A stretch of DNA of 64,000 nucleotides from Candidatus Latescibacterota bacterium (GTDB lineage Bacteria > Latescibacterota > UBA2968). The DNA lies in the NCBI GenBank assembly GCA_965208125.1, contig OZ242320.1, positions 4,064,001 through 4,128,000 on the forward strand, written 5' to 3'. Positions 1-64,000 of the stretch are shown here, piece by piece; position 1 is the stretch's first letter; every line of letters starts with the position of its first letter. The notes beneath the pieces are model-generated. The model was not told where the DNA came from and ran no database searches. It was given only the letters and a program-made list of their open reading frames with translations. Made by a program: the position numbers and the translations under genes.

Positions 1-102
1 TATCCGTTGTTGTTCGAAGAGTACGATCATTTGAAGGTTGTGGTATTGAATTCGCCCAGAGAAATGCACCAGTGGCTACGAGAGACTTTTCCAGAGGAAT
101 AG
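1..102 (+). CDS. C-terminal end of a CDS entering the window, possibly adenylate kinase-like/FlaR-type P-loop protein (partial)
   Basis: Frame 1 open from base 1: YPLLFEEYDHLKVVVLNSPREMHQWLRETFPEE*, TAG at 100-102; tail resembles FlaR-like kinase C-termini. Confidence 0.45.
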   Translation, partial: YPLLFEEYDHLKVVVLNSPREMHQWLRETFPEE

Positions 103-125
103 AGGTTGGCCGTCAGCGGCATATC

Positions 126-2039
126 ATGACGCCAAAAGCATTGACGGTTGGGGTTCTGGTCGTTGTTGCGGTGAATCTGTTGGCTCCGTTTTCCGAGTGG
201 ATTGTGCGATCTACGCTTTTGACGACCAATTATTTTCCGCTGGGGTTGGCGGCGTTGTTCATTTTTGTGGTTGTGGTTTTAAACCCGGTTTTGAAGGCAG
301 TGAAGCGCGAGGGGGGATTGACGGGTGATGAATTGGGCGTGGTCTATACGATGCTTTTGGCGGCGGTATCGGTGCCGACTTATGGGGTGACAGGTTATGT
401 GATTTCCGTGTCGGCTTCGCCTTTTTATTTTGCGACAACGGAAAATGGTTGGGGCGAATTTATACACGACCATGTGCCCCTGTGGGCTGTGCCCGGAGGT
501 GGGCGCGCAGTGGCGTGGTTTTTTGAGGGGTTGCCGCCGGGCGCGAAAATCCCGTGGGAAGTGTGGATCATGCCGCTGTTCTGGTGGGGATCGGTGATTG
601 TCGCGACACTGACGCTTTGCACTTGTCTCATTGCGGTGTTTCGCAAGCAGTGGGTAGATAAAGAGCGGTTGAATTTTCCTCTGGTTGATGTGCCGCTGGC
701 GATGATGGATGGCGCCGAAGATGGTCGAATTTTGCCAAAATTTATGCGTAGCCGATTGTTCTGGATCGGTTTTGCCATTGCCGCAGGCAAAATTGCGTGG
801 AATGTGCCGGGTTATTTTTTTGAAGCCTGGCCGAGTATTCCAGCTATTCGATTGAGTATTCCAGGCGGACAGGTCTGGCCGGGTATTTCGTCAAATTTCT
901 CGCTACCTCTGGTGGGGATTACGTATTTTGTCAATGTGGATGTGATTTTCAGTGTGTGGTTTTTCAATTTGTTTAATATGGCTGAGATCGCGCTGTTTAA
1001 TCGCACGGGATTTACCATTGGCACGTCAGAGGTTTATTCTGTGAGTCCTGCGGCGTTGGGATGGCAGGGATTCGGAGCGTTTGTGGCGATTGTGCTGGGC
1101 GGTATTTGGGTTGCACGCGAACATTTGCGCGGGGTGTGGCGAACCGCGTTGGGAAAGGAGAATGGCGTTTTAGATCGCGATGAGATCATGGGATATCGCA
1201 CAGCGCTGATAGGGATTGCGCTCGGGGTTGTGTACATTCTTTTGTGGTTGACGCGCATTGGCATCCATCCCGGCGTGGCTTTGCTGCTTCTCTTTGCGGT
1301 TATTACGCTTTATCTGGGTCTGACGCGCATTGTCATTGAAGGCGGACTGGTTTTTGTGCGGGGACCTCTCGTGCCGCAGGCTTATGCGATGCATTTAATT
1401 GGACCGGCAGATTTGACGGGTTCAACGATGACGGGTCTGGGGCTGTCGTACGGGTGGGCGTGCGATCCCATTGCCACATTTATGCCTTTTGGCGCGAATG
1501 CCGCGCGCGTACACAGCGAGCGTCGATTTCCTCAGGGTGTTTATCTCACCGCGGTTGGATTAGCACTGGGTATCAGTCTGATCGTGTCTTTTTATTTTTC
1601 GCTCAAGCTGGCGTATGCTTCGGGTGCGTACAATTTTGGCGAGTGGGTCTTTCGCCGCGGTGGGCAGGTGCCTTATGATACGGTTGTGGCTAAAATTAAG
1701 GCAGCAGAGACGCTCAAATTTGGTCATTTTGCGTTTTTGGGTATTGGCGCACTTGTGACGGTTTTGCTGACGTATTTGCGCCATCGGTTCGCATGGTGGC
1801 GCTTGCATCCTATCGGGTTTTCAATTGCTTCTGTGGGACAAGTACGCTGGACTCTGTTGTCGCTATTTGTCACCTGGGCGATTAAAACACTTTTGATTCG
1901 CTTTGGCGGTTTGATGCTTTACAATGGCGCAAAGCCCTTTTTTGTCGGTCTGGTCGTGGGGCACTTTTCCGGTGCAGGCGTGTCGTTCATTATCGATGCG
2001 TTGTGGTTTCGCGGACATGGACACAGTTTGTATTTTTGA
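126..2039 (+). CDS. DUF6785/DUF6784-type polytopic membrane protein (putative peptide transporter)
   Basis: Many hydrophobic segments; motifs RKQWVDKERLNFPL, WWRLHPIG, KPFFVGLVVG; start 126 or 72 uncertain. Confidence 0.75.
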   Translation: MTPKALTVGVLVVVAVNLLAPFSEWIVRSTLLTTNYFPLGLAALFIFVVVVLNPVLKAVKREGGLTGDELGVVYTMLLAAVSVPTYGVTGYVISVSASPFYFATTENGWGEFIHDHVPLWAVPGGGRAVAWFFEGLPPGAKIPWEVWIMPLFWWGSVIVATLTLCTCLIAVFRKQWVDKERLNFPLVDVPLAMMDGAEDGRILPKFMRSRLFWIGFAIAAGKIAWNVPGYFFEAWPSIPAIRLSIPGGQVWPGISSNFSLPLVGITYFVNVDVIFSVWFFNLFNMAEIALFNRTGFTIGTSEVYSVSPAALGWQGFGAFVAIVLGGIWVAREHLRGVWRTALGKENGVLDRDEIMGYRTALIGIALGVVYILLWLTRIGIHPGVALLLLFAVITLYLGLTRIVIEGGLVFVRGPLVPQAYAMHLIGPADLTGSTMTGLGLSYGWACDPIATFMPFGANAARVHSERRFPQGVYLTAVGLALGISLIVSFYFSLKLAYASGAYNFGEWVFRRGGQVPYDTVVAKIKAAETLKFGHFAFLGIGALVTVLLTYLRHRFAWWRLHPIGFSIASVGQVRWTLLSLFVTWAIKTLLIRFGGLMLYNGAKPFFVGLVVGHFSGAGVSFIIDALWFRGHGHSLYF

Positions 2040-2053
2040 ATAGGAGGTTTGTG

Positions 2054-3478
2054 ATGAATGTGATTTGTATTTGTCTGGATACATTTCGCGCTGATATAGT
2101 CGGTCCGAATCAGAAGCTGAGTTTTGTCGAGACGCCGAATATGGATGCGTTGGCGGCAGAATCTGTGATGTTTGAGCGGGCTTTCGGGGAATGCCAGCCG
2201 ACATTGCAGACGCGGCGGGGTTTGTTTACGGGGCGACGCACTTTTCCTTGGCGGTACAATTTTGATCGGCGCGGACACTGGCATCACGCGCCCGGCTGGC
2301 ATAAAATTCCGCCGGAACAAGATACGCTTGCTGAGATTCTGGTAGCAAATGGGTATATGACCGGGTTGGTCGCCGATACGTATCACATGTTTAAGCCGAC
2401 GATGAATTATACGCGCGGATTTGTGACGTATGATTTTATTCGCGGACAGGAGAGCGACAACTGGCGGTTTGGCACGCGGGAATCAATTGAGGATTTATTG
2501 CGCCCGCATGTGCGTGAACCGATCAACTGGGATCGGCATGTCGGATTGATGCAGTACACGTTCAATCAGAAGTTTCGGCAATGCGAAGAGGATTACAGTT
2601 GTGCGCGTGTGTTTCGGCGCGCGGCGGATTGGCTGAGCGAAAATGCACGCAATGCGCCGTTTTTCCTGTGGGTCGATTCCTTTGATCCGCACGAACCATG
2701 GGATCCGCCGAGGGAATATGCAGATCGGTATATGCCCGATTGGGACGGAAAGGATTTTATTACACCTGGGGCTGGAAATGAAGGCGGTGGGGTGAGCGAT
2801 GCGGAGAGAGAACGGATCAAGGTGCTTTATTTTGGCGAGGTCACGCTGGTGGATCGCTGGGTGGGGCACTTGCTGGATCGGGTTGATGATCTGGGTTTGA
2901 AAGGCGATACGATTGTGATGTTGATGTCAGATCACGGCACGCAGGTACTGGATCACGGGCAATTTGGCAAAGGACCAGATCGCCTGCATCCGTATAACAC
3001 GCGATTGAACTGGATGGTGCGGCATCCCGATGTGTGCAAGCGCGTTTCGGGTTTTGTTCAGGCGCACGATTTGTTGCCCACTGTGTTGGGCTTGCTGGAT
3101 ATTCCCTGCCAGGCGGTGGATGGGACAGATGTCTGGCCGCTGGTGACGGGAGAGGTAGATGCAGTGCGGGATCACGTTGTAATTGGCTGGGCTGCTTTTT
3201 CTAATGGGCCAGCCACGGGCAGGGTATCGGTGCGCGATGATCGGTGGAATTATACGGTGAGTTTGAATGATGTGAACAATGAAGAACTCTTTGACCTTGT
3301 TGCCGATCCCGATGAGAATACCAATGTCGCCGCAGATCACCCCGATGTGGTGGCTTTGCAAAGATCGCGCATCCAGGCGGTGATTCACCAACCTCTGCCC
3401 GCTACGTTTAACGAAGTGTGTGACAACGCGCCAGCACCGAGTGCCCTGTTTGTGCAGGGGAGAAAAAGAATGGGTTAA
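2054..3478 (+). CDS. Sulfatase-like (alkaline phosphatase superfamily) hydrolase
   Basis: AGGAGG RBS; [43 protein letters not shown]; active-site motif atypical (PTLQTR). Confidence 0.85.
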
Positions 3479-4146
3479 ACCACCACGGGGTCGCTATTTT
3501 TTGCGGCTTGCCAGGCACGCCAGTCGCTGAGGAAGCGTTCCAGACCGATGTCGGTTAGGGGATGTGCGAGTAACTTGCTCAATACATCGGGCGGAAGGGT
3601 CGCAACATCTGCGCCAGCGAGGGCGCATTCGACGACGTGTTTGGGCGAGCGCAAACTCGCGGCCAGCACCTGGGTTTTAAATCCATAATTGTCGTAAATC
3701 TGTCGGACTGTGCTGATCAATTCCATGCCGTCTTGTCCCAAATCATCCAGGCGGCCGATGAATGGGCTGATATAAGTCGCGCCTGCTTTAGCGGCCATCA
3801 GTGCCTGATTTGCAGAGAAGCACAGCGTTACATTTACGCGAATCCCTTCGTCCGAGCACGTTTTGATCGCTTTTAGACCGTCCGGCGTAATCGGAATTTT
3901 CACCACGACCTGTTCGTGGATCGCGGCATTTCGGCGCGCTTCGGCGATCATGCCTTCGGTGTCGGTGCTGACCACTTCTGCACTTACCGGTCCATCTACA
4001 ATTCCGCAGATTGCGCGAATGATGTCTTCAAATTCTCCCTCTTCCTGCGACATAAGAGAAGGATTTGTCGTCACGCCATCCAGCACACCCATAGCCTGGG
4101 CTTCGCGGATTTCGTCTAAATTGGCTGTGTCGATAAAGAACTTCAT
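3475..4146 (-). CDS. tal: Transaldolase, TalC/Fsa family
   Basis: [23 protein letters not shown] (Schiff-base Lys), [18 protein letters not shown]; AGGAGG RBS before 4146. Confidence 0.93.
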
Positions 4147-4159
4147 GTATGCCTCCTTT

Positions 4160-5206
4160 TTAAAATACGCGCTCGACCAAAAATGAACACATTTCTCTGA
4201 GTACTTCTCTCGATTCTGATGGGGGCAACTGGGCGAGGCGTGCTTCGGCAGATTCGGCGCGGGTTTGGCAAGCCCGATGCGCTTTTTCAATTGCGCCATA
4301 TCTTCCCATCAATTCAATTACCCACTCGACTTCTTCCTGCGATGTTGCATCTCGATCTCGGTCCAGAATTTCGCGCACTTTTTGGTTTTCCTCTGGCGTA
4401 CAGTGGTTGAGCAAATCGATGACCATCAAGGTGCGCTTGCCCTCGGCGATATCTCCGCCGCGCTCTTTGCCATAACCCCCGGATGTAGTTGTAGGTGCTA
4501 ATGTTGCGTCGGTATCTTCAACGACGATATTGAGCAAGTCATCGCGAATTTGAAATGCAACAGCTATGGCCTCGCCAAAATCGCCAATCGTCTGTTTCAT
4601 GTCATTGCCAGCACCCGCAATAATCGCGCCCATAGTACAGGGTCCGCGACCGCTATACCATCCCGTTTTGCGCCGCAGCATGTCAACAAAGTCGCGTACA
4701 TCGGGAATGACTTCGGACTCGATCCAACCGATATCCAATGCCTGTCCTTCAAATGTTATTTGCGCGCCCTGGATCATTTCACAAAGCAAATCGAGCGTTG
4801 TTGTTTCTCCTAAAATTTCGCGATTTGCCTGCAATATTTCAAATACTTTTGAATAAAGCGCGTCGCCCACGTTAATGCTTAGTGGAGTCCCGTGTATCAG
4901 ATGCAGACACGGTTTGCCGCGCCGCATCAAAGAGGCATCTTCTATATCGTCGTGTACCAGGGCAAAGGACTGAAATAACTCAAAAGCAGCAGCCGTTCGC
5001 AAACCCACGTTGGGATCACCGCCAAATGCTTCAATGCTCAGCAACACCAGTGCCGATCTGAACCGCTTGCCGCCGCGTTGGGGATAATCGCGCATAGGTG
5101 CGTACAAAAAATCAATTGGATCTTTATCTTCTGGCAAGAACTGATACATTTCCTCGTCGATACGAGGCACCCAGGTTTCCAAATAGTTTTTTAATCGCGT
5201 TTCCAT
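4160..5206 (-). CDS. Polyprenyl diphosphate synthase (likely short-chain GGPP synthase type)
   Basis: [49 protein letters not shown]. Confidence 0.92.
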
Positions 5207-7675
5207 TTATTGCTTGAACTCCTTTACTTTTTTGCGAATTTTTGCCTCGACATTTGCCGATAGAGGCCGAACGGGAATTTTTTCATCGCTGTGAGTAGCA
5301 ACATCACCTGCGATGGATATTTCAAGACGCGGATGTTTGGGTACATAAGGTTCTTTTTCCAGCATGGCGTGTAACAAGACGAGGGCGGCTTCTTTGTCGG
5401 GAATCGTTCCTCTCGTATTGCCATCGTCGCCGGGTGGCAATGGCGCGCCTACACACGACGGGCACCCGGCTTCACATTCGCATTCCGACACGACCATCCA
5501 ACAGGCTGTTATGACGTCTTCGATCATCTCATAAGCTTTCTCCGAAAAACCAATGCCTCCCGGATGCCGGTCATATACAAATGCGGTTGGTCGCCCCGTA
5601 TTGGAGCTATCTACCGTTGTGCCAATATCCATGACATCGCACATCGCAAATAAGGGTAGCACTTCTCCCATTACATTGGCAATGCCTTTGAGTCCTTCAG
5701 ATGGCACGCGGCCATGTCGGCGACACTGATTTAGCCCTTCTTGAGGCGGTACGACCCAGCAGGCGGCTGTATCGAGCTTGCGCTCTGGCAAATCGAGATT
5801 TTCCCAGCCAATGCTGTCGCGGTCTTCGAATTTTACTTTCTTAAACATCGTTACCAGTGACGAGACTGAGACGTCGCCAAAATATACGTCACTGACGCGC
5901 CAGGTGCCCGATATTTCGGTATCCTTTACAACAATACTCGTCTCGTCAACTGCATGGGTATAATAGTCCAGTGCTTTTTGACTTACCCGTGCAATTTTGC
6001 GCTCTGTGTCGAGTTGATCGACAAAGTACGTCTGCCCATTGTGCAAATATATAGCGTGTGTATGTATCTGAAAAAACGCGCTAATTTCATCCAGGGAACC
6101 GATTACCTGAGGGTCGCCTTCTGTCTCGTCGATAATAGTATAAGTCGAATCGCTGATATTGCGTAGGCCGACCTCTGCCGCTGGATATCCCGATTGGCTG
6201 TAGAACCACTGCCCATTAAGCTGGCGCGCCATGCCTTCATCTGATAGAATCTCAAGCAGAGCACCTGTAAATTCTCCCATTACTTCGCCTTCTTCGCCCC
6301 GCACGGGCAATTCGCGCAAAGCACACCGCAGGTGTCCCACGACGAGATGCGGGTTGTTGGGGTCAATGGTCGCGTGTTCGGGCGATTGTCCGAAAAAGTA
6401 AGCCGGGTCTCGCATCAAAAATTGATCGATGGGGGCGTTGTGTGCCACAAAGACCACCAGCGACTCTTCGGACTGCCGCCCCGCACGCCCAGCTTGCTGC
6501 CACATACTGGAAATACTGCCCGGATATCCCACAATTAACGCGGCATCCAGATCTCCAATATCAATGCCTAATTCCAGGGCGTTGGTACTTACCACACCAA
6601 GCAATTCACCTTCAAATAATTGTCGTTCAATTTCTCGCCGTTCTGCGGGCAAATATCCGCCGCGATAAGCCCGAATCGCGCCTGCCAACCGCTGGTTCAC
6701 CAGCGATAAATCCTCTTGTACATAGCGATAGATCACTTCTGCGGATGTGCGCGCTCTCACAAAGGCAATGGTCTGCACTCTGTTGTGGATGAGTTTGCCG
6801 AGTAACCAGCGCGCTTCGGTATTTGAACTGCGCCGATCACTCGTGGTGCCTTCCAGGAAAGGCGGATTCCAGAATGCAAAATGGCGTTTGCCTCTCGGGG
6901 AGCCATCCCGGTCAATCAGGCACATCGGACGCCCGGTCAATGCTTCGGCGTGTTCTTTGGGATTTGCTATGGTCGCCGAGCAGCACACGAATTGCGGGGG
7001 CGTGCCATAGTGCGCGCAAATTCGCATCAGGCGGCGCAATACATTGGCTACATGCGAGCCAAAGACGCCCCGGTAAGTGTGTATTTCGTCGAGCACTACA
7101 TAGCGCAAATTCTGAAAAAAACGCGCCCAGCGCGGATGGTTGGGCAATACGCCCTGATGCAACATATCGGGATTGCTCAAGATCACCCGTCCCTCTTCGC
7201 GCAGTGTTTTGCGCTGGTTGGACGGCGTATCCCCGTCGTAAGTGCCCAGAGAAAATTTCAATTTTTCATTTAATTCGCCAAACCGCGCCAGCCCACGCGC
7301 CTGATCCTGTGCCAGGGCTTTGGTCGGAAAGAGATAGAGCGCAGTCGCCTGCGGGTCAGATAGCAGGGCTTCCAGTGTCGGTATCTGATAACACAGGGTT
7401 TTTCCACTCGCCGTTGCCGTTACGACTACTACGTCTTCCCCGCGCCTCAGGGCGGCCAGAGCATCGGCCTGATGCGTATAGAGCCGATCAATGTCCTGCT
7501 GTTTCAAAGCGTCGGAGATTGCGGGATGCAGCGCGCAGTCATCAGCGACGAATTTAGCTTCTTGCGCGGGTATGGTTTCTATATGGGCTACCTGACCGGC
7601 ATACCCATAGTCGCGGCGAACATGTGCGATAAATTGATCAAAATTCATCATGCGGGAAGGACTTTTGAATTCCAA
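5207..7675 (-). CDS. DEAD/DEAH-box helicase with C-terminal DUF1998 (MrfA/YprA/Hrq1-like)
   Basis: ATASGKT, PTKALAQDQ, DEIH, SAT, ELGIDIG, QQAGRAGR, C-terminal CECEAGCPSC; start may be 7651/7648. Confidence 0.92.
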   Translation of the reverse strand: MEFKSPSRMMNFDQFIAHVRRDYGYAGQVAHIETIPAQEAKFVADDCALHPAISDALKQQDIDRLYTHQADALAALRRGEDVVVVTATASGKTLCYQIPTLEALLSDPQATALYLFPTKALAQDQARGLARFGELNEKLKFSLGTYDGDTPSNQRKTLREEGRVILSNPDMLHQGVLPNHPRWARFFQNLRYVVLDEIHTYRGVFGSHVANVLRRLMRICAHYGTPPQFVCCSATIANPKEHAEALTGRPMCLIDRDGSPRGKRHFAFWNPPFLEGTTSDRRSSNTEARWLLGKLIHNRVQTIAFVRARTSAEVIYRYVQEDLSLVNQRLAGAIRAYRGGYLPAERREIERQLFEGELLGVVSTNALELGIDIGDLDAALIVGYPGSISSMWQQAGRAGRQSEESLVVFVAHNAPIDQFLMRDPAYFFGQSPEHATIDPNNPHLVVGHLRCALRELPVRGEEGEVMGEFTGALLEILSDEGMARQLNGQWFYSQSGYPAAEVGLRNISDSTYTIIDETEGDPQVIGSLDEISAFFQIHTHAIYLHNGQTYFVDQLDTERKIARVSQKALDYYTHAVDETSIVVKDTEISGTWRVSDVYFGDVSVSSLVTMFKKVKFEDRDSIGWENLDLPERKLDTAACWVVPPQEGLNQCRRHGRVPSEGLKGIANVMGEVLPLFAMCDVMDIGTTVDSSNTGRPTAFVYDRHPGGIGFSEKAYEMIEDVITACWMVVSECECEAGCPSCVGAPLPPGDDGNTRGTIPDKEAALVLLHAMLEKEPYVPKHPRLEISIAGDVATHSDEKIPVRPLSANVEAKIRKKVKEFKQ

Positions 7676-7727
7676 AGGGAGAGATAAAGAAAGTGAAAAA
7701 TAAAGAGGGAGGTGCGATAGCTATAGA

Positions 7728-7756
7728 AATATAGATGGAAGGTGAAAATGGGTCAA
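7728..7756 (-). promoter_or_regulatory. Putative sigma70 promoter for the helicase operon
   Basis: Minus strand TTGACC-17 bp-TATATT. Confidence 0.5.
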
Positions 7757-7849
7757 CTTAAAAGAGGCGAACAGGAGGTGGGATTTACGTATTAGAGTAG
7801 GGATTTTTAGAAGGTGTGCCTGACAGTGTGCGAGGGTGAGTGCCAACAA

Positions 7850-10651
7850 CTACAGTGCATGGGAGAGGCGGAGGTATAAATACCTGCCTAAGAAATCGTA
7901 GGTATTGGCATCGGACGTGCCGAGGAAACCATTGTATATCACTGCTGGTGCCTGATTGAGGACATTATTTATTCCGATTGTGAGTACGGAGTGACCAAAG
8001 GCTGTACCCAGTTGGTATGATCCATGCATACTAAAGATGCTGTTGGGACTGACTTTGCGACTCGGTGGTATTTCTGTCACATCCGGGCGGTACATGCCCT
8101 TGCAGTCGTCATCTTCGCATTCCTCAAATCCGCCGATGTATCGCCAGGTCAGCCCAATGGAAGAACGGTGATTCTCTACGCCAACTGAAGCGGCGTGACG
8201 CCAGCCTGGGAATACGCCCAGGTCGTAGTAGCCCTTGCCTTTGACTAACTCGGGACCGTTGGCGGAAGGCAGGATTTGATCATAATTCACGAGCAGATTG
8301 CTCTCTATTTGAGCTGAGACAATACCCAGAGGTGAGTCAGTAGCGTAATGGAGTCCGATATCCATGCCGCTGGTTTCGGTTTCGCCAACGTTGGTGTTGG
8401 GTGATGAGATGTAATTAATCAGCCCGGTGTTTGGGTCGCGCACGACTTGATCACAGTTGGATGGCGTGTCCTGCGAGTAGCAGTTACTCAAGATGAGGCT
8501 GGCAGGTAATGCGCCGATCTCACTCGTGATCGCGGTGGTATAGTAATCCACGGTTATATCGAATCCATCCAGAAAGCCCGGCTGATAGACCAGACCTGCT
8601 GTGAGCATTGTGGCCTTTTCCGGATCGAGATCCGTGCTGCCACTGAACTGGGCTCGCAGTTGTGCCCGTGAATCCTCAAAGTCAGATGGGATGCCTTGAT
8701 CTGCACAATTTCGCATTTGCTGAGCAGTCAACGCTCGGGCATTGCCCGCTTCATCGACCGAACTACAGGGATCGCTGACCAGCGGGAAGCCATCGCTGTT
8801 GCCGAGGAACATTTCGGCGATGCTGGGGGCGCGAAAAGCATTGGAGTATGTGGCACGAAATGCCAATCCTTGAGGCAATTCGAGACGAGTCCCCGCTTTA
8901 TATGTAGAGCCGTAGCCGAACGAATCGTAGTGGAAAATGCGTCCAGCGGCTATTAAATCGAGGCCAACTTCCCCCGCTTTGTAGAGCGGCAAATGGGCTT
9001 CTGCATACAAAGCCTTGACCGAGTACGCACCATCGGTGGGTGCTTCGTCACTGCCGGTAGTATTTCCCGATGCGGTTATGGGATCGGGAAGATAGGCTCC
9101 CGCTTCCCAGCGCGAAGATAGACCAGCGGCTATGACCAGTGGACCGGCCGAGAGTTGTGCGATCTCACCGGTCAGATTCCACTGTAGGATTTGCTGTTGA
9201 GAGTAGCCCCTGGCGATACCGGCATATTGGATGTAGTCTAACATCTCCTGGGTGATTGTGCCAGCACCGTGGAGTATATCCAGTGGTACGCAGTCGCCGG
9301 TACAATCTTCGTCTGGCCCCAGTGCCCGCACGAGATTGCTGATTATAAATCGCCCCTCGTTGACGCTGGTACCTTCGCTGCGTCCATAAGAAAAAGACAG
9401 ATCAGCGTCAAAGCCTATGAGATGATGGTCCAAACCGAGGACGATGCGATAGGTATCGATATCCTGGAGATAGTTGCGATTGCCCGCTTCGAGAAAACGC
9501 CGCCGAACATCTATAAAATCGCGGCCAAATTCGTTGTAACGGTTGGTGGCTGACACTACGATGCCGTCGCTGATGGTGAACAAGGGCGTCGGGGCCAGCT
9601 TTTGGTCGGATTGGCGATTGGTGTACGATACCTCGAAGAAAGTTTTCGCACCTTCTGTGAATTTGTAAGCACCACTAAAAAAGGAGCTGTAGCGCGTCTG
9701 TGGGGTGTAGAGGTAATTCTCCGGTTGATAATTGTACGTGTCACCGCTCCCATCCGAGGAGATTCCCGCCCAATTAAAGGGTCGCCAGCCGGTATTTGGA
9801 TCGCGGTGGTAATCACCGGCGTCCTCGCCAGCCGCCGCAACGACCGCCTGCCAGGCTTCGTTGCCCTCGGTGCCCAGGCGGTCAATAATGTGGCCTTCCG
9901 GGGTGGCCGAACTACCGTTTTTGTTATAGGTGCCGTCGTTTTTTCCCCAGTCGTAGTTTTTGTCCGATACGCTGAAACTGCGGTCGCCGGTCCAGACAGG
10001 CCTCCGGTTGTGGTAGCCTGCCGAAAACAATATGTGGCCTTTTTCGCTTTGCAAACCGGCGGTTATGCTGAGGTCGCGGACTTCGCCATCACCTGCACCT
10101 GAAATCCCCTCATAGTAATCTATCTCTACCCCTTCCATATCTGACCGGGTGATGATATTGATCACCCCTCCAATGGCGTCTGATCCATATACGGCCGAGG
10201 CTCCATCCTTGAGAATTTCGACGCGTTCGATGACTGAAGCGGGAATAGAATTGAGATCAACGGATGAATTTGCGCCTGTTCCGCCCGGCACGAAACGACG
10301 TCCATTGACCAATACCAGGGTGCGATTAGAGCCGAGTCCGCGCAGATTAATCCGGGTAGAGCCATCGCCACCGTTGTTGGACTGGGTATTGGTCGCGTTG
10401 GATTGTACTGTGAGTGTTTGTAGCACATCGCCAATGGAAGTCAATCCCCGAGCTTTGATTTCGTCACTGGATAGGACGACGACTGGCGCAGGCGAAAGAT
10501 TCTCTGCGCTTTTGATGCGGGAACCAGTTACGACAATCTCTTCAAATTCGTAGGTTTTAGGCTCGTCGGACGATTCTTTAACATCCTCTGCGAACACTGG
10601 TGTAATAAAGACGATGGCGATTATTTGCCAGAATATGTGCTTCACACTCAT
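7850..10651 (-). CDS. TonB-dependent outer membrane receptor
   Basis: Signal peptide, EEIVVTGSR, INLRGLG..RTLVLVNGRR, IERVEILKDGASAVYGSDAIGGVINII, FRAPS, C-terminal GRYLYL. Confidence 0.93.
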   Translation of the reverse strand: MSVKHIFWQIIAIVFITPVFAEDVKESSDEPKTYEFEEIVVTGSRIKSAENLSPAPVVVLSSDEIKARGLTSIGDVLQTLTVQSNATNTQSNNGGDGSTRINLRGLGSNRTLVLVNGRRFVPGGTGANSSVDLNSIPASVIERVEILKDGASAVYGSDAIGGVINIITRSDMEGVEIDYYEGISGAGDGEVRDLSITAGLQSEKGHILFSAGYHNRRPVWTGDRSFSVSDKNYDWGKNDGTYNKNGSSATPEGHIIDRLGTEGNEAWQAVVAAAGEDAGDYHRDPNTGWRPFNWAGISSDGSGDTYNYQPENYLYTPQTRYSSFFSGAYKFTEGAKTFFEVSYTNRQSDQKLAPTPLFTISDGIVVSATNRYNEFGRDFIDVRRRFLEAGNRNYLQDIDTYRIVLGLDHHLIGFDADLSFSYGRSEGTSVNEGRFIISNLVRALGPDEDCTGDCVPLDILHGAGTITQEMLDYIQYAGIARGYSQQQILQWNLTGEIAQLSAGPLVIAAGLSSRWEAGAYLPDPITASGNTTGSDEAPTDGAYSVKALYAEAHLPLYKAGEVGLDLIAAGRIFHYDSFGYGSTYKAGTRLELPQGLAFRATYSNAFRAPSIAEMFLGNSDGFPLVSDPCSSVDEAGNARALTAQQMRNCADQGIPSDFEDSRAQLRAQFSGSTDLDPEKATMLTAGLVYQPGFLDGFDITVDYYTTAITSEIGALPASLILSNCYSQDTPSNCDQVVRDPNTGLINYISSPNTNVGETETSGMDIGLHYATDSPLGIVSAQIESNLLVNYDQILPSANGPELVKGKGYYDLGVFPGWRHAASVGVENHRSSIGLTWRYIGGFEECEDDDCKGMYRPDVTEIPPSRKVSPNSIFSMHGSYQLGTAFGHSVLTIGINNVLNQAPAVIYNGFLGTSDANTYDFLGRYLYLRLSHAL

Positions 10652-10682
10652 CCATACCTCGCGATTGGAGAATGACAATTTT

Positions 10683-11639
10683 TTAGCCACTGCACGCATA
10701 CGCATCAAATACAATTTTTAAATCGCGTTTTGCGCGTGCAAAATCCGAATATGGCTGACGTGAGCGATTTTGAAGGCAGGATAAAAAATCTGCCGTCATC
10801 GCGCGATAGCCCATCAAATCTTTTAGACCGGGCCAGAGAATCCGAAAGCCTTTCTGGGGTTTGCGTATATAAATACCATTGCTTTCAAAAACAATGCGTC
10901 CGTGTGATCCTTCGATATAAGAATGTTGAAAAACGCCTTTTGTCAAACTGGGTGTTTGCCACGAGTAATGCAATTCGCCAATTGCGCCAGTGGGATAGAC
11001 CATTCTCACGACAGATTCGCGCTCTGGTGTATTGCCTGAATAGCCCGGGAATATCGCTTCGACCTGTTCGGGTACTGCATCGAATAGATCTGAAATCAGG
11101 GCGATAAAATGAATACCGCCTTCCAGCAAAGCACCATGAGCGCTTTTCCAACCCTGCGCTTGCTGCGTTGTGAGCTTTTTAACTGAGACTGAACGCATTT
11201 CGCCGATATCGCCCTGGGCGACCATGTGTTTGATGTACGATAGCGAGGGTTTGTAATAATAATTCTCCGCGATCATCAATAAGGGGGTCTCGACCCGTTC
11301 CAGCGCGGTCTCGATCTCGACAATTTCCTCTGGCGAGATGCACATCGGTTTTTCGACGAGTACGGCTTTGCCAGCTTCTAATAATGCGATTACCTGGTCT
11401 TTGTGATGCTCTGGCGGGGAAGCGATTACTACGGCATCCACATCGCTTTCCAATACGGCGTTCAGATCGTCAAAGATGCCCTCGCCCTTAAATTTGAGAT
11501 TGAACTTGTACGCGCTTACCCGCGACCGACTGCAAAAATACAACACCGCCCGCCATTGCAAGTTTTTCGCATGAAGCGCGCCGATATTCCCACAACCCAG
11601 GATGCAGATACGCGGTTTTTTATACGTTAGGTGATCCAT
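10683..11639 (-). CDS. Gfo/Idh/MocA family oxidoreductase
   Basis: GCGNIG Rossmann motif, GKAVLVEKP, GALLEGGIH. Confidence 0.88.
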   Translation of the reverse strand: MDHLTYKKPRICILGCGNIGALHAKNLQWRAVLYFCSRSRVSAYKFNLKFKGEGIFDDLNAVLESDVDAVVIASPPEHHKDQVIALLEAGKAVLVEKPMCISPEEIVEIETALERVETPLLMIAENYYYKPSLSYIKHMVAQGDIGEMRSVSVKKLTTQQAQGWKSAHGALLEGGIHFIALISDLFDAVPEQVEAIFPGYSGNTPERESVVRMVYPTGAIGELHYSWQTPSLTKGVFQHSYIEGSHGRIVFESNGIYIRKPQKGFRILWPGLKDLMGYRAMTADFLSCLQNRSRQPYSDFARAKRDLKIVFDAYACSG

Positions 11640-11645
11640 TAATGT

Positions 11646-12035
11646 TCATACCTGTTGACCAAGACAATAGCACAATCCGTCCGGTGCGATGACGAAGAAT
11701 ATGCGGAAGGATTTATCGCCGTGTTGGTCAACCCGATAATCGGGGTCGTCATTTTGCAGTCCATTGTTTTTCAATTCGTTGAAGGCGGCTTCGACATCAT
11801 CTACTTCAAAAAAACAACCCTCTTGGGTCGGATCACCACCATTTTCCGCCAGGCCGATCTGGATATCGTCTCTTGCGAGTATCGCGGATTTACAGGGCGC
11901 ATCCTGCCGAGATACGACCTGAAATCCCATGATTGTTTCGTAAAAAGGGATGGCTTCTTCCAGGTTCTCAACGGGGAGATTCAGGGCGTCTTGCAAGTAG
12001 GGTGAGGCTGTTTTAAATATAGATTTAGTTTTCAC
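11646..12035 (-). CDS. VOC/glyoxalase family protein
   Basis: LPVENLEEAIPFY..GF, FFEVDDVEAA, APDG. Confidence 0.85.
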   Translation of the reverse strand: MKTKSIFKTASPYLQDALNLPVENLEEAIPFYETIMGFQVVSRQDAPCKSAILARDDIQIGLAENGGDPTQEGCFFEVDDVEAAFNELKNNGLQNDDPDYRVDQHGDKSFRIFFVIAPDGLCYCLGQQV

Positions 12036-12092
12036 ACTTATCTCCTTCTCTCTGAATCTATGAAAAAATCACAATTGCAAATAGGTGATGGT

Positions 12093-13934
12093 TCATTCCT
12101 TCTTCCAGGCTGTGGCTCGGGCTGTCCCTTCCGCAGGTACAGCCACACGCACGGTCAGCACGGTATATCTCTCATCGTCGCTGGTGACCATCGTTTCCAG
12201 ACGTCCGCCATCCACCGCGTACCCTCCTGCTGGTAGCACGAATGTCACCCGGCAATCGGGAAACGCGTCTTCCAGAATATTAGTCACTGTGGCCGTCACT
12301 TTGTCGTGTTTCCCGTCGTTACCCGGATCGTATGTCACGCTAAGTGGCGGTGGCCCCGCTCGATCAAAAGGAATGGGAGCAACTGCATCTCCTCGATAGG
12401 TCGCCGATGTTACATGACCATCTTTAAAACGCACCACCCGAAAACTGCTGCTATTGCTTTTGCCCACCCGAGTCGTGGGTGTGGCTCCAATGGTCATCAC
12501 CTTTTCCCCGGGGCCATGCGCGTCGTGGATCAGCTTTGCCTTATGCCTATCCAGAAATGTCTCTACCGGCGCATTGTGCTCGAATGCGTTGATTATCTTG
12601 ATCTTAGCCTTCGCCCGAGAGGATAGAAGCGCGTTGGCTTGCGATAGATCCACATGCCAGGGATGTCCGAAATTCAGGATGCATAGGTTTGGCCCATAAT
12701 CGATGATTCCCACCTGATCTCCATACCACCTCTCGTGTCCGTAAAATTGGTGATTGCCGAATGTGATCGCATAGGGCATCTCCAGCACCAGATGTGATCC
12801 CGAGATATACGCCGGGTTCACCGCATTGCTAATCAGGACCATATCCGGTGCGATCAGGTTGGCGACTTCGGCCAGTTGTCTCTCGTATTCCGCCTGGTAC
12901 TGTCCCTGCGTGTCCAGGTGTCCAAACGTCATAAATACAGGATCTTTCGGATAGTCTCGAACGACGTACACGCTTCTGGGAGACTGTCGCGTGAAATCTC
13001 CCCGTGATCCGGACACCCTTATCGATAGATCGTATAACCCCGGTGGTATGTCTTGAGGTAGCTTTACCGTACCTTCCCGATCGTAGTAGAATCTCGCGCT
13101 TGGGTCTTCCTCAAATGCTACCGTGCGTGAGATCGTAGCTGGCCCAACCCGACGCGACAACTTCACTTGTCCTATCGTGTGATCGTAGGCCCCCAACCGC
13201 ACCCGAAAAGATTCACCGAGCCGACGGATGGCCGGGTGCCCCAGAACTGGGAATCGGAAGCCTTGTGGTCTGGTCTCCGGGTTCCGGTGTAGATATACTG
13301 GTGGCAGGCGCGTTTCTTTTCCTTTTTGAATCGCGATTTCTTCAATTTTTTGAGACTCCCATCCGTACGCAATCAGTTCCAGTGAATATCCCTTTCCTGC
13401 GGGTAGGCCGGTCAGACGACACGCCCCCGATAGCCAGTTCCGCACCAGCGTGTTCCGCACTATTTGACCACCCTGGCGTACCACCGCTCGTGCATCTACG
13501 AAGAATCCATTTTCCTCGCCGTTGAGTACAAATGACAGCTCTCCAGAATGCTCCGCCAGAACTCGAAATCCAGATATACGGCAGCCCATCTCGCCCCTGT
13601 TCTGAAGATGCTCAACGCGTACCAGGTGGTTCCCTTGTGTCAGTCCCCTCGCCAGTACCACCTCTCGTGCTTCGTTCCCCGGATACAAGATGCGCGGACT
13701 CCCATCATCTACTGTCACAATTAGTTTTCCCAGAGAAGGTCTTCCGTAGGCCGACACGGCGTGCTGTCCCAGACCAAGTGCCACTCCTGTACCGGTAAAT
13801 TCAAACGTCAAGGCAGCGCCATTATCCTCCGTCTCCAGACAGGCTGTCTCGGCATACCGAAACAGGCTCTCCCACCACGTACCTGATTGCAGCACACGGG
13901 CTGTATCCAGGGCTGATACCCACTCCTTATTCAT
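12093..13934 (-). CDS. Multidomain hypothetical protein (beta-sandwich domains plus degenerate metallophosphoesterase-like domain)
   Basis: 613 aa ORF; PPGLYDL, TFGHLD, PDMVLIS, FGNH resemble degenerate calcineurin-like motifs. Confidence 0.55.
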   Translation of the reverse strand: MNKEWVSALDTARVLQSGTWWESLFRYAETACLETEDNGAALTFEFTGTGVALGLGQHAVSAYGRPSLGKLIVTVDDGSPRILYPGNEAREVVLARGLTQGNHLVRVEHLQNRGEMGCRISGFRVLAEHSGELSFVLNGEENGFFVDARAVVRQGGQIVRNTLVRNWLSGACRLTGLPAGKGYSLELIAYGWESQKIEEIAIQKGKETRLPPVYLHRNPETRPQGFRFPVLGHPAIRRLGESFRVRLGAYDHTIGQVKLSRRVGPATISRTVAFEEDPSARFYYDREGTVKLPQDIPPGLYDLSIRVSGSRGDFTRQSPRSVYVVRDYPKDPVFMTFGHLDTQGQYQAEYERQLAEVANLIAPDMVLISNAVNPAYISGSHLVLEMPYAITFGNHQFYGHERWYGDQVGIIDYGPNLCILNFGHPWHVDLSQANALLSSRAKAKIKIINAFEHNAPVETFLDRHKAKLIHDAHGPGEKVMTIGATPTTRVGKSNSSSFRVVRFKDGHVTSATYRGDAVAPIPFDRAGPPPLSVTYDPGNDGKHDKVTATVTNILEDAFPDCRVTFVLPAGGYAVDGGRLETMVTSDDERYTVLTVRVAVPAEGTARATAWKKE

Positions 13935-13952
13935 TGGAGTTCATCCCCCTCA

Positions 13953-14840
13953 TTAGACCTCTCTCGCAACAACATCCAGATCCCATTTCTGCCAGTAATA
14001 TTTGACCGGATCGCTCTCGTCCCATTTTCCGTATACATCTTCCCAGGTCAGCCAATTCATGTGCGGCTGTAGTGAATCCTCTCGGACTGGATGGCTTCGC
14101 GGTTGATATCGGTAATCAGATGAAATCCGCAGACGGTCTGCAGACTCGTTATCGCGCCCCTGATGAATGGTCAGGCTGTGTAGAATAATTACGTCACCGC
14201 ACATATAGTCGCCACCGACCCAGACGGAATCCTCTTCGACGGAAACTTGGCGGCCACCTGGTCCCACGCCTTCGAATGTCTCCAGTTTACCTCGCCGATG
14301 TGATCCGCGGGCGAGAGCGAGTCCACCGAGTTCTTCTGGACAATCACCATAGGGGATCCAGGCTGTCCATGTCTCGTCCGATCCTCCAATGAAGTAGTTG
14401 TCCTGATGCGGAGGGGTCGAATGGGTATCTGTATCGGGGAAGACAAGGCGGCAGATGTTTCGGCTGTGCGGGAGCACATGTTCGCCGAATAGAACTTCAA
14501 ACGCCCGAATTAGAGGGGGTTCGAGTGCCAGTGCGTGAAAGTCTCGAATTTTCAGTACATCATCATAAAATGCCTGCCAGCGCGGGTCTTTGCTCTCGAC
14601 GACCTGAATGTCGGGATTTGCAATGCCCTCTGTCAGTTCGGAGCCTTCCATCAGCCATCCGTGATCCCGACAGACGCCGAGGATCTGATGCCGAACTTCG
14701 ATTACGCGTTCCGGATTGAGCAGGTTGCGAAAGAACAGATACCCATTCTCTTTTGCCTGTTGTCGAAGCTTCTCAGGATTCAGCAACAAATCCGTCGCAT
14801 CCTCAAGTGCCTCGATCTGTTTCATCTCAATCATTGCCAT
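13953..14840 (-). CDS. Phytanoyl-CoA dioxygenase (PhyH) family Fe(II)/2OG oxygenase
   Basis: ENGYLF, PPHQD, TAWIP, GGL..RGSH, HSLTIH, RISSDYRYQ. Confidence 0.88.
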   Translation of the reverse strand: MAMIEMKQIEALEDATDLLLNPEKLRQQAKENGYLFFRNLLNPERVIEVRHQILGVCRDHGWLMEGSELTEGIANPDIQVVESKDPRWQAFYDDVLKIRDFHALALEPPLIRAFEVLFGEHVLPHSRNICRLVFPDTDTHSTPPHQDNYFIGGSDETWTAWIPYGDCPEELGGLALARGSHRRGKLETFEGVGPGGRQVSVEEDSVWVGGDYMCGDVIILHSLTIHQGRDNESADRLRISSDYRYQPRSHPVREDSLQPHMNWLTWEDVYGKWDESDPVKYYWQKWDLDVVAREV

Positions 14841-14903
14841 ATAATGGTCTCCTTCCTATAGTGATTATCGTCCAGTGAATCCTATATATCGCATCTGAAG
14901 CGA

Positions 14904-15608
14904 TCAATTGCTGGTTGTCTGTGTAACGGTAATCTGTGTAACGGTCGGCATGATGACAGTTGCCATGACGGCTGCCTGCATCGCCGCTATGGCTTCTTTC
15001 GCCGCCGGTCCCGTGGCTTCACCATTAATAATTCGTTCGATTCGTGCTTTGCGGTCTCTTAGGCCCTTTTTATCGAAGACCATTTCCAGAAGCCCTGCGC
15101 TATTCATCAGTGACACAAGAATGACTGTTCGTGGCTCGACATCTCTGGTGTCAGTAAAGATAGCCAGACGTAAACGCTCAACCAGATTCTTTCTTGGTTG
15201 TAGATTAATCTGGGAATAAAGCTTTCGCTTGAAGATGAACAAAACCTTGTCTTCAGTTGCCTGAAGGGTACCCCGACTGCACAGTTGTGCGGCAACCCGG
15301 TGTTTGAGATCCTTTATCCTGGCAAACCGCGAAACCCAATCACGAAGTGATGCACGTCTTTTTGCGCTGGTGATTTTTTCAAGGCATTCGTCAATTACAG
15401 GTTCACCGATGGGTGTAGTACTGACAGGATTGACGAGTTTTTTTTTCGTTTCTTCAACACGGATGAGATTGCTTAACAAAAGCTCAGCCAGGATGGCTGC
15501 ACCTATCGCGTACAGGTATTTGGCCTCCAATGCCAACGTGCCTTTCTCCTCTTGCAAAGCCAATAGCGTGATCTCTTCGTGTAAGAAGAGTGTGTCCTGA
15601 GTTTCCAT
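14904..15608 (-). CDS. GPP34/GOLPH3 (Vps74-like) family protein
   Basis: LFLHEEITLLAL, GAAILAELLL, KVLFIFKRKLY, PRTVILVSL. Confidence 0.8.
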   Translation of the reverse strand: METQDTLFLHEEITLLALQEEKGTLALEAKYLYAIGAAILAELLLSNLIRVEETKKKLVNPVSTTPIGEPVIDECLEKITSAKRRASLRDWVSRFARIKDLKHRVAAQLCSRGTLQATEDKVLFIFKRKLYSQINLQPRKNLVERLRLAIFTDTRDVEPRTVILVSLMNSAGLLEMVFDKKGLRDRKARIERIINGEATGPAAKEAIAAMQAAVMATVIMPTVTQITVTQTTSN

Positions 15609-15630
15609 GATGGAATCCTTTTTACAAAAG

Positions 15631-15999
15631 TCAAGATAGGGCTGTGGGGGATAGCTCCTGGATCTCATCTGGTTCGGGCATGGATGGGAATTGGACTGCT
15701 TTTATGGTTTTACGCCCTTCAAGTATCGCTTTGCACAGGCGATGGCCGCCATCCATGAGTGAGCTATCTGCATTTAGAATGATAGGATATTTCAGGGATG
15801 CAGTGTTAATTTTTTTACAATGCCGCGCGATCTCTCTTAGTGTGGGTTTCTTTTGCCCAAACCAGCAGTCTTCGTCTAATTCTTTGATTGATGATATTTC
15901 AATTTCAAATGGAGGAAGATCTCTGGACTGTCTCCAGAGTTTTTCGGTGTACCACACGAGCCGTTTACCATCGCGTATTGTGCTGTGTTTTTGCGGCAC
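15631..15999 (-). CDS. Small ParB/Srx-like N-terminal domain protein
   Basis: YPIILNADSSLMDGGHRLCKA; AGGAGG RBS before GTG. Confidence 0.7.
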   Translation of the reverse strand: MPQKHSTIRDGKRLVWYTEKLWRQSRDLPPFEIEISSIKELDEDCWFGQKKPTLREIARHCKKINTASLKYPIILNADSSLMDGGHRLCKAILEGRKTIKAVQFPSMPEPDEIQELSPTALS

Positions 16000-16016
16000 G
16001 ATTCCTCCTTTGAATT

Positions 16017-16532
16017 TCAGACCATATTCAGGTTATATCGAATTTCTCTAAGTTCTACCTCTCCACGGGCTCCCACTTTTTGCACGTCCTCCGCAGCGAA
16101 TCCGAATTTTTGATAGAAAGAAATTGCTCTCTGGTTGGTATCGAGAACCCAGACTTTTACTGTCGAGCAATTCATTTCACGCAGGACTGAGAGAGAAGCC
16201 TCCATCAGTTTTCGGCCAATGCCGCGGTCCCAGAATTCTTCAAGGGCGTAGATCGCATAGACTTCGCCAACGGAGTTTTTATCCAGTCCTTCATCTCGTA
16301 CGGGGCCAAAGCTGCTGAATGCAACGATTCTTTGCTCTGCTTCGGCTACAAGTACTTTATTTGAAGGAGATCTCAGAAGTTGGTGCCAATCCTTCTCTCT
16401 GCGGTCAACAGACAAGTTATCGAGAAAGTCGTCGGGCACTTGCCCCTTATACGCGGCTTGCCATGATCGAACGTGGACTTCGGCCAGGCCTCTGGCATCG
16501 CTTTTGGAAGGTTCTCGGATTATCATTGCCAT
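16017..16532 (-). CDS. GNAT N-acetyltransferase
   Basis: VHVRSWQAAY, WDRGIGRKLM, WVLDTNQRAISFYQKFGF. Confidence 0.9.
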   Translation of the reverse strand: MAMIIREPSKSDARGLAEVHVRSWQAAYKGQVPDDFLDNLSVDRREKDWHQLLRSPSNKVLVAEAEQRIVAFSSFGPVRDEGLDKNSVGEVYAIYALEEFWDRGIGRKLMEASLSVLREMNCSTVKVWVLDTNQRAISFYQKFGFAAEDVQKVGARGEVELREIRYNLNMV

Positions 16533-16576
16533 GGTTGGAGATCTCTTTAATCTCGGAGTGGCGGATCGCGCTTTCC

Positions 16577-17518
16577 TCATTCCTTGAGAGCATCTCTTAC
16601 GGTCCTGGCGAGTTCCGGGTGCTTCTGCAGGGTGCTCAAGCGAGAGATGACGAGATTGCCGCTGCCGTATTTCAGGGCGATTTCTATTTCCTTGGCAAGG
16701 CGTTCGGGCGTGCGCACGAAGCCAGGCAAGTCGTGGATGCCGATAAAGGGGACAAAGCGGTTGATCGCCGGATTTTCCAGACGCTTCATTTCGGCGGCTT
16801 CCATTTCAACGCGTTCGAGTCGCCATTCGGGGGGATAGAACCAGGAGATGGTCTGTGTGCAATAGTCGAGTTTGTATTTGGCGCCAATGTATTCGTCGGG
16901 CAGGAAGTGCGGCCAGACGTGGTTGGTGACGATGGCATTGGGATCTATGGATTTAGCGTGGTCGTAGAGGAGGCGGTGAACGTCAATGAGTGTTTGCGTG
17001 GATACTTTTCCCATGATTTCGATGTCGGACAGGTCGGGGGTTTGCTCGCGCGCTTCTTTACGGAGGGTTTCACAGCGGTCACAGAAACAGGCGTAGTAGT
17101 TGACAAAGCCAAAGCCGTCGAGGGCGATCCCGTCGGCGATTTCGAGGGCGCGCTCAACCCGCTTCTTGAGTTCGGCCTGCGATTCGGGATGCTCGAAACA
17201 GAGGACTGTTCTCGGTAAGACGAACGATTGCCAGCGGTAGCTCTCTCCATGCGGTTGTCCGACAATGGCGTCCGAAATTTTGTATTCGAATTCGCGCATT
17301 TTCTGAAGGCAATGCGGATAGGTATTTTCAAAGTCGTCGTCGGAATAGGGGAAGACGGTGGCGATGATCTGGATGTCTCGTTTATGGGCGCGTGCGACCA
17401 TTTCAGGAGTGGCGCTATTGGTAACAAGCGTGTTGAAGCCAAGGTTAGCCACAAAATCGACGGCTTGTTCGCGTTCGGTGTCGGTTCTGAGACGGTCGAT
17501 GGCCCAGACGGCTTTCAT
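16577..17518 (-). CDS. Hypothetical protein, possible glycoside-hydrolase-like TIM barrel
   Basis: LCFEHPE, DGIALD, CFCDRC pattern as seen in GH42/GHL-like folds. Confidence 0.5.
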   Translation of the reverse strand: MKAVWAIDRLRTDTEREQAVDFVANLGFNTLVTNSATPEMVARAHKRDIQIIATVFPYSDDDFENTYPHCLQKMREFEYKISDAIVGQPHGESYRWQSFVLPRTVLCFEHPESQAELKKRVERALEIADGIALDGFGFVNYYACFCDRCETLRKEAREQTPDLSDIEIMGKVSTQTLIDVHRLLYDHAKSIDPNAIVTNHVWPHFLPDEYIGAKYKLDYCTQTISWFYPPEWRLERVEMEAAEMKRLENPAINRFVPFIGIHDLPGFVRTPERLAKEIEIALKYGSGNLVISRLSTLQKHPELARTVRDALKE

Positions 17519-17560
17519 AGGATGATGTCCTTGTATATCCTTCTTAAGCCAAATGGTATT

Positions 17561-18334
17561 TTAATCAGGAAGGAGATGAAGTTTATCAGGTGGCAGATGA
17601 TTCTTTAGTTCTCGCAGGTGTCTTTGGCTTTGTTCAGCTAACTGAGCATACAGGGGGAATGTGGTGCCTTTTGCTCTGAACTCCACGACCAAAAGCCTGC
17701 GCTCTCGATGTCCCGGTGTTACCGATCCGCCGTGGACGACTGGGCCCGAAATCAGGGAGGCTTGCCCCTGTTTTGCAAAGACAGGAATGGGATCTTCGTA
17801 TTCCAGATTGGGAGGTACTTGCTTAAGTTCGTGGTTGTTGTCGGATGGGTGATCGTCCATGTAACGCATTACCTGTAAGTGGCTGCCAGGGCGATAGTAT
17901 AATGGACAATTGTCGGCATGGACATCGGTTAGCCATACGAAAAAGCTGCTGGGCATGGGGACGGGTGTGCTCTGGGCGGCAGAAGTTCTACACTTGAAAT
18001 CAACGTGTTCTGGTTCGAGTTCTGTCTGTGCGTTGGGCCTGGGTTTTGTCACGCGCAGGGATACCAATGTTAGTTCGACGGCCTCAGTGCACAAGATTGT
18101 CTTTGAAACGCACTCGAAAAATGGATCACAGACAAGTCTCAATAGTTCAGGTTGGAGGACATCGCCCTTATACCATCCAAAAGCATCCTCTCGTTCTTCA
18201 GGGAAGAAATCAGAGTCATCGATTGCATCAATGGCCTTATTCGCAGCGTTGAGTAATGAGCGAGGAAAATCTGGCGATAGGGTCACGAGACCATCGGTCT
18301 GAAATCGCTCAATTTCGGTTTGATCAATGCTCAT
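17561..18334 (-). CDS. PhyH family dioxygenase
   Basis: RFQTDG, HVD, VWLTDV, PGSH, VVHGGS..R. Confidence 0.8.
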   Translation of the reverse strand: MSIDQTEIERFQTDGLVTLSPDFPRSLLNAANKAIDAIDDSDFFPEEREDAFGWYKGDVLQPELLRLVCDPFFECVSKTILCTEAVELTLVSLRVTKPRPNAQTELEPEHVDFKCRTSAAQSTPVPMPSSFFVWLTDVHADNCPLYYRPGSHLQVMRYMDDHPSDNNHELKQVPPNLEYEDPIPVFAKQGQASLISGPVVHGGSVTPGHRERRLLVVEFRAKGTTFPLYAQLAEQSQRHLRELKNHLPPDKLHLLPD

Positions 18335-18359
18335 GATTTACATCTCCTGTTACATCCGC

Positions 18360-19703
18360 TCACCTCAGATCATTTTCTCCCAACACGTATTTGATCTGTA
18401 CGTTCCCGTCTTTATCGACGATTTTCATGTTTAGTTCGCGGTTGCCTTTGGGGCCTGAGAAACGGAGTAGCCCGAAGTTGAAACCGGGATAGACGGTTGC
18501 GATACTCTGTGGGTTTCCGCGCCAGCCCGAGCGGGATCTCTGGACGATTGGGTCTGTTCTGACGGCGGCGTTGGAACTGAGCAATTCAAAGAGAGGATAG
18601 GTGTCCTGTCCCTCGCGATAGAGGCGGTTGAGCGTCCCAACGTGCCAATCGCCTGCGATGAAGACGACACCGGTGATGTTTTCGGCGAACATCCATTTCA
18701 GGAAGTCGTCTCGCTCTGTACCGAAATTGTCCCAGCGCTCGCCACGTCCCGTGAAGTCAACGACCATGCTATTTCCATTGGCGATTACTTTGAACGTCGC
18801 TGTACTCGCCTTCAGGGATGCTTTCAGCCAGTCGATCTGCCCTTGTCCGAACATGGTCTTGCGGTCTTCTGCTTCGTTCGGGTCCCTATGATAGCGGTCG
18901 TCGAGCATGAAGAACTCGACATCGGAAATTCGAAACTTGTGAAAGATCCCCTTTGTCTGGGAAGTGCCCCCGCCCGAGTTCGGCCAATACCTTCGATACA
19001 GTTCCAGGGTTTCTTCCCGGTAGGAGAATGTGCGATCGGAGTTGTTGGGCCCATAGTCGTGGTCGTCCCAGATTCCATAGCTGGGCGTCGTTGCCATTAG
19101 TGCTCTGATTTCCGGTACATGTCGCACTTCGCGATGATATCCCGCCATTGCATAGCGGACTGGATCCGGGACCTCGCCGTAGTGACTGGATCGTCCCGGC
19201 ATGTAGTTGATGTCGCCAATAAAGAGAAATGCGTTTGGGCGGTGCTGCAAGACTTCTGCAAATGCAGGTTGCATGGGCTGTGTTCCCGGGTTCAAGCAGG
19301 ATCCGAATCCCACGGAGAAATCAGCGACGTAGGTTGAATCATTCTGTCGCGGTTGCATCGCGGGCATTGTACGGAATACCTGGGGAACGAGTGCTCTTAC
19401 CTGTTTCCCATTTACCGAAATCGCGTAGTGAACCCTTGTGTTCTGCACAAGTCCGTTCAGTGTCACCGTGCCAGTGTGGGGATAGCTTTCCGAGGTCATT
19501 GTCTCGACTGCTGCACGGGTGATCGTCATAGCTCTGCCCGTTTGCGTCCAGTAATCTACTGTGACCTTTGCTGGCGCGTCTGTCTCAACCCAGATTATCG
19601 CCGACGATGTCGTCGTATGGCTTATCATTGGGCCTGCAAGTAGCTCTGCAGCCATCATCCGCGATGGAATGAGCATCAGTACTGTTAAGATCAAAATTTT
19701 CAT
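18360..19703 (-). CDS. Alkaline phosphatase D (PhoD) family protein
   Basis: Signal peptide, FGSC, GDINY, IWDDHDY, FFMLDDRYHR, GDWH. Confidence 0.88.
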   Translation of the reverse strand: MKILILTVLMLIPSRMMAAELLAGPMISHTTTSSAIIWVETDAPAKVTVDYWTQTGRAMTITRAAVETMTSESYPHTGTVTLNGLVQNTRVHYAISVNGKQVRALVPQVFRTMPAMQPRQNDSTYVADFSVGFGSCLNPGTQPMQPAFAEVLQHRPNAFLFIGDINYMPGRSSHYGEVPDPVRYAMAGYHREVRHVPEIRALMATTPSYGIWDDHDYGPNNSDRTFSYREETLELYRRYWPNSGGGTSQTKGIFHKFRISDVEFFMLDDRYHRDPNEAEDRKTMFGQGQIDWLKASLKASTATFKVIANGNSMVVDFTGRGERWDNFGTERDDFLKWMFAENITGVVFIAGDWHVGTLNRLYREGQDTYPLFELLSSNAAVRTDPIVQRSRSGWRGNPQSIATVYPGFNFGLLRFSGPKGNRELNMKIVDKDGNVQIKYVLGENDLR

Positions 19704-20200
19704 CCTTCCTCCTCTTCTGTAAAGGTTTTGGAACGTATTGTTTTTGCCAGTTCTTCGGATCGCTGAGAGCCAATCAATAATCGCTTTCCATTGGTTAGCT
19801 CCAATTGTACGCCATGATCTCCACTCACATTATAAGCCATTCCTTTAGTTCCATATCGAATTCCCCATCCGCCATATTCTTTGATTGGGCTGTACTGTCT
19901 GGCATCACATTTTGCAATTTCTGAGAATGGGATTCTCTCTCTCTTCAGCGGAAAGAATCGGATGTGAATGGCATCATTTTTGACTTCAGTTATCATCTTT
20001 ATCGAAAGCATAAACACCGGTACTAATACCAGAGCCAGAGCAATGGCACCATAAATAAGCATATTGGTGCCAGACATTGGCCAGTTCCGAAATACCTTGA
20101 ATCCTATATAGATCAAAGCTGAGATGCAAGGTACAAGTACAATAGCCAATAGCCAGCCCTGTCTAAATTGCTGAATTTCGATGAAATTTGAGTTGTGCAT
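19700..20200 (-). CDS. Two-TM membrane protein with PH-like domain (DUF6141-like)
   Basis: FIEIQQFRQ, YSPIKEYGGWGIR, AYNVSGDHGVQL, LLIGSQ. Confidence 0.75.
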   Translation of the reverse strand: MHNSNFIEIQQFRQGWLLAIVLVPCISALIYIGFKVFRNWPMSGTNMLIYGAIALALVLVPVFMLSIKMITEVKNDAIHIRFFPLKRERIPFSEIAKCDARQYSPIKEYGGWGIRYGTKGMAYNVSGDHGVQLELTNGKRLLIGSQRSEELAKTIRSKTFTEEEEG

Positions 20201-21190
20201 TTATGACTCCCAGGGAATGGGTACATCGATCTCTGTGGCAATGTGTTGCAACATGTCGAGATGTTCTTCGGTCAGCGGGATACCGCTTTGCTCGCGTGTT
20301 TGTTCGCGTTGCCATTCCAAACTGCCGGGAACTTCGGCGCTCGACAAGCCCGGCATGGGGTTCAGTGACCGGCTTTCGCGCAAAATGCGAGAGATTTCTG
20401 CCTTATAAGCCTCCAAGTCTCCCAGTTGAGCCACATCAATCGCCACAATCATAAATCCCCGCGTGGCGCTTGAAAATTTTGGTCTGTGCGATTCAGGTGT
20501 TGCTGTGCCTGCTAAAATACCCGCCAGGAACCACGATGTAAATCGCATGCCCAAACTTTTAAAAATAAAATCCGGGAATGTCTGCAATGCCTCGGCGAGT
20601 TTGCTGCGGTCTTTCAACATGTTTGCATTCATGTCCAGTACAAAAGGCGGACCTTCTGCAGTTGGTATGCCAAAACACATCGGGGGGGCAGACATCGCAT
20701 CCCATACCGTTGCATCGGGGCGCGTCGGTTTGGTCCAGGCGATTCCCCCTGCCACGCAAAGGGTCGCCAGGTCGCGCGTTAGTGCCAGCCGCGCGTAGAT
20801 CCCCGCGCTGCCCACATGGCCGTGATTGCGCGTGCTCGCAACGGCAATGCCGTTTGTTTTCGCCTTTTCAATGACGGCCTCTGTTGCCCGCGTTGCTATG
20901 AGGTAACCCGCACCGCCATCGCCATCAAAAATCGCCATTGAAGGGGCATCCATGATCTGGACAATTTCGGGCTGTGGGTTAATGCGCCCTTCTCGAAACT
21001 CAGCCACATACCGCCGCAACTGTCGCGTGCCGTGTGAGGCCACCCCGCGCAAATCCACATCTACAAGATAGCGCGCGATCAACGCGGCATCGCCATCTGG
21101 CAAACCGACTTTGTGCAATGCTGCGGTAGCAAAGTCGCGCAACAGATCGGGCATGATACGCCTGGCGTCTTCGGGGATATAAACGGGCAT
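20201..21190 (-). CDS. Ldh_2 (malate/L-lactate dehydrogenase type 2) family oxidoreductase
   Basis: DLRGVASHG, DGDGGAG, RNHGHVG, LDM, VPGSLE. Confidence 0.85.
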   Translation of the reverse strand: MPVYIPEDARRIMPDLLRDFATAALHKVGLPDGDAALIARYLVDVDLRGVASHGTRQLRRYVAEFREGRINPQPEIVQIMDAPSMAIFDGDGGAGYLIATRATEAVIEKAKTNGIAVASTRNHGHVGSAGIYARLALTRDLATLCVAGGIAWTKPTRPDATVWDAMSAPPMCFGIPTAEGPPFVLDMNANMLKDRSKLAEALQTFPDFIFKSLGMRFTSWFLAGILAGTATPESHRPKFSSATRGFMIVAIDVAQLGDLEAYKAEISRILRESRSLNPMPGLSSAEVPGSLEWQREQTREQSGIPLTEEHLDMLQHIATEIDVPIPWES

Positions 21191-21211
21191 GAAGTCTCCT
21201 GCGAGGTGGAA

Positions 21212-22435
21212 TTACTGTTCCGTCCAACTGGCGATGAAGTCCGCCGTGCTGTAGTCCGAGGGCATTTCGTTGAAATAGTGCTTCATAGGGATGGACTGAA
21301 AGCCCGGCACAAAGTGTTCTTCGTCCGATTGGAGCAGTGCTTCGAGTGGGCTGAAGCGATCCCAGAGCAAGCAGGCTTCGTCAGAGGTGAATCGTTCGGC
21401 GAATTTCGATCCCCAGTTGAGCGTGATGGGATGTTTTCCCAGCAGGCGACGCTGGAGGTCTTCGGCGATGCCCTGAAGTGGGGGATCTTTTCGCAGTCGA
21501 ATCGCAAGTGCCGCTTTGCAGAGGAATACGGTTGACAGAATTCTACCTTTTTCGGCCCGCCACGGATGGAGGTTGTCCAGGGCGCTGAGATACGCGGTGC
21601 TATCTTTGGCAAGAATAGCCCTCAGTGCGTCTTCCGTGTGCTGCATCATCTGTTCGCTGCGGTTGTTCCAGCGCGCGAATGCCTCCTGTGCCTGCGGAGA
21701 GAGGTAGTTGGTAAACGAGAGGTCCTTGATTGAAGTGTGGGTCGAGAAGCCACCGTGGATGGTTCGCCGCATTTTGGGGCTGTAGTTGCTGCCCCAGTGG
21801 AGGATGGGGAGGATATAGACGACGCCGTCACCGGCTTCGAGGTGTGTCTGTACGCCATTGGGTAGTGGGCGGCAGGGGTCTGCCAACAATAGTTCGTTCT
21901 CTTCGGAGGTGTTCAGTCGCAGATGGCTGCCGGGTATCACCCAGAGGACGCTGTCGTCGTAGAGTGGGATGTTCCACTGGACGTAACGCGGGCCTCCTTC
22001 GAGGATGTCGTCGATATAGCCCTGGAGCGGTGCTGTGTCGATCGGATGATGATCTCGGTGCCACTTTGCCGGGCCGTGATTCCTGATGGGATTGCACATC
22101 ATCATCATTTCTGTGACGGCTCCGTCCGCGATATCGAGAAGTTCTGTGCTGACCCCGTGGATGTTTTCCTCGAGCCATACTTCGACCGCTGGCGCGGTCT
22201 CCTGGTCGATCTGATTGACGAGCGGCTGCCGTGAGAGTTGCAGGCGAGGCTGCGGCGCTGTTTCCCATACGCCTCCGGGGGGATCATTTCCCGCGCGCTC
22301 GGCTTTCCAGTTTTCGCGCTGGCGGTCAACGAGTGTTTCATACGCCTGTCGGACGCGTTCGAGTTTGTCGCGTGGCACAGCTTCCTTGACGATGAGGTAG
22401 CCGGTTTCTAAAAATTCGTCGCGGTTGAGTTTCAT
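21212..22435 (-). CDS. PhyH family dioxygenase with C-terminal extension
   Basis: FLETGYLIV, WHRD, WVIPGSH, ILHWGS..RRTIH. Confidence 0.82.
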   Translation of the reverse strand: MKLNRDEFLETGYLIVKEAVPRDKLERVRQAYETLVDRQRENWKAERAGNDPPGGVWETAPQPRLQLSRQPLVNQIDQETAPAVEVWLEENIHGVSTELLDIADGAVTEMMMMCNPIRNHGPAKWHRDHHPIDTAPLQGYIDDILEGGPRYVQWNIPLYDDSVLWVIPGSHLRLNTSEENELLLADPCRPLPNGVQTHLEAGDGVVYILPILHWGSNYSPKMRRTIHGGFSTHTSIKDLSFTNYLSPQAQEAFARWNNRSEQMMQHTEDALRAILAKDSTAYLSALDNLHPWRAEKGRILSTVFLCKAALAIRLRKDPPLQGIAEDLQRRLLGKHPITLNWGSKFAERFTSDEACLLWDRFSPLEALLQSDEEHFVPGFQSIPMKHYFNEMPSDYSTADFIASWTEQ

Positions 22436-22511
22436 GGATGACTCCAATCGGGGTAAAGGAGGACGGTGTCACCTAATATTGTGGCCTGTGGGCTGGGAAC
22501 CAGCCTTGTCC

Positions 22512-22826
22512 TTATACTTTAAGTCCTATGTCACATGGCTCAATCGCCTCTATTTCCTCGGCCTCAGATTGGGTGGCCTGATACAGATCCCAACGAAGTT
22601 GGAGATTCAGCCAAAACGCGGGCGACACATCGAAATATTTTGCCAGACGCAGGGCTGTGCTTGGCGTCATACCGCGGTGACCATTCACCAATTCGTTGAT
22701 CCTCTGATAAGGAACATGAATGGCATCGGCCAATTCGCGTTGCGTTAAACCCAAAGGATTGAGAAACTCCTCCAGCAGCATCTCGCCTGGATGAGTTGGA
22801 ACACGATTTGTTGGAATACGTACCAT
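22512..22826 (-). CDS. higA: HigA family addiction module antitoxin
   Basis: PTHPGEMLLEEFL, RINELVNG.RGMTPSTALRLAKYF..S..FWLNLQ..WDL. Confidence 0.93.
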   Translation of the reverse strand: MVRIPTNRVPTHPGEMLLEEFLNPLGLTQRELADAIHVPYQRINELVNGHRGMTPSTALRLAKYFDVSPAFWLNLQLRWDLYQATQSEAEEIEAIEPCDIGLKV

Positions 22827-22869
22827 TGAGGATATCCTCAGTGCCAGTACGCCGGAACAATTGAATCAT
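22822..22869 (-). pseudogene. higB: 5' remnant (16 codons) of higB toxin
   Basis: MIQLFRRTGTEDILNG resembles HigB N-termini (MIxSFxxxGTEDIFNG), then runs out of frame into higA. Confidence 0.7.
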
Positions 22870-22875
22870 GATAGC

Positions 22876-22904
22876 ATCATAACATGGAACCCATGCTATG
22901 TCAA
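22876..22904 (-). promoter_or_regulatory. higBA promoter with overlapping palindromic operator; leaderless start
   Basis: TTGACA-17 bp-TATGAT, 6 nt before ATG 22869; imperfect inverted repeat ATAGCATGG-gtt-CCATGTTAT. Confidence 0.75.
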
Positions 22905-23050
22905 TATGTCAGATGAGATTGATGTCGGGAACTGAGCATGTAATCCAAGTCTCATATCAGATAATGTTTTAATATACCTGAATCACATAGTGGTTGGGCG
23001 AATGACGTAAGCTCAAAGCCGGACAAGGACATGTTAGGCGAAGGCGCTTT

Positions 23051-23518
23051 CTACCCGGTCTGGATAAGTACGAAATTTTCATCATCGTTCGGAGGCTCAA
23101 AGCGATTGATGAATTCTGTAAATGCCTGATCGTTGATCCAGAGTGCATCGTGGTCGCTTTTAGAACGTGTTAGGACCCGGTTCCGCAGTACGTCAATGGG
23201 AGCGTCGAGGAAATAGAGTTTTGAGTCCGCGCCTATAGCCGCCGCCGCTTGCCTAACATTTTCGCGATCTCTTTTGTACCAGAATCCCTTATCGAGTATG
23301 ACATCTGTGCCGAGGGCGAGATTGCGCGTGGCAATGCGCCAGATCAGGTTGGAAACGCGGTTGAAAAGTACTTCAAACTGCTCGGGCGATCTGCCATAGA
23401 GTTGAACCATCCACTCGTCATAAGTGTATCGTATGGCTCTATGAGTCTTCTCAAGTTCCCGAGCAAAAGTGGTCTTGCCCGAACCCGGTCGGCCACAGAG
23501 TAAGTGAACGGTTGCCAT
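23051..23518 (-). CDS. AAA_33-type P-loop kinase
   Basis: CGRPGSGKTT, DEWM, DVILDKGFW...R, FEPP. Confidence 0.85.
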   Translation of the reverse strand: MATVHLLCGRPGSGKTTFARELEKTHRAIRYTYDEWMVQLYGRSPEQFEVLFNRVSNLIWRIATRNLALGTDVILDKGFWYKRDRENVRQAAAAIGADSKLYFLDAPIDVLRNRVLTRSKSDHDALWINDQAFTEFINRFEPPNDDENFVLIQTG

Positions 23519-23541
23519 TGTGTCTGATCGATACCTCTTTT

Positions 23542-24357
23542 TTAATCGTCTGGTTTCTGTCCGATGTAGAGTATGTGTCTGGATGAAGCCACCATGCTTT
23601 GTTCCGCGCTGATTTCGAATAGGAGATCCAACCAGAGATCTCTCTGTTTTCCCTTAAGCGTGTTGTAGCTTTCGTCGTTTGCGGAGATAGCTGGCTCGAC
23701 ACCTGCAATTTTGAGGGTGCGAAATCCCACATGCTCATGCATGGGGGCGATTTCTTCCTGCCGAACATAATAGCCCCGAAAACCCCCTTTTGGAGCATTG
23801 GCGGGGCGGTGGCCTTGTTCTATATGTGACCAAACCTCTTCCTGATTTTCAATCCACGAAGGGTTGTCCTTGACGAGGTTCCCAAGAATGCCAAATCTGG
23901 AAATCATTGCAGAAAAGATTACGCCCCCTGGTTTCAGGCAGGCGTAGGCGGATCGCAGGGCTGCTGTTCGGTCGGTTTCAAGTAATAGGTGATAGAGAGG
24001 CCCCATGAGGAGAACAGCTTCGAATTCGCCACGCGGAATCCCATCCAGTTGGCGCGCATCGCCAGTGCGGAAAACGATTTGATCAGAAAGGTTAAGCTCT
24101 TCCGCTTTCGCCTTGCATCGGGTGACGTACTCGTCGGCGAGGTCAATAGCCGTGATCTGGTGGCCTCGTTTTGCCAGGGGAAAGGTATAAAATCCCGTGC
24201 CGAAACCAATTTCGAGGAGCCTGCCGCGAGGAGGAAGGTATAGGTTCAGATAGCGCCAGGTGATATCTGCTTCGAGTTGGTGGCGTTCCAACCTGTTCGC
24301 CTCTACATCCCAGGCAGCGTTGTAAAACTCGCGTATGTCGGTCAGGTCGTCCATCAT
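23542..24357 (-). CDS. Class I SAM-dependent methyltransferase
   Basis: LLEIGFGTG, GDAR, VLLMGPLYHL, LKPGG. Confidence 0.9.
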   Translation of the reverse strand: MMDDLTDIREFYNAAWDVEANRLERHQLEADITWRYLNLYLPPRGRLLEIGFGTGFYTFPLAKRGHQITAIDLADEYVTRCKAKAEELNLSDQIVFRTGDARQLDGIPRGEFEAVLLMGPLYHLLLETDRTAALRSAYACLKPGGVIFSAMISRFGILGNLVKDNPSWIENQEEVWSHIEQGHRPANAPKGGFRGYYVRQEEIAPMHEHVGFRTLKIAGVEPAISANDESYNTLKGKQRDLWLDLLFEISAEQSMVASSRHILYIGQKPDD

Positions 24358-24394
24358 GTCAGCGGATCGCTCTATCTACCTGTGGTCCTTTCCG

Positions 24395-25489
24395 TTACCT
24401 CGGCTCGTTGGGATATAAATTCTCTACATATTTGTCATACCCGTTGAACAACAGGGTCGGACGTATTTCGGGATTCGAAGCATTGGTGGTGATAAACCGT
24501 TCCTGGGCTTGAGACCACCGGGGATGGGCGACCTTGGGATTGACATTGGCAAAGAAGCCATATTCCCTTGGGCGGAGCGTATTCCAGAAGGTCCTCGGCT
24601 GCTCGCGGACAAACTCAATGCTCACGAGCGATTTGATGCTCTTAAAGCCGTATTTCCAGGGCGCGACCAGACGGATGGGTGCCCCGTGCTGGTTGGGCAT
24701 TTCGTGGCCGTAAATCCCCGTGGCTATAAAAGCGAGTTCGTTTGTCGCTTCTTCCATCGTCAGCCCTTCGACATAGGGCCAGGGATAGTGGGGGGCGTTG
24801 AGCTGACCAGGAGCCTGATTCGGATCCAGAAAGGTTGTCATCTTGACGAAGTTTGCCGTAGAAAGCGGTTGTACCAAATCTATGAGGGCTTTCATCGGAA
24901 AACCGGTCCACGGTATCGCCATAGACCACGCCTCTACACACCGCAAGCGGTAAAGCCGTTCCTCCAGCGGAATAGCGCGGACCAGATCACCAAAATCGTA
25001 TGTCTTTTCCTGGGGGACCTCTCCCTTGATTACCACTGTCCAGGGGTCTGTCATGAAGTTTTCCGATAGCGGCTTCACCTGCGTCTTTCCGGTGCTGAAT
25101 TCATAAAAATTATTGTATGATCCGGCTATTGACTCCTCGGTTAAAGGCCGGTCCAGTTCATTGAATTCATCATTGAGTTGAGCGGGGTAAAGCGGTTGCG
25201 GCGGCTGTGGTGGTTGCGGCGGATCCGGCGGTTGCTGTGGCGGTTGTGGTGGTTGCTGTGGATCCTGAGGTTGCTGTGGTTGTTGCGGTTGCTGCGGTGG
25301 TTGTGGTTGTTGAGGCTCCTCTGTCGGCGTAGTGGGTGCTCTTTCAGCAGGGGTAAAAATCTTCTCATGTCCGCAGCCTGCTAACGCTCCCAGGGCACCT
25401 CCTGTGGCCACCATAAACTTTCGCCGGTTCATATAAACATCTTCCGGCGTGGCCTCTCTCTCGGGTATTTCCCAACCTCGTTTTGGCAT
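24395..25489 (-). CDS. msrP: Protein-methionine-sulfoxide reductase catalytic subunit MsrP with P/Q-rich linker
   Basis: EREATPE.VYMNRRKF Tat signal, YNNFYEF, RLRCVEAWSM, QHGAPIRLVAPWKYGFKSIK, HPRWSQA. Confidence 0.92.
   Translation of the reverse strand: MPKRGWEIPEREATPEDVYMNRRKFMVATGGALGALAGCGHEKIFTPAERAPTTPTEEPQQPQPPQQPQQPQQPQDPQQPPQPPQQPPDPPQPPQPPQPLYPAQLNDEFNELDRPLTEESIAGSYNNFYEFSTGKTQVKPLSENFMTDPWTVVIKGEVPQEKTYDFGDLVRAIPLEERLYRLRCVEAWSMAIPWTGFPMKALIDLVQPLSTANFVKMTTFLDPNQAPGQLNAPHYPWPYVEGLTMEEATNELAFIATGIYGHEMPNQHGAPIRLVAPWKYGFKSIKSLVSIEFVREQPRTFWNTLRPREYGFFANVNPKVAHPRWSQAQERFITTNASNPEIRPTLLFNGYDKYVENLYPNEPR
25193..25315 (-). repeat. Low-complexity tandem repeat encoding a 41-aa Pro/Gln linker in MsrP
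   Basis: PQQPQPPQQPQQPQQPQDPQQPPQPPQQPPDPPQPPQPPQP. Confidence 0.9.
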
Positions 25490-25517
25490 ATAAAACCTCC
25501 TTGATCAGATTCCCGGC

Positions 25518-26369
25518 TTATCTTTTAAATGCTATTCCAAACAAAAACGTATTTCCCGCAGAGGTGTTGCAGCCCGTTGCGATGCGAATCATATCCACGC
25601 TCAGTTCCATCCAATCGGTTAAACGGTAAATCACTCCAGGAGAGAGTTTTAAGACACTCTGGTCACCGATCAATCCCACCTCTTCAACCGGGTTGCATGT
25701 TCCGAAGCTACGGATACCAGAAAGATACCCTTTGAACAGGAACCGGTCCACTGTAATCCCGACCTCCAGGGCATAAAACCATTCATTACTGATGTCTCCT
25801 CCGCGGACCCGGTAGCCTATCTCTCCGGTCACGTAAATTGGAGCAGGGTACAGCGACTGGCCCAGTAACAGCCGAATATCTGCATCCATCTTTTTAGAAC
25901 TCAGGGGAACCCGCGTGTTGGGGTCGTCATCGTGCCACAGTGGAATTTTACCCCCTATGGCCAGTGATGCGACCACGGGCTGATTGGCCAAAAGCCACCG
26001 CAAACGCATTTCCATGTCGCCAAACCCCCATCGACGCTCCAGAGCTGTTCCTGTAATAACCTCATCGAGATCTCTCAGGGTGCGGGTATCCTGCAGCCGT
26101 TTGTAGGGGACGGAAGATACAAGCGTTAGCCGGTCCAGCAGGCCGTATTCCAGATAGGCAGAATAATTGAGGTCTCTCAGTTCCCCCATATTTGCTTTCT
26201 GAATCTGCTCGCCGTTGGCATCAATATCTATGGTCGAGTTCAAATAGCTGGCTCCGACTTTGAAATAATAGCCACCCTTTTTCTGAGTCCACGCGCCAGC
26301 AAATGCCGCAGACGTCAGGCCCAGATAGGTGGCGCATATAGCGAGAAAAAACAGACTTCGATATATCAT
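25518..26369 (-). CDS. Putative outer-membrane beta-barrel protein
   Basis: Signal peptide then AGAWTQ.KG..YFK, YLEYGL.DRLT, GFGD, alternating beta-strand pattern. Confidence 0.6.
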   Translation of the reverse strand: MIYRSLFFLAICATYLGLTSAAFAGAWTQKKGGYYFKVGASYLNSTIDIDANGEQIQKANMGELRDLNYSAYLEYGLLDRLTLVSSVPYKRLQDTRTLRDLDEVITGTALERRWGFGDMEMRLRWLLANQPVVASLAIGGKIPLWHDDDPNTRVPLSSKKMDADIRLLLGQSLYPAPIYVTGEIGYRVRGGDISNEWFYALEVGITVDRFLFKGYLSGIRSFGTCNPVEEVGLIGDQSVLKLSPGVIYRLTDWMELSVDMIRIATGCNTSAGNTFLFGIAFKR

Positions 26370-26449
26370 TGGTTTACCCCATATTTCGAGAGGTTTTATT
26401 GATCGTGTCAGCATTATAAAGCCTGTAATCAATTTAAGTTCCTCTTCCC

Positions 26450-27943
26450 TCAGCCCTCTTCGATGACGGCCGTGTGGGCAGTCATCGTCGCACTGGGCGA
26501 AAGTCGCGGTCTCAGGTTGCTGGCAGTCGTCAGCCCCCGGAGCCTTACTTGCCGGCAGGGGGTGTATGGGAAAGGACGTTGCTCAGATGCGGAGGCCTGT
26601 TCTACGCCATCGTGGAAGTCGTCCGGGGTGGTGAATAAGTACATGCCCTTGTAATTATCGGGCGTATTGGAATCATCTACGAATAGTCCGTCGATAACGA
26701 CTTCTTCGGGCATAGAGCAGGGGTATCCGAAATCGTGCATGCCGTCGTTGGCAACATTGATCATGTGAGGCTGACAGATGTCTCCACAAGCCGGAATCCA
26801 TCGGCAGTTGCGGATCTCGAGCGCTCCCTCCCATGTGCTGCCATAGTCGCGCCGAAAGGAGACCAGGCTACTGCCGTACAACGTAGAATCCTCGACTATT
26901 AGCTGGCCTCTGCCGATCGCGTTTAGCCCCATATGGCCCAGGGTGCAGCGACGGATAACGTAGGTGCCGGAAACACCCATGTGCGTGTCCATTCTGGAGA
27001 GATGGCAGTCCTCGAGCAGGATGTCCTTGCAGAAGTTGGATCCGATCACGCCCCAGCGCGTGCGGTCGGTGATGTGGTTCATCCGACATCCAATCATTGT
27101 GAATCCCACGACGTTGTTCGCATTGTAGTCGTAGGTACCCATACTGACTGGCTTACCCGCCGCGCCGATGGTCGAGTAGATTTTGTGCCCGGTGGCGAAG
27201 CAGTTGCGCAGTGTGATATAGGCACACTGTTGCACGCTGATGAATCCGGAATAAGGACAGCCCACGGCGGTCTCGCCGACGACATAGTGGGTCAGGCCCG
27301 CGACTTCTGTCTTCGAGCGGGAGATCACAATGTTCCGGTTCCAGTAGTTGTAACCTTTTGGGTGGTGCTCGCGGTTGGCAAATGTGGTAAAGACGCCGCC
27401 GCGCAGGTAGAGCGTCTGGTCGTCAATTGGCCGCGCCTCCACCCGGGTGATCAGATCGTATTCCCAATCGATGTCCGCCTCCACCGAGCCGTCTCGGCGC
27501 AGGACAAAGCAGTCGTGCTGAGGAGTGCCGTCGTTCTGGTTGAGTCCTCGCCGGATATACAGTCTCTTGTGCGCGTTTTCCACGAGGACGTGACAGTCGC
27601 GCTTCGGCCGCGTATCCACCTGTCTCTGGTCTCTCGTGAGCCGATCGATCTGCAGTTCCTCCGGTTCCAACAGCGAGCGTACTTCAAAGAGATGCGCCTT
27701 GTGGTCTTCAACCTGTGTGTCGTCGATCGTGAAACGGGAGGTGTTCCAGTCGGTATCGGTTGCGATCACGGCGGTCAGTGCCTGACCACCGAGATGGTAC
27801 GTCGCATCTGGCTTTGTCCTGACACTCAGCCCGTGCGCGTTGGCATAGGCGTGTGCCTCGCAGATCGCCGGCATGTCATCCGTGACGCCGTCGCCCTTTG
27901 CACCGAAAGCCTCGTAGTCTATCGGGCCTTCTTTAAAATCCAT
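26450..27943 (-). CDS. Hypothetical right-handed beta-helix (pectate lyase-like) protein
   Basis: N-terminal YEAFGAKGDGVTDD motif; repeated I.I.NC strands. Confidence 0.6.
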   Translation of the reverse strand: MDFKEGPIDYEAFGAKGDGVTDDMPAICEAHAYANAHGLSVRTKPDATYHLGGQALTAVIATDTDWNTSRFTIDDTQVEDHKAHLFEVRSLLEPEELQIDRLTRDQRQVDTRPKRDCHVLVENAHKRLYIRRGLNQNDGTPQHDCFVLRRDGSVEADIDWEYDLITRVEARPIDDQTLYLRGGVFTTFANREHHPKGYNYWNRNIVISRSKTEVAGLTHYVVGETAVGCPYSGFISVQQCAYITLRNCFATGHKIYSTIGAAGKPVSMGTYDYNANNVVGFTMIGCRMNHITDRTRWGVIGSNFCKDILLEDCHLSRMDTHMGVSGTYVIRRCTLGHMGLNAIGRGQLIVEDSTLYGSSLVSFRRDYGSTWEGALEIRNCRWIPACGDICQPHMINVANDGMHDFGYPCSMPEEVVIDGLFVDDSNTPDNYKGMYLFTTPDDFHDGVEQASASEQRPFPYTPCRQVRLRGLTTASNLRPRLSPSATMTAHTAVIEEG

Positions 27944-27962
27944 GGATGTCTCCTTTTAAATG

Positions 27963-28469
27963 CTATCTCGGTCCCTTGTATTTCCTACCGCGATCAGCCA
28001 CACGGCGCTCTCTGACCAGCGCCATGATTGGAACCCCATAGCCGCAACTCGTTTGCGTTTTTTCAATGTTCACTTCAATCACTTGCCGAGGTTTCTTCAA
28101 TTCTTGAGCAGGTCTTTTGAGCATCTTACGTGCGAGAAGCGAGTCGTCAAGCTCAACGATATGCGCCTGTCCATAGAGTCGGACAATGCCCGCATCACCT
28201 TCCTCAAATGAGCACACCATGATCGTGATTGGACCTCCAGAGATCGCATGACGCGCTGTCTCGTTCCCACTGCCGGGATAGTCGAGGTAGGCAACGCGAT
28301 TTGGCGTGAGAATATGCAAGGGTGTTCCACCCTTTGGCGACAAATTTACAGCACCTGTCCCATCAGGTCCGTTTTCCAAATTTGGATCGGCTGTCGCCAC
28401 AAAGAATAGGGGAGCGTTCTCGATGAGCGCGGCCTGCTCATCCGTTATAGAAGTGTATTGCGTTGCCAT
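27963..28469 (-). CDS. Pyridoxamine 5'-phosphate oxidase family FMN-binding protein
   Basis: LFFVATA, NLSPKG, YLDYPGSGNET, CSF...IVRLYG, QTSCGYGVP. Confidence 0.88.
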   Translation of the reverse strand: MATQYTSITDEQAALIENAPLFFVATADPNLENGPDGTGAVNLSPKGGTPLHILTPNRVAYLDYPGSGNETARHAISGGPITIMVCSFEEGDAGIVRLYGQAHIVELDDSLLARKMLKRPAQELKKPRQVIEVNIEKTQTSCGYGVPIMALVRERRVADRGRKYKGPR

Positions 28470-28486
28470 TTCGCGTATGTCTCCTT

Positions 28487-28915
28487 TTAGCGGCGGTATT
28501 TGGCTAACTCGGTTTTGACCTTGTGGAAAAGATCAGGCTGAATTTCCGGATAGGTCAGTTTTTCCGGAAGATCATTATCGAGAGAGATTTCCGATATTTC
28601 AGAATTGGGCATTTTCTTCAGTTTTTCTACGTGAGCGTGAAACAGGAGGCCATAAGAGGTCCGTTCCTCGTGTTCTACCGAATATGCACAGAGTCTCTTC
28701 AGTTCAAAAACTTCTGCGCCAGTCTCCTCCTGTAGTTCTCTTGCCGCAGCCTCCATCGGCTTCTCCCCAGGCTCAATGTGTCCGCCGGGAATTTCCCATG
28801 TATCTCTGTCTTTGTGTTTGCAGAAGATCCATTTGCCTTTGGTCTCAGCAACAATAACTACGTATGTGAGATCGCTATCTGTGATAGTTCCCATTTCGGG
28901 ACATGAAACGACCAC
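28487..28915 (-). CDS. NUDIX hydrolase
   Basis: WEIPGGHIEPGE...EAAARELQEETG Nudix box; LTYPEIQP. Confidence 0.9.
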   Translation of the reverse strand: MVVSCPEMGTITDSDLTYVVIVAETKGKWIFCKHKDRDTWEIPGGHIEPGEKPMEAAARELQEETGAEVFELKRLCAYSVEHEERTSYGLLFHAHVEKLKKMPNSEISEISLDNDLPEKLTYPEIQPDLFHKVKTELAKYRR

Positions 28916-29146
28916 TTAATTTCTCCAGAGCTTAACATTGAGAGGTTTTGTCCGTCCGGCTCTGTGTGCTACAATGGCCTCATCGGCCAACCGCTCCAGT
29001 AAATCCTCGGACTCAGGGCGGCTAAATAACTCAGCCCATCGCTGATCCGACTCAAGTTCGGCCATCAGGAAACGCGCAAATTGATCCTGTTTCTCTTGTG
29101 GGAGTTTGGTGGCTCTCTCAAAAGCTTTTTGAAGAAGTGGGGTCAT
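28916..29146 (-). CDS. Probable type II antitoxin (orphan)
   Basis: MT.LL.KAF..A.KLP...QD.FA..L..ELESD.RW...F...L..LADEA...HRAGRT.PL pattern of small antitoxins that usually precede RelE/ParE-like toxins. Confidence 0.6.
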   Translation of the reverse strand: MTPLLQKAFERATKLPQEKQDQFARFLMAELESDQRWAELFSRPESEDLLERLADEAIVAHRAGRTKPLNVKLWRN

Positions 29147-29559
29147 TTTTTTCCTATGAAAACTACCACTTTATACTCAATCTCGATATCTACTTCGCTA
29201 CCTGATTTGCGCCCATTGAGCGTCCAATAAAATGACAGAAGCTCCTGGGCTTCCTCTATGGAGTCAAACTTAAAATTGGTCTCCAAAATATGACTCTCAA
29301 AACCTCTTTTATGCCACCAGGATGAATCACTGGAAATATCGCGCTCAAAAAGACCGCAGAATTCGTCATCTCCTGCATTATCTACAATGCAGATCGGACC
29401 TTGAGGCTTGATTACTCTGATCAATTCCTCTAATCCCTCTTTTCCATATCCTATAGCAGGAAAAAAATACGCCCATGTAGCATAGGCTCCCTCAAAAGAG
29501 TTCGATCGGAAAGGAAGCTCCTGTGCAATACCTCTGACCCAGGGAAGGGGATGAGGAAT
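29143..29559 (-). pseudogene. C-terminal half of a class I SAM methyltransferase (5' truncated)
   Basis: Frame open from 29559: IPHPLPWVRGIAQELPFRSNSFEGAYATWAYFFP...EELIRVIKPQG; motif I and a plausible start are missing. Confidence 0.7.
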
Positions 29560-29963
29560 GAGAATCCATGGCAGTCGGCAATGTGCTTCATGGCCAGCAA
29601 AATTTCTCGGCTGTACCCTTGTCCCTGGTAATCCGGTCTGATATCGACTCCCAATGCACAGAGAGTTGTACGGTTCTGAGGTTCTCCTCTCAAGCCCAAT
29701 TCCAGCGCTGATGTCCAGCCTTCTGGTAAGTCTTCGTCATGGCCGGTCCACGGGATGGGGATTGCAATACTATAGGCAGCCAGTTGATCTCCAGATTCAC
29801 AGTAATAGAGTTGAAACTGGGGAAACTTCGCGAGCAACTGGGCTGTTATTTCTTTAGGCCCCTCAGCATGAAAGATGAACTCGGGCCAGTTTGTCCGTGA
29901 ATTCCATTTCTGCTCTTGTAGTTCGGGGCATTCTGCATGCGAATACACTGCCAACTTTTTCAC
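29558..29963 (-). pseudogene. N-terminal part of a GNAT acetyltransferase (3' truncated)
   Basis: WPEFIFH, PIPW....DLPEGW, TLCAL, PDYQGQGYS; family C-terminus absent after ADCHGFS. Confidence 0.7.
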
Positions 29964-29982
29964 AGTATTTTTGTAATTCCTT

Positions 29983-30831
29983 CTAATTGATTCTACGCCG
30001 AGAGGTTCTATTGATAGCGTCAGCCAGCAATTGGAATCCCCCGTCACGTTTATAGGTGCTTAGCCAATCTCCGCTTACAAATTCAAAATCGCCGGTCTCT
30101 GTATTGAGCGCACCAATACATCCTTCGTTGATAACCTGTAATTCTGGATCTCTGGGGTTGCTCACCACACTGGCGACCTGTATGCACTCTGTCTCATACA
30201 CTTTTCTCGGGGCGACTGGATGGTGAAAGTGTCCAAATACATGGTAGCGAGGTTTCGATGTCCTCAGATATTCGAGCAAAGTCTGAGGTCCTTCGGCGAG
30301 GTTATCAGCATCGGCGCCAACTCCAAATCCTCCTTCGTGTGAAACGAGAATATCTATACCGTTTGGATGGTTGTGTTGAAGAGCCTCCGGGTCTCCTCCT
30401 TCACAAAAGCCAATCACTTCCTTTCCCACCTCAAATATAAAGCCGTCAGGTACGCACTCGAAGAGACCATGCGGGTCGAGTGGAATGGGTACAGAAGATT
30501 TTGTCTCTATAGCATTTCGAATAGCAGAGAATTCGTCGTGATTGCCTGCTACCACAAGGATCGAAGATGTCAATTGCGCCCGTGTATCCCGTGCGAGTTG
30601 TGCATTTGGCCCCTCTGCCAGGATGAGGCTACACAAATCGTACACAGCCGGATCCCACTGGGAGAATCTATCGTAGGGAATCTCACCATTCTGCGGTAGT
30701 GGCATAACCCCCAGATCACCAACTTGAACGACAAGGTCAAACTTCTTTTTTCGCATTGACTGCCAGGTCAGAAGAATGGCAAGGGCATGGCAGGCGCGTC
30801 CGTGTATATCACCTATGAAACCTATAATCAA
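29983..30831 (-). CDS. Metallophosphoesterase (calcineurin-like)
   Basis: GDIHG, QVGDLG, AGNHD, ILVSHE, FGHFH. Confidence 0.9.
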   Translation of the reverse strand: MIIGFIGDIHGRACHALAILLTWQSMRKKKFDLVVQVGDLGVMPLPQNGEIPYDRFSQWDPAVYDLCSLILAEGPNAQLARDTRAQLTSSILVVAGNHDEFSAIRNAIETKSSVPIPLDPHGLFECVPDGFIFEVGKEVIGFCEGGDPEALQHNHPNGIDILVSHEGGFGVGADADNLAEGPQTLLEYLRTSKPRYHVFGHFHHPVAPRKVYETECIQVASVVSNPRDPELQVINEGCIGALNTETGDFEFVSGDWLSTYKRDGGFQLLADAINRTSRRRIN

Positions 30832-31029
30832 TTTAAGTTCCTTCTACCAAATAGTCCCTTCTGTAGAATGGTATAATTTTATTTTTATTCATCAACGTTC
30901 AGTAGATAGTAGATCGTCCCTAATGCTTGCGCAAATCTCATTCATTTGATCTTCACTTACTCTTTCTTCTGGGGAGACTCCCCAAATACTTGAGCACTGC
31001 GCCGGTCGGCTACCGTTCATATCGGCCTC

Positions 31030-31620
31030 TTATTGTATCTTTATGTCATCTGGCGTTTTCGCTTTTCCCGAATCTTGGGCTTTGTTTATTCGAAATCCAA
31101 GTTGTGTAATTTTACCACCACCGAAATCGTTGTCTTCAATTTCGTCGAGTTCGGGGGCTCGAAAGAAGCCGACTTTTGTAAAAAGATTGATGCTTGGCTG
31201 ATTGTGCTCGTATATCCCGGCCACAATATATTCGAGGTCGAATTCTCTGAAGATAAAGTCCACTGAGATTTGCACAGCTTCAGTTCCGTATCCCTTAAAT
31301 CTGAAAGGCTTATAGATCCAGATGCCCAGATCTGGTTCAAGGTGAACTGGCGCAAGGCTGATGCGACCAACGGGAACTTGATCCTTCAAACGAACAATAG
31401 TGGCATTGAACCGTTGTGGCGGTCTGTCCGGGTTGGTAAAAAGTGCAAGGAAATCCTTGTAGGATTCCCAATAGTGCGTCGTATTGAAGTTTCTCTGCGT
31501 TGAGATATCCTTCCACGTTTGGTAGAATGGTCTATAATCTTCCATCAGGAACTCGGTGAGGCCAACTGCTCTTCCTTTGATGTAGAAGTTCCGGCAGTCT
31601 TTGACGTTGTCAATAGTCAT
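31030..31620 (-). CDS. GNAT N-acetyltransferase (RimJ/RimL type)
   Basis: LGIWIYKPFRFKGYGTEA, N.PSINLF.KVGF. Confidence 0.85.
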   Translation of the reverse strand: MTIDNVKDCRNFYIKGRAVGLTEFLMEDYRPFYQTWKDISTQRNFNTTHYWESYKDFLALFTNPDRPPQRFNATIVRLKDQVPVGRISLAPVHLEPDLGIWIYKPFRFKGYGTEAVQISVDFIFREFDLEYIVAGIYEHNQPSINLFTKVGFFRAPELDEIEDNDFGGGKITQLGFRINKAQDSGKAKTPDDIKIQ

Positions 31621-31629
31621 CAGGGTTCT

Positions 31630-32997
31630 TTATCCGAGTTTGTGTGTAGCAATCTCGTACATTTCGTTTGTGCAGGTCTTGAGTACTTTCAGGAGGTCGG
31701 GATATGGTTCGCCGTAGCCGGTGAGCAATCCGGAATGCTGGCGGTCCTGTTTTTGAGCGACGAGGTTGGAGGCGTCGATCAGGCCGCAATAGTGCCAGCC
31801 AATAAATTCTGGGCGTGCAAAGGCGTTCCGAAAGAACTCATCGGTCCATTCGGCTCGCTGTTCAATGTTGTCGGCCACGGGGCCGTAGGGCCGTGGCATG
31901 GTGTCTGTGATCATCGTGAAAGCAGAATCGCCATTGATCAGCGGCTTGTCGGCGGTCCTGTACCAGCGATCTAACCCGGGTTTTTGCACTTCGTATCGCG
32001 CATACATCTGATAGAATACGATGTCGGTAAATTGGCTTGTAATGGGCAATAGGGTATCCAGCGCATCTGTGTTGGCGTTGATTTTGTCGCCGACAAACAG
32101 ATGGTTCGGATCGTATCGGCGGATCGCATCCCGCGTTGTCTGGTAGTATTTTGCGACGACTTTTTGGAGGAATTCAATATTGTCGCGGGTTTCGTTTCCA
32201 TTGGAAAGATCAGTGTGCAGCCGCCAATTCTCGGCTGTTTGGAGCGCGTCAAATGAATCGAATTGTGTGCCATAAGTTGTGTTGAAGTCGCTGATTTGCC
32301 CGCGATAGATATCGCGCATAGTCTGAACATAAGCCTTTTTGCCCGGTGCATTGGCACCAAAATTGCGCAGTCGCCGCGGCCAGCCGATTCGCGCTTCTCG
32401 CCGTGCGCCGCCAATTACGTCGGGGCGTTCTCGGCAATCTTCTTCTGTAAATAACGGACAGTCGGTCATGGCATAACCGAGCAGGAAGGGATCATCTTTT
32501 GCAGGCGCGGCAAACTCCTTTGCCATCTGATCGCAGTGTGAGGCAAATGTTTCTGAAAAGACATCCAAAAAATTGCTGTCGGGTATTTCTGCCTGCCAGT
32601 GTGGGATATCGACAAAGTGAATCGACTGCATATAGGGGATAGATGGCTGCGGGCGATTGACGGCTGACAACTCTGTGTGTACGCCTACTGTGTTGAAGCC
32701 GTATTGACGACATGTTTGCAGGAACCAGGTTTTGAGGGCAGGTGTGAATTCGCGGCTGTCCAGATTGTCTATGCCCAACCGCTTTTTCCAGGCTTCGCGA
32801 TTGTAGTCCTGTTTCCACAGATGGGGATGCAGGTGGTTTATTCCGAAGCTCAGAAACGCATTTCCCTCGGGCGTTACGAGCCACCATCTTTCGTCTTTTT
32901 CTATGCGAAAAAAACCAGTTGCCTCAAATTTTTTACCGGTCCAGCCGCCGTATTGATCGCGTTCGGGGGTGTCCCGGTGCGATTTATGTTTTTGCAT
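31630..32997 (-). CDS. Beta-agarase-like glycoside hydrolase (GH50/GH86-like)
   Basis: DQYGGW, ATGFFRIEK..RWWLVTPEG..F.S.G, GFNTVG, DDPFLLGY, YY....AIRRYDPNHL, IGWH. Confidence 0.7.
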   Translation of the reverse strand: MQKHKSHRDTPERDQYGGWTGKKFEATGFFRIEKDERWWLVTPEGNAFLSFGINHLHPHLWKQDYNREAWKKRLGIDNLDSREFTPALKTWFLQTCRQYGFNTVGVHTELSAVNRPQPSIPYMQSIHFVDIPHWQAEIPDSNFLDVFSETFASHCDQMAKEFAAPAKDDPFLLGYAMTDCPLFTEEDCRERPDVIGGARREARIGWPRRLRNFGANAPGKKAYVQTMRDIYRGQISDFNTTYGTQFDSFDALQTAENWRLHTDLSNGNETRDNIEFLQKVVAKYYQTTRDAIRRYDPNHLFVGDKINANTDALDTLLPITSQFTDIVFYQMYARYEVQKPGLDRWYRTADKPLINGDSAFTMITDTMPRPYGPVADNIEQRAEWTDEFFRNAFARPEFIGWHYCGLIDASNLVAQKQDRQHSGLLTGYGEPYPDLLKVLKTCTNEMYEIATHKLG

Positions 32998-33028
32998 TTG
33001 GATGCCTTTGAATAGTTATCAGAGTATT

Positions 33029-33880
33029 TTACTCGGCGGGCACAACGTCTCGCGTGACTTCCTGAACTTTACCGGGGTGGGTTCGTCCTCTTATCCACAT
33101 AATGGGCTGGCCTTTGCCGGCGTTTTCCGGATTCATCCATTCTGCTTGCGCGCTCAGATAATGCGATACATAGCTGCGTCTAAATCGCTGGCTGTGATTA
33201 TTTGTGCTTTTGTGCAGCAGGTGGGAGTGAAACCAGATGGCCGAACCGGGAGGGACTTCTACGGGAATGCCATCCTCATCGCGAGCATTGCGCGCGAGTT
33301 TAAATTCATTTTGCTGTGATCCCTCAATGTCATCGTGTTCGGAGATTGCCTGTTTGTGACTGCCGGGGATTACGTAGAGGCAGCCGTTTTCGCGATCGGC
33401 GGGGTCAATTGCCGTCCAGGTGCCGACGGTCGTTGCTGTTCTGAACCGCCTGCCAAAATAAAATTTGTCCTGGTGCCAGGGGAATCCCAATCCGATTTCG
33501 GGTGCTTTCCAGATGAAGAGGTTGTTGATGCCCAGAATGTCTGGCCCGAGAATATCGACAACCGGGTCTGTCAAGCGTGGATCGCGCACGCGGGCAAGGA
33601 ATTCCGGGATGTAGCAACTGGGGTGATGGATTTTGTGCATGGCGTAGATGCCAGACCGCGTGTCTTTGCCGTCTCGGACAAGGGCATTCTGGTTGATGTG
33701 GACCATTGGCATTTTTCGTTTGCCTGCGACAATGTCTTCGGCGACCTGTCGCAGGTCGTCGTTTTCTTCATGTGAAAAGACGTTTTCGCGCACAAAATAT
33801 CCATTGCGTTCCCAGTGCTGAATTTCATCGGGTGTCATGCGATTGGTATTTGTTTTTAATGGTGTTGCTGGGTTTTTCAT
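33029..33880 (-). CDS. PhyH family dioxygenase
   Basis: WERNGYFV, PWHQD, WTAIDPA..ENGCLYVIPGSH, LLHKS..N.S...RR. Confidence 0.9.
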   Translation of the reverse strand: MKNPATPLKTNTNRMTPDEIQHWERNGYFVRENVFSHEENDDLRQVAEDIVAGKRKMPMVHINQNALVRDGKDTRSGIYAMHKIHHPSCYIPEFLARVRDPRLTDPVVDILGPDILGINNLFIWKAPEIGLGFPWHQDKFYFGRRFRTATTVGTWTAIDPADRENGCLYVIPGSHKQAISEHDDIEGSQQNEFKLARNARDEDGIPVEVPPGSAIWFHSHLLHKSTNNHSQRFRRSYVSHYLSAQAEWMNPENAGKGQPIMWIRGRTHPGKVQEVTRDVVPAE

Positions 33881-34263
33881 ATACGATCTCCTGAGTTTAA
33901 ATAGGTATCGGGAGCCTCACGCGCGCCGATCCAGACCTGATTGCCATCGGGATCGCGAACTCGAAATTCTGTCAGGCCGTAAAAAGTTACCCGGATAGGA
34001 TCGGGTTCGAAACCCGCGGCGATCACGCGGTCTCTCAATGTTTCAATATCGGATGTATAGTAGTAAACGACGTTTGAGGCATTCGATTCCGTGCGTATCG
34101 AACGGTCTATCATCACCTGGCATCCGTGTTCACCTTCCAGCAGGGCGTGGCCCCACTCGTCTTTACGTTGGATGACCTGGAACCCCAGGCCTTGTGAGTA
34201 GAAGGTTATGGCTTGATCCAAATCGGTTATTGGAACCATTGCGGTGATGCGATGTATGCTCAC
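33877..34263 (-). CDS. VOC/glyoxalase family protein
   Basis: DLDQAITFY..LGF, FYGLTEFRVRDPDGN. Confidence 0.88.
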   Translation of the reverse strand: MSIHRITAMVPITDLDQAITFYSQGLGFQVIQRKDEWGHALLEGEHGCQVMIDRSIRTESNASNVVYYYTSDIETLRDRVIAAGFEPDPIRVTFYGLTEFRVRDPDGNQVWIGAREAPDTYLNSGDRI

Positions 34264-34370
34264 TGTTTTTTCCCCTAATGATTGATCGGAAAGGGAGATG
34301 GATCCCTGGGGAATGAATCCAGATCGACCACCGATCTGTTTGGACGGTAAAATCTGTGAACTAACGCGTT

Positions 34371-34835
34371 TTATTGAAGCACCGGGTCTATAGGTGCTGG
34401 CAGTTTTTTCATCTGAACATGTGTAGAATCTTCATCGACGATTGAAAATCCCAGTCTCTGGTAGAAGGCGATGCCGCGGATGTTGATCTTTAATACTTGC
34501 AGATTCACAGCTTTCCCTGAAACATCGGCATCAGCGAGAATGCGTGTCATGCACGCTGACCCGATTCCTATACCCTGATACTCTGGATGAATAAAAAACT
34601 GATGGACCTTGAGAGAATCGGAAGTACAGGATGTGGAGAAGAAGCCAATATCGTTCCCTTGAAATTGGATAATGCAAAAATCCTGCGAATCAAACCGCTT
34701 ATTGTGTAATCCCCTCTGATGTGTATCGTCCCAGCCCTCGACTTGCTCTACATATTCGCGGAATGCGGCCTTCTTTACGGCAAAGACAAAGTCACTGTCA
34801 ACTGCATCTGCCTTGCGAATGCTCAACTCTTCCAT
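34371..34835 (-). CDS. GNAT N-acetyltransferase
   Basis: IHPEYQGIGIGS, LQVLKIN.RGIAFYQRLGF. Confidence 0.9.
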   Translation of the reverse strand: MEELSIRKADAVDSDFVFAVKKAAFREYVEQVEGWDDTHQRGLHNKRFDSQDFCIIQFQGNDIGFFSTSCTSDSLKVHQFFIHPEYQGIGIGSACMTRILADADVSGKAVNLQVLKINIRGIAFYQRLGFSIVDEDSTHVQMKKLPAPIDPVLQ

Positions 34836-34872
34836 AGAGAGCCCTTTTGTTGCCCTATTTGTTCAAGCACTC

Positions 34873-35217
34873 TTAAGTAGGATCATATATGCAGGCATCC
34901 AGAATACTCAACGCCTCATTAAGCACAGATTGAGGTGCTTTAGATACGCGCTTTACCTTTCGGCTGTTGTAATCGATTGATTTAATCTGCTCCACCATGA
35001 TATACCCACTAATGGCCTGTCCTTTGGGGATCGCAACATGAAGGGGAATATCTCTAAAGGTGTTGGTGATTGGGCACACCATAGCAAGTCCTGTATGCCT
35101 GTTAAATAGTGTATTACTGATTACCAAAGCGGGACGACGGCCTCTTTGCTCATGTCCGGCCTGTGGATCAAAAGTCAAAATGACGAAATCACCTTTTTGG
35201 GGAATATATTCTGGCAT
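34873..35217 (-). CDS. mazF: MazF/PemK family endoribonuclease toxin
   Basis: FDPQAGHEQRGRRPALVIS...FN..TGL..VCPIT, EQIKSID. Confidence 0.93.
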   Translation of the reverse strand: MPEYIPQKGDFVILTFDPQAGHEQRGRRPALVISNTLFNRHTGLAMVCPITNTFRDIPLHVAIPKGQAISGYIMVEQIKSIDYNSRKVKRVSKAPQSVLNEALSILDACIYDPT

Positions 35218-35466
35218 TTACCACACTTCTTTCCCTATAGGCTTTCCCCAGTCCAACTCTTCGACTTGATAATTTTGGGGCATTTTGGAAACCAGTTCAC
35301 GCAAATCGTATTTTCCCCGCACTTTTGTCACAGGTTCAACAATGATTTGTCCCTTTTTAACAGAGATATTGACTTGATCTCCAACATTGATATGGGCTTC
35401 CTTCAGAATAGCTTTAGAAAATCGGAGTCCCTGACTATTGCCCCATTTTTGAACTTTAGTCACCAT
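35218..35466 (-). CDS. mazE: MazE/AbrB family antitoxin
   Basis: KVQKWGNSQGLR, YDL.EL, ELDWGKPIGKEVW. Confidence 0.93.
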   Translation of the reverse strand: MVTKVQKWGNSQGLRFSKAILKEAHINVGDQVNISVKKGQIIVEPVTKVRGKYDLRELVSKMPQNYQVEELDWGKPIGKEVW

Positions 35467-35498
35467 CGTGTATCTCCTTGAAATCAGCAGTCCCAGAT

Positions 35499-35537
35499 GT
35501 ATATCCGAAGTATATCCAAATTGCAGTCAACTTGCAA
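35499..35537 (-). promoter_or_regulatory. mazEF promoter/operator
   Basis: TTGCAA-17 bp-TATACT; tandem GGATATAC boxes overlapping the -10 region. Confidence 0.6.
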
Positions 35538-35565
35538 GGGATTTTATAGCAAACGGCACATCGCC

Positions 35566-36024
35566 TTATTTAGTCTCGATTGGTTTCACCATTTCAAGGT
35601 ACCAGGGAACAAATCCACAGTCCCGATAAAATGCCAGGATGTCATCGAAACGCTTCGCTGCCGAGTAGAGTCGCATGTGACTGAATCCAGCGGCTTTTGC
35701 TTTTGATTGGGCAGTTTTGACCAGTCGCTGGCCTATTCCACTATGGCGAGATTCTGGACGCACATACAGTTCAACAATTTCAAGAATACGGCTGCCTTCA
35801 GGGAATACACATTCGCCATCATACGACCGTTCTACACAATAGATGAATCCAATAGGCTCACAGCCATCTATCGCCAAAAAGAGCCAATCCAGGTCGCGAT
35901 CATTCCATACTTCCACCGGATCGGGCCCATAACCCCATATTGCGCCTTCGGATGCCAGATCTTCCTGCAGCGAAAGGATAGCGGCTATATCCGACTTGTT
36001 TGACTTACGGATTGTGACGGTCAT
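35566..36024 (-). CDS. GNAT N-acetyltransferase
   Basis: ELYVRPESRHSGIGQRL, FYRDCGF. Confidence 0.88.
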   Translation of the reverse strand: MTVTIRKSNKSDIAAILSLQEDLASEGAIWGYGPDPVEVWNDRDLDWLFLAIDGCEPIGFIYCVERSYDGECVFPEGSRILEIVELYVRPESRHSGIGQRLVKTAQSKAKAAGFSHMRLYSAAKRFDDILAFYRDCGFVPWYLEMVKPIETK

Positions 36025-36058
36025 TTTGTATTCCGTCCATTACTGGCAATTTCTCTAT

Positions 36059-36877
36059 CTAACCAAACCGCTCCTCTAACCATGTAACGGCAAAATCGGT
36101 CAGAACCCTGGCGTCGAACAAATAGGATTCCGCGGCTCCAACCCGTCTCGTTGCATAGCTTGCCTGGGTCATATATTTCTCTACAATGGAAAGAAAATAG
36201 TCGCCATTGGGGGGGCCCCAATCGACGATGCCACCAGAAGTGTCAAATTGCTCAAATTCTATCCATTCGCACTTGCCATCACGCAAGATGGGCCACCGAT
36301 AGCGCTCAGTTTTCTTGTTGGGCACGTCAGCAATATGCTCTGCGTAATGTAGAATCGTCAGGCTATCAAAGAGTGGTCCAAGCAGTAGTATTCGCCCCCT
36401 GACTTTGCACAATTTTGCGAGAGGGGAGCCTGCACCATAACCAAATTGGAGGGGATGATCCGATGTGATCCACTCCGCTTTTGCGCCAATAGCCGCCATT
36501 CTTGCTTCGGGATGGTTGCTGCAATACGCGCCGGGCCATGTTCGGAGGTGCTCGGTGAGGATGCTCCACTTGCGGAAGGCGCGTGTCCGTTTAGGATCAA
36601 ACGGTGGGCATTCCGCCAGGTACGCTTTTTGCCAGTCCTCTGGCCAATCTTCAATTTCGTTCAGAGGCTCCTCGCATTTTATGTACATCATCAAGGTGCC
36701 CGAAGGTCCAATCACGTCCAAAATTGCCTGAATCACAATATCTGGTCCGCCAACGATCCAGCCGACTGCCTTGACAGACGCGTGCAGCATCAGGGTATCG
36801 CCCGGGACAATCCCCAGTTTTGATAAGTCAGATACCAGCTTGCTTCGCGTAATTACTGGCAAATCTATTTTCGCCAT
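36059..36877 (-). CDS. Aminoglycoside 3-N-acetyltransferase (AAC(3)/Antibiotic_NAT family)
   Basis: GDTLMLHASVKAVGWIVGG, PPFDP, SNHPEARMAAIG, YGAGSPL, TILHYAE, EQFDTS. Confidence 0.9.
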   Translation of the reverse strand: MAKIDLPVITRSKLVSDLSKLGIVPGDTLMLHASVKAVGWIVGGPDIVIQAILDVIGPSGTLMMYIKCEEPLNEIEDWPEDWQKAYLAECPPFDPKRTRAFRKWSILTEHLRTWPGAYCSNHPEARMAAIGAKAEWITSDHPLQFGYGAGSPLAKLCKVRGRILLLGPLFDSLTILHYAEHIADVPNKKTERYRWPILRDGKCEWIEFEQFDTSGGIVDWGPPNGDYFLSIVEKYMTQASYATRRVGAAESYLFDARVLTDFAVTWLEERFG

Positions 36878-36914
36878 TGCGATCTCCTTTTTAGATCAGG
36901 TTTATCATAATCCT

Positions 36915-38186
36915 CTATTTATCTAAACCAGGTACAACTGCGCCATGTGACAAAAGCAATTCGCGCAAATCGGAAATTGGGACTTCTCGAGGTGTGGTTT
37001 CCAGACGCACAGATAATGCAGCGGCAGCACCCACAGCCTGTCCCATGGCCATAGATGACGCCTGTACTCGTAAAGCGGAATTCGCCAACCGGTCACTGCT
37101 CACGCTGCGACCAGCGACCAGCAAATTGCGACTCTCTTTGGGGATAAGCGCGCGAAGAGGGACGGTGGGAACGATTCCTTTGGATAGCGGTCTGGGTTTG
37201 ATGCCATCGCGGTCGTGGAGATCGATGGGGTAAAAAGAATAGGATACGGCGTCATCAAAAAATCGTCCACTCGTGTAATCTTCATGGGTTATTTGCACAT
37301 CGCCAACAATGCGATAGGTCTCACGCACGGCTGTTTCTGCCTGAGCTTTCAAAACACATGCGTTTTCGCACCCTGGTAGAGAACGCACAAAACGCAGAAT
37401 CCGCAATAGTGCCTGTCGCCCTGCTATGTTGGTTTTTGTATGCCTGTCAGAGGTTGATGCATCAGCACCAAATACATGCTGGGCATTTCCGCCTTTTCGA
37501 AGATAACTGATAAATCGCACCTGTGGATTCATTACATCGCCGTGTTGCAAGCGGCCATCTTTAATGGCAGCAGAAAAATGCGCCTGAATGACCTCCTCAT
37601 CCAGTGATTCGACATTATAACCCCCGAGTTCAAAAATCAACGTGCCGGGCTGGGTTTCTTGTTCGCGCAAACGCGGAAAACCGATCTGCCCGACAATATT
37701 TGCGCCACCAGTACAATCAATTAACTGTTTGGCCCATATAGTGCGGCGCATGCTTTTGCCTGTGGTTTCTACTGTCCAGCCCGTGTCCGTTTCTGAAACC
37801 CGAGTCGGTATTTCGTAGAAATGTAATTTCACCCCTGCTTGCGTACAGGCTTCTTCGACGAGTGCGGCATATACTGGACCGTTGATGCGAATTTGGTGCA
37901 TCCAATGGCGCTCGGGAGGTACTGAAAAATCTGGCAATTTTCTACTGTCAAGTGCCACAGCTTTTGTAACGAGTTCCCACCCAATACCCGCAATAATTTG
38001 CTTTCCCCAGGCGTGAAAAAGGCCCGGAAACGAAACCCCACCCGTTGTGGTTACACCGCCGAGTTGGCTACCGGATTCAATCAGGGCTGTGCGAAGTCCC
38101 GTGCGCCCAGCTTGTACCGCAGCAATGGTGCCCGCTGTACCACCGCCAATGACCAGAACATCTACATTTTCTTTCATGTGCTCCAT
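36915..38186 (-). CDS. FAD-dependent oxidoreductase (FAD_oxidored family)
   Basis: DVLVIGGGTAG, LGG..T.GGV, IDCTG, VRETYRIVG, NLLVAGRSVS, MAMGQA.G.AAAL. Confidence 0.9.
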   Translation of the reverse strand: MEHMKENVDVLVIGGGTAGTIAAVQAGRTGLRTALIESGSQLGGVTTTGGVSFPGLFHAWGKQIIAGIGWELVTKAVALDSRKLPDFSVPPERHWMHQIRINGPVYAALVEEACTQAGVKLHFYEIPTRVSETDTGWTVETTGKSMRRTIWAKQLIDCTGGANIVGQIGFPRLREQETQPGTLIFELGGYNVESLDEEVIQAHFSAAIKDGRLQHGDVMNPQVRFISYLRKGGNAQHVFGADASTSDRHTKTNIAGRQALLRILRFVRSLPGCENACVLKAQAETAVRETYRIVGDVQITHEDYTSGRFFDDAVSYSFYPIDLHDRDGIKPRPLSKGIVPTVPLRALIPKESRNLLVAGRSVSSDRLANSALRVQASSMAMGQAVGAAAALSVRLETTPREVPISDLRELLLSHGAVVPGLDK

Positions 38187-38206
38187 ATTGACAATCTCCC
38201 TGTGCT

Positions 38207-38806
38207 TTACTCCTCAGTTTCAGTGTCGCCAAGAGGATGAAGATCAATCGGTGTGAGAATTCCGTAAAATCCGTATTTGATACCTGAGCGGTCTCCTTTT
38301 CCGGGCGGAAAGTATTCTTCTATAAGTGCCAATAATCGACGACTGAATTCGGATGCCTGTTCTTCAGATAGCCGCGCGCGGTTGTGATTGACGGATGTCT
38401 GGAATGTCGAACCGTACAAGCCCTCGGCAGCTTCGCGAAATGCTTGATTGAACTGGCTGATAACATCGATTGGCATGGCCTCTGCAACCTGGTTGTTTGC
38501 GAGGAGGTCCTCTCGAACGCGAATCTTACCCGCTGCTGGCGAACAACGCCATTCATTGGGGTCAGTTTCACCTTCCTTTAAATGTACGACACCTGTTTCT
38601 GCCAGATTTTTCAAGTGATACAGCACCCGGGCATCAGTAATTTCCAATGTCTGCGAGATTTCTGCAACCGACTTTCCGTCGCTAAGAGTTTCGAGGATGA
38701 GCCAACGCAGTGGATCGGCAAGTATGTTCGCGCGGTCATCCTCAATAACGATTACCGTCTCCTTTAAGGCGTTGATCGGAAATGTCAATTCACGCCACGT
38801 ACTCAT
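38207..38806 (-). CDS. ArsR-like winged helix-turn-helix protein
   Basis: LADPLRWLILETL...KSVAEISQTL......V.YHLK.L...GVV. Confidence 0.8.
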   Translation of the reverse strand: MSTWRELTFPINALKETVIVIEDDRANILADPLRWLILETLSDGKSVAEISQTLEITDARVLYHLKNLAETGVVHLKEGETDPNEWRCSPAAGKIRVREDLLANNQVAEAMPIDVISQFNQAFREAAEGLYGSTFQTSVNHNRARLSEEQASEFSRRLLALIEEYFPPGKGDRSGIKYGFYGILTPIDLHPLGDTETEE

Positions 38807-38835
38807 TTAGACTCTCCATTCGTATAATTGAGGGA

Positions 38836-39903
38836 TCACTCTTTGAGGTGGAGAAGTATGTCTTCTGCTTTGCCTTTTAGAAATAGATCCTCTTGATGCA
38901 GAAATTCGGGTCTATTTGGCGAGATTGCTGTAATTAGAGTCCCCTGGTCACGGCAATAACTGATCAAACCATGCTCATCTCTGCCCAGGCCTATGGCGAG
39001 GAGGATTTTTCCTTCCTTTAACCAATTCCACCCCTTTCCGTCAGGTTCGAAATATGTATGGCTTTTCAGATGCACCCTCCTGGATCCCGCCCGTTCATGG
39101 AGTTTGTCATCATTCCCGGTGATGATGCGACGGATTGTACCGATTTCTTCGAGATGTGCCAGTGCCTTGTGGGCAGCATTCGGCTCTGCCTGAATGAATG
39201 CGGCCTGGAACTGCGCGAGTACCTGAGCCAGTCTGTGTGGTTTCTCGATCATCAGATTCGCAACTGTACCTGGAAATGGTTCATGCAGCGGGAAATGCCT
39301 TTCCAATCCTCTCTCTCCCCGAAAGCTTGGAATACCACTTCCCGTTGAGATGCCTGCGCCAGTGATCGCGATTGCGGGACTTTGAGAGAGGAGGTTGGAT
39401 AATTCAGCCAGTGAGACTTTCCTCGCTTCAGCAGGGCTTGCATTCTGACTCACTGGATAGTAATGACTTCGCTCTATAAGGGGATTACCAGAGGCTTCGG
39501 GTTTTGGTCGAAATCGTTCAAGGTGATGATCCCAGAGGTCATCCGCGTTTCCATAGGTTATTGCAAGATGGCTATCTGTGGTCCCACGATGGGGTGTCCC
39601 GGATGTGAAATAGATCCGGAATTGATCCCGTTCTTCGGGTTTGGATTGAGACCGACGAAGTGCCTCTTTGAGTGCCAAAACCTTAAAGGACGGTCCGTTT
39701 TCTGAATGCTTTCCTGAGCATGCGACACACAGATCGAGAAGATCGATCGATCCAGTTTCATCTACTCTTAGTCTCCCATAGAAACCAAATGTCCTTTCTG
39801 GGCCAGCGAAAGTCCAACCGAAGTCTGTGAAACTTCCCCAGATGGATCTGTAGCTCTGAAGTTGGGAGGGGGTGAGATCGATTACGTGCATCGTATTTTG
39901 CAT
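38836..39903 (-). CDS. Sir2-like domain protein with unknown N-terminal domain
   Basis: ITGAGISTGSGIPSFRG, AEPNAAH.AL..LE, IITGNDD.LHERAGS; start uncertain (39891-39939). Confidence 0.8.
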   Translation of the reverse strand: MQNTMHVIDLTPSQLQSYRSIWGSFTDFGWTFAGPERTFGFYGRLRVDETGSIDLLDLCVACSGKHSENGPSFKVLALKEALRRSQSKPEERDQFRIYFTSGTPHRGTTDSHLAITYGNADDLWDHHLERFRPKPEASGNPLIERSHYYPVSQNASPAEARKVSLAELSNLLSQSPAIAITGAGISTGSGIPSFRGERGLERHFPLHEPFPGTVANLMIEKPHRLAQVLAQFQAAFIQAEPNAAHKALAHLEEIGTIRRIITGNDDKLHERAGSRRVHLKSHTYFEPDGKGWNWLKEGKILLAIGLGRDEHGLISYCRDQGTLITAISPNRPEFLHQEDLFLKGKAEDILLHLKE

Positions 39904-39958
39904 CCGTATTATTGAGGATAGAGTCTGAATCTTCCTCAATGGAAGTAGCCAGTGAATA

Positions 39959-41089
39959 CTATCCTCTTTGTTTTTTACCTTTCTTTTCCGCTAAATGTAG
40001 GATTCGATGGACAAAGTCGGTTTTGCCTTCTGTATAACCCTTACCAGATGGGTCTTTCTGTAATAACTCTTCTTTGAGTTTTGCATACTCATCTCTTGCT
40101 TCTTGATTAGATCGCAAAAAGTCGCGGAAAAGGATCTGACGATCCCAAAATCCTCCACGGTCAGTATAGGCAATAGACAGATGGAACTTGACAGGGGTGC
40201 CCTTGGCAAAGAAGTGCCGTTCGGTACTGGATCGGGTGGGGTAGAAATCGTACCCTATTTGAGCAAGGGCTTTTATGAAGCCATCGGCATCTTTGTGATT
40301 TTCAATCTTAACGGCAATATCAATTATCGGTTTCGATGGCAGTTTCTCAATGGATGTACTACCGATATGTTCAATCTCTATAGCTGCCGTACCGAATATA
40401 TCCCAGAGCTTACGTTTTTCCACGTTAAATTCCCGCTTCCAGATTGGCTGATATTGAGACAATTGGATTGGAGTAGAATTATTCATTCTTTGACTCAGCT
40501 TTGATATCCACTCGTGTCCAGGATAGCATAGCTCCAAACATCGTTTTAGCCACGCAGCTTCCTCGTAGTTGAGGAGCGGCAGAGTATTCCTGAAGTCGGC
40601 GTTATTCCGATCGATCTGTAGATTGTTCGCCTTATAGAGAAGCTGAATCTGCGGAGAGAGGTAAGGTATTCCGGATTTGGTTATCCGTCCCAGGAAGGAA
40701 ATTGGCCCGGTGATCTTCGGTTCACGACGGAAAACCCACGAATCCCCGTCTGTTTCCATAAGCATCAATTGGATCGCCCAGGGGGATTCTGGCGTACGGC
40801 GCCCCCAAATGTCATTAATGGGTGGATTCAGGAATTCGCCTTTGGCCCATGTCGTAAACTCTGGCGATCTCCTGTCGCTTAGATCCCAATCAGAAAGGTG
40901 TTCCTGGAATATGAGTTGATCGTCCCTGAGGATCAGGATATCCAGGTCCCCATGAGGACGTGTCTGACGACCGATAAAGAGATCAATGGCCCATCCGCCT
41001 GAAATCCACCACGGTGCGGATAGCCCGGATAATAGCTCTTGTGCCTCCATGGGGGAGAGCGGGTCCCAAACATGAGCGGTTTCTTCCAA
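39959..41089 (-). CDS. Fusion of aminoglycoside-nucleotidyltransferase-like domain and GrpB domain
   Basis: WWISGGWAIDLF.GRQTRPHGDLDI, LSPQIQLLYKA; then IEHIGSTSI..L.SKPIIDI, FRDFLR, Y..LK, YT.GKT. Confidence 0.85.
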   Translation of the reverse strand: MEETAHVWDPLSPMEAQELLSGLSAPWWISGGWAIDLFIGRQTRPHGDLDILILRDDQLIFQEHLSDWDLSDRRSPEFTTWAKGEFLNPPINDIWGRRTPESPWAIQLMLMETDGDSWVFRREPKITGPISFLGRITKSGIPYLSPQIQLLYKANNLQIDRNNADFRNTLPLLNYEEAAWLKRCLELCYPGHEWISKLSQRMNNSTPIQLSQYQPIWKREFNVEKRKLWDIFGTAAIEIEHIGSTSIEKLPSKPIIDIAVKIENHKDADGFIKALAQIGYDFYPTRSSTERHFFAKGTPVKFHLSIAYTDRGGFWDRQILFRDFLRSNQEARDEYAKLKEELLQKDPSGKGYTEGKTDFVHRILHLAEKKGKKQRG

Positions 41090-41168
41090 GTAACTTACTC
41101 CTTGTATGCTACGCCAGAACTAAATTTTGCAGAAATCTTATCGCGCGTCTTCTGATTATTAAGGCTGT

Positions 41169-41939
41169 TCAATTTTTGACCAGAATCACGTAGGTCCTGC
41201 GGGAGATCTCTTGAAAGCCAAGTTTCGCTGCAACTCGCAATGAGGCAAAGTTGTCCTCTCCCGTGCTCCAGATGGGAACGCGTCCTTGTTCTTGAAGCCG
41301 ATTCGATACTATTGAGGCGGCGGCACTACACAGACCTCTTTTGCGCCAGGGTTCAAGAGTACCAACGCCAATCTCACCGTGAAGATCAGTGACGCCGCTT
41401 GTGTGGGCTATGGACACCAATCGCCCCGCATCAATAGCGCCCGCTACAATTCCCTCTGAGAGCATTGTTTCCATATCCTCATAACCACCACCCTGTATTT
41501 CGATAGGTGCGGATGCAATTAAGTTTCGGTCCTGCATGGTTAATCTGCGGACGTATTCACTGGTGAACAGTTGGACTGGTCTCGTCAACGAATGATAAAC
41601 ATCGCCGTAGTACCGTACTTTTACTCCGTTGGAATTCTCTATCAGATCACCAAGCGGTTTGGCGCATTGTCGATTCACACCTATACAGTCCCAACCCTCC
41701 ACTAACTGAAGCAATTCCCACAGTGCTCGCGCCTCGGTCCCAAATCCCCTGGGTTCTTCTGAATCGAAGTGGCCCTGGACGATAGCTGCGCTGAAGGAGG
41801 TGGGACTTCCCGCTACAAAAGCCTTGCACAGTTTCTTTCTTAGAAGGTGTACTGCCACTACAGTCTCGGGGGTATCACCCAGAGTTTTCGCGAGTTCGGC
41901 GAAATCCGCTGGATTTAGTTGTGCGATGTCGTATGCCAT
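41169..41939 (-). CDS. GNAT family acetyltransferase
   Basis: EIGVGTLEPWRKRGL, PIWST.EDN.ASLRVAAKLGF. Confidence 0.85.
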   Translation of the reverse strand: MAYDIAQLNPADFAELAKTLGDTPETVVAVHLLRKKLCKAFVAGSPTSFSAAIVQGHFDSEEPRGFGTEARALWELLQLVEGWDCIGVNRQCAKPLGDLIENSNGVKVRYYGDVYHSLTRPVQLFTSEYVRRLTMQDRNLIASAPIEIQGGGYEDMETMLSEGIVAGAIDAGRLVSIAHTSGVTDLHGEIGVGTLEPWRKRGLCSAAASIVSNRLQEQGRVPIWSTGEDNFASLRVAAKLGFQEISRRTYVILVKN

Positions 41940-43255
41940 TGAAATTGTTGACTCCTTGTGTCTTCGATTCGAAGAGCATCCGTTATTTGCCCCTCCCTTT
42001 CAGCTCGAAAGCTTATAGATTTACCATCTTTAACTGTAAAAGTCACCGTGTAATACGGATCGGTAGAAAAAACAAAGGTGTGATTTCCTATGGCTCGAAG
42101 TGAACGACCACTTACTCTGAGTGTACCTTCTGCAACTGATACTGGGAATGGCACGGGTGCCATGGTCGAACACCACTTGTAAGTTCCCGTATAGATTTCG
42201 AGGTTATCTTCTGACACCTGGATTTCATCAATTACGATTTCAGGAATCCCCAACATCAGGCGTGAAATCTGACTTTCAAGTTGTGCCTGTGGCGCAGAGT
42301 TGAGATTGCACAATACAGTGACTGTAAGATCATCATCGGGGTAAGCAGATAATTGGGCACGAAATCCGTTTATGGTTCCGCCATGTTCAATTTTGCGATG
42401 TCCATTGAGATTGCTGATGAAAAAACCATATCCGTATGTAGTATGTTTTCCATTCCTTAAAAGACCTGGCTCAATCATCTTATTATAACTTTGTCGTGAT
42501 ATGAGTTGATTCTCGTTTAGTGCAGTCTGCCATTTCAGCAGGTCTAATATACTGGAACCCAATGAGCCGCCAGAGAATGGGTTATCCATGCCGATGGGGC
42601 GCGCCAAAACAAATTCATTATCCTTATGGTCATAACCCGTTGCAAAATTCTTGATAGGTTTGGTTTTTCCCAAATAGTGAGTGTCAAACATTTCCAAAGG
42701 TTGCCATACGTTCGCTTTGAGAAAGTCAGCATAGCTCATACCAGATACATTTTCGATTATCAAGCCCAGGAGGTAATACCCTGAGTTATTGTACTGGAAA
42801 TTTTCATCTGGTGAAAATTCGATGGGTTCTGATGAGAACAGACCAACGACCTCCTGCCGGGAAAGATCGCGTTCAGATATTTCCCAAAATCTCTCAATAT
42901 CTGTATAGCTTTTGATGCCCGATGTATGGTTGAGAAGCTGATCAATCGTGACTTTATGAGCTCTTTGGGGATAATTGGACAGATAGTCCAGCATAATATC
43001 ATTCAAATTCACCTTACCCTGTTCAACAAGAATCATGATAGCGAGAGCTGTAAACTGTTTCGTTATTGAGCCAATCCGGTAAACAGTATGTTCAGTAGCT
43101 TCTACTTTTTTGTTCAAATCTGCGTAGCCATATCCACGCGCAAGAATGATCTCATTATGGCGCATAACACCCACCGATGCCCCCACCAATTGGGTCTCAT
43201 TTATCGCATTTTCTATAATTGCATCAATCTGATCTTGAATGGTCATGTCTGGCAT
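41915..43255 (-). CDS. Serine hydrolase, beta-lactamase class C/PBP-like
   Basis: SITK (SxxK), LLNHTSGI, YNN (YxN), HGG. Confidence 0.9.
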   Translation of the reverse strand: MPDMTIQDQIDAIIENAINETQLVGASVGVMRHNEIILARGYGYADLNKKVEATEHTVYRIGSITKQFTALAIMILVEQGKVNLNDIMLDYLSNYPQRAHKVTIDQLLNHTSGIKSYTDIERFWEISERDLSRQEVVGLFSSEPIEFSPDENFQYNNSGYYLLGLIIENVSGMSYADFLKANVWQPLEMFDTHYLGKTKPIKNFATGYDHKDNEFVLARPIGMDNPFSGGSLGSSILDLLKWQTALNENQLISRQSYNKMIEPGLLRNGKHTTYGYGFFISNLNGHRKIEHGGTINGFRAQLSAYPDDDLTVTVLCNLNSAPQAQLESQISRLMLGIPEIVIDEIQVSEDNLEIYTGTYKWCSTMAPVPFPVSVAEGTLRVSGRSLRAIGNHTFVFSTDPYYTVTFTVKDGKSISFRAEREGQITDALRIEDTRSQQFQWHTTSHN

Positions 43256-43270
43256 GAATTCTCCATTTTT

Positions 43271-44077
43271 TTAATTCATACGACGAGTTCTTGCGACAAG
43301 AATCGGGGGGATCTCGCCAAAATTTGTCCAGGAGAGTGATCGTTTTTCATTGGGTTTTGATTCAAATACCGGTTCTTCTAAGCCATCGATCACAAACCCA
43401 GCGTCAAAGCAGCTTTGAAAAAGCTGACTCAATGATCTGTGAAAATAACGTGTGGGCACGGGCTGACCTTTTATCCCAATGCCACGATACGTGGTGGGGG
43501 TGATATAAGTTGAAGTTTTGATTGAGTGACGAACTTCGATTTCACCGTCACAGTCTTCTTCCTCAACCATTTTAACTGCCCCTGGTGATTGAAAACAAGG
43601 ATGTGCCAATGTGAAGACGAAACGTCCCTGCAATTTCAATATGGAACTTAAGGCGGCAAATAGGGGCTGGAGGGTGGCCATATCCATAAAAGCCTGGTTG
43701 CATACCACCGCGTCAAAATGATCTTCACCGAGACCGAGTAATTGGGTCCTATCAGTTGCATCGATGACTCGATATGTGATTCTGTCAGCTTGATTGGTCG
43801 TTCGCTTCCTGGCCTGAGTAACAAATGTCTTGCTAAAATCAATTGCCACAACTTCTGCACCTAATGTGGCAAGTCGCCGAGAGAAATTACCGTTCCCACA
43901 AGCAACATCCAGAACCACTTCTCCAGGCTTTATGGCAAGTAGCCTTTCGACGGTCGGCCGAATAAGCTGATTGTGAAAATGGTTGCCTTCTCCAATATAC
44001 TCATCCCAAAAGGCAGCATTCTGATCCCAAAACTCACGTGTTTCGGACGTTAGCTCTGGCCATTCTGAAGTAATCAT
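43271..44077 (-). CDS. Class I SAM-dependent methyltransferase
   Basis: VLDVACGNG, DAT, GRFVF...HPCF, YFHRSL. Confidence 0.9.
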   Translation of the reverse strand: MITSEWPELTSETREFWDQNAAFWDEYIGEGNHFHNQLIRPTVERLLAIKPGEVVLDVACGNGNFSRRLATLGAEVVAIDFSKTFVTQARKRTTNQADRITYRVIDATDRTQLLGLGEDHFDAVVCNQAFMDMATLQPLFAALSSILKLQGRFVFTLAHPCFQSPGAVKMVEEEDCDGEIEVRHSIKTSTYITPTTYRGIGIKGQPVPTRYFHRSLSQLFQSCFDAGFVIDGLEEPVFESKPNEKRSLSWTNFGEIPPILVARTRRMN

Positions 44078-44100
44078 AGTTTATCCTTTTAGCTATCATT

Positions 44101-45225
44101 CTATTTCCCATTATCTGTCTCGCTGACCGCAGGCAACACATGACCAATCGCGATCCGGAACGCCTGATTGGCCCCAGACGAACTGTAGTTGCCTCCCGTA
44201 AAGACAATGACCAGAGACAACTCTGGGATGGCGAAAATGTACTGACCGCCGTTTCCTTCGGCCGCAAGAACGTCAACTGATCGCCCGCGGTATGGAAAAT
44301 GATCGAGCCACCAGCCAAACCCGTATCGGTCGTTGCTGTAATGCCCTTTCGCCGACTCGCTGATCCAGGCTGCCGATACAATCTGCCTACCGTGAAAACG
44401 CCCGTTATCCACATAGAGTTGGCCGATCTTCGCCATATCGCGCGGCCTGAGTCGTAAGCCAGCATGCGTTTGGGGCAAGCCATTTTTGGTGTACCACCAT
44501 TCTGAATGATCTATTCCGAGCGGAGCAAAGAGATATTTATCTGCGAATTTGTCCACCTGCATACCCGATGCCCGCTTAATTACGCCAGCGAGCAAGATGA
44601 AACAACCGCTGTTGTAGTTGAATCGTGAACCTGGTTCGTCCGACATCTCTCTGGAAAGCACATACTCTATAAAGTCGCTGGCGTTTTCCATCTGCGCTTC
44701 GGAATTGAGGGAACCCGGCTCAGAGTTATGTGCGCCAGATTGATCCCATTTGAATCCGGCGGTCATCGTCAGTAGATGCTTCAGGGTAATTCGCCCTTTC
44801 TCCTCCGTCAGGTGGTGGGCATACTCCGGAAAAAAACGAGCCATTGGCATATCCACAGAGTCAATATATCCATGATCGATGGCGATGCCGATTAGTGTAG
44901 ATGTGATGCTTTTGGAAACGGACCGTGTATCATGCAGGGTTTGCTCGCCGAACTCGACCACGCCCCTCGCACCATCTGTGCCGGTGTAATACGCTTCGAA
45001 TACCAGCTTGCCATTTCTGACGATCAGAAAACTGTGGATGTTCTCGTAAATCTGGCTGCGTATCTGGTTTGCAACCTGAACAATCGGTTCTGGATCGATC
45101 CCCTCCGCTTCAAGAGTTGATAAGGGCCATTCATCGGGCATGGTAGATTCTCTGGTTTCTTCCGCCATTGCGATGCTGGGAAGACAAACGAACCATAGGA
45201 ACAGGGCTATAGCTGGTTTCAACAT
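44101..45225 (-). CDS. Secreted serine hydrolase (6-aminohexanoate-dimer hydrolase/beta-lactamase-like)
   Basis: Signal peptide, SVSK, HLLTMTAG, YNS, LRPRDMAKIG.L, GNGGQ. Confidence 0.88.
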   Translation of the reverse strand: MLKPAIALFLWFVCLPSIAMAEETRESTMPDEWPLSTLEAEGIDPEPIVQVANQIRSQIYENIHSFLIVRNGKLVFEAYYTGTDGARGVVEFGEQTLHDTRSVSKSITSTLIGIAIDHGYIDSVDMPMARFFPEYAHHLTEEKGRITLKHLLTMTAGFKWDQSGAHNSEPGSLNSEAQMENASDFIEYVLSREMSDEPGSRFNYNSGCFILLAGVIKRASGMQVDKFADKYLFAPLGIDHSEWWYTKNGLPQTHAGLRLRPRDMAKIGQLYVDNGRFHGRQIVSAAWISESAKGHYSNDRYGFGWWLDHFPYRGRSVDVLAAEGNGGQYIFAIPELSLVIVFTGGNYSSSGANQAFRIAIGHVLPAVSETDNGK

Positions 45226-45345
45226 GTGGAATCCTGCCGAGAGGCAGCGAAAGGCAGAGCAATCAGCAAACAAGAACAGCTCCAGAACCTGTCTAATATC
45301 CCGAATGCGATCACAGCAGTCACCTTCATGCAAAAAGTTCTCCTT

Positions 45346-45861
45346 TCAAATTTTCGGGAACATCAAGGATCTGGTGGACCAGTTCTTGACAAGAGTGTGG
45401 CTCTTGAGCCTCCTCGCAATGGCCAGCAGGACGACTGCTGCCAGAGTCGTCCTCCAAAAGGCGATTTGGTGTGGGTTGAGATTGACTGCCTTGCCGAAGG
45501 GGCTGATGAATCCATACAGAAGGGTCGCAACATGGAACTCGACAAGCGCACGCGAACTGCGTGTCATTTTTACCATTCGTACTACGACTCGCGTCCGCGG
45601 TTGTACGCTTTCCCGTTCTTTAGCGAGCTTGGCGCGCAAGACCTCCAGCATGGAATGAGAAGCATCCATCCCCGTGACATCAACGCCTTGTCGCGCCAGC
45701 GGCAGAGTAATTCTCCCGGTGCCGCAGCCGAATTCGAGGATCGGGCCACCGTACTCATCGGCTAGATCGAGGTAGAAATCCCTGTCCACCAGATCGTCTT
45801 TGACGCTGTATGCCGCGTCGTAATGCTTTGCTCCCCCCAAACTGTAGGAATCATCAATCAT
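45346..45861 (-). pseudogene. Chimeric remnant: SAM methyltransferase N-terminus joined to EamA/DMT transporter N-terminus
   Basis: GPILEFGCGTGRITLPLA..G..VTG.DAS..ML, then from ATG 45567 MTRSSRALVEFHVATLLYGF...IAFWRT.LA, then early stop. Confidence 0.7.
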
Positions 45862-46247
45862 TGTTTGTTGCCTATCGTACTTGACCAACCACTGTCATAG
45901 GCCGCACGAAAATTCATAGGCGGTGATGTGACTGATATATAGATAAAGGGCTGGGTACCCGAGTTGATGAACCCATGAAGGTCACCGTCCTCGAATCGAA
46001 CGACGTCACCAGCGGCGAATTTTTCTGCCACCTCGTTTTCCAGAATCAAATTTCCGGAACCTTGTAAAGCTATCCAAATCTGTTCTGATGTTTTATGTCG
46101 ATGTGCAGGGTTTTTACCTCCAGGTGGGACGGTGACGTGTGTAATCGTGACCCTTTCCGAAGAGGAGTTCTCGGGAAATAGCAGTTGTCGAGATTCTATT
46201 CCAGAATTACAGAATACCTGAATGTCCGACGAGCGAATCAGCTCCAT
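45858..46247 (-). CDS. Cupin domain protein
   Basis: PPGG...AHRH...EQIW..L.G.G, GD......G.LHG..N. Confidence 0.88.
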   Translation of the reverse strand: MELIRSSDIQVFCNSGIESRQLLFPENSSSERVTITHVTVPPGGKNPAHRHKTSEQIWIALQGSGNLILENEVAEKFAAGDVVRFEDGDLHGFINSGTQPFIYISVTSPPMNFRAAYDSGWSSTIGNKQ

Positions 46248-46330
46248 TTTGAATCCTCCTCAGCAGCTTTTTTGACTTTCAGTTTACTATCGTGCGGTGA
46301 AAACCTGCATATCTTTTAATTGTTGTCACC

Positions 46331-46370
46331 AAATTGTAAAGCCCACTACCATTTTGGGGCAGTGGGCGAT
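46331..46370. repeat. Hairpin repeat copy 1 (terminator-like on minus strand; IS200/IS605-end/REP-like)
   Basis: aaattgtaaagcccactaccattttggggcagtgggcgat; identical to 50402-50440 except for one extra T. Confidence 0.8.
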
Positions 46371-46408
46371 TAGCGGTCTGCAGAACTTCTACATTGCCTC
46401 TTTTTTAT

Positions 46409-46594
46409 CTATACTGATGTCTTCTGAATTGAACTTTCAAAAAAGCGAAGGCGTTCTTCCATTGATGAATCTTTGGTCTGCAAATAATGCACTTGCCGAA
46501 TGAAGTGTATTTCCTGCATCATTTCATCATTCGGAAATTCCTTCCGAACATCCTCCCAAATCTTATCCCGCTCTGCCTGCGTCACTTTCCTCAT
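46409..46594 (-). CDS. Small putative antitoxin partner of the PIN-domain protein
   Basis: 61 aa MRKVTQAERDKIWEDVRKEFP.DEMMQEIH, directly downstream of the PIN gene with AGGAGG RBS. Confidence 0.55.
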   Translation of the reverse strand: MRKVTQAERDKIWEDVRKEFPNDEMMQEIHFIRQVHYLQTKDSSMEERLRFFESSIQKTSV

Positions 46595-46604
46595 AGATGA
46601 CCTC

Positions 46605-47060
46605 CTATAACTCCGGCGGAGCAATAATCTCTATCTGTCCATAGCCCTTCAACGCATTGATCAAATTAACCTCTCGCCGCGTGTTCACTTTTACCAGATG
46701 TGTGAAGTTCCAACTGCAAAAATACCCAATTCCATTGGTCACCGCAATAGCAACATGGTTGGCATCATCTATGTACTTTTCCGGAAAAACTTCTCTTCTG
46801 ACATATTCTTGAGCCAGAGCGTCGGCTTCTTCATTGAACACCAAAACATCGAAGTCCTTCACCAGGTTTTCTAATTGCCTTCTTCTTGCGGCATTTGGGG
46901 TACCACGAATTTCTAACAAGACAATGCTTGAAATAACAGCCTCAAAACCTGATAAAAGTAATTCCCAAAACTGAAGGGTCTGTCTCTGACGCTCTGGGGT
47001 TCTTGAATCGTAATATGCACTTGGAACAGTTGAATCCAGATAAACCTTCTGTTTTGCCAT
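46605..47060 (-). CDS. PIN-domain (VapC-like) protein
   Basis: VYLDSTVPS, IS..V..EI, DA.HVAIA, SWNF.HLV, I..P.E. Confidence 0.85.
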   Translation of the reverse strand: MAKQKVYLDSTVPSAYYDSRTPERQRQTLQFWELLLSGFEAVISSIVLLEIRGTPNAARRRQLENLVKDFDVLVFNEEADALAQEYVRREVFPEKYIDDANHVAIAVTNGIGYFCSWNFTHLVKVNTRREVNLINALKGYGQIEIIAPPEL

Positions 47061-47072
47061 GTGTAATCTCTA

Positions 47073-47711
47073 CTATGTATTTTCGACTCGAAAACCACTA
47101 ACGAATTCACGAATCACCCAAAGATGTTGATCTGGTTTATAAAGCGTTTGAATATATCCTGTATCCCCAAAAGAAAATTCAATTCCCTGACCACTGACTG
47201 GTGGCTGTGCACCAACTATGCATCGCAACGTGGCATTTAAAATACCTCCGTGTGCGACCACCAAGTAGCGCCCTTTTCCCAGTCGGATCACTTTCTCCAG
47301 CGCCCGTGCGGCTCGACAGTGAAATGCCCACGCACTCTCTCCAGCATCTGCACTTACAACATGGGGTTGAAAGGGATTATGAAAAGCAGGTAATGGATAT
47401 CTGGCTCTGGCGACCTGATGTGGCAGACCTGCAATCGGGCCATTATCCTTTTCCATCCAGTCTGCATCGAACTCGACCCCTACCCCCAGGATGTTATCTA
47501 CAATATGGGCTGTCTCGCAGGCTCGCTTTAATGGGCTTGCAATGATTCTGTCAAATTTTATCTTTCTTGCCTTCAGTTCCTGTGCTCGGGCTTCAGCTTG
47601 TTCACGACCCACGTCTGTAAGAGGTGAATCATATCGGCCCTCAATGACATTCTCGTCATCTGCTCGAGAGCGTCCGTGGCGCATGAACATAATCTTGATA
47701 TCATCATTCAT
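47073..47711 (-). CDS. Histidine phosphatase family protein
   Basis: RHG, DSPLT..G..QA, SPL.RA.ETA, VVAHGG. Confidence 0.9.
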   Translation of the reverse strand: MNDDIKIMFMRHGRSRADDENVIEGRYDSPLTDVGREQAEARAQELKARKIKFDRIIASPLKRACETAHIVDNILGVGVEFDADWMEKDNGPIAGLPHQVARARYPLPAFHNPFQPHVVSADAGESAWAFHCRAARALEKVIRLGKGRYLVVAHGGILNATLRCIVGAQPPVSGQGIEFSFGDTGYIQTLYKPDQHLWVIREFVSGFRVENT

Positions 47712-47733
47712 AAAATAACTCCATCGTCAATCT

Positions 47734-48066
47734 TCACATACTCTTACAAGAATCTCCGCTGAGTCCGAGGTGTTCGTAGAACTCTTTGCCCAGCTGGTCC
47801 AGAGGCTTTCCATACACCGGCTCAAAGACACTAAGGTCAGTTTCTTTTTTTCCTTTCGCGCCACGCCATAGATCCCCAAATCGTTTCGTCCCGTACTGGT
47901 CAATGAGAAACCTGACAAAGGTGCCAGCGACCTTGGCCTGCGAAGTGTCCGTCGTTTTGCGGGGGAGTGGGGCTTTGGGATTTCTGGCGTCTGGTGGTTG
48001 GATTTTTCCTTTAATATACTGTGATATAGAGAGATCTACAATTCTAAGAATTCGGTGATTTTTCAT
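47734..48066 (-). pseudogene. Probable C-terminal fragment of a peptidase MA-like protein
   Basis: GTFVRFLIDQYG..RF..LW, FEPVYGKPLDQL..EF; no HExxH region upstream. Confidence 0.45.
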
Positions 48067-48076
48067 GGAGAGAGCT

Positions 48077-48631
48077 ATGGCTGGATTTACTTTGGATACA
48101 CGCATACGCGCGAAACCTGATGATAGCATGGACACATTCGAAATTGCAACAAAAATAGTAGAATGGAACCCGGCGAAAGCCGCTGTTATCATCTGTGATA
48201 TGTGGGATACCCATCACTGCATTTCGACTGTCGAACGGGTCGCTGAAATGGCACCTCGTATGAATGAAGTCATAGCAGGTATCCGAAAAGAAGGTGCACT
48301 GATCATACACGCTCCCAGCAGTTGTATGGGATTCTACGACAAGACACCTCAACGCAAACGGGCCGAGGAAGCACCTTTTGTAGAGGCTTCTGTTGAATTC
48401 GGATGGAACGGGTGGGACCAACCCCGCGAGATTCGCCAACTCGTCTATCTGGGTAAGAAGCCATTGCTGTGCCGCGATCTGACGGACTCCCATCACTGTG
48501 ATCACGGAGGTCACTTCCAGGGCACGGATCTCATGCTCGAACATATCGAAAAGTACTGGTGCCCAACCGTTACAAGTGATCAACTGGTAGGAGGAGAAAC
48601 ATTCCGGTTTCGCGGTGACAAGCGTGAGTAG
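48077..48631 (+). pseudogene. Isochorismatase/cysteine-hydrolase-like gene with apparent internal in-frame deletion
   Basis: AVIICDMWD.H.C, IIHAPS, RDLTD, HIEKYWCPT present; central segment with the catalytic Cys appears absent. Confidence 0.6.
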
Positions 48632-48646
48632 TACAACTTTATATCG

Positions 48647-50326
48647 TCAGGCTTTCCAGACTTTTGCCCACATAGCCCAGCAGGGATTATCATCATCCGG
48701 TGGAGGATGAATAAGCCCCTCCATTTGTAATTGCGGATTCAACCCCCAAAGTCCCTCGATTCCGGCTATTAAAGAGTCTGGTTGATTCTCTATAAGCCAG
48801 TCGAATCCCAATTCCTTCGCTACATTCGGTGCCTCGATCTGCCATTCATCTCGAGCTTCAGTCAATGCAGCCGATACAGGACGTAAGGCATCAGCGATTT
48901 TTTCTTTATCCTCTGGCGAAACAAACGGAAATCTGAGGTGGTAGCGCCCTTCAATTCGCGTTATGAAGCCCGCATTCATACACTCCGCGAGAACTTCCCT
49001 CCCCATTTCATTGGACAAGTCCGCCAGTATCTCTGTTTCAGTTTTTGGACCGTTAGCTAACTTCACTGCAATCGCAAATTCCCTCTCTTCCATGAGTCTT
49101 CCCGAACCAGGCCAATTCACTTTATAGTGTCTTCCCGAGCCATTATACTCGGTGAAAGCACGACTGCCTGTTCTTTCCGAAAAAGGGGAAGTCAGATCAT
49201 GGCCTGATAAATACCAGCGTCCACCATCGGGTCTAAGCGGTCCCATAAATCGATTTATTTCTTCTTTAGATAGTGGTTTGGGTTGGCCTGGAATTGGCGG
49301 CTGAGGCAACCATTCATACAGAACAATCCAGTGTATTTCATTCCAACCGAATCCCCATTGATTAAAAGAACAGTCATCAATCGCCTTTTTGATGGTAGCC
49401 AGATTCTTTTGTAACTCTTGAGTCACTTTTTTTACATATGGCTGGCATTGGTCTAAAAGGATTTGATCATCTGAAACTGTTGGAAAAAAGAAGTTTGCAA
49501 CATAATGGTTGGGCAATGCTTCTGCAATGATCTCCATTTTAAGCAACGATAACAAAGCGTCTATAACATAAGCTTCATCCGCATCGATTCGCTTGGCTAA
49601 TTCAAATGGCGTAAGAGGCGTTTTTCGACAGGCTACCAGTATGCGCTGATACAACAGGGTATTGTTTAACTCAAATGGGTTAGAAGAATCGCCAGAAAAA
49701 CTCCCTGAAATTTCGAAACGGGCAATGCGTTGCGGTTTCAATCGCGGCATTGGATTCAGTGTTTGCATTCCCAATATCTCCTTCCTCATTTGAATGCGGG
49801 CGTTGCGAAGTCGGTTTTTTATTGTATCTGTTGAAAGTTTAAGGAAGTCGCTGATCCTCCTGATTGGCCAATCTTCAAGATAGAACAATTCAACAATGCG
49901 TCTGGTGCGCTCGGTCAATGATTGAAGAGAATGATGGAGTAGAGAGGCCAGTTCTTTCTGATATAGGTATTGATCTGGAAGTATGGAGTGAGCAGAAATT
50001 GAGGGATCATTTCCTTCGGAGGAGATATAGAAATTCAATAATTTTGTGCGTCGCGTCTGTTTTTTCCGATGGCCTTGATATGTTCGATAGATAATGGCTC
50101 GAACCCAGGGAAGAAAACGCTGTGGGTCTCTTAGACTATCCAATGAGGCGTGCGCATAGAGTAACGCCTCCTGAACTATATCCCGAGCATCATCCCAGTT
50201 TCCTGTCAAACGATAAGCTGTTTGAAGCAATAGAGAACCATACCGGTCAACCAACGCACTAAATGCTTGCTGGTCACCTTGCACAGTTTTCTGAATAAGA
50301 ACCGTATCATTATCAGGTTGAGTCAT
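48647..50326 (-). CDS. ECF sigma factor with long C-terminal extension
   Basis: GDQQAFSALVDRY, DARDIVQEA, F.PW, L.Y.E.W.I..IS..L......IKNRL.NAR; about 370 additional residues. Confidence 0.88.
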   Translation of the reverse strand: MTQPDNDTVLIQKTVQGDQQAFSALVDRYGSLLLQTAYRLTGNWDDARDIVQEALLYAHASLDSLRDPQRFLPWVRAIIYRTYQGHRKKQTRRTKLLNFYISSEGNDPSISAHSILPDQYLYQKELASLLHHSLQSLTERTRRIVELFYLEDWPIRRISDFLKLSTDTIKNRLRNARIQMRKEILGMQTLNPMPRLKPQRIARFEISGSFSGDSSNPFELNNTLLYQRILVACRKTPLTPFELAKRIDADEAYVIDALLSLLKMEIIAEALPNHYVANFFFPTVSDDQILLDQCQPYVKKVTQELQKNLATIKKAIDDCSFNQWGFGWNEIHWIVLYEWLPQPPIPGQPKPLSKEEINRFMGPLRPDGGRWYLSGHDLTSPFSERTGSRAFTEYNGSGRHYKVNWPGSGRLMEEREFAIAVKLANGPKTETEILADLSNEMGREVLAECMNAGFITRIEGRYHLRFPFVSPEDKEKIADALRPVSAALTEARDEWQIEAPNVAKELGFDWLIENQPDSLIAGIEGLWGLNPQLQMEGLIHPPPDDDNPCWAMWAKVWKA

Positions 50327-50401
50327 TTGACAGGCTTTCAAAATTCAATTCTATGCGACGTTTTCATATATTAGAGGGCACGAATAAAAGGGTGGTGTAC
50401 A

Positions 50402-50440
50402 AAATTGTAAAGCCCACTACCATTTGGGGCAGTGGGCGAT
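50402..50440. repeat. Hairpin repeat copy 2
   Basis: aaattgtaaagcccactaccatttggggcagtgggcgat; direct repeat of 46331-46370. Confidence 0.8.
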
Positions 50441-50498
50441 GGTAGCCTACCTTTCCAGATAAATGAGGGCACCGATTGTGGTAAATGCGAAAGCCGAT

Positions 50499-51161
50499 CT
50501 ACAAGCCCTCTCTTTTGACAGCGAAGAAAAATGGGTGAACCTCTTCCGGCGCATTAGCACTTTTGGATCCTCCTCCTACGGTGCCTTCCTGTTCAATCTG
50601 AAACCCAGTTTCAGTGAGAAACTTCTTGTAGGTCGAGGGGCCAAAGTTGCTCCAGTACATGGTCCCGCCGAAGAAGTCATCTTCAGTATATCCAGGCCCA
50701 TCGTCGTACCTTGCAACCGTAAACAGCAGGAGGCCGCCGGGCCGAAGCCATTGTGCAAATCTACGAAAGAGGTCCTGGTGCTCTTGCCTCGGGATATGGA
50801 AGATGGCGTAAAAGCTGACAATTGCATCGAAGCTACCTGTAGGGAATTCGGTCTCCATTACGTCGGCTATGATGAATTCGGCTGCAGGGACATTTTTTTT
50901 AGCTAAAGCGATCATGTTAGAGGAGATGTCGATCCCAGTGAGGCTGAATGTCCCTGCAAGATGCCGTGCGACCGGGATACCAGCACCACACCCAACGTCA
51001 AGGACCTTGGAGCCAGGTATCAGATGTTTAGTTATCAAGTCGAGCTCCACTTCAGGCGTGGTACGCCTTTGCCCAGCGTAATCCCTCGCACACCGGTTAT
51101 AGGCAGTCCTTACCAGTTCCCGATAATCGGTTTCCGGATCGTTAGCAATCTTGAATGGCAT
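50499..51161 (-). CDS. Class I SAM-dependent methyltransferase
   Basis: VLDVGCGAG.P, FDAIVSFYAIFHIPR, WLRPGG, MYWS. Confidence 0.9.
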   Translation of the reverse strand: MPFKIANDPETDYRELVRTAYNRCARDYAGQRRTTPEVELDLITKHLIPGSKVLDVGCGAGIPVARHLAGTFSLTGIDISSNMIALAKKNVPAAEFIIADVMETEFPTGSFDAIVSFYAIFHIPRQEHQDLFRRFAQWLRPGGLLLFTVARYDDGPGYTEDDFFGGTMYWSNFGPSTYKKFLTETGFQIEQEGTVGGGSKSANAPEEVHPFFFAVKREGL

Positions 51162-51195
51162 GGGTCTCCTTTGTGATCTAAGTTATGCGTTTCCT

Positions 51196-52104
51196 CTATC
51201 CGGTTCCGACGAGCACAAGCCCTGTGAAGATGATGGCGACCCCAAGGTATTTGGGCGTGTAGCCGGGTTCTTTGAGAAGTAGGATACCGAAAATAGTGCC
51301 CAGGGGAATGCTGATCTGGCGAAAAGTAACGACATAGCTGACGTTTGAGACAAAGGCCAGGCTGATCAGGACCAGAGTATAAGCGATGGCCATGCCAGCA
51401 CCTGCCAGCAGGGCGCGAGATGCCCGCGTTTTCAGGATTTCCCACATCAGGATGCGACCGCGTTTTTGAAATAGAACCCAAATGCCCAGCCAGAGTGAGG
51501 TAATGAGGCCTTCGAAAAAGGCGTAGAGGATCGTAGCCTGCCAGCCTGCAATGGGGAGGGCGGGAGTATCTCTGAGGAAGCGCAAAGCCTCGTCGTCGAT
51601 GATCGAATAACCGGCTGAGGCGAAGGCGGCCATCAATGCAAACAATACCGATGAAGTCAGGTAGTTGTCAATATGGAAATCACTCAAATGTTTCATGGGC
51701 AGGATAAACATCCCAATGACAACCAGAGCAATGCCCCAAATGCACTGTGCGCTGACCTGGTCGGCACGGTCAAAAAAGAGCGTCACGATAATGACCACGA
51801 TGACCGGGGATGACCTTGCGATGGGGTAGAGGATGGATAGGTCTCCTCTCTGGTAGGCGTTGGCCAAGCCGAGGATGTAGATGGTCTGAAAAATACCTGT
51901 TGCGATAAGTAAGAGCCATACGGAGGTAGGGAATGTGGGAATTGCCGATCCGAATAAGATGAGGGCGGGAATCAGGCACAGAGTTCCCAGTGTGTTGACC
52001 AGGAGGAAAAAGGCAGAGGACGGATGTTCCCATTTACACAACAGGTTCCAGCCCACATGGGTGAAGGCGGAGATGAGGATGAGGATGATGGCGGTGAGGG
52101 TCAT
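51196..52104 (-). CDS. EamA/DMT family transporter
   Basis: About 10 TM segments; SA..H..WN, AY..GDLS..YPIARS, YV..FRQ.SI, LLKE. Confidence 0.88.
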   Translation of the reverse strand: MTLTAIILILISAFTHVGWNLLCKWEHPSSAFFLLVNTLGTLCLIPALILFGSAIPTFPTSVWLLLIATGIFQTIYILGLANAYQRGDLSILYPIARSSPVIVVIIVTLFFDRADQVSAQCIWGIALVVIGMFILPMKHLSDFHIDNYLTSSVLFALMAAFASAGYSIIDDEALRFLRDTPALPIAGWQATILYAFFEGLITSLWLGIWVLFQKRGRILMWEILKTRASRALLAGAGMAIAYTLVLISLAFVSNVSYVVTFRQISIPLGTIFGILLLKEPGYTPKYLGVAIIFTGLVLVGTG

Positions 52105-52132
52105 GGCGGTATTGTAGAAATATCCGAGGTAT

Positions 52133-53398
52133 TCAGGCCTCCGCCAACTCGAATTTACTCTCAAACGCAGTCAGGGATTCTTGCATTTCACTTGCCAATG
52201 CCCTTGAGTCGGACGCTTCTGATAGGTTTCTAGTCTCCCAGGGATCCGCTTCCATGTCGAAGAGCTGGATTACTGGATCGCCCTCATAGGTGATGAGCTT
52301 GTGTGTGTTGGTGCGGAGCATTTTACCGCCTCCGGTGGCGTGTGCTACCACAAAATCCCGCCAATCTGGATTTTCTCCCTCAGCAATCGCACGCAGGCTG
52401 TATCCCCGCATCATGGGAGGCGGCGAGATCCCGGCATAATCACAAACTGTCGGAAAAACATCTACGCCCGATACGAGATGCTCCTGGTCAATTACCTGTT
52501 CTTCGATGTGACCGGGCCAACTCATGATAAAAGGTACCCGCGCGGCTTCATCGTATAGAAAGCTCTTAAAGACCATCTTGTGTCGAAGATGCCCGTCCCC
52601 ATGGTCGGATGTAAGGATCACGACCGTATTGTCCTTAAATGCTGAATTTTCGAGCGCGTCCAGGATCAGACCGATCTGCCCATCCACCTTTTCAATATAG
52701 CGGTAGTAGGTCCAGATATAGTGACGATAGAGTTTCTCTTCCCACTTTTCCATACCCGATTCTTCGCCTCGATCTGCCAGTTTTTGATTCCGAGAGCTTA
52801 TGATTTTTTCCGGTTCCGCCATGTTTGTCTCAAAATTGGGGGGTAGAGGAGGAAGGTCGTCAATCTCGGGGAACGGCATCTTCCCATCGTGCATCGTATG
52901 TGTCAGTACGAAAGAGCAGATATCGTGCGGATTCAAGAGTCCGACTGACAGGAAGAAGGGTTCTTTTTCCTGGTAGTTCTGGAGAAATCCGATCGCACTG
53001 CGGGTCGAAGCAATGTCTCCGGTCTCGGCCGTATTCCGCGGATCGGGGCAGATATGGTGGAAACTCTGCGCGACATCTCTGCCGGGAATATGCCATTTTC
53101 CGCTGTAGTAGGCGTTGTAACCATTTTTGTTCAGCCATTGTCCCAGATCCGGCATGGTCGGAACCATGTTGGCACCATTGGCCACGACACCGTTTTCGGG
53201 GGTGTGGCGTCCGGTAAACCAGCTCGCACGTGCCGGACAGCAGACTGGATTGGCGCTATAGGATTTTGTAAAACTGATTCCCCTTGCTGCAAGCCGGTCC
53301 ATACCGGGTGTCTTCACGTCATTGCACCCCAGATGCCCAAGGGCTTCCGCGCTATGCTGGTCGGTCGTAATCAGAAGTATATTCGGTCTCTGTTTCAT
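52133..53398 (-). CDS. Sulfatase
   Basis: PNILLITTDQ, CCPAR (CxPxR), GKWH, SDHGD, LFD...DPWE. Confidence 0.92.
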   Translation of the reverse strand: MKQRPNILLITTDQHSAEALGHLGCNDVKTPGMDRLAARGISFTKSYSANPVCCPARASWFTGRHTPENGVVANGANMVPTMPDLGQWLNKNGYNAYYSGKWHIPGRDVAQSFHHICPDPRNTAETGDIASTRSAIGFLQNYQEKEPFFLSVGLLNPHDICSFVLTHTMHDGKMPFPEIDDLPPLPPNFETNMAEPEKIISSRNQKLADRGEESGMEKWEEKLYRHYIWTYYRYIEKVDGQIGLILDALENSAFKDNTVVILTSDHGDGHLRHKMVFKSFLYDEAARVPFIMSWPGHIEEQVIDQEHLVSGVDVFPTVCDYAGISPPPMMRGYSLRAIAEGENPDWRDFVVAHATGGGKMLRTNTHKLITYEGDPVIQLFDMEADPWETRNLSEASDSRALASEMQESLTAFESKFELAEA

Positions 53399-53401
53399 TG
53401 C

Positions 53402-54121
53402 TTATGACCCCTCCCTCTTGAGGATCACTGTCCGACGCGTACTCACCACGAGAAATAATCGCCCATTCGCATCTACATAATAACAGGTGGGAATAACGGA
53501 TTCTCCGTAATGGCAATATACATCTGCAGTCACAGCACTTTGATCTGTTGTGATCTCCGATGTCCCGCGATAAATTAGAAACTGATTTTCCCGGATCATC
53601 GAGAATTCTTCTATCAGGTCAAATGCGTGCTTTGTAGTGTCCTTTCTGGCACTTAGTCGCTGGACTGCGTCAAAAAGACACCAGTCGGCGGTATAAGGAC
53701 CAAGCGTTTTTGAGCGCGCAGGTTCTTTGTTATCCATAAAAAGTCGGCTATTTCGGATTTCTCCTTTCTGGGTGTATTCAACCAGTCCTTTTCCCGCCGT
53801 GCTCCCGTTGGAATACTTCAGCGTCCAGGCCTTTGGAGATGTGAGTGCGTTGTTCTCGCAGTGTGCATTAATTTTTGTTGTGTTATCGAACTTCAGGTCC
53901 GAGCAGGCGATTCCCAAATGACGGTCTTCACCTTCATTCTTTGCAGAAATCCTGAGTGTAGCCTCAGGTTCGTGAGGCCTGCTCCCTCGCTTCGTCCGAA
54001 TGTTCATCCAGTAGATGTCGTATGTCTGCTCTCCCGGTGCCTCCGGATCAAAGGTTCCGGCGGGCAAACCGTATTTGTTCAATACCCTCTTTGTGTGGAT
54101 ATATTCCCATGGCTCGGCCAT
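53402..54121 (-). CDS. Hypothetical protein
   Basis: 239 aa ORF with AAGGAG RBS, stop 3 bp before the sulfatase start; no recognised motif. Confidence 0.6.
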   Translation of the reverse strand: MAEPWEYIHTKRVLNKYGLPAGTFDPEAPGEQTYDIYWMNIRTKRGSRPHEPEATLRISAKNEGEDRHLGIACSDLKFDNTTKINAHCENNALTSPKAWTLKYSNGSTAGKGLVEYTQKGEIRNSRLFMDNKEPARSKTLGPYTADWCLFDAVQRLSARKDTTKHAFDLIEEFSMIRENQFLIYRGTSEITTDQSAVTADVYCHYGESVIPTCYYVDANGRLFLVVSTRRTVILKREGS

Positions 54122-54333
54122 TTCCCCGCTCCTTTGTATGGAAGTCTCTCAATGAAGGACATTCAGATTCTACGACATACTGAAGGGAAGAGCAAGTATC
54201 ATCTGGTAGGGATTTTGAAGGGGTGTTGAAAAATGCTCTATGACCTACTTCGCCGAGCTTGACCTGCAAAGGCGAAGTCGCTATTGTATCGGGCGCGAAT
54301 TGTACTGCAGGAGCAACTGATGGAGGACCAACG

Positions 54334-55653
54334 ATGTCGAATGAAAAGCCGAATGTGCTGGTGATTCAGCCCGACCAGCATCGCGGAACTGTGATGGGTT
54401 GTGCAGGTGACTCGCAGGTGAAAACGCCGAATCTGGACCACCTTGCGTCGGAGGGGATCCGGTTCTCGCACTGCGCCTCGTCCAGCCCTGTGTGTTCCCC
54501 ATTTCGGGGGACGATGCAGACTGGATTGTATTGCCATACCCACGGCGTGGATGTGAACAATATTCTGCTGAATCCCGAGTTGATCACATTTGCCGATCTG
54601 TTTGCGGACGCCGGATACGCCACAGGCTATATCGGGAAGTGGCATCTGGATGGGGGTAAGCCCAGGGGATGGGGTGGATTTATTGAGCCTGGTCCCAGGC
54701 GAGCGGGATGGCGGGAATGGCACGGGTACCAGAAGGGGCACGAGTTTTTTGAAGTCTGGGACTACAACGAGAATCGCGAGAGGGTGCGGATCGAAGGTTA
54801 CGACTGGGAGCCAGCGTGGCATACGGATATGGCTCTGGACTTTGCAAAACGAAATCGCGACGCCGATAGTCCCTGGCTCTACTATTTGGGATATGGCCCG
54901 CCGCACCAGCCCGAACAGTGCCCGCAGAAGTACCTGGATATGTACGATCCCGATACTTTTGAGTTGCCAGACGACGTGAAGGGACGGTTCGGAGATCGGG
55001 AACGCGAGCTTCGGCGGCTTTATCAGATGTATTACGGTCAGGTAACAGCAGTGGATGTGGAGATTGGACGTGTGATGGCTGGCCTGGAGGAACTGGGAAT
55101 CTCAGACAATACGATTGTGGTCTATATAAGCGATCACGGCGATAAGCTGGGCAGTCACTGCGAACCCGATGAGCGCAACTTTCGCGGCAAGGGAAGTCCC
55201 TTTGCGACCGCATTTCGCATTCCGTTCATCGTGCGATGGCCCAATCGCATTGAGCCAAATCAGGTGTGTGACGCGCTGGTGAGTAGCGTGGATCTCACGC
55301 CCACGATTCTGGACCTGGCGGGATTGGGGATTCCCGATGTGATGCAGGGCGACAGTATGGCGAGTTGGTGTCTGGAGGGAAAAGGCGTGGCGAACGACTG
55401 TGTATATATGGGACTCCGCGGCGCGACTCAGCCCGATGGATGGCGTGCCGTATGGGATGGCCGTTACGTGTTTTCACCAGGCATTCACAATGTCCTGTAT
55501 GACCACGAATCCGATCCGCTGGAGATGGAAAATCTCATCGACGCGCCGCAGATTTCAGGTGAGAAGAAACGGTTAGCGGAGTTACTCGTACAGATGGCAG
55601 AAAAGACAGAAGATCCGATGCTGCAAGAGGTGAAGGGACTTTGCGGTGTGTGA
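54334..55653 (+). CDS. Sulfatase
   Basis: GGAGG RBS; PNVLVIQPDQ, CSPFR, GKWH, SDHGD, LYD...DPLE. Confidence 0.92.
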   Translation: MSNEKPNVLVIQPDQHRGTVMGCAGDSQVKTPNLDHLASEGIRFSHCASSSPVCSPFRGTMQTGLYCHTHGVDVNNILLNPELITFADLFADAGYATGYIGKWHLDGGKPRGWGGFIEPGPRRAGWREWHGYQKGHEFFEVWDYNENRERVRIEGYDWEPAWHTDMALDFAKRNRDADSPWLYYLGYGPPHQPEQCPQKYLDMYDPDTFELPDDVKGRFGDRERELRRLYQMYYGQVTAVDVEIGRVMAGLEELGISDNTIVVYISDHGDKLGSHCEPDERNFRGKGSPFATAFRIPFIVRWPNRIEPNQVCDALVSSVDLTPTILDLAGLGIPDVMQGDSMASWCLEGKGVANDCVYMGLRGATQPDGWRAVWDGRYVFSPGIHNVLYDHESDPLEMENLIDAPQISGEKKRLAELLVQMAEKTEDPMLQEVKGLCGV

Positions 55654-56952
55654 TCATCCCTGACCGTCATCGCGGCCATACGCATGCTCCCACGCTTTCA
55701 CCCGTCCAAACAACACGCCCACGCGTTCTTGATATCTTTCATCCTCAATCCGATTATAAAACTCCTTCGGATCCTCCGCCAAATCAAAATACTCTCCTGC
55801 TTCACCCTGATATACATTTAACTTTTCCGTTTCTGTCCGAATCATCTGGGTATCACCAATCTGACTGAATACCGCATCCCGCCAATCATCAGGGAGTGGC
55901 TCTCCATCCAGCAACGGTGTCAAAGACCGGCCGTGTATAGAGTCGGGAACCTCAGCCCCAATCAGATCACAAATCGTCGGAAACAAATCAATATGTTCTA
56001 CTAGTTCATCCCGCACCCCTGATCGAATTCTGGGATCAGAAATCAACAATGGCACATGCACTGAAGCCTCTCGCATATTAAACTTCAAAAACATCTCATG
56101 CTCCCACATCTGATCGCCGTGATCTGCCGTCCAGATTACAATCGTCTCGTCCCTGATTCCCAACCTCTCCAACGCATCTAAAACCATCCCACAATACCCA
56201 TCCACAAGTTCAATCATCCCGTAATATCCCGCAATTACCTGTCGCAGTTCCACGGGTGTCAGATGCGCCCACTCTTTCCGTTTCCTCAAAATATCACTGT
56301 GGGGCAACGGCGCATCAGCAGGTGCTTGCTCTGGTAATTCGATCTTTGACTGATCAATCTTTTCATAAATTTCTTTGGGCGGATAAAACGGGGGATGAGG
56401 CTCCGTAAAACTCGTCCAGGACAGAAATTTATCTCCTTTACTGACGGCTTCTTCAATCTGTCGAATCGACTCTGTCGCCACATGATATCCCCAATACTGC
56501 TCCCGACTTCGCGGACTTGGCCCGCCAGATGACCGCCGCAATACCCCCTCATTTTCCCAATCGTATCGGGCGAGCATATTCTCAGGCATTGTCTCGCGCC
56601 ACATCTGTTGTGTAATTTCTGGCTCATAGCCATTGTCCATATCGGGGTCTTTCCAGTGCATATGTCCCAGATGAAAACGACGATAATTCAAGGGTTGCAC
56701 CGCGTGTGCGATCGTGTACATTCCCGGATAAGGCATTGAATTATTGGTAAAGACGCCATGTGTATGGACATATTTGCCGGTTGCCAAACTGTGCCGCGCT
56801 GGCGAACACACTGGCGACTGTGTATAACACTGGTCAAATCGCACACTCTTTTCAGCCAGGCGATCCAGGTTAGGCGTATGAGCCAGTGGATTCCCCAGGC
56901 ACCCCAACGCATCAAATCTGTGATGATCGCTCATCAAAACAAGTACATTCAT
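55654..56952 (-). CDS. Sulfatase (choline-sulfatase-like)
   Basis: MSDHHRFD, TPNLDRLA, CSPAR, PHPP, ADHGD. Confidence 0.92.
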   Translation of the reverse strand: MNVLVLMSDHHRFDALGCLGNPLAHTPNLDRLAEKSVRFDQCYTQSPVCSPARHSLATGKYVHTHGVFTNNSMPYPGMYTIAHAVQPLNYRRFHLGHMHWKDPDMDNGYEPEITQQMWRETMPENMLARYDWENEGVLRRSSGGPSPRSREQYWGYHVATESIRQIEEAVSKGDKFLSWTSFTEPHPPFYPPKEIYEKIDQSKIELPEQAPADAPLPHSDILRKRKEWAHLTPVELRQVIAGYYGMIELVDGYCGMVLDALERLGIRDETIVIWTADHGDQMWEHEMFLKFNMREASVHVPLLISDPRIRSGVRDELVEHIDLFPTICDLIGAEVPDSIHGRSLTPLLDGEPLPDDWRDAVFSQIGDTQMIRTETEKLNVYQGEAGEYFDLAEDPKEFYNRIEDERYQERVGVLFGRVKAWEHAYGRDDGQG

Positions 56953-56970
56953 TAATCAATCTCCTTTCAA

Positions 56971-58218
56971 TCAACTCCTCGTTCGATTTCTCCATTGGTT
57001 AAGCGCGTTGAGCAAGCTGTCTCTGGTTTCGCGGTTCAGACTCTGAGCCAGATTGTTGCGTTCATACGGGTCGTCCGCCAGATCAAAGCAATGCGTAATG
57101 TCATTCTCGTTCCGCTTTGTAACCAGCTTTACGTCGCCCCTGATAATGCAATCATCTTTGTGTTCGATGAAGACATCTGTTGAGGTATCTGGCTCTCCTG
57201 TCAGGCAGGGCAGCAGAGAGCGTCCTTCAGTTTCTCCCGGATTTTCAGCATTGGCCAGATGGAGGATAGTGGCGAATAGATCTACGGTAGATACTGGTTT
57301 CTCAACAACACATTGAGTTGTTCCGGGTACGCGGATGAGCAGAGGCACGCGAACAGACTCATCGAACATAACGCCTTTTCCGAACAAGCCATGACAACCG
57401 GCCATATCGCCATGGTCAGATGTGAAGATGACTACAGTATCATCTGCCAGTCCAGTCGTTTCCAGTGTTTTCAATACGCGGCCAAACGCGGTGTCCAACT
57501 GAGAGATTTCCCCAAAGTACCGCTTTCTGAATTCTTCAACACCGTAGTCCGCATTCCAGCCCCTGTTCTTGAACCAGGCGTCGTGGTCTGTGTTGGGTGG
57601 GTTATCCAGTACGGACTTATCATATCGCTGCCTGTCGGTCATCGGGGGCGAACACGGAGGATGGGGCGCTTGATACGATACGGCCATGAAGAATGGGGAT
57701 TTCGGGGATGATAGCGATTCCAGTTCTTCGCAGACAATATCTGTCAAGCCATCGGTTTCGTGTCCGCGAAGCCTTATGGGGTTGTCGGGATCATCGTACC
57801 AGATCAGTCCGGCATTGTGATCTACATGGTGGCTTTCCCACCCAATGAAGTGTTGAAAGCCTCCGCACAGTTCTGGCGGGACCCACCCGTTCCGTTGTTT
57901 ACCGCTCAAATGCCATTTTCCGATATAGTGCGTGTCATAACCCGCCTGATTCAGGTGATGGGCAATGGTCGGCTGATTCACGGGGAGGCGCATACCATTT
58001 CCTGTAACGCCGGTTTGGCTCGGGTATTGACCGGTTAATAGACAAGCTCTGTATGGGGTGCAGAGCGGTACATTCGTATAAGCGCGATTGAATTGTACGT
58101 TTTGTGTGGCGAATTGTGATAGGTTGGGGGCGTGAATTAGATGGTTTCCATAGAACGGCAACCATCTGGCGCTAAGCTGGTCGGGAAATATGAATAGGAT
58201 GTTTGGTCTGTGTATCAT
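56971..58218 (-). CDS. Sulfatase
   Basis: PNILFIFPDQ, CTPYR, GKWH, SDHGD, FDL..DPYE. Confidence 0.92.
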   Translation of the reverse strand: MIHRPNILFIFPDQLSARWLPFYGNHLIHAPNLSQFATQNVQFNRAYTNVPLCTPYRACLLTGQYPSQTGVTGNGMRLPVNQPTIAHHLNQAGYDTHYIGKWHLSGKQRNGWVPPELCGGFQHFIGWESHHVDHNAGLIWYDDPDNPIRLRGHETDGLTDIVCEELESLSSPKSPFFMAVSYQAPHPPCSPPMTDRQRYDKSVLDNPPNTDHDAWFKNRGWNADYGVEEFRKRYFGEISQLDTAFGRVLKTLETTGLADDTVVIFTSDHGDMAGCHGLFGKGVMFDESVRVPLLIRVPGTTQCVVEKPVSTVDLFATILHLANAENPGETEGRSLLPCLTGEPDTSTDVFIEHKDDCIIRGDVKLVTKRNENDITHCFDLADDPYERNNLAQSLNRETRDSLLNALNQWRNRTRS

Positions 58219-58254
58219 GTATTCGGGGTGGGGGAGAGGTCGATTGATTCTTTT

Positions 58255-60711
58255 TCAGTTGCTTTTGAAAGGGTCGCTCAAAACAACGAGGGTGATAAGA
58301 TCGCGCAGACCCTTATTTTTTTCCTGTACATCCTGGACTATTGTATCAATCCCCGGTCGATCAGTAATTCCCAACTCGCGACCAATCGCGTAGGTCAGCA
58401 ATTTTTCTGTCAGACAACGCGTGAATTCTGCGTGGCGCTTTGCCACTATCTTGCGAAATTCGACGAAGGATTGGAATGTCTCGCCACTCGGCAATTGTCC
58501 CGAAGGATCAATCGCTGCGCTTCTGGTATAGTGGGTTCGCCAACCGCCGATTGCGTCAAAGTTTTCCAGCGCAAAACCAGGGGGATCGATTTTGCTATGA
58601 CATTGGGCGCAGGTCGGCATCTCGCGGTGCTTGACCAGTTGATCTCTGATGGTCGTTGCTCCGCGCGTGTCTGGCTCAATTTCGGGCACATCGTCTGGCG
58701 GTGGCGGCGGTGTGTATCCCAGCAGATTTTCCAGCACATAAATCCCGCGCACCACGGGCGAAGTATCCACGCCATTGGCCGAAGCCATAAGAAAACTGCC
58801 CTGGCCCAGCAGACCACCGCGTGGTGTCCCGGTGAGCGGAACCCGACGAAAATGATCGCCCTCAATATCTTCTATCCCATAATGCCGGGCGAGTTCCCGA
58901 TTGAGAAAGGAATAATCAGCAGAAAGAAATTCGCGGGGCGAAAGATTGTTGTCGAGTATGTGCCGAAAAAATGTCTCTGTTTCAGTCACCATAGCAGGGC
59001 CGAGGTTGTCGCGAAAATAGACTCTAAAATCTGGGGACGGTGGCATCTCTCCAATGTTGTCATAGTGGAGCCATACGCGAATGAAATTTTTAACAAAGCG
59101 GTGCGATTTTGTGTCTTTGAGCATGCGATGGATCTGATTACTGAGCGTGGCCGGGTCGCTTAGTTTTTTTTGTTGAGCAAGTGCTATCAGTTCATCATCC
59201 GGTGCAGAAGACCACAGAAAATAGGATAGCCGGGCAGCCAGAGAATAATCATCCAGAGCGCCTTCGTCTTCATGCAAAAACAGAAAAGCTGGCGCACTGA
59301 GAATGGCCTGAAAACCCAGTTGTAACGCGGTCAACGGCTCCATGCCATTGCTGAGTTTTTCATGCGCAAGCGACTCAAATGGTGCCAGTTCGCCCGGGCG
59401 CAAGGGCCTGCGAAAAGCGGCTGTGGCAAATGCACGCAAACGATCCGATATACGCTTCTGATCCAAATCCTCGGGTTTTAGATCGCCATACATCAACTGA
59501 TGTCCGCGTGGAGGCCAGTGTTTTTTTTGAGGACCAATAACCTGAATTTCCCAAACCCTTAGCTTAGGCCCGCGGTAAATTTTGAGTAACGCATGATTTC
59601 TTTTATTTCCCGCTTTCTGATCCACGAAGGGCAGGATTTCGGGTTTTGGATCTTTTGCCTTAGTAAGTTTGCGAACCAGGGCTTTGGTTGCCAGCGTTCC
59701 ATTGCGAAAACGAACCTCAGGCTCAAATCCTTTTTCCAGATAAACATCCCATTCAAACCACTGAGGCTCTTCACGGGTCAGTTCAACAGTTGCAAGCGTG
59801 TATTCGCGAGTAATATTGCCCGTGCTCACTACACTGCCTTTTCGATCTACAGCTGCCAGTTCCAGCACAAGCGGGTCGCCTGTGGGAAAATCGTTGAGTT
59901 CTCTGTCATAATGGTGATTGCGATCAATTGCTGCCGCCTGTACCCTTATGGTGTAGATACCACTGACAGGGGCGCCACCATTTGCCAGCGGATAAAAGCC
60001 AATATGACCACCGCGGTAGTGACGTCCAGTGAGATCATCGTATCCCGTATCTGACACAAATCGAAAGCGATCCTCTCTAAAAACCTTGGGCAAGGAACTG
60101 GCCTGTTTGCCTTTAAAATAGAAGGGTGATTTCTGCACGTAATTTTTGGCTTCGGGGCTGGCTTCAAAACGCGTGGCACGGGTGACGGCTTCTTCGGCAA
60201 CACGCAAATAGTGGTTGAGCAACATGCCCGATGTGACAAGCCCAGCAGCATTGTTATCAAAGCCCTTGACCTTCACTTCGGGCGGAAAATCTTCCGTTGG
60301 ATCCCAGGCTTCCATATTCAGACCGAGTAAATCGCCGAGTGTCTGGCGATATTCCCAGGCGTTGAGCCGTCTCAGAGGTGTATGCTGTCCTTTGCCCGAC
60401 AATCGCATACGCGCTTCAGCAATTGATGCTGTAATCATCTGAACAGTGGCGAGCACCTCATCTTTACCCGGCTGCCTCTGGCGCTTTGGTGGCATCGACT
60501 GCAGGTTGAGCTGATCGACAATATCCTGCCAGAGTTCTAATTCTTTGAAGTTGGCAATTGTCTCAGAGAACTGATCAAAGCGCCGATCGGCTTTTTGTAC
60601 GCTTGAACCGTGACACTTGACACAATATTGTGTGAGAAATGCCCTGGGCAGTTCTCCCCAAACAGAATGCGCGCATAGCGTGAAGGCAATGACCATCAAA
60701 ATCCGTTTCAT
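58255..60711 (-). CDS. DUF1592/DUF1588/DUF1585 protein with N-terminal CxxCH (planctomycete cytochrome-c-like)
   Basis: CVKCHG, RRLN..EY..T..DL, LA.RLSYFLWSS.PD, SPV.RG, CAQCH..IDPPGFALE.FD.IG. Confidence 0.9.
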   Translation of the reverse strand: MKRILMVIAFTLCAHSVWGELPRAFLTQYCVKCHGSSVQKADRRFDQFSETIANFKELELWQDIVDQLNLQSMPPKRQRQPGKDEVLATVQMITASIAEARMRLSGKGQHTPLRRLNAWEYRQTLGDLLGLNMEAWDPTEDFPPEVKVKGFDNNAAGLVTSGMLLNHYLRVAEEAVTRATRFEASPEAKNYVQKSPFYFKGKQASSLPKVFREDRFRFVSDTGYDDLTGRHYRGGHIGFYPLANGGAPVSGIYTIRVQAAAIDRNHHYDRELNDFPTGDPLVLELAAVDRKGSVVSTGNITREYTLATVELTREEPQWFEWDVYLEKGFEPEVRFRNGTLATKALVRKLTKAKDPKPEILPFVDQKAGNKRNHALLKIYRGPKLRVWEIQVIGPQKKHWPPRGHQLMYGDLKPEDLDQKRISDRLRAFATAAFRRPLRPGELAPFESLAHEKLSNGMEPLTALQLGFQAILSAPAFLFLHEDEGALDDYSLAARLSYFLWSSAPDDELIALAQQKKLSDPATLSNQIHRMLKDTKSHRFVKNFIRVWLHYDNIGEMPPSPDFRVYFRDNLGPAMVTETETFFRHILDNNLSPREFLSADYSFLNRELARHYGIEDIEGDHFRRVPLTGTPRGGLLGQGSFLMASANGVDTSPVVRGIYVLENLLGYTPPPPPDDVPEIEPDTRGATTIRDQLVKHREMPTCAQCHSKIDPPGFALENFDAIGGWRTHYTRSAAIDPSGQLPSGETFQSFVEFRKIVAKRHAEFTRCLTEKLLTYAIGRELGITDRPGIDTIVQDVQEKNKGLRDLITLVVLSDPFKSN

Positions 60712-61961
60712 GAAATCTCCATCGCAGAAAAGGTCCCTGTGCTTTTACCAAAGCTATCTCGCTCTACACCAAACCACTGCAAGACGGAAAGCCAGAGATT
60801 TGACAGTGGGATCCGCTTGTGTGCCTCAGCAGGACACACGAGATGTCCTTGATGTTTCAAACCGCCTCCAGCGAGAATCACCGGCAAATTCCTATTGGAA
60901 TGCCTTGAGCCATCGCCCATGCCACTTCCCAGAACGACCAGTGTGTCGTCAAACACATTTGCTTCTTTGAGGCGATCCAGAAACCGACTAAACTGAGTCA
61001 ACAAATATTTTTCCACTACCTGAAGGTCTTTCAATATCCCCTCCTCCTTGCCGTGGTGCGAAAGGCCGTGATATCCGCCAAGGTTGAGTTCGGATGTCTT
61101 AAAGCCCATGGGGATTTCAAAGGTCACAACCCGTGTCGAGTCTGTCTGTAATGCCAGTGTTAGCAGGTCATAAAAAAGCGGCATTTCCTCAATTTGCATC
61201 CGTTCGAGGTCTTCCACAGGTTCAATTGGGGATTCTGGCTTGGGTTTGTCGAGCCATTCGCGCGACATTTGCAAACGACGCTCGACGTCGCGCACCGAAG
61301 TCAGATATTGATCGAGCTTACCGCGATCCGCCGCATTTAACTGACCATCGAGTGTCTTTGCCGACGCGAGCAAGGCGTCGAGCACACTGCCCCGATTTGA
61401 TAGCGTACGACGCTCTGCGCTTCGCACAGCTTCATCATTCTGTACAAACAGAGCCTGAAAAATGCGGGCGGGATTGTTAATCGGTGCCACATTTACGCCC
61501 GACCGCGTCCATACCATGTCTGTGCCTCTGCCCAGCCCTGCAGTAATTGAGGGAAAGCGCGTCGTACTGCCCACATGCTCAGCTGCTATCTGGTCCAGCG
61601 TCATATTCTTTTCGGGGAAACCTGCGGCTTCTTCCTTGCGTATGCTGCTCAGAAATACATGTACGCCGGAGTGTCCACCGCCCGTACCGTGATCGAGATT
61701 TGAAAAGATAGTAAAATCATTTCGGTGTGAATCGATATACTTCAGCGTCAGGCTCGTCTCATAGTCCTTGCCGGACTGTTCGGGGAAAAATCCGCCCGGC
61801 CAAAATCCCAGATGATTGCCCACGCAGACCAGACGCCTCGGATTTGTCGCACCGTACACCATTCTGCTTTCCAAGAAAGGCAAAGATAGTGCTATGCCTG
61901 TGCCCTGTAAAAAGTGCCGACGATTAACCCTCGCTTGCAAAAGTTCAGAGATGACTTTCAT
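60708..61961 (-). CDS. DUF1552 domain protein
   Basis: NRRHFL.G.G..L.LPFLE, TLDQ, LD.YL.SVR.VE, ALQTD.TRV, H.LSHH, PVILAGG. Confidence 0.92.
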   Translation of the reverse strand: MKVISELLQARVNRRHFLQGTGIALSLPFLESRMVYGATNPRRLVCVGNHLGFWPGGFFPEQSGKDYETSLTLKYIDSHRNDFTIFSNLDHGTGGGHSGVHVFLSSIRKEEAAGFPEKNMTLDQIAAEHVGSTTRFPSITAGLGRGTDMVWTRSGVNVAPINNPARIFQALFVQNDEAVRSAERRTLSNRGSVLDALLASAKTLDGQLNAADRGKLDQYLTSVRDVERRLQMSREWLDKPKPESPIEPVEDLERMQIEEMPLFYDLLTLALQTDSTRVVTFEIPMGFKTSELNLGGYHGLSHHGKEEGILKDLQVVEKYLLTQFSRFLDRLKEANVFDDTLVVLGSGMGDGSRHSNRNLPVILAGGGLKHQGHLVCPAEAHKRIPLSNLWLSVLQWFGVERDSFGKSTGTFSAMEIS

Positions 61962-62022
61962 GCCTTGTCCCCTAATTAATGGTTTCTATATAATTTGGAA
62001 TCTCTACGCCAAAATTCGTTCT

Positions 62023-62052
62023 AATATAGCAAACAACAAATTCTTTTGTCAA
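62023..62052 (-). promoter_or_regulatory. Near-consensus sigma70 promoter at the 5' end of the minus-strand gene run
   Basis: TTGACA-18 bp-TATATT with extended -10 TGn. Confidence 0.65.
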
Positions 62053-62074
62053 GCCGGCGATTGATGTCTTCGAC

Positions 62075-62098
62075 TTGCGCTTCACTTTGCGCTTCACT
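62075..62098. repeat. Perfect 12-bp tandem direct repeat in the divergent intergenic region
   Basis: ttgcgcttcact x2. Confidence 0.8.
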
Positions 62099-62199
62099 GA
62101 ATCGAAATAGACCTTGACAAAATACTCAGCCGATTCAAACTATATAGTCGGAATAAACTATTGAATATGTCGGACCAAATATCCAAAAGGAGTAGAGAG

Positions 62200-63675
62200 A
62201 TGGCAGATCAATATGAACCCAATTGGGCATCACTCACCAGTTATGAAATACCCGATTGGGTAAATGATTCTAAGTTTGGCATTTATGCACACTGGGGACC
62301 ATACTCGGCAGCGGCATTTGGCAACGAGTGGTATGCACGCAATATGTATATCGAAGGTTCACCTGAGCACGCGCATTTTGTGTCGCGATTTGGAGATCTT
62401 TCAAAGGCGGGATACAAAGAATGGATTCCACGGTTTACAGCAGAAAATTTCGATCCAGAACAGTGGGCTGAAATTATTGCTGGCTCAGGTGCGCAGTACG
62501 CAGGTATTTCACTGGTTCATCACGATGGGTTTTTGCTGTGGGATTGCAAAGTGAATCGATGGAATGCTGCAAACATGGGGCCCAAACGCGATTTGTATGG
62601 TGATCTGGTTGCAGAACTCAGAAAAAAGGGCTTACGCATTTCAGCCACGTTTCACCATATGCGCACGTTTAACTGGTATTTGCCAGGCAGCAGCACGTTA
62701 GGCGAAGCGCCTTCTGAATCGGAGATTGAGCAGGCAAAAAGTAAGGGATGGGATCTCTTTGATCCTGAGTATGCAGACTTGTACTGGAATGCTGTGACGG
62801 GTAAATACGAAGATTTTCTGGAAGAGTGGAAAAAGAAGATCATAGAAGTGTTTGACACCTATCAACCAGATCTCACCTGGTTTGATGGCGGACGTTTCCG
62901 TGAGGGGCCAGCACAAGATGCAGTTTGTACTGTGCTGGCACATTATTTTAACAGGAGCCTGGAGTGGGGCAAAGGCGTTACTGTGCTGAATAAGCTACCT
63001 ACGAATGGGAAGTTTAATTTTCCACGAGAATTGGGTATGTTGACATTTGAGCAGGGCCGTGATCGTTTGCCGGGAATAGAGCGACCCTGGATTGATGACA
63101 TCAATATCGCAGAACGTTCGTGGGGGTATATTGAAGGACAAACGTATCGCTCTGCTGCATACATTTTAAAGAGCCTGATTGATGCCGTAAGCCGAGGTGG
63201 CGGTATTTTTCTTTCTCTTGCACCTATGGCAGATGGCACGATTCCCGACGCGCAGGTGAAAGTGTTGGGTGAGATCGGCGAATGGCTAAGTGTAAATAGC
63301 GAAGCGATTCACGGCACGCGTCCATGGCGCATACAAACGGAGGGCAATGTCGAGCGAATATGGGAGCAGGGCAAGAGATGGCGGTATCATTTGTGCGATG
63401 AAACAGATATTCGCTTTACCTGTACAAAAGATGCGCTCTATGCTATTGTAATGGGTTGCCCAAAGGACGACACATATCACATTGAAACACTCCGCCCGAT
63501 CACTCGCATTGGCGATGGCGATATTCGTTCTGTCCGATTGCTTGGATGCGATCAGCCCTTGACCTGGAATCAGGATAACGATGGGTTGCTCATCGATTTG
63601 CCCAACGAGAAACCAAACGATCAGGCATATACATTTAAGATCGAGATAGATGGTGAGATTGATTTAGAGATGTAA
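62200..63675 (+). CDS. Alpha-L-fucosidase, GH29
   Basis: YEPNW.SL, KFGIYAHWG.YS, EWY, HHDGF.LW, GPKRD, WFDG, WL..N.EAI.GTRPW. Confidence 0.92.
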   Translation: MADQYEPNWASLTSYEIPDWVNDSKFGIYAHWGPYSAAAFGNEWYARNMYIEGSPEHAHFVSRFGDLSKAGYKEWIPRFTAENFDPEQWAEIIAGSGAQYAGISLVHHDGFLLWDCKVNRWNAANMGPKRDLYGDLVAELRKKGLRISATFHHMRTFNWYLPGSSTLGEAPSESEIEQAKSKGWDLFDPEYADLYWNAVTGKYEDFLEEWKKKIIEVFDTYQPDLTWFDGGRFREGPAQDAVCTVLAHYFNRSLEWGKGVTVLNKLPTNGKFNFPRELGMLTFEQGRDRLPGIERPWIDDINIAERSWGYIEGQTYRSAAYILKSLIDAVSRGGGIFLSLAPMADGTIPDAQVKVLGEIGEWLSVNSEAIHGTRPWRIQTEGNVERIWEQGKRWRYHLCDETDIRFTCTKDALYAIVMGCPKDDTYHIETLRPITRIGDGDIRSVRLLGCDQPLTWNQDNDGLLIDLPNEKPNDQAYTFKIEIDGEIDLEM

Positions 63676-63692
63676 CATCATTGGATAGGGGT

Positions 63693-64000
63693 TCAGATAG
63701 TCGTTCTTCCCTGATACAGTAATGGATGTATGATCCCAATCGCGTCAATCTCAGACTGAAGATCGGTGGGGAGGGGCCCACGCTCAATGGCGTCGATATT
63801 CGATTCGATTTCATACGGATTTTTGAAGCCAGTTACGATACATTTGAGACGCTGCTCAGGCAGTAGCCAGCGCAGGGTGAGTTCCGGCAACTCCAGGCCC
63901 GATGATGCCTGGATGTCCAGGTATTTGCAATACGCGCGGTGGAAGCCTTCATCCATCCATTCGGGCAGATGGTCACGCCAGTCTGACCTGGCAACGGCAA
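63693..64000 (-). CDS. Aldo/keto reductase, C-terminal part (gene enters from beyond the window)
   Basis: Frame open to the window end; L.EL.LRW.L, IVTG.....EIE.N......GPLP..L...ID. Confidence 0.7.
   Translation of the reverse strand, partial: AVARSDWRDHLPEWMDEGFHRAYCKYLDIQASSGLELPELTLRWLLPEQRLKCIVTGFKNPYEIESNIDAIERGPLPTDLQSEIDAIGIIHPLLYQGRTTI

Follow-up and report, generated by a model that had tools for sequence, protein, structure and literature searches.

The window (the whole stretch of DNA that was analysed, 64,000 nucleotides) stems from an uncultured, sponge-associated Candidatus Latescibacterota bacterium with a genome of 5.75 Mb, and its central feature is a 40-kb single-direction row of unrelated small enzyme genes (Table 1). 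The first-pass annotation had described a 54-kb array, from 7850 to 61961, with about 59 genes on the minus strand and 2 on the plus strand. The strand bias holds, while the minus-strand count comes to 51 with a strict ORF and codon-score call over that interval, or to 57 with a permissive call over 5207-61961, both with 2 plus-strand genes; the minus-strand ORFs overlapping the plus-strand ORF at 48065..48631 are probably spurious. The extent is narrower than proposed: 11646-51161 stands as an array, whereas 51196-61961 is a conserved cluster and not cassette-like cargo, with 7 of its 7 countable families present in at least 11 of 13 genomes (the DUF1552 gene, at the edge of the fetched stretches, was left out of this count) and one sulfatase occupying two alternative slots. 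The co-oriented run is real and unusual for this genome, being the longest of the 993 counted, with 44 genes up to the plus-strand gene remnant; the next runs have 37, 31, 31 and 30 genes.

Table 1 Features of the locus, in window positions
Feature	Position	Strand	Remarks
DEAD/DEAH helicase with MrfA-type Zn-binding domain	5207..7675	-	Pfam; left anchor
TonB-dependent receptor	7850..10714	-	in 11/13 array-bearing genomes
GFO/IDH/MocA oxidoreductase	10683..11639	-	ancestral helicase neighbour
Variable array proper	11646..51161	-	~46 co-oriented, mainly single-gene units (Pfam and pan-array matrix); VOC x2, PhyH x4, GNAT x5, methyltransferase x4, AAC(3)-like, ANT/GrpB, two beta-lactamase-fold genes, NUDIX, PNPOx, AAA_33, PhoD, metallophosphoesterase, SIR2, FAD oxidoreductase, His phosphatase, cupin, ECF-sigma fusion, TA modules
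GPP34-family gene	14904..15668	-	only this genome and G006
HigBA-like TA module	22448..23050	-	own TTGACA-17-TATGAT promoter (22904-22876)
Two small ORFs with 4-nt overlap, putative TA pair	28916..29424	-	scanned ORF without Pfam match
455-aa gene without Pfam match	31630..32997	-	in 13/13 array genomes
MazEF TA module	34873..35466	-	in 3/13 genomes; different slot in G019
AAC(3)-type acetyltransferase and FAD oxidoreductase	36059..38186	-	
SIR2-domain gene	38836..39939	-	only this genome and G006
Truncated methyltransferase/EamA-like fragment and cupin gene	45346..46247	-	insert found in this genome only
Hairpin and T-rich repeat, ~41 nt, copy 1	46328..46368	-	
71-aa remnant, grouped with His-phosphatase family	46409..46624	-	
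PIN-domain (VapC-like) gene	46605..47060	-	full-length in 2/13 genomes
188-aa ORF	48065..48631	+	shortened copy of a 272-277-aa plus-strand gene (9/13 genomes)
564-aa ECF-type sigma factor fusion	48647..50341	-	in 4/13 genomes
Hairpin and T-rich repeat, copy 2	50399..50439	-	upstream of sigma-fusion gene
Conserved cluster	51196..61961	-	EamA transporter, four sulfatases, PSD/PSCyt and DUF1552 pair, one Pfam-less gene
Conserved-cluster gene without Pfam match	53402-54121	-	
Plus-strand sulfatase of conserved cluster	54259-55653	+	

The gene inventory first read from the sequence is largely recovered by Pfam. All of its 4 PhyH, 2 VOC, NUDIX, cupin, AAA_33 and GrpB genes were found (GrpB being fused to an ANT(2'')-like N-terminus), while its 6 GNATs plus AAC(3) are 5 GNATs and one AAC(3)-type Antibiotic_NAT, and its 5 SAM methyltransferases are 4, one of them truncated. 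Three of the four TA loci hold (MazEF, an HTH_3 antitoxin with a toxin remnant, and the PIN gene); for the fourth pair, at 28916-29424, the ORF that was scanned has no Pfam match. The short junctions and the gene-to-gene change in composition are there as well, but neither is distinctive: array junctions have a median of 28.5 nt, with 68% at or below 60 nt, compared with 24 nt and 64% for same-strand neighbours genome-wide, and the standard deviation of GC3 is only at the 80th percentile among sliding 46-gene runs. The codon-usage score of the array is in the lowest 1.6% of such runs. The GGAGA Shine-Dalgarno motif precedes 12 of 31 array genes and 240 of 2090 operon-internal genes elsewhere (p=1e-4).

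On its left side the array starts directly past the oxidoreductase, at an old synteny breakpoint. The helicase is kept in 26 of the 40 relatives searched (27 of 41 genomes with the own one included), and the array is absent beside it in four distant congeners and two other genera, which retain only the oxidoreductase there; the TonB-dependent receptor was not found between helicase and oxidoreductase in the outgroups. In G016, G029 and G021 the next 7-8 genes past the oxidoreductase are conserved among the three; in this genome these ancestral downstream neighbours are found at a distance of 3.5 Mb, at genome positions 578734-588335. Orthologs of array genes (77-84% nucleotide identity) are found single and dispersed in outgroup genomes, for example at 0.10, 2.42, 2.62, 4.98 and 5.07 Mb in G016, and homologs of a 497-aa array gene have unrelated neighbours in 12 loci of other taxa. 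The neighbouring genes are therefore unrelated, as first proposed, in that they share no neighbourhood outside the clade. Two array genes were searched for in 5 genomes of other genera, and not found there; the single, dispersed orthologs may reflect either a gathering of genes into the array or their dispersal in the outgroups.

Within the clade, 12 congeneric species have the array in collinear form, with order and strand kept and proteins 85-98% identical. Conserved, vertically inherited order had been named beforehand as an observation that would speak against accretion of single genes, and it is seen in part: the order of the backbone (30 minus-strand families to 1 plus-strand family) is kept in the 12 species, and single genes interleaved with it vary. 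The pan-array of the 13 genomes comprises 135 families, 13 of them universal and 44 singletons. By a crude control, a gene of this genome occurs on average in 7.5 of 11 genomes if it lies in the array, and in 7.3 (left) or 5.5 (right) if it lies in the 40-kb flanks; turnover in the array shows no excess over these flanks, so that the term hotspot describes the whole neighbourhood and not this stretch alone.

The variation follows gene boundaries. When relatives are compared, a slot is either empty or filled and its length changes at these boundaries, and contigs of wild relatives omit the NUDIX, MazEF, FAD-oxidoreductase, SIR2 and GNAT units, the SIR2 gene being left out by environmental contigs at gene-unit boundaries. 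The GPP34 insert corresponds to a remnant of about 100 nt in G014 and G019, and to a junction of 27-39 nt in the other genomes. Families 54, 66, 46 and 45, MazEF and the HigBA-like module occupy different array slots; in G008, G013, G014 and G009 the latter (90% amino acid identity) is flanked by the VOC gene of 33877-34263 on one side and the PhyH gene of 33029-33880 on the other. For three relocated units (a sulfatase, a beta-lactamase-fold gene and the 455-aa gene), homology extends from 12-20 nt ahead of the start codon to the stop codon or slightly beyond it. The 455-aa gene, whose homology begins at the RBS and stops at the stop codon, has 80-84% orthologs in four outgroup congeners, single and in at least two other contexts. 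This genome has no more than two copies of the hairpin repeat, which is also carried by seven relatives, at the copy-1 locus in G006, G009, G017 and G019 and upstream of the sigma-fusion gene in G004, G014 and G013. At the place of the His-phosphatase-family remnant G015 has a second full paralog. The idea that units made of an RBS and an ORF are gained, lost and relocated singly is thus borne out. So is, by one clear case, the compaction of junctions by deletion: an internal deletion lies between two copies of the 8-nt direct repeat TTGGCTCT. Of a 622-nt insert only its two ends are left, as scars of 18-19 nt, and further traces include a 31-nt scar, a gene fusion following TA-module loss, and a toxin deleted within a TA module, as in the HigBA-like module of this genome, where the toxin gene is internally deleted.

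Several tracts are at least 98.5% identical at the nucleotide level between species, against a background of 90-93%. One covers MazEF and is held in common with G009; another, at the AAC(3)-type and FAD oxidoreductase genes, is common to G015, G003 and G008 and is read as a sign of recent exchange. Presence and absence of variable genes has almost no correlation with the local tree and shows homoplasy: the 59 variable families require a mean of 2.83 changes (3.02 for shuffled patterns), 5 of the 59 fit a single change, and of the 18 families found in two genomes, 17 have carriers that are not sisters (15 of 16 without two families cut at the ends of fetched stretches). Together, the identity tracts and the homoplasy suggest homologous recombination. 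The orientation of non-IS families of at least 100 aa follows a gradient, with minus to plus ratios of 30:1 for core, 21:3 for middle and 24:8 for rare families, the last still biased toward the array strand (binomial p=0.007). IS-related families stand at 4 minus to 10 plus; in the relatives, IS elements have inserted into the array at least 8 times, and transposase domains occur in 11 of the 30 rare families scanned. Neither IS elements nor TA modules with their own promoter keep to one orientation when they enter.

As the first-pass annotation stated, there is no sign of integron machinery. No integron integrase was found in the genome, nor IntI in any of the 13 array genomes; the best TIGR02249 match (104+97 bits, cut-off 265) lies 240 kb from the array and leaves the IntI-specific stretch of the model unmatched. 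Phage_integrase has only 5 matches over the cut-off genome-wide and none in the window, and at the locus itself no transposase, tRNA, tmRNA or Rfam match (even at E<=5) was found. Core pairs of the attC type (R''...R') number 4 in the array, all within genes, compared with 3.98 +/- 2.8 in 100 random genome windows, and 72 in 723 kb of the 13 genomes (about 5.6 per 54 kb), which is near the chance rate. A search for a repeat family at the junctions found none; they have no site in common except ordinary Shine-Dalgarno sequences, and breakpoints vary by slot (one within the SD, one before it, one at an SD-less junction). The genome holds three more arrays of the same type, one right of the window, forming the right flank of the array itself, and two elsewhere. 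These at least four arrays have the same type of cargo and contain 23 of the 44 GNAT matches, all on one strand, next to different neighbours (the helicase, a glutamine-synthetase-like gene, a Xer-like recombinase).

We consider that the locus is probably a clade-specific, integrase-free gene-flux hotspot, or flexible genomic island, produced by generic processes and not an integron. Such known processes explain the pattern of the array. The row would have formed directly past the helicase-oxidoreductase pair in an ancestor shared by at least 13 Candidatus Latescibacterota species, from genes coding mainly for small-molecule-modifying or 'housecleaning' enzymes and from TA modules. Homologous recombination between related, probably co-resident, species may then have swapped single genes in and out, because the many interleaved conserved genes could act as homology arms. 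Now and then, genes, TA modules and IS elements may also have been inserted illegitimately or have changed their place. A deletion bias would trim units to RBS and ORF, leaving scars, and selection is predicted to hold promoter-less cargo in the orientation of local read-through transcription, so that old cargo would become almost perfectly co-oriented. How homologous and illegitimate events are weighted, that orientation is filtered, that the genes are co-transcribed and in which direction the row was assembled are what we infer. Functionally, the array is proposed to keep in store modifying enzymes that are weakly expressed and exchangeable.

An alternative, which we find unlikely, is that the clade ancestor gained one large island en bloc, followed by differential deletion only and little new gain. 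The lack of the array next to the helicase in outgroups, the low codon-usage score and the many scars and gene remnants would fit this, but for several array genes the outgroup congeners have orthologs of 77-84% nucleotide identity, in line with how far the helicase has diverged within the genus (84-87% at the amino acid level), which argues for a native origin; the 44 singleton families, IS elements among them, the relocations within the array, the high-identity tracts and the non-sister carriers are likewise at odds with it. Quite unlikely in our opinion is a dedicated, undescribed cassette system, in which an unrecognised enzyme or a structure-independent pathway would excise, exchange and stack RBS-ORF units co-directionally in several arrays per genome, as an attC-independent analogue of the integron. 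A precise mechanism could be the cause of the regular RBS-to-stop boundaries of the three relocated units, and the same genes in different slots, the co-orientation of rare cargo, the GGAGA enrichment, the like cargo of the arrays and the near independence of presence and absence from the tree point the same way. Against it, selection and deletion trimming are expected to give such boundaries as well by about 6% divergence, no enzyme emerged as a candidate, and the neighbours of the arrays differ. The related proposal of a mechanism inserting ORFs into one transcribed lane is not supported either, given the kept backbone order, junctions that are tight genome-wide, the lack of a common breakpoint site, IS and TA units in both orientations, and rare cargo that is less co-oriented than old cargo. 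It is very improbable that the row consists of ordinary functional operons, or of one pathway cluster, co-oriented by chance: its tight junctions and 4-nt overlaps are the same as in the rest of the genome and the 51-62 kb part is such a cluster, but neighbourhoods are not conserved beyond the clade, single genes come and go independently of their neighbours, and the cargo families are mutually unrelated. An old sedentary integron or CALIN which has lost its integrase and attC sites, as also proposed initially, is scarcely credible, since co-orientation, integron-like cargo and interspersed TA modules are a likeness by analogy, whereas 68% of the junctions leave no room for attC, a vestige is missing from all 12 relatives and no positive evidence came from the 13 genomes.

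Among known systems, sedentary chromosomal integrons and CALINs were reportedly described by Cury et al. in 2016 and by others. Sedentary integrons carry small, unrelated and mostly promoter-less cargo in one orientation, with self-promoted TA modules; the array has all of these features, as well as cassette-like presence/absence and reordering, but it lacks IntI, attI and attC, its backbone order is largely kept between species, and its IS and TA insertions face either way. Marine bacteria have additive flexible genomic islands, which gain and lose small gene modules stepwise at a fixed chromosomal place and are usually associated with tRNA genes, integrases or integrons. The array likewise differs between relatives by addition or loss of small modules at a fixed place, yet has none of these three. 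The kind of locus is already known from hotspots of horizontal gene transfer (HGT) without mobile genetic elements (MGEs): in the account of Oliveira, Touchon, Cury and Rocha (2017; PMC5635113), half of the HGT hotspots have no MGEs and 27% no integrases and transposases, flanking core genes recombine more often, and repair genes are noted next to hotspots. As in that account, accessory genes with rapid turnover are here concentrated between conserved genes, integrase and transposase are absent from the locus in this genome, there are signs of homologous recombination, and a DNA-repair-type helicase flanks the array. The array differs in that it is not one slot between two core genes but a stack of about 45 single-gene slots, with clade-conserved genes in between and nearly all co-oriented; it was compared between species and not strains, and there are several such arrays per genome.

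The genome is a single contig of 5.75 Mb (51% GC), and the window covers its bases 4,064,001-4,128,000. A codon-score ORF call gives 51 genes on the minus strand and 2 on the plus strand for positions 7850-61961, and a more permissive call gives 57 and 2, respectively, for 5207-61961. Out of the 993 co-oriented runs formed by the 4315 called genes, the one lying in this array of accessory genes is the longest (44 genes, followed by a plus-strand remnant; the runners-up have 37, 31, 31 and 30 genes), which bears out the long single-orientation run claimed in the first-pass annotation. The cargo, identified by Pfam scans of 67 ORFs, is listed in the table and contains the types named at first, although the six GNATs and five methyltransferases then counted were each one too many. 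The tight junctions and the gene-to-gene change in composition were also seen, but neither is distinctive. Same-strand gaps have a median of 28.5 nt in the array (68% of them at most 60 nt) against 24 nt genome-wide (64%), and the GC3 spread from gene to gene only reaches the 80th percentile of sliding 46-gene runs. The mean codon-usage score of the array falls within the lowest 1.6% of such runs.

Coordinates and content of the features discussed (window positions unless marked as genome)
Feature	Position	Strand	Content	Basis
Helicase (left anchor)	5207-7675			
GFO/IDH/MocA oxidoreductase	10683-11639			
Variable array proper	11646-51161	minus	5 GNATs and an AAC(3)-type acetyltransferase; GrpB/ANT(2'')-like fusion; 4 methyltransferases (one truncated); 4 PhyH, 2 VOC, NUDIX, cupin, AAA_33, PNPOx; PhoD, metallophosphoesterase, SIR2, FAD oxidoreductase, histidine phosphatase; 2 beta-lactamase-fold proteins, ECF-sigma fusion; TA-type genes MazEF, HTH_3 antitoxin, PIN gene	Pfam
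TA promoter	22904-22876			
Molybdopterin-oxidoreductase gene	24395-25489			
9-nt tandem repeat	25176-25325			
Gene pair with common 29-nt stretch	29983-30831 and 25518-26432			
Hairpin-plus-T-run repeat	46328-46368 and 50399-50439			
Last 10 kb of the run	51196-61961		EamA, 4 sulfatases, PSD/DUF1552 pair, one Pfam-less gene	
PSD protein (right anchor)	58255-60711			
Second standout promoter	62052-62023			
Array A (fetched loci L137, L138)	genome 546183-577253	minus	~34 mostly small genes: HIT, two PNP_UDP, APH, AadA-like nucleotidyltransferase, RidA, DoxX, methyltransferase, 5 GNAT matches, paralogs of the AAC(3) and FAD-oxidoreductase pair	Pfam
Gene at head of array A	genome 577377-578741	plus	glutamine-synthetase-type ligase	
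Counterpart of outgroup block	genome 578,734-588,335			
Array C	genome ~4138000-4158000	minus		GNAT matches and right-flank gene order
Array D (fetched loci L068, L069)	genome 4328928-4365173	minus	APH, NUDIX, GNATs, methyltransferase, truncated M24 peptidase	Pfam

The last 10 kb of the run differ in kind from the rest. A genome-wide tblastn search returned approximately 150-170 matches per sulfatase query, and the genome is therefore very sulfatase-rich. Defence-related genes were noticed both here (SIR2 and the TA modules) and in the relatives (Mrr and HSDR_N domains, by Pfam). The 5' part of the molybdopterin-oxidoreductase gene carries 11 tandem copies of a 9-nt unit, which encode a low-complexity linker. 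Two further genes have in common a 29-nt stretch (90% identical) spanning the RBS and the first codons; one of them is a metallophosphoesterase, and the other, which has no Pfam match, may be a diverged paralog.

The helicase and the PSD protein are syntenic anchors in at least 13 species of the genus, with a spacing of 33.8 to 56.4 kb, and the stretches between them were compared for 12 species and this genome. Nearly all array genes have counterparts with 85-98% identity, in the same order and on the same strand, in the 12 species. The first-pass annotation had itself proposed aligning the locus across relatives, naming a conserved, vertically inherited gene order as evidence against gene accretion; this applies in part, the backbone order being conserved. 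Mis-assembly is ruled out by the collinearity of these 12 independently assembled genomes. Clustering of the proteins gave 135 families in the 13 genomes, 13 of them universal and 44 found in a single genome. From 51196 onward the locus is conserved, all 7 countable families being present in at least 11 of the 13 genomes, and the variable array proper ends before this point. The relatives are less strictly co-oriented, the share of genes on the array strand ranging from 39 of 54 to 59 of 62. Among the 40 rare families (at least 100 aa, in the array, absent here), 30 were scanned with Pfam, the remaining 10 being small (at most 153 aa). Eleven of the 30 are transposase ORFs of several IS families, and the others are of the same kinds as the cargo found here (GNAT, nucleotidyltransferase, HIT, CN hydrolase, Mrr, Gp49-type toxin). 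A crude measure, taken on fixed 40-kb flanks in 10 relatives, gives the flanks about the same variability as the array; it is confounded by rearrangements and window ends, and the right flank is another array. To the right of the window, the relatives differ in gene content and order, with most genes co-oriented.

At the base level, slots between conserved genes are either empty or filled, and switch at gene boundaries. The inserts follow the stop codon of the upstream gene, precede the RBS of the downstream one and carry an RBS of their own. Several slots retain traces of loss: a 622-nt insert survives as scars of 18-19 nt made up of its two ends, a 706-nt insert left a 31-nt scar, and one internal deletion occurred between two copies of TTGGCTCT. 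The loss of a TA module in this genome fused the upstream ORF to the next start codon, and a HigBA-like module, which has a strong promoter of its own, had its toxin deleted here and occupies another slot in 4 relatives. Alternative slots are also occupied by a sulfatase, a beta-lactamase-fold gene and others, and such relocated units are homologous only over the ORF, stop codon included, and the approximately 12-20 nt that precede its ATG. The NUDIX, MazEF, FAD-oxidoreductase and SIR2 units and a GNAT are skipped in contigs from wild relatives.

Against a nucleotide background of 90-93%, tracts with at least 98.5% identity join this genome with G015, G003 and G008 (AAC(3) with the FAD oxidoreductase, and Ldh_2/PhyH) and with G009 (MazEF), all four being array-bearing congeners. 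On a local tree from a 13,173-column alignment of 11 universal genes of the array, 59 variable families require a mean of 2.83 changes, compared to 3.02 when shuffled, and 5 of the 59 fit a single change; these counts still contain families 1, 57, 60 and 61, on which the limits of the fetched sequence have an effect. Which genes a genome carries therefore depends hardly at all on the local tree, as is expected if units pass between species through homologous recombination in the conserved genes flanking the slots, or if they are lost repeatedly. The high-identity tracts and this near-random homoplasy point towards an excess of homologous recombination at the conserved genes.

The co-orientation increases with the persistence of the families. 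Among non-IS families of at least 100 aa within the array, the minus:plus ratio is 30:1 for those present in 10-13 genomes, 21:3 for 4-9 genomes and 24:8 for 1-3 genomes, and it is 4:10 for IS-related families (families 92, 93 and 104 being assigned there because they adjoin and resemble scanned transposase ORFs). We read the rise with persistence as a selective filter acting on cargo that lacks promoters. The rare cargo on the plus strand includes TA modules and a regulator-plus-peptidase unit able to self-express. Oriented insertion could also contribute, given that the rare cargo is itself biased in strand (p=0.007). Leading-strand bias, considered from the start as an ordinary cause, does not explain the orientation: according to the cumulative GC skew, replication starts at about 1.95 Mb and ends at about 4.95 Mb, which makes the array lagging-strand, and the leading strand carries only 51% of the 4315 called genes. 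The skew is strong in this genome (0.1-0.2), yet gene strand is not tied to it. Between 4.1 and 4.4 Mb the skew is near zero and minus-strand genes dominate (174 against 65 plus), which hints at an old large rearrangement that may blur the lagging-strand assignment.

Promoter-like sites occur near the level expected from shuffling (16 against 17.5, 36 against 24.8 and 20 against 18.4), as do terminator-like sites (22 against 20.3, 25 against 19.2 and 14 against 15.6), so that transcription units cannot be drawn from these scans; the only promoters standing out are the two in the table. Related sequence occurs in metagenome runs from marine, sponge and coral samples, none of the runs searched holding the strain itself (best word share 0.24). 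Contigs of relatives from 4 metatranscriptome libraries cover the array and bridge gene junctions, although they cannot show a single transcript, may reflect DNA carry-over and are uninformative for the parts left uncovered. The Shine-Dalgarno motif GGAGA precedes 12 of 31 array genes and 240 of 2090 operon-internal genes elsewhere, a 3-4-fold difference. The Shine-Dalgarno sequence in general was considered as a recombination site and rejected as a rule, since three comparisons of filled and empty slots break at differing positions relative to it. A repeat of approximately 41 nt, made of a hairpin and a T-run, has exactly two copies in the genome, one ahead of the cupin unit and one ahead of the sigma-fusion gene, both in gaps of the array. 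Seven relatives have it at either of these loci, and it could be a terminator or a regulatory site.

Beside the helicase of 4 distant congeners (84-87% identical) and of 2 other genera, only the oxidoreductase is kept. In three of these outgroup genomes (G016, G029 and G021) a block of 7-8 genes, conserved between the three, comes after it, and the counterpart of this block here lies in the other part of the genome given in the table; the beginning of the array thus coincides exactly with an old break in synteny. Orthologs of several array genes in the 4 distant congeners (77-84% nucleotide identity) are single and far apart, and include Ldh_2, two PhyH genes, a 455-aa gene, an HTH gene and a small ORF. 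Either such genes came together in the array, or the outgroups scattered what had once been joined in it. The 455-aa gene has at least two other contexts, one of them (in G001) between two genes which are adjacent in this genome, and its copies are homologous from the RBS to the stop codon. Around the relocated copies (loci L059-L064 in G016, G018 and G001) lie mosaics of short blocks and single genes, whose orthologs are spread widely across this genome, which suggests that the scrambling of single genes is common throughout the genus and not limited to the arrays. In 5 genomes of other genera, the 455-aa gene has no match and the adjoining PhyH gene has one 34% paralog only. Homologs of a 497-aa array gene (66-76% identical) come from other Latescibacterota, Chloroflexota, Clostridia, Planctomycetaceae and further taxa, and their neighbours are unrelated to those in the array in 12 of the 12 loci examined. 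No neighbourhood conserved beyond the clade, as expected of an operon or gene cluster, was found in these 12 loci and 4 congeners.

Three further arrays of the same type were found in the genome. Arrays A and D, which were scanned with Pfam, carry the same cargo types on the same strand, and the four arrays contain 23 of the 44 GNAT matches in the genome, each of these 23 on the minus strand. Array A borders the genes that ancestrally came next to the helicase-oxidoreductase pair; it and the array in the window thus lie on either side of a single ancestral junction. The plus-strand gene at the head of array A occupies an integrase-like position, but encodes a ligase and not a recombinase. A Xer-like recombinase gene lies 3 kb upstream of array D in the same orientation.

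The first-pass annotation reported neither attC repeats nor an integrase, and both observations hold. The best match to the integron integrase model TIGR02249 in the genome scores 103.9+97.5 bits against a cut-off of 265 and lies 240 kb away; model positions 174-235, where the integron-specific domain is expected, are unmatched, with only about 21 residues there. Five Phage_integrase matches exceed the cut-off in the genome, none of them in the window. The attC scan, which searched for RYYYAAC...GTTRRRY core-site pairs 43-137 nt apart, returned 4 pairs in the array, all intragenic, compared to 3.98 +/- 2.8 in 100 random windows of the same length, and 72 pairs in 723 kb of arrays from the 12 relatives and the 3 other arrays here (approximately 5.6 per 54 kb). 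It revealed no cluster of two or more sites (CALIN). The suggestion of an old integron with erased attC sites finds no support in these results, and the array is neither an integron nor the remnant of one. No repeat family was found at the junctions, no flanking repeats at the array edges, no tRNA or tmRNA in the window, no Rfam match even at E<=5, and no near match to the array in plasmid and phage collections; the tRNA target, integrase and flanking repeats of a genomic island, ICE or prophage are thus lacking. A literature search found no paper joining integron, attC and Latescibacteria.

The other suggestion was that of a new mechanism. It is improbable that sponge-associated Latescibacterota possess an attC- and integrase-independent cassette system, moving minimal RBS+ORF units across species and slots and stacking them co-directionally in several arrays. 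No finding requires such a dedicated mechanism, and we regard its existence as doubtful. If true, it would be a second, mechanistically different solution to the integron's stockpiling of exchangeable genes. For the question of how bacteria add single genes at places without a mobile element, this locus offers an unusually clean natural series: 13 genomes, complete or nearly so, from related uncultured species and approximately 45 single-gene slots, filled, empty or scarred, with base-level breakpoints and the same genes found singly elsewhere in outgroups. The series can be used to weigh homologous recombination, illegitimate insertion, deletion bias, orientation selection, or anything more specific. 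The cargo is in turn a catalogue of exchangeable small-molecule-modifying enzymes from marine-host-associated bacteria, including aminoglycoside-modifying-type and beta-lactamase-fold genes, GNATs and VOC proteins.

The array is real, and it is unusual in its length, modularity and co-orientation. It shares with integrons co-oriented genes which vary unit by unit among the 13 genomes, and with hotspots a high turnover at a fixed place between conserved genes, as seen in the 135 families and 44 singletons. Half of the known gene-transfer hotspots have no recognisable machinery (PMC5635113), and the behaviour of the array fits the hotspots without mobile elements described there. It fits as an extended, multi-slot and co-oriented form of this class.
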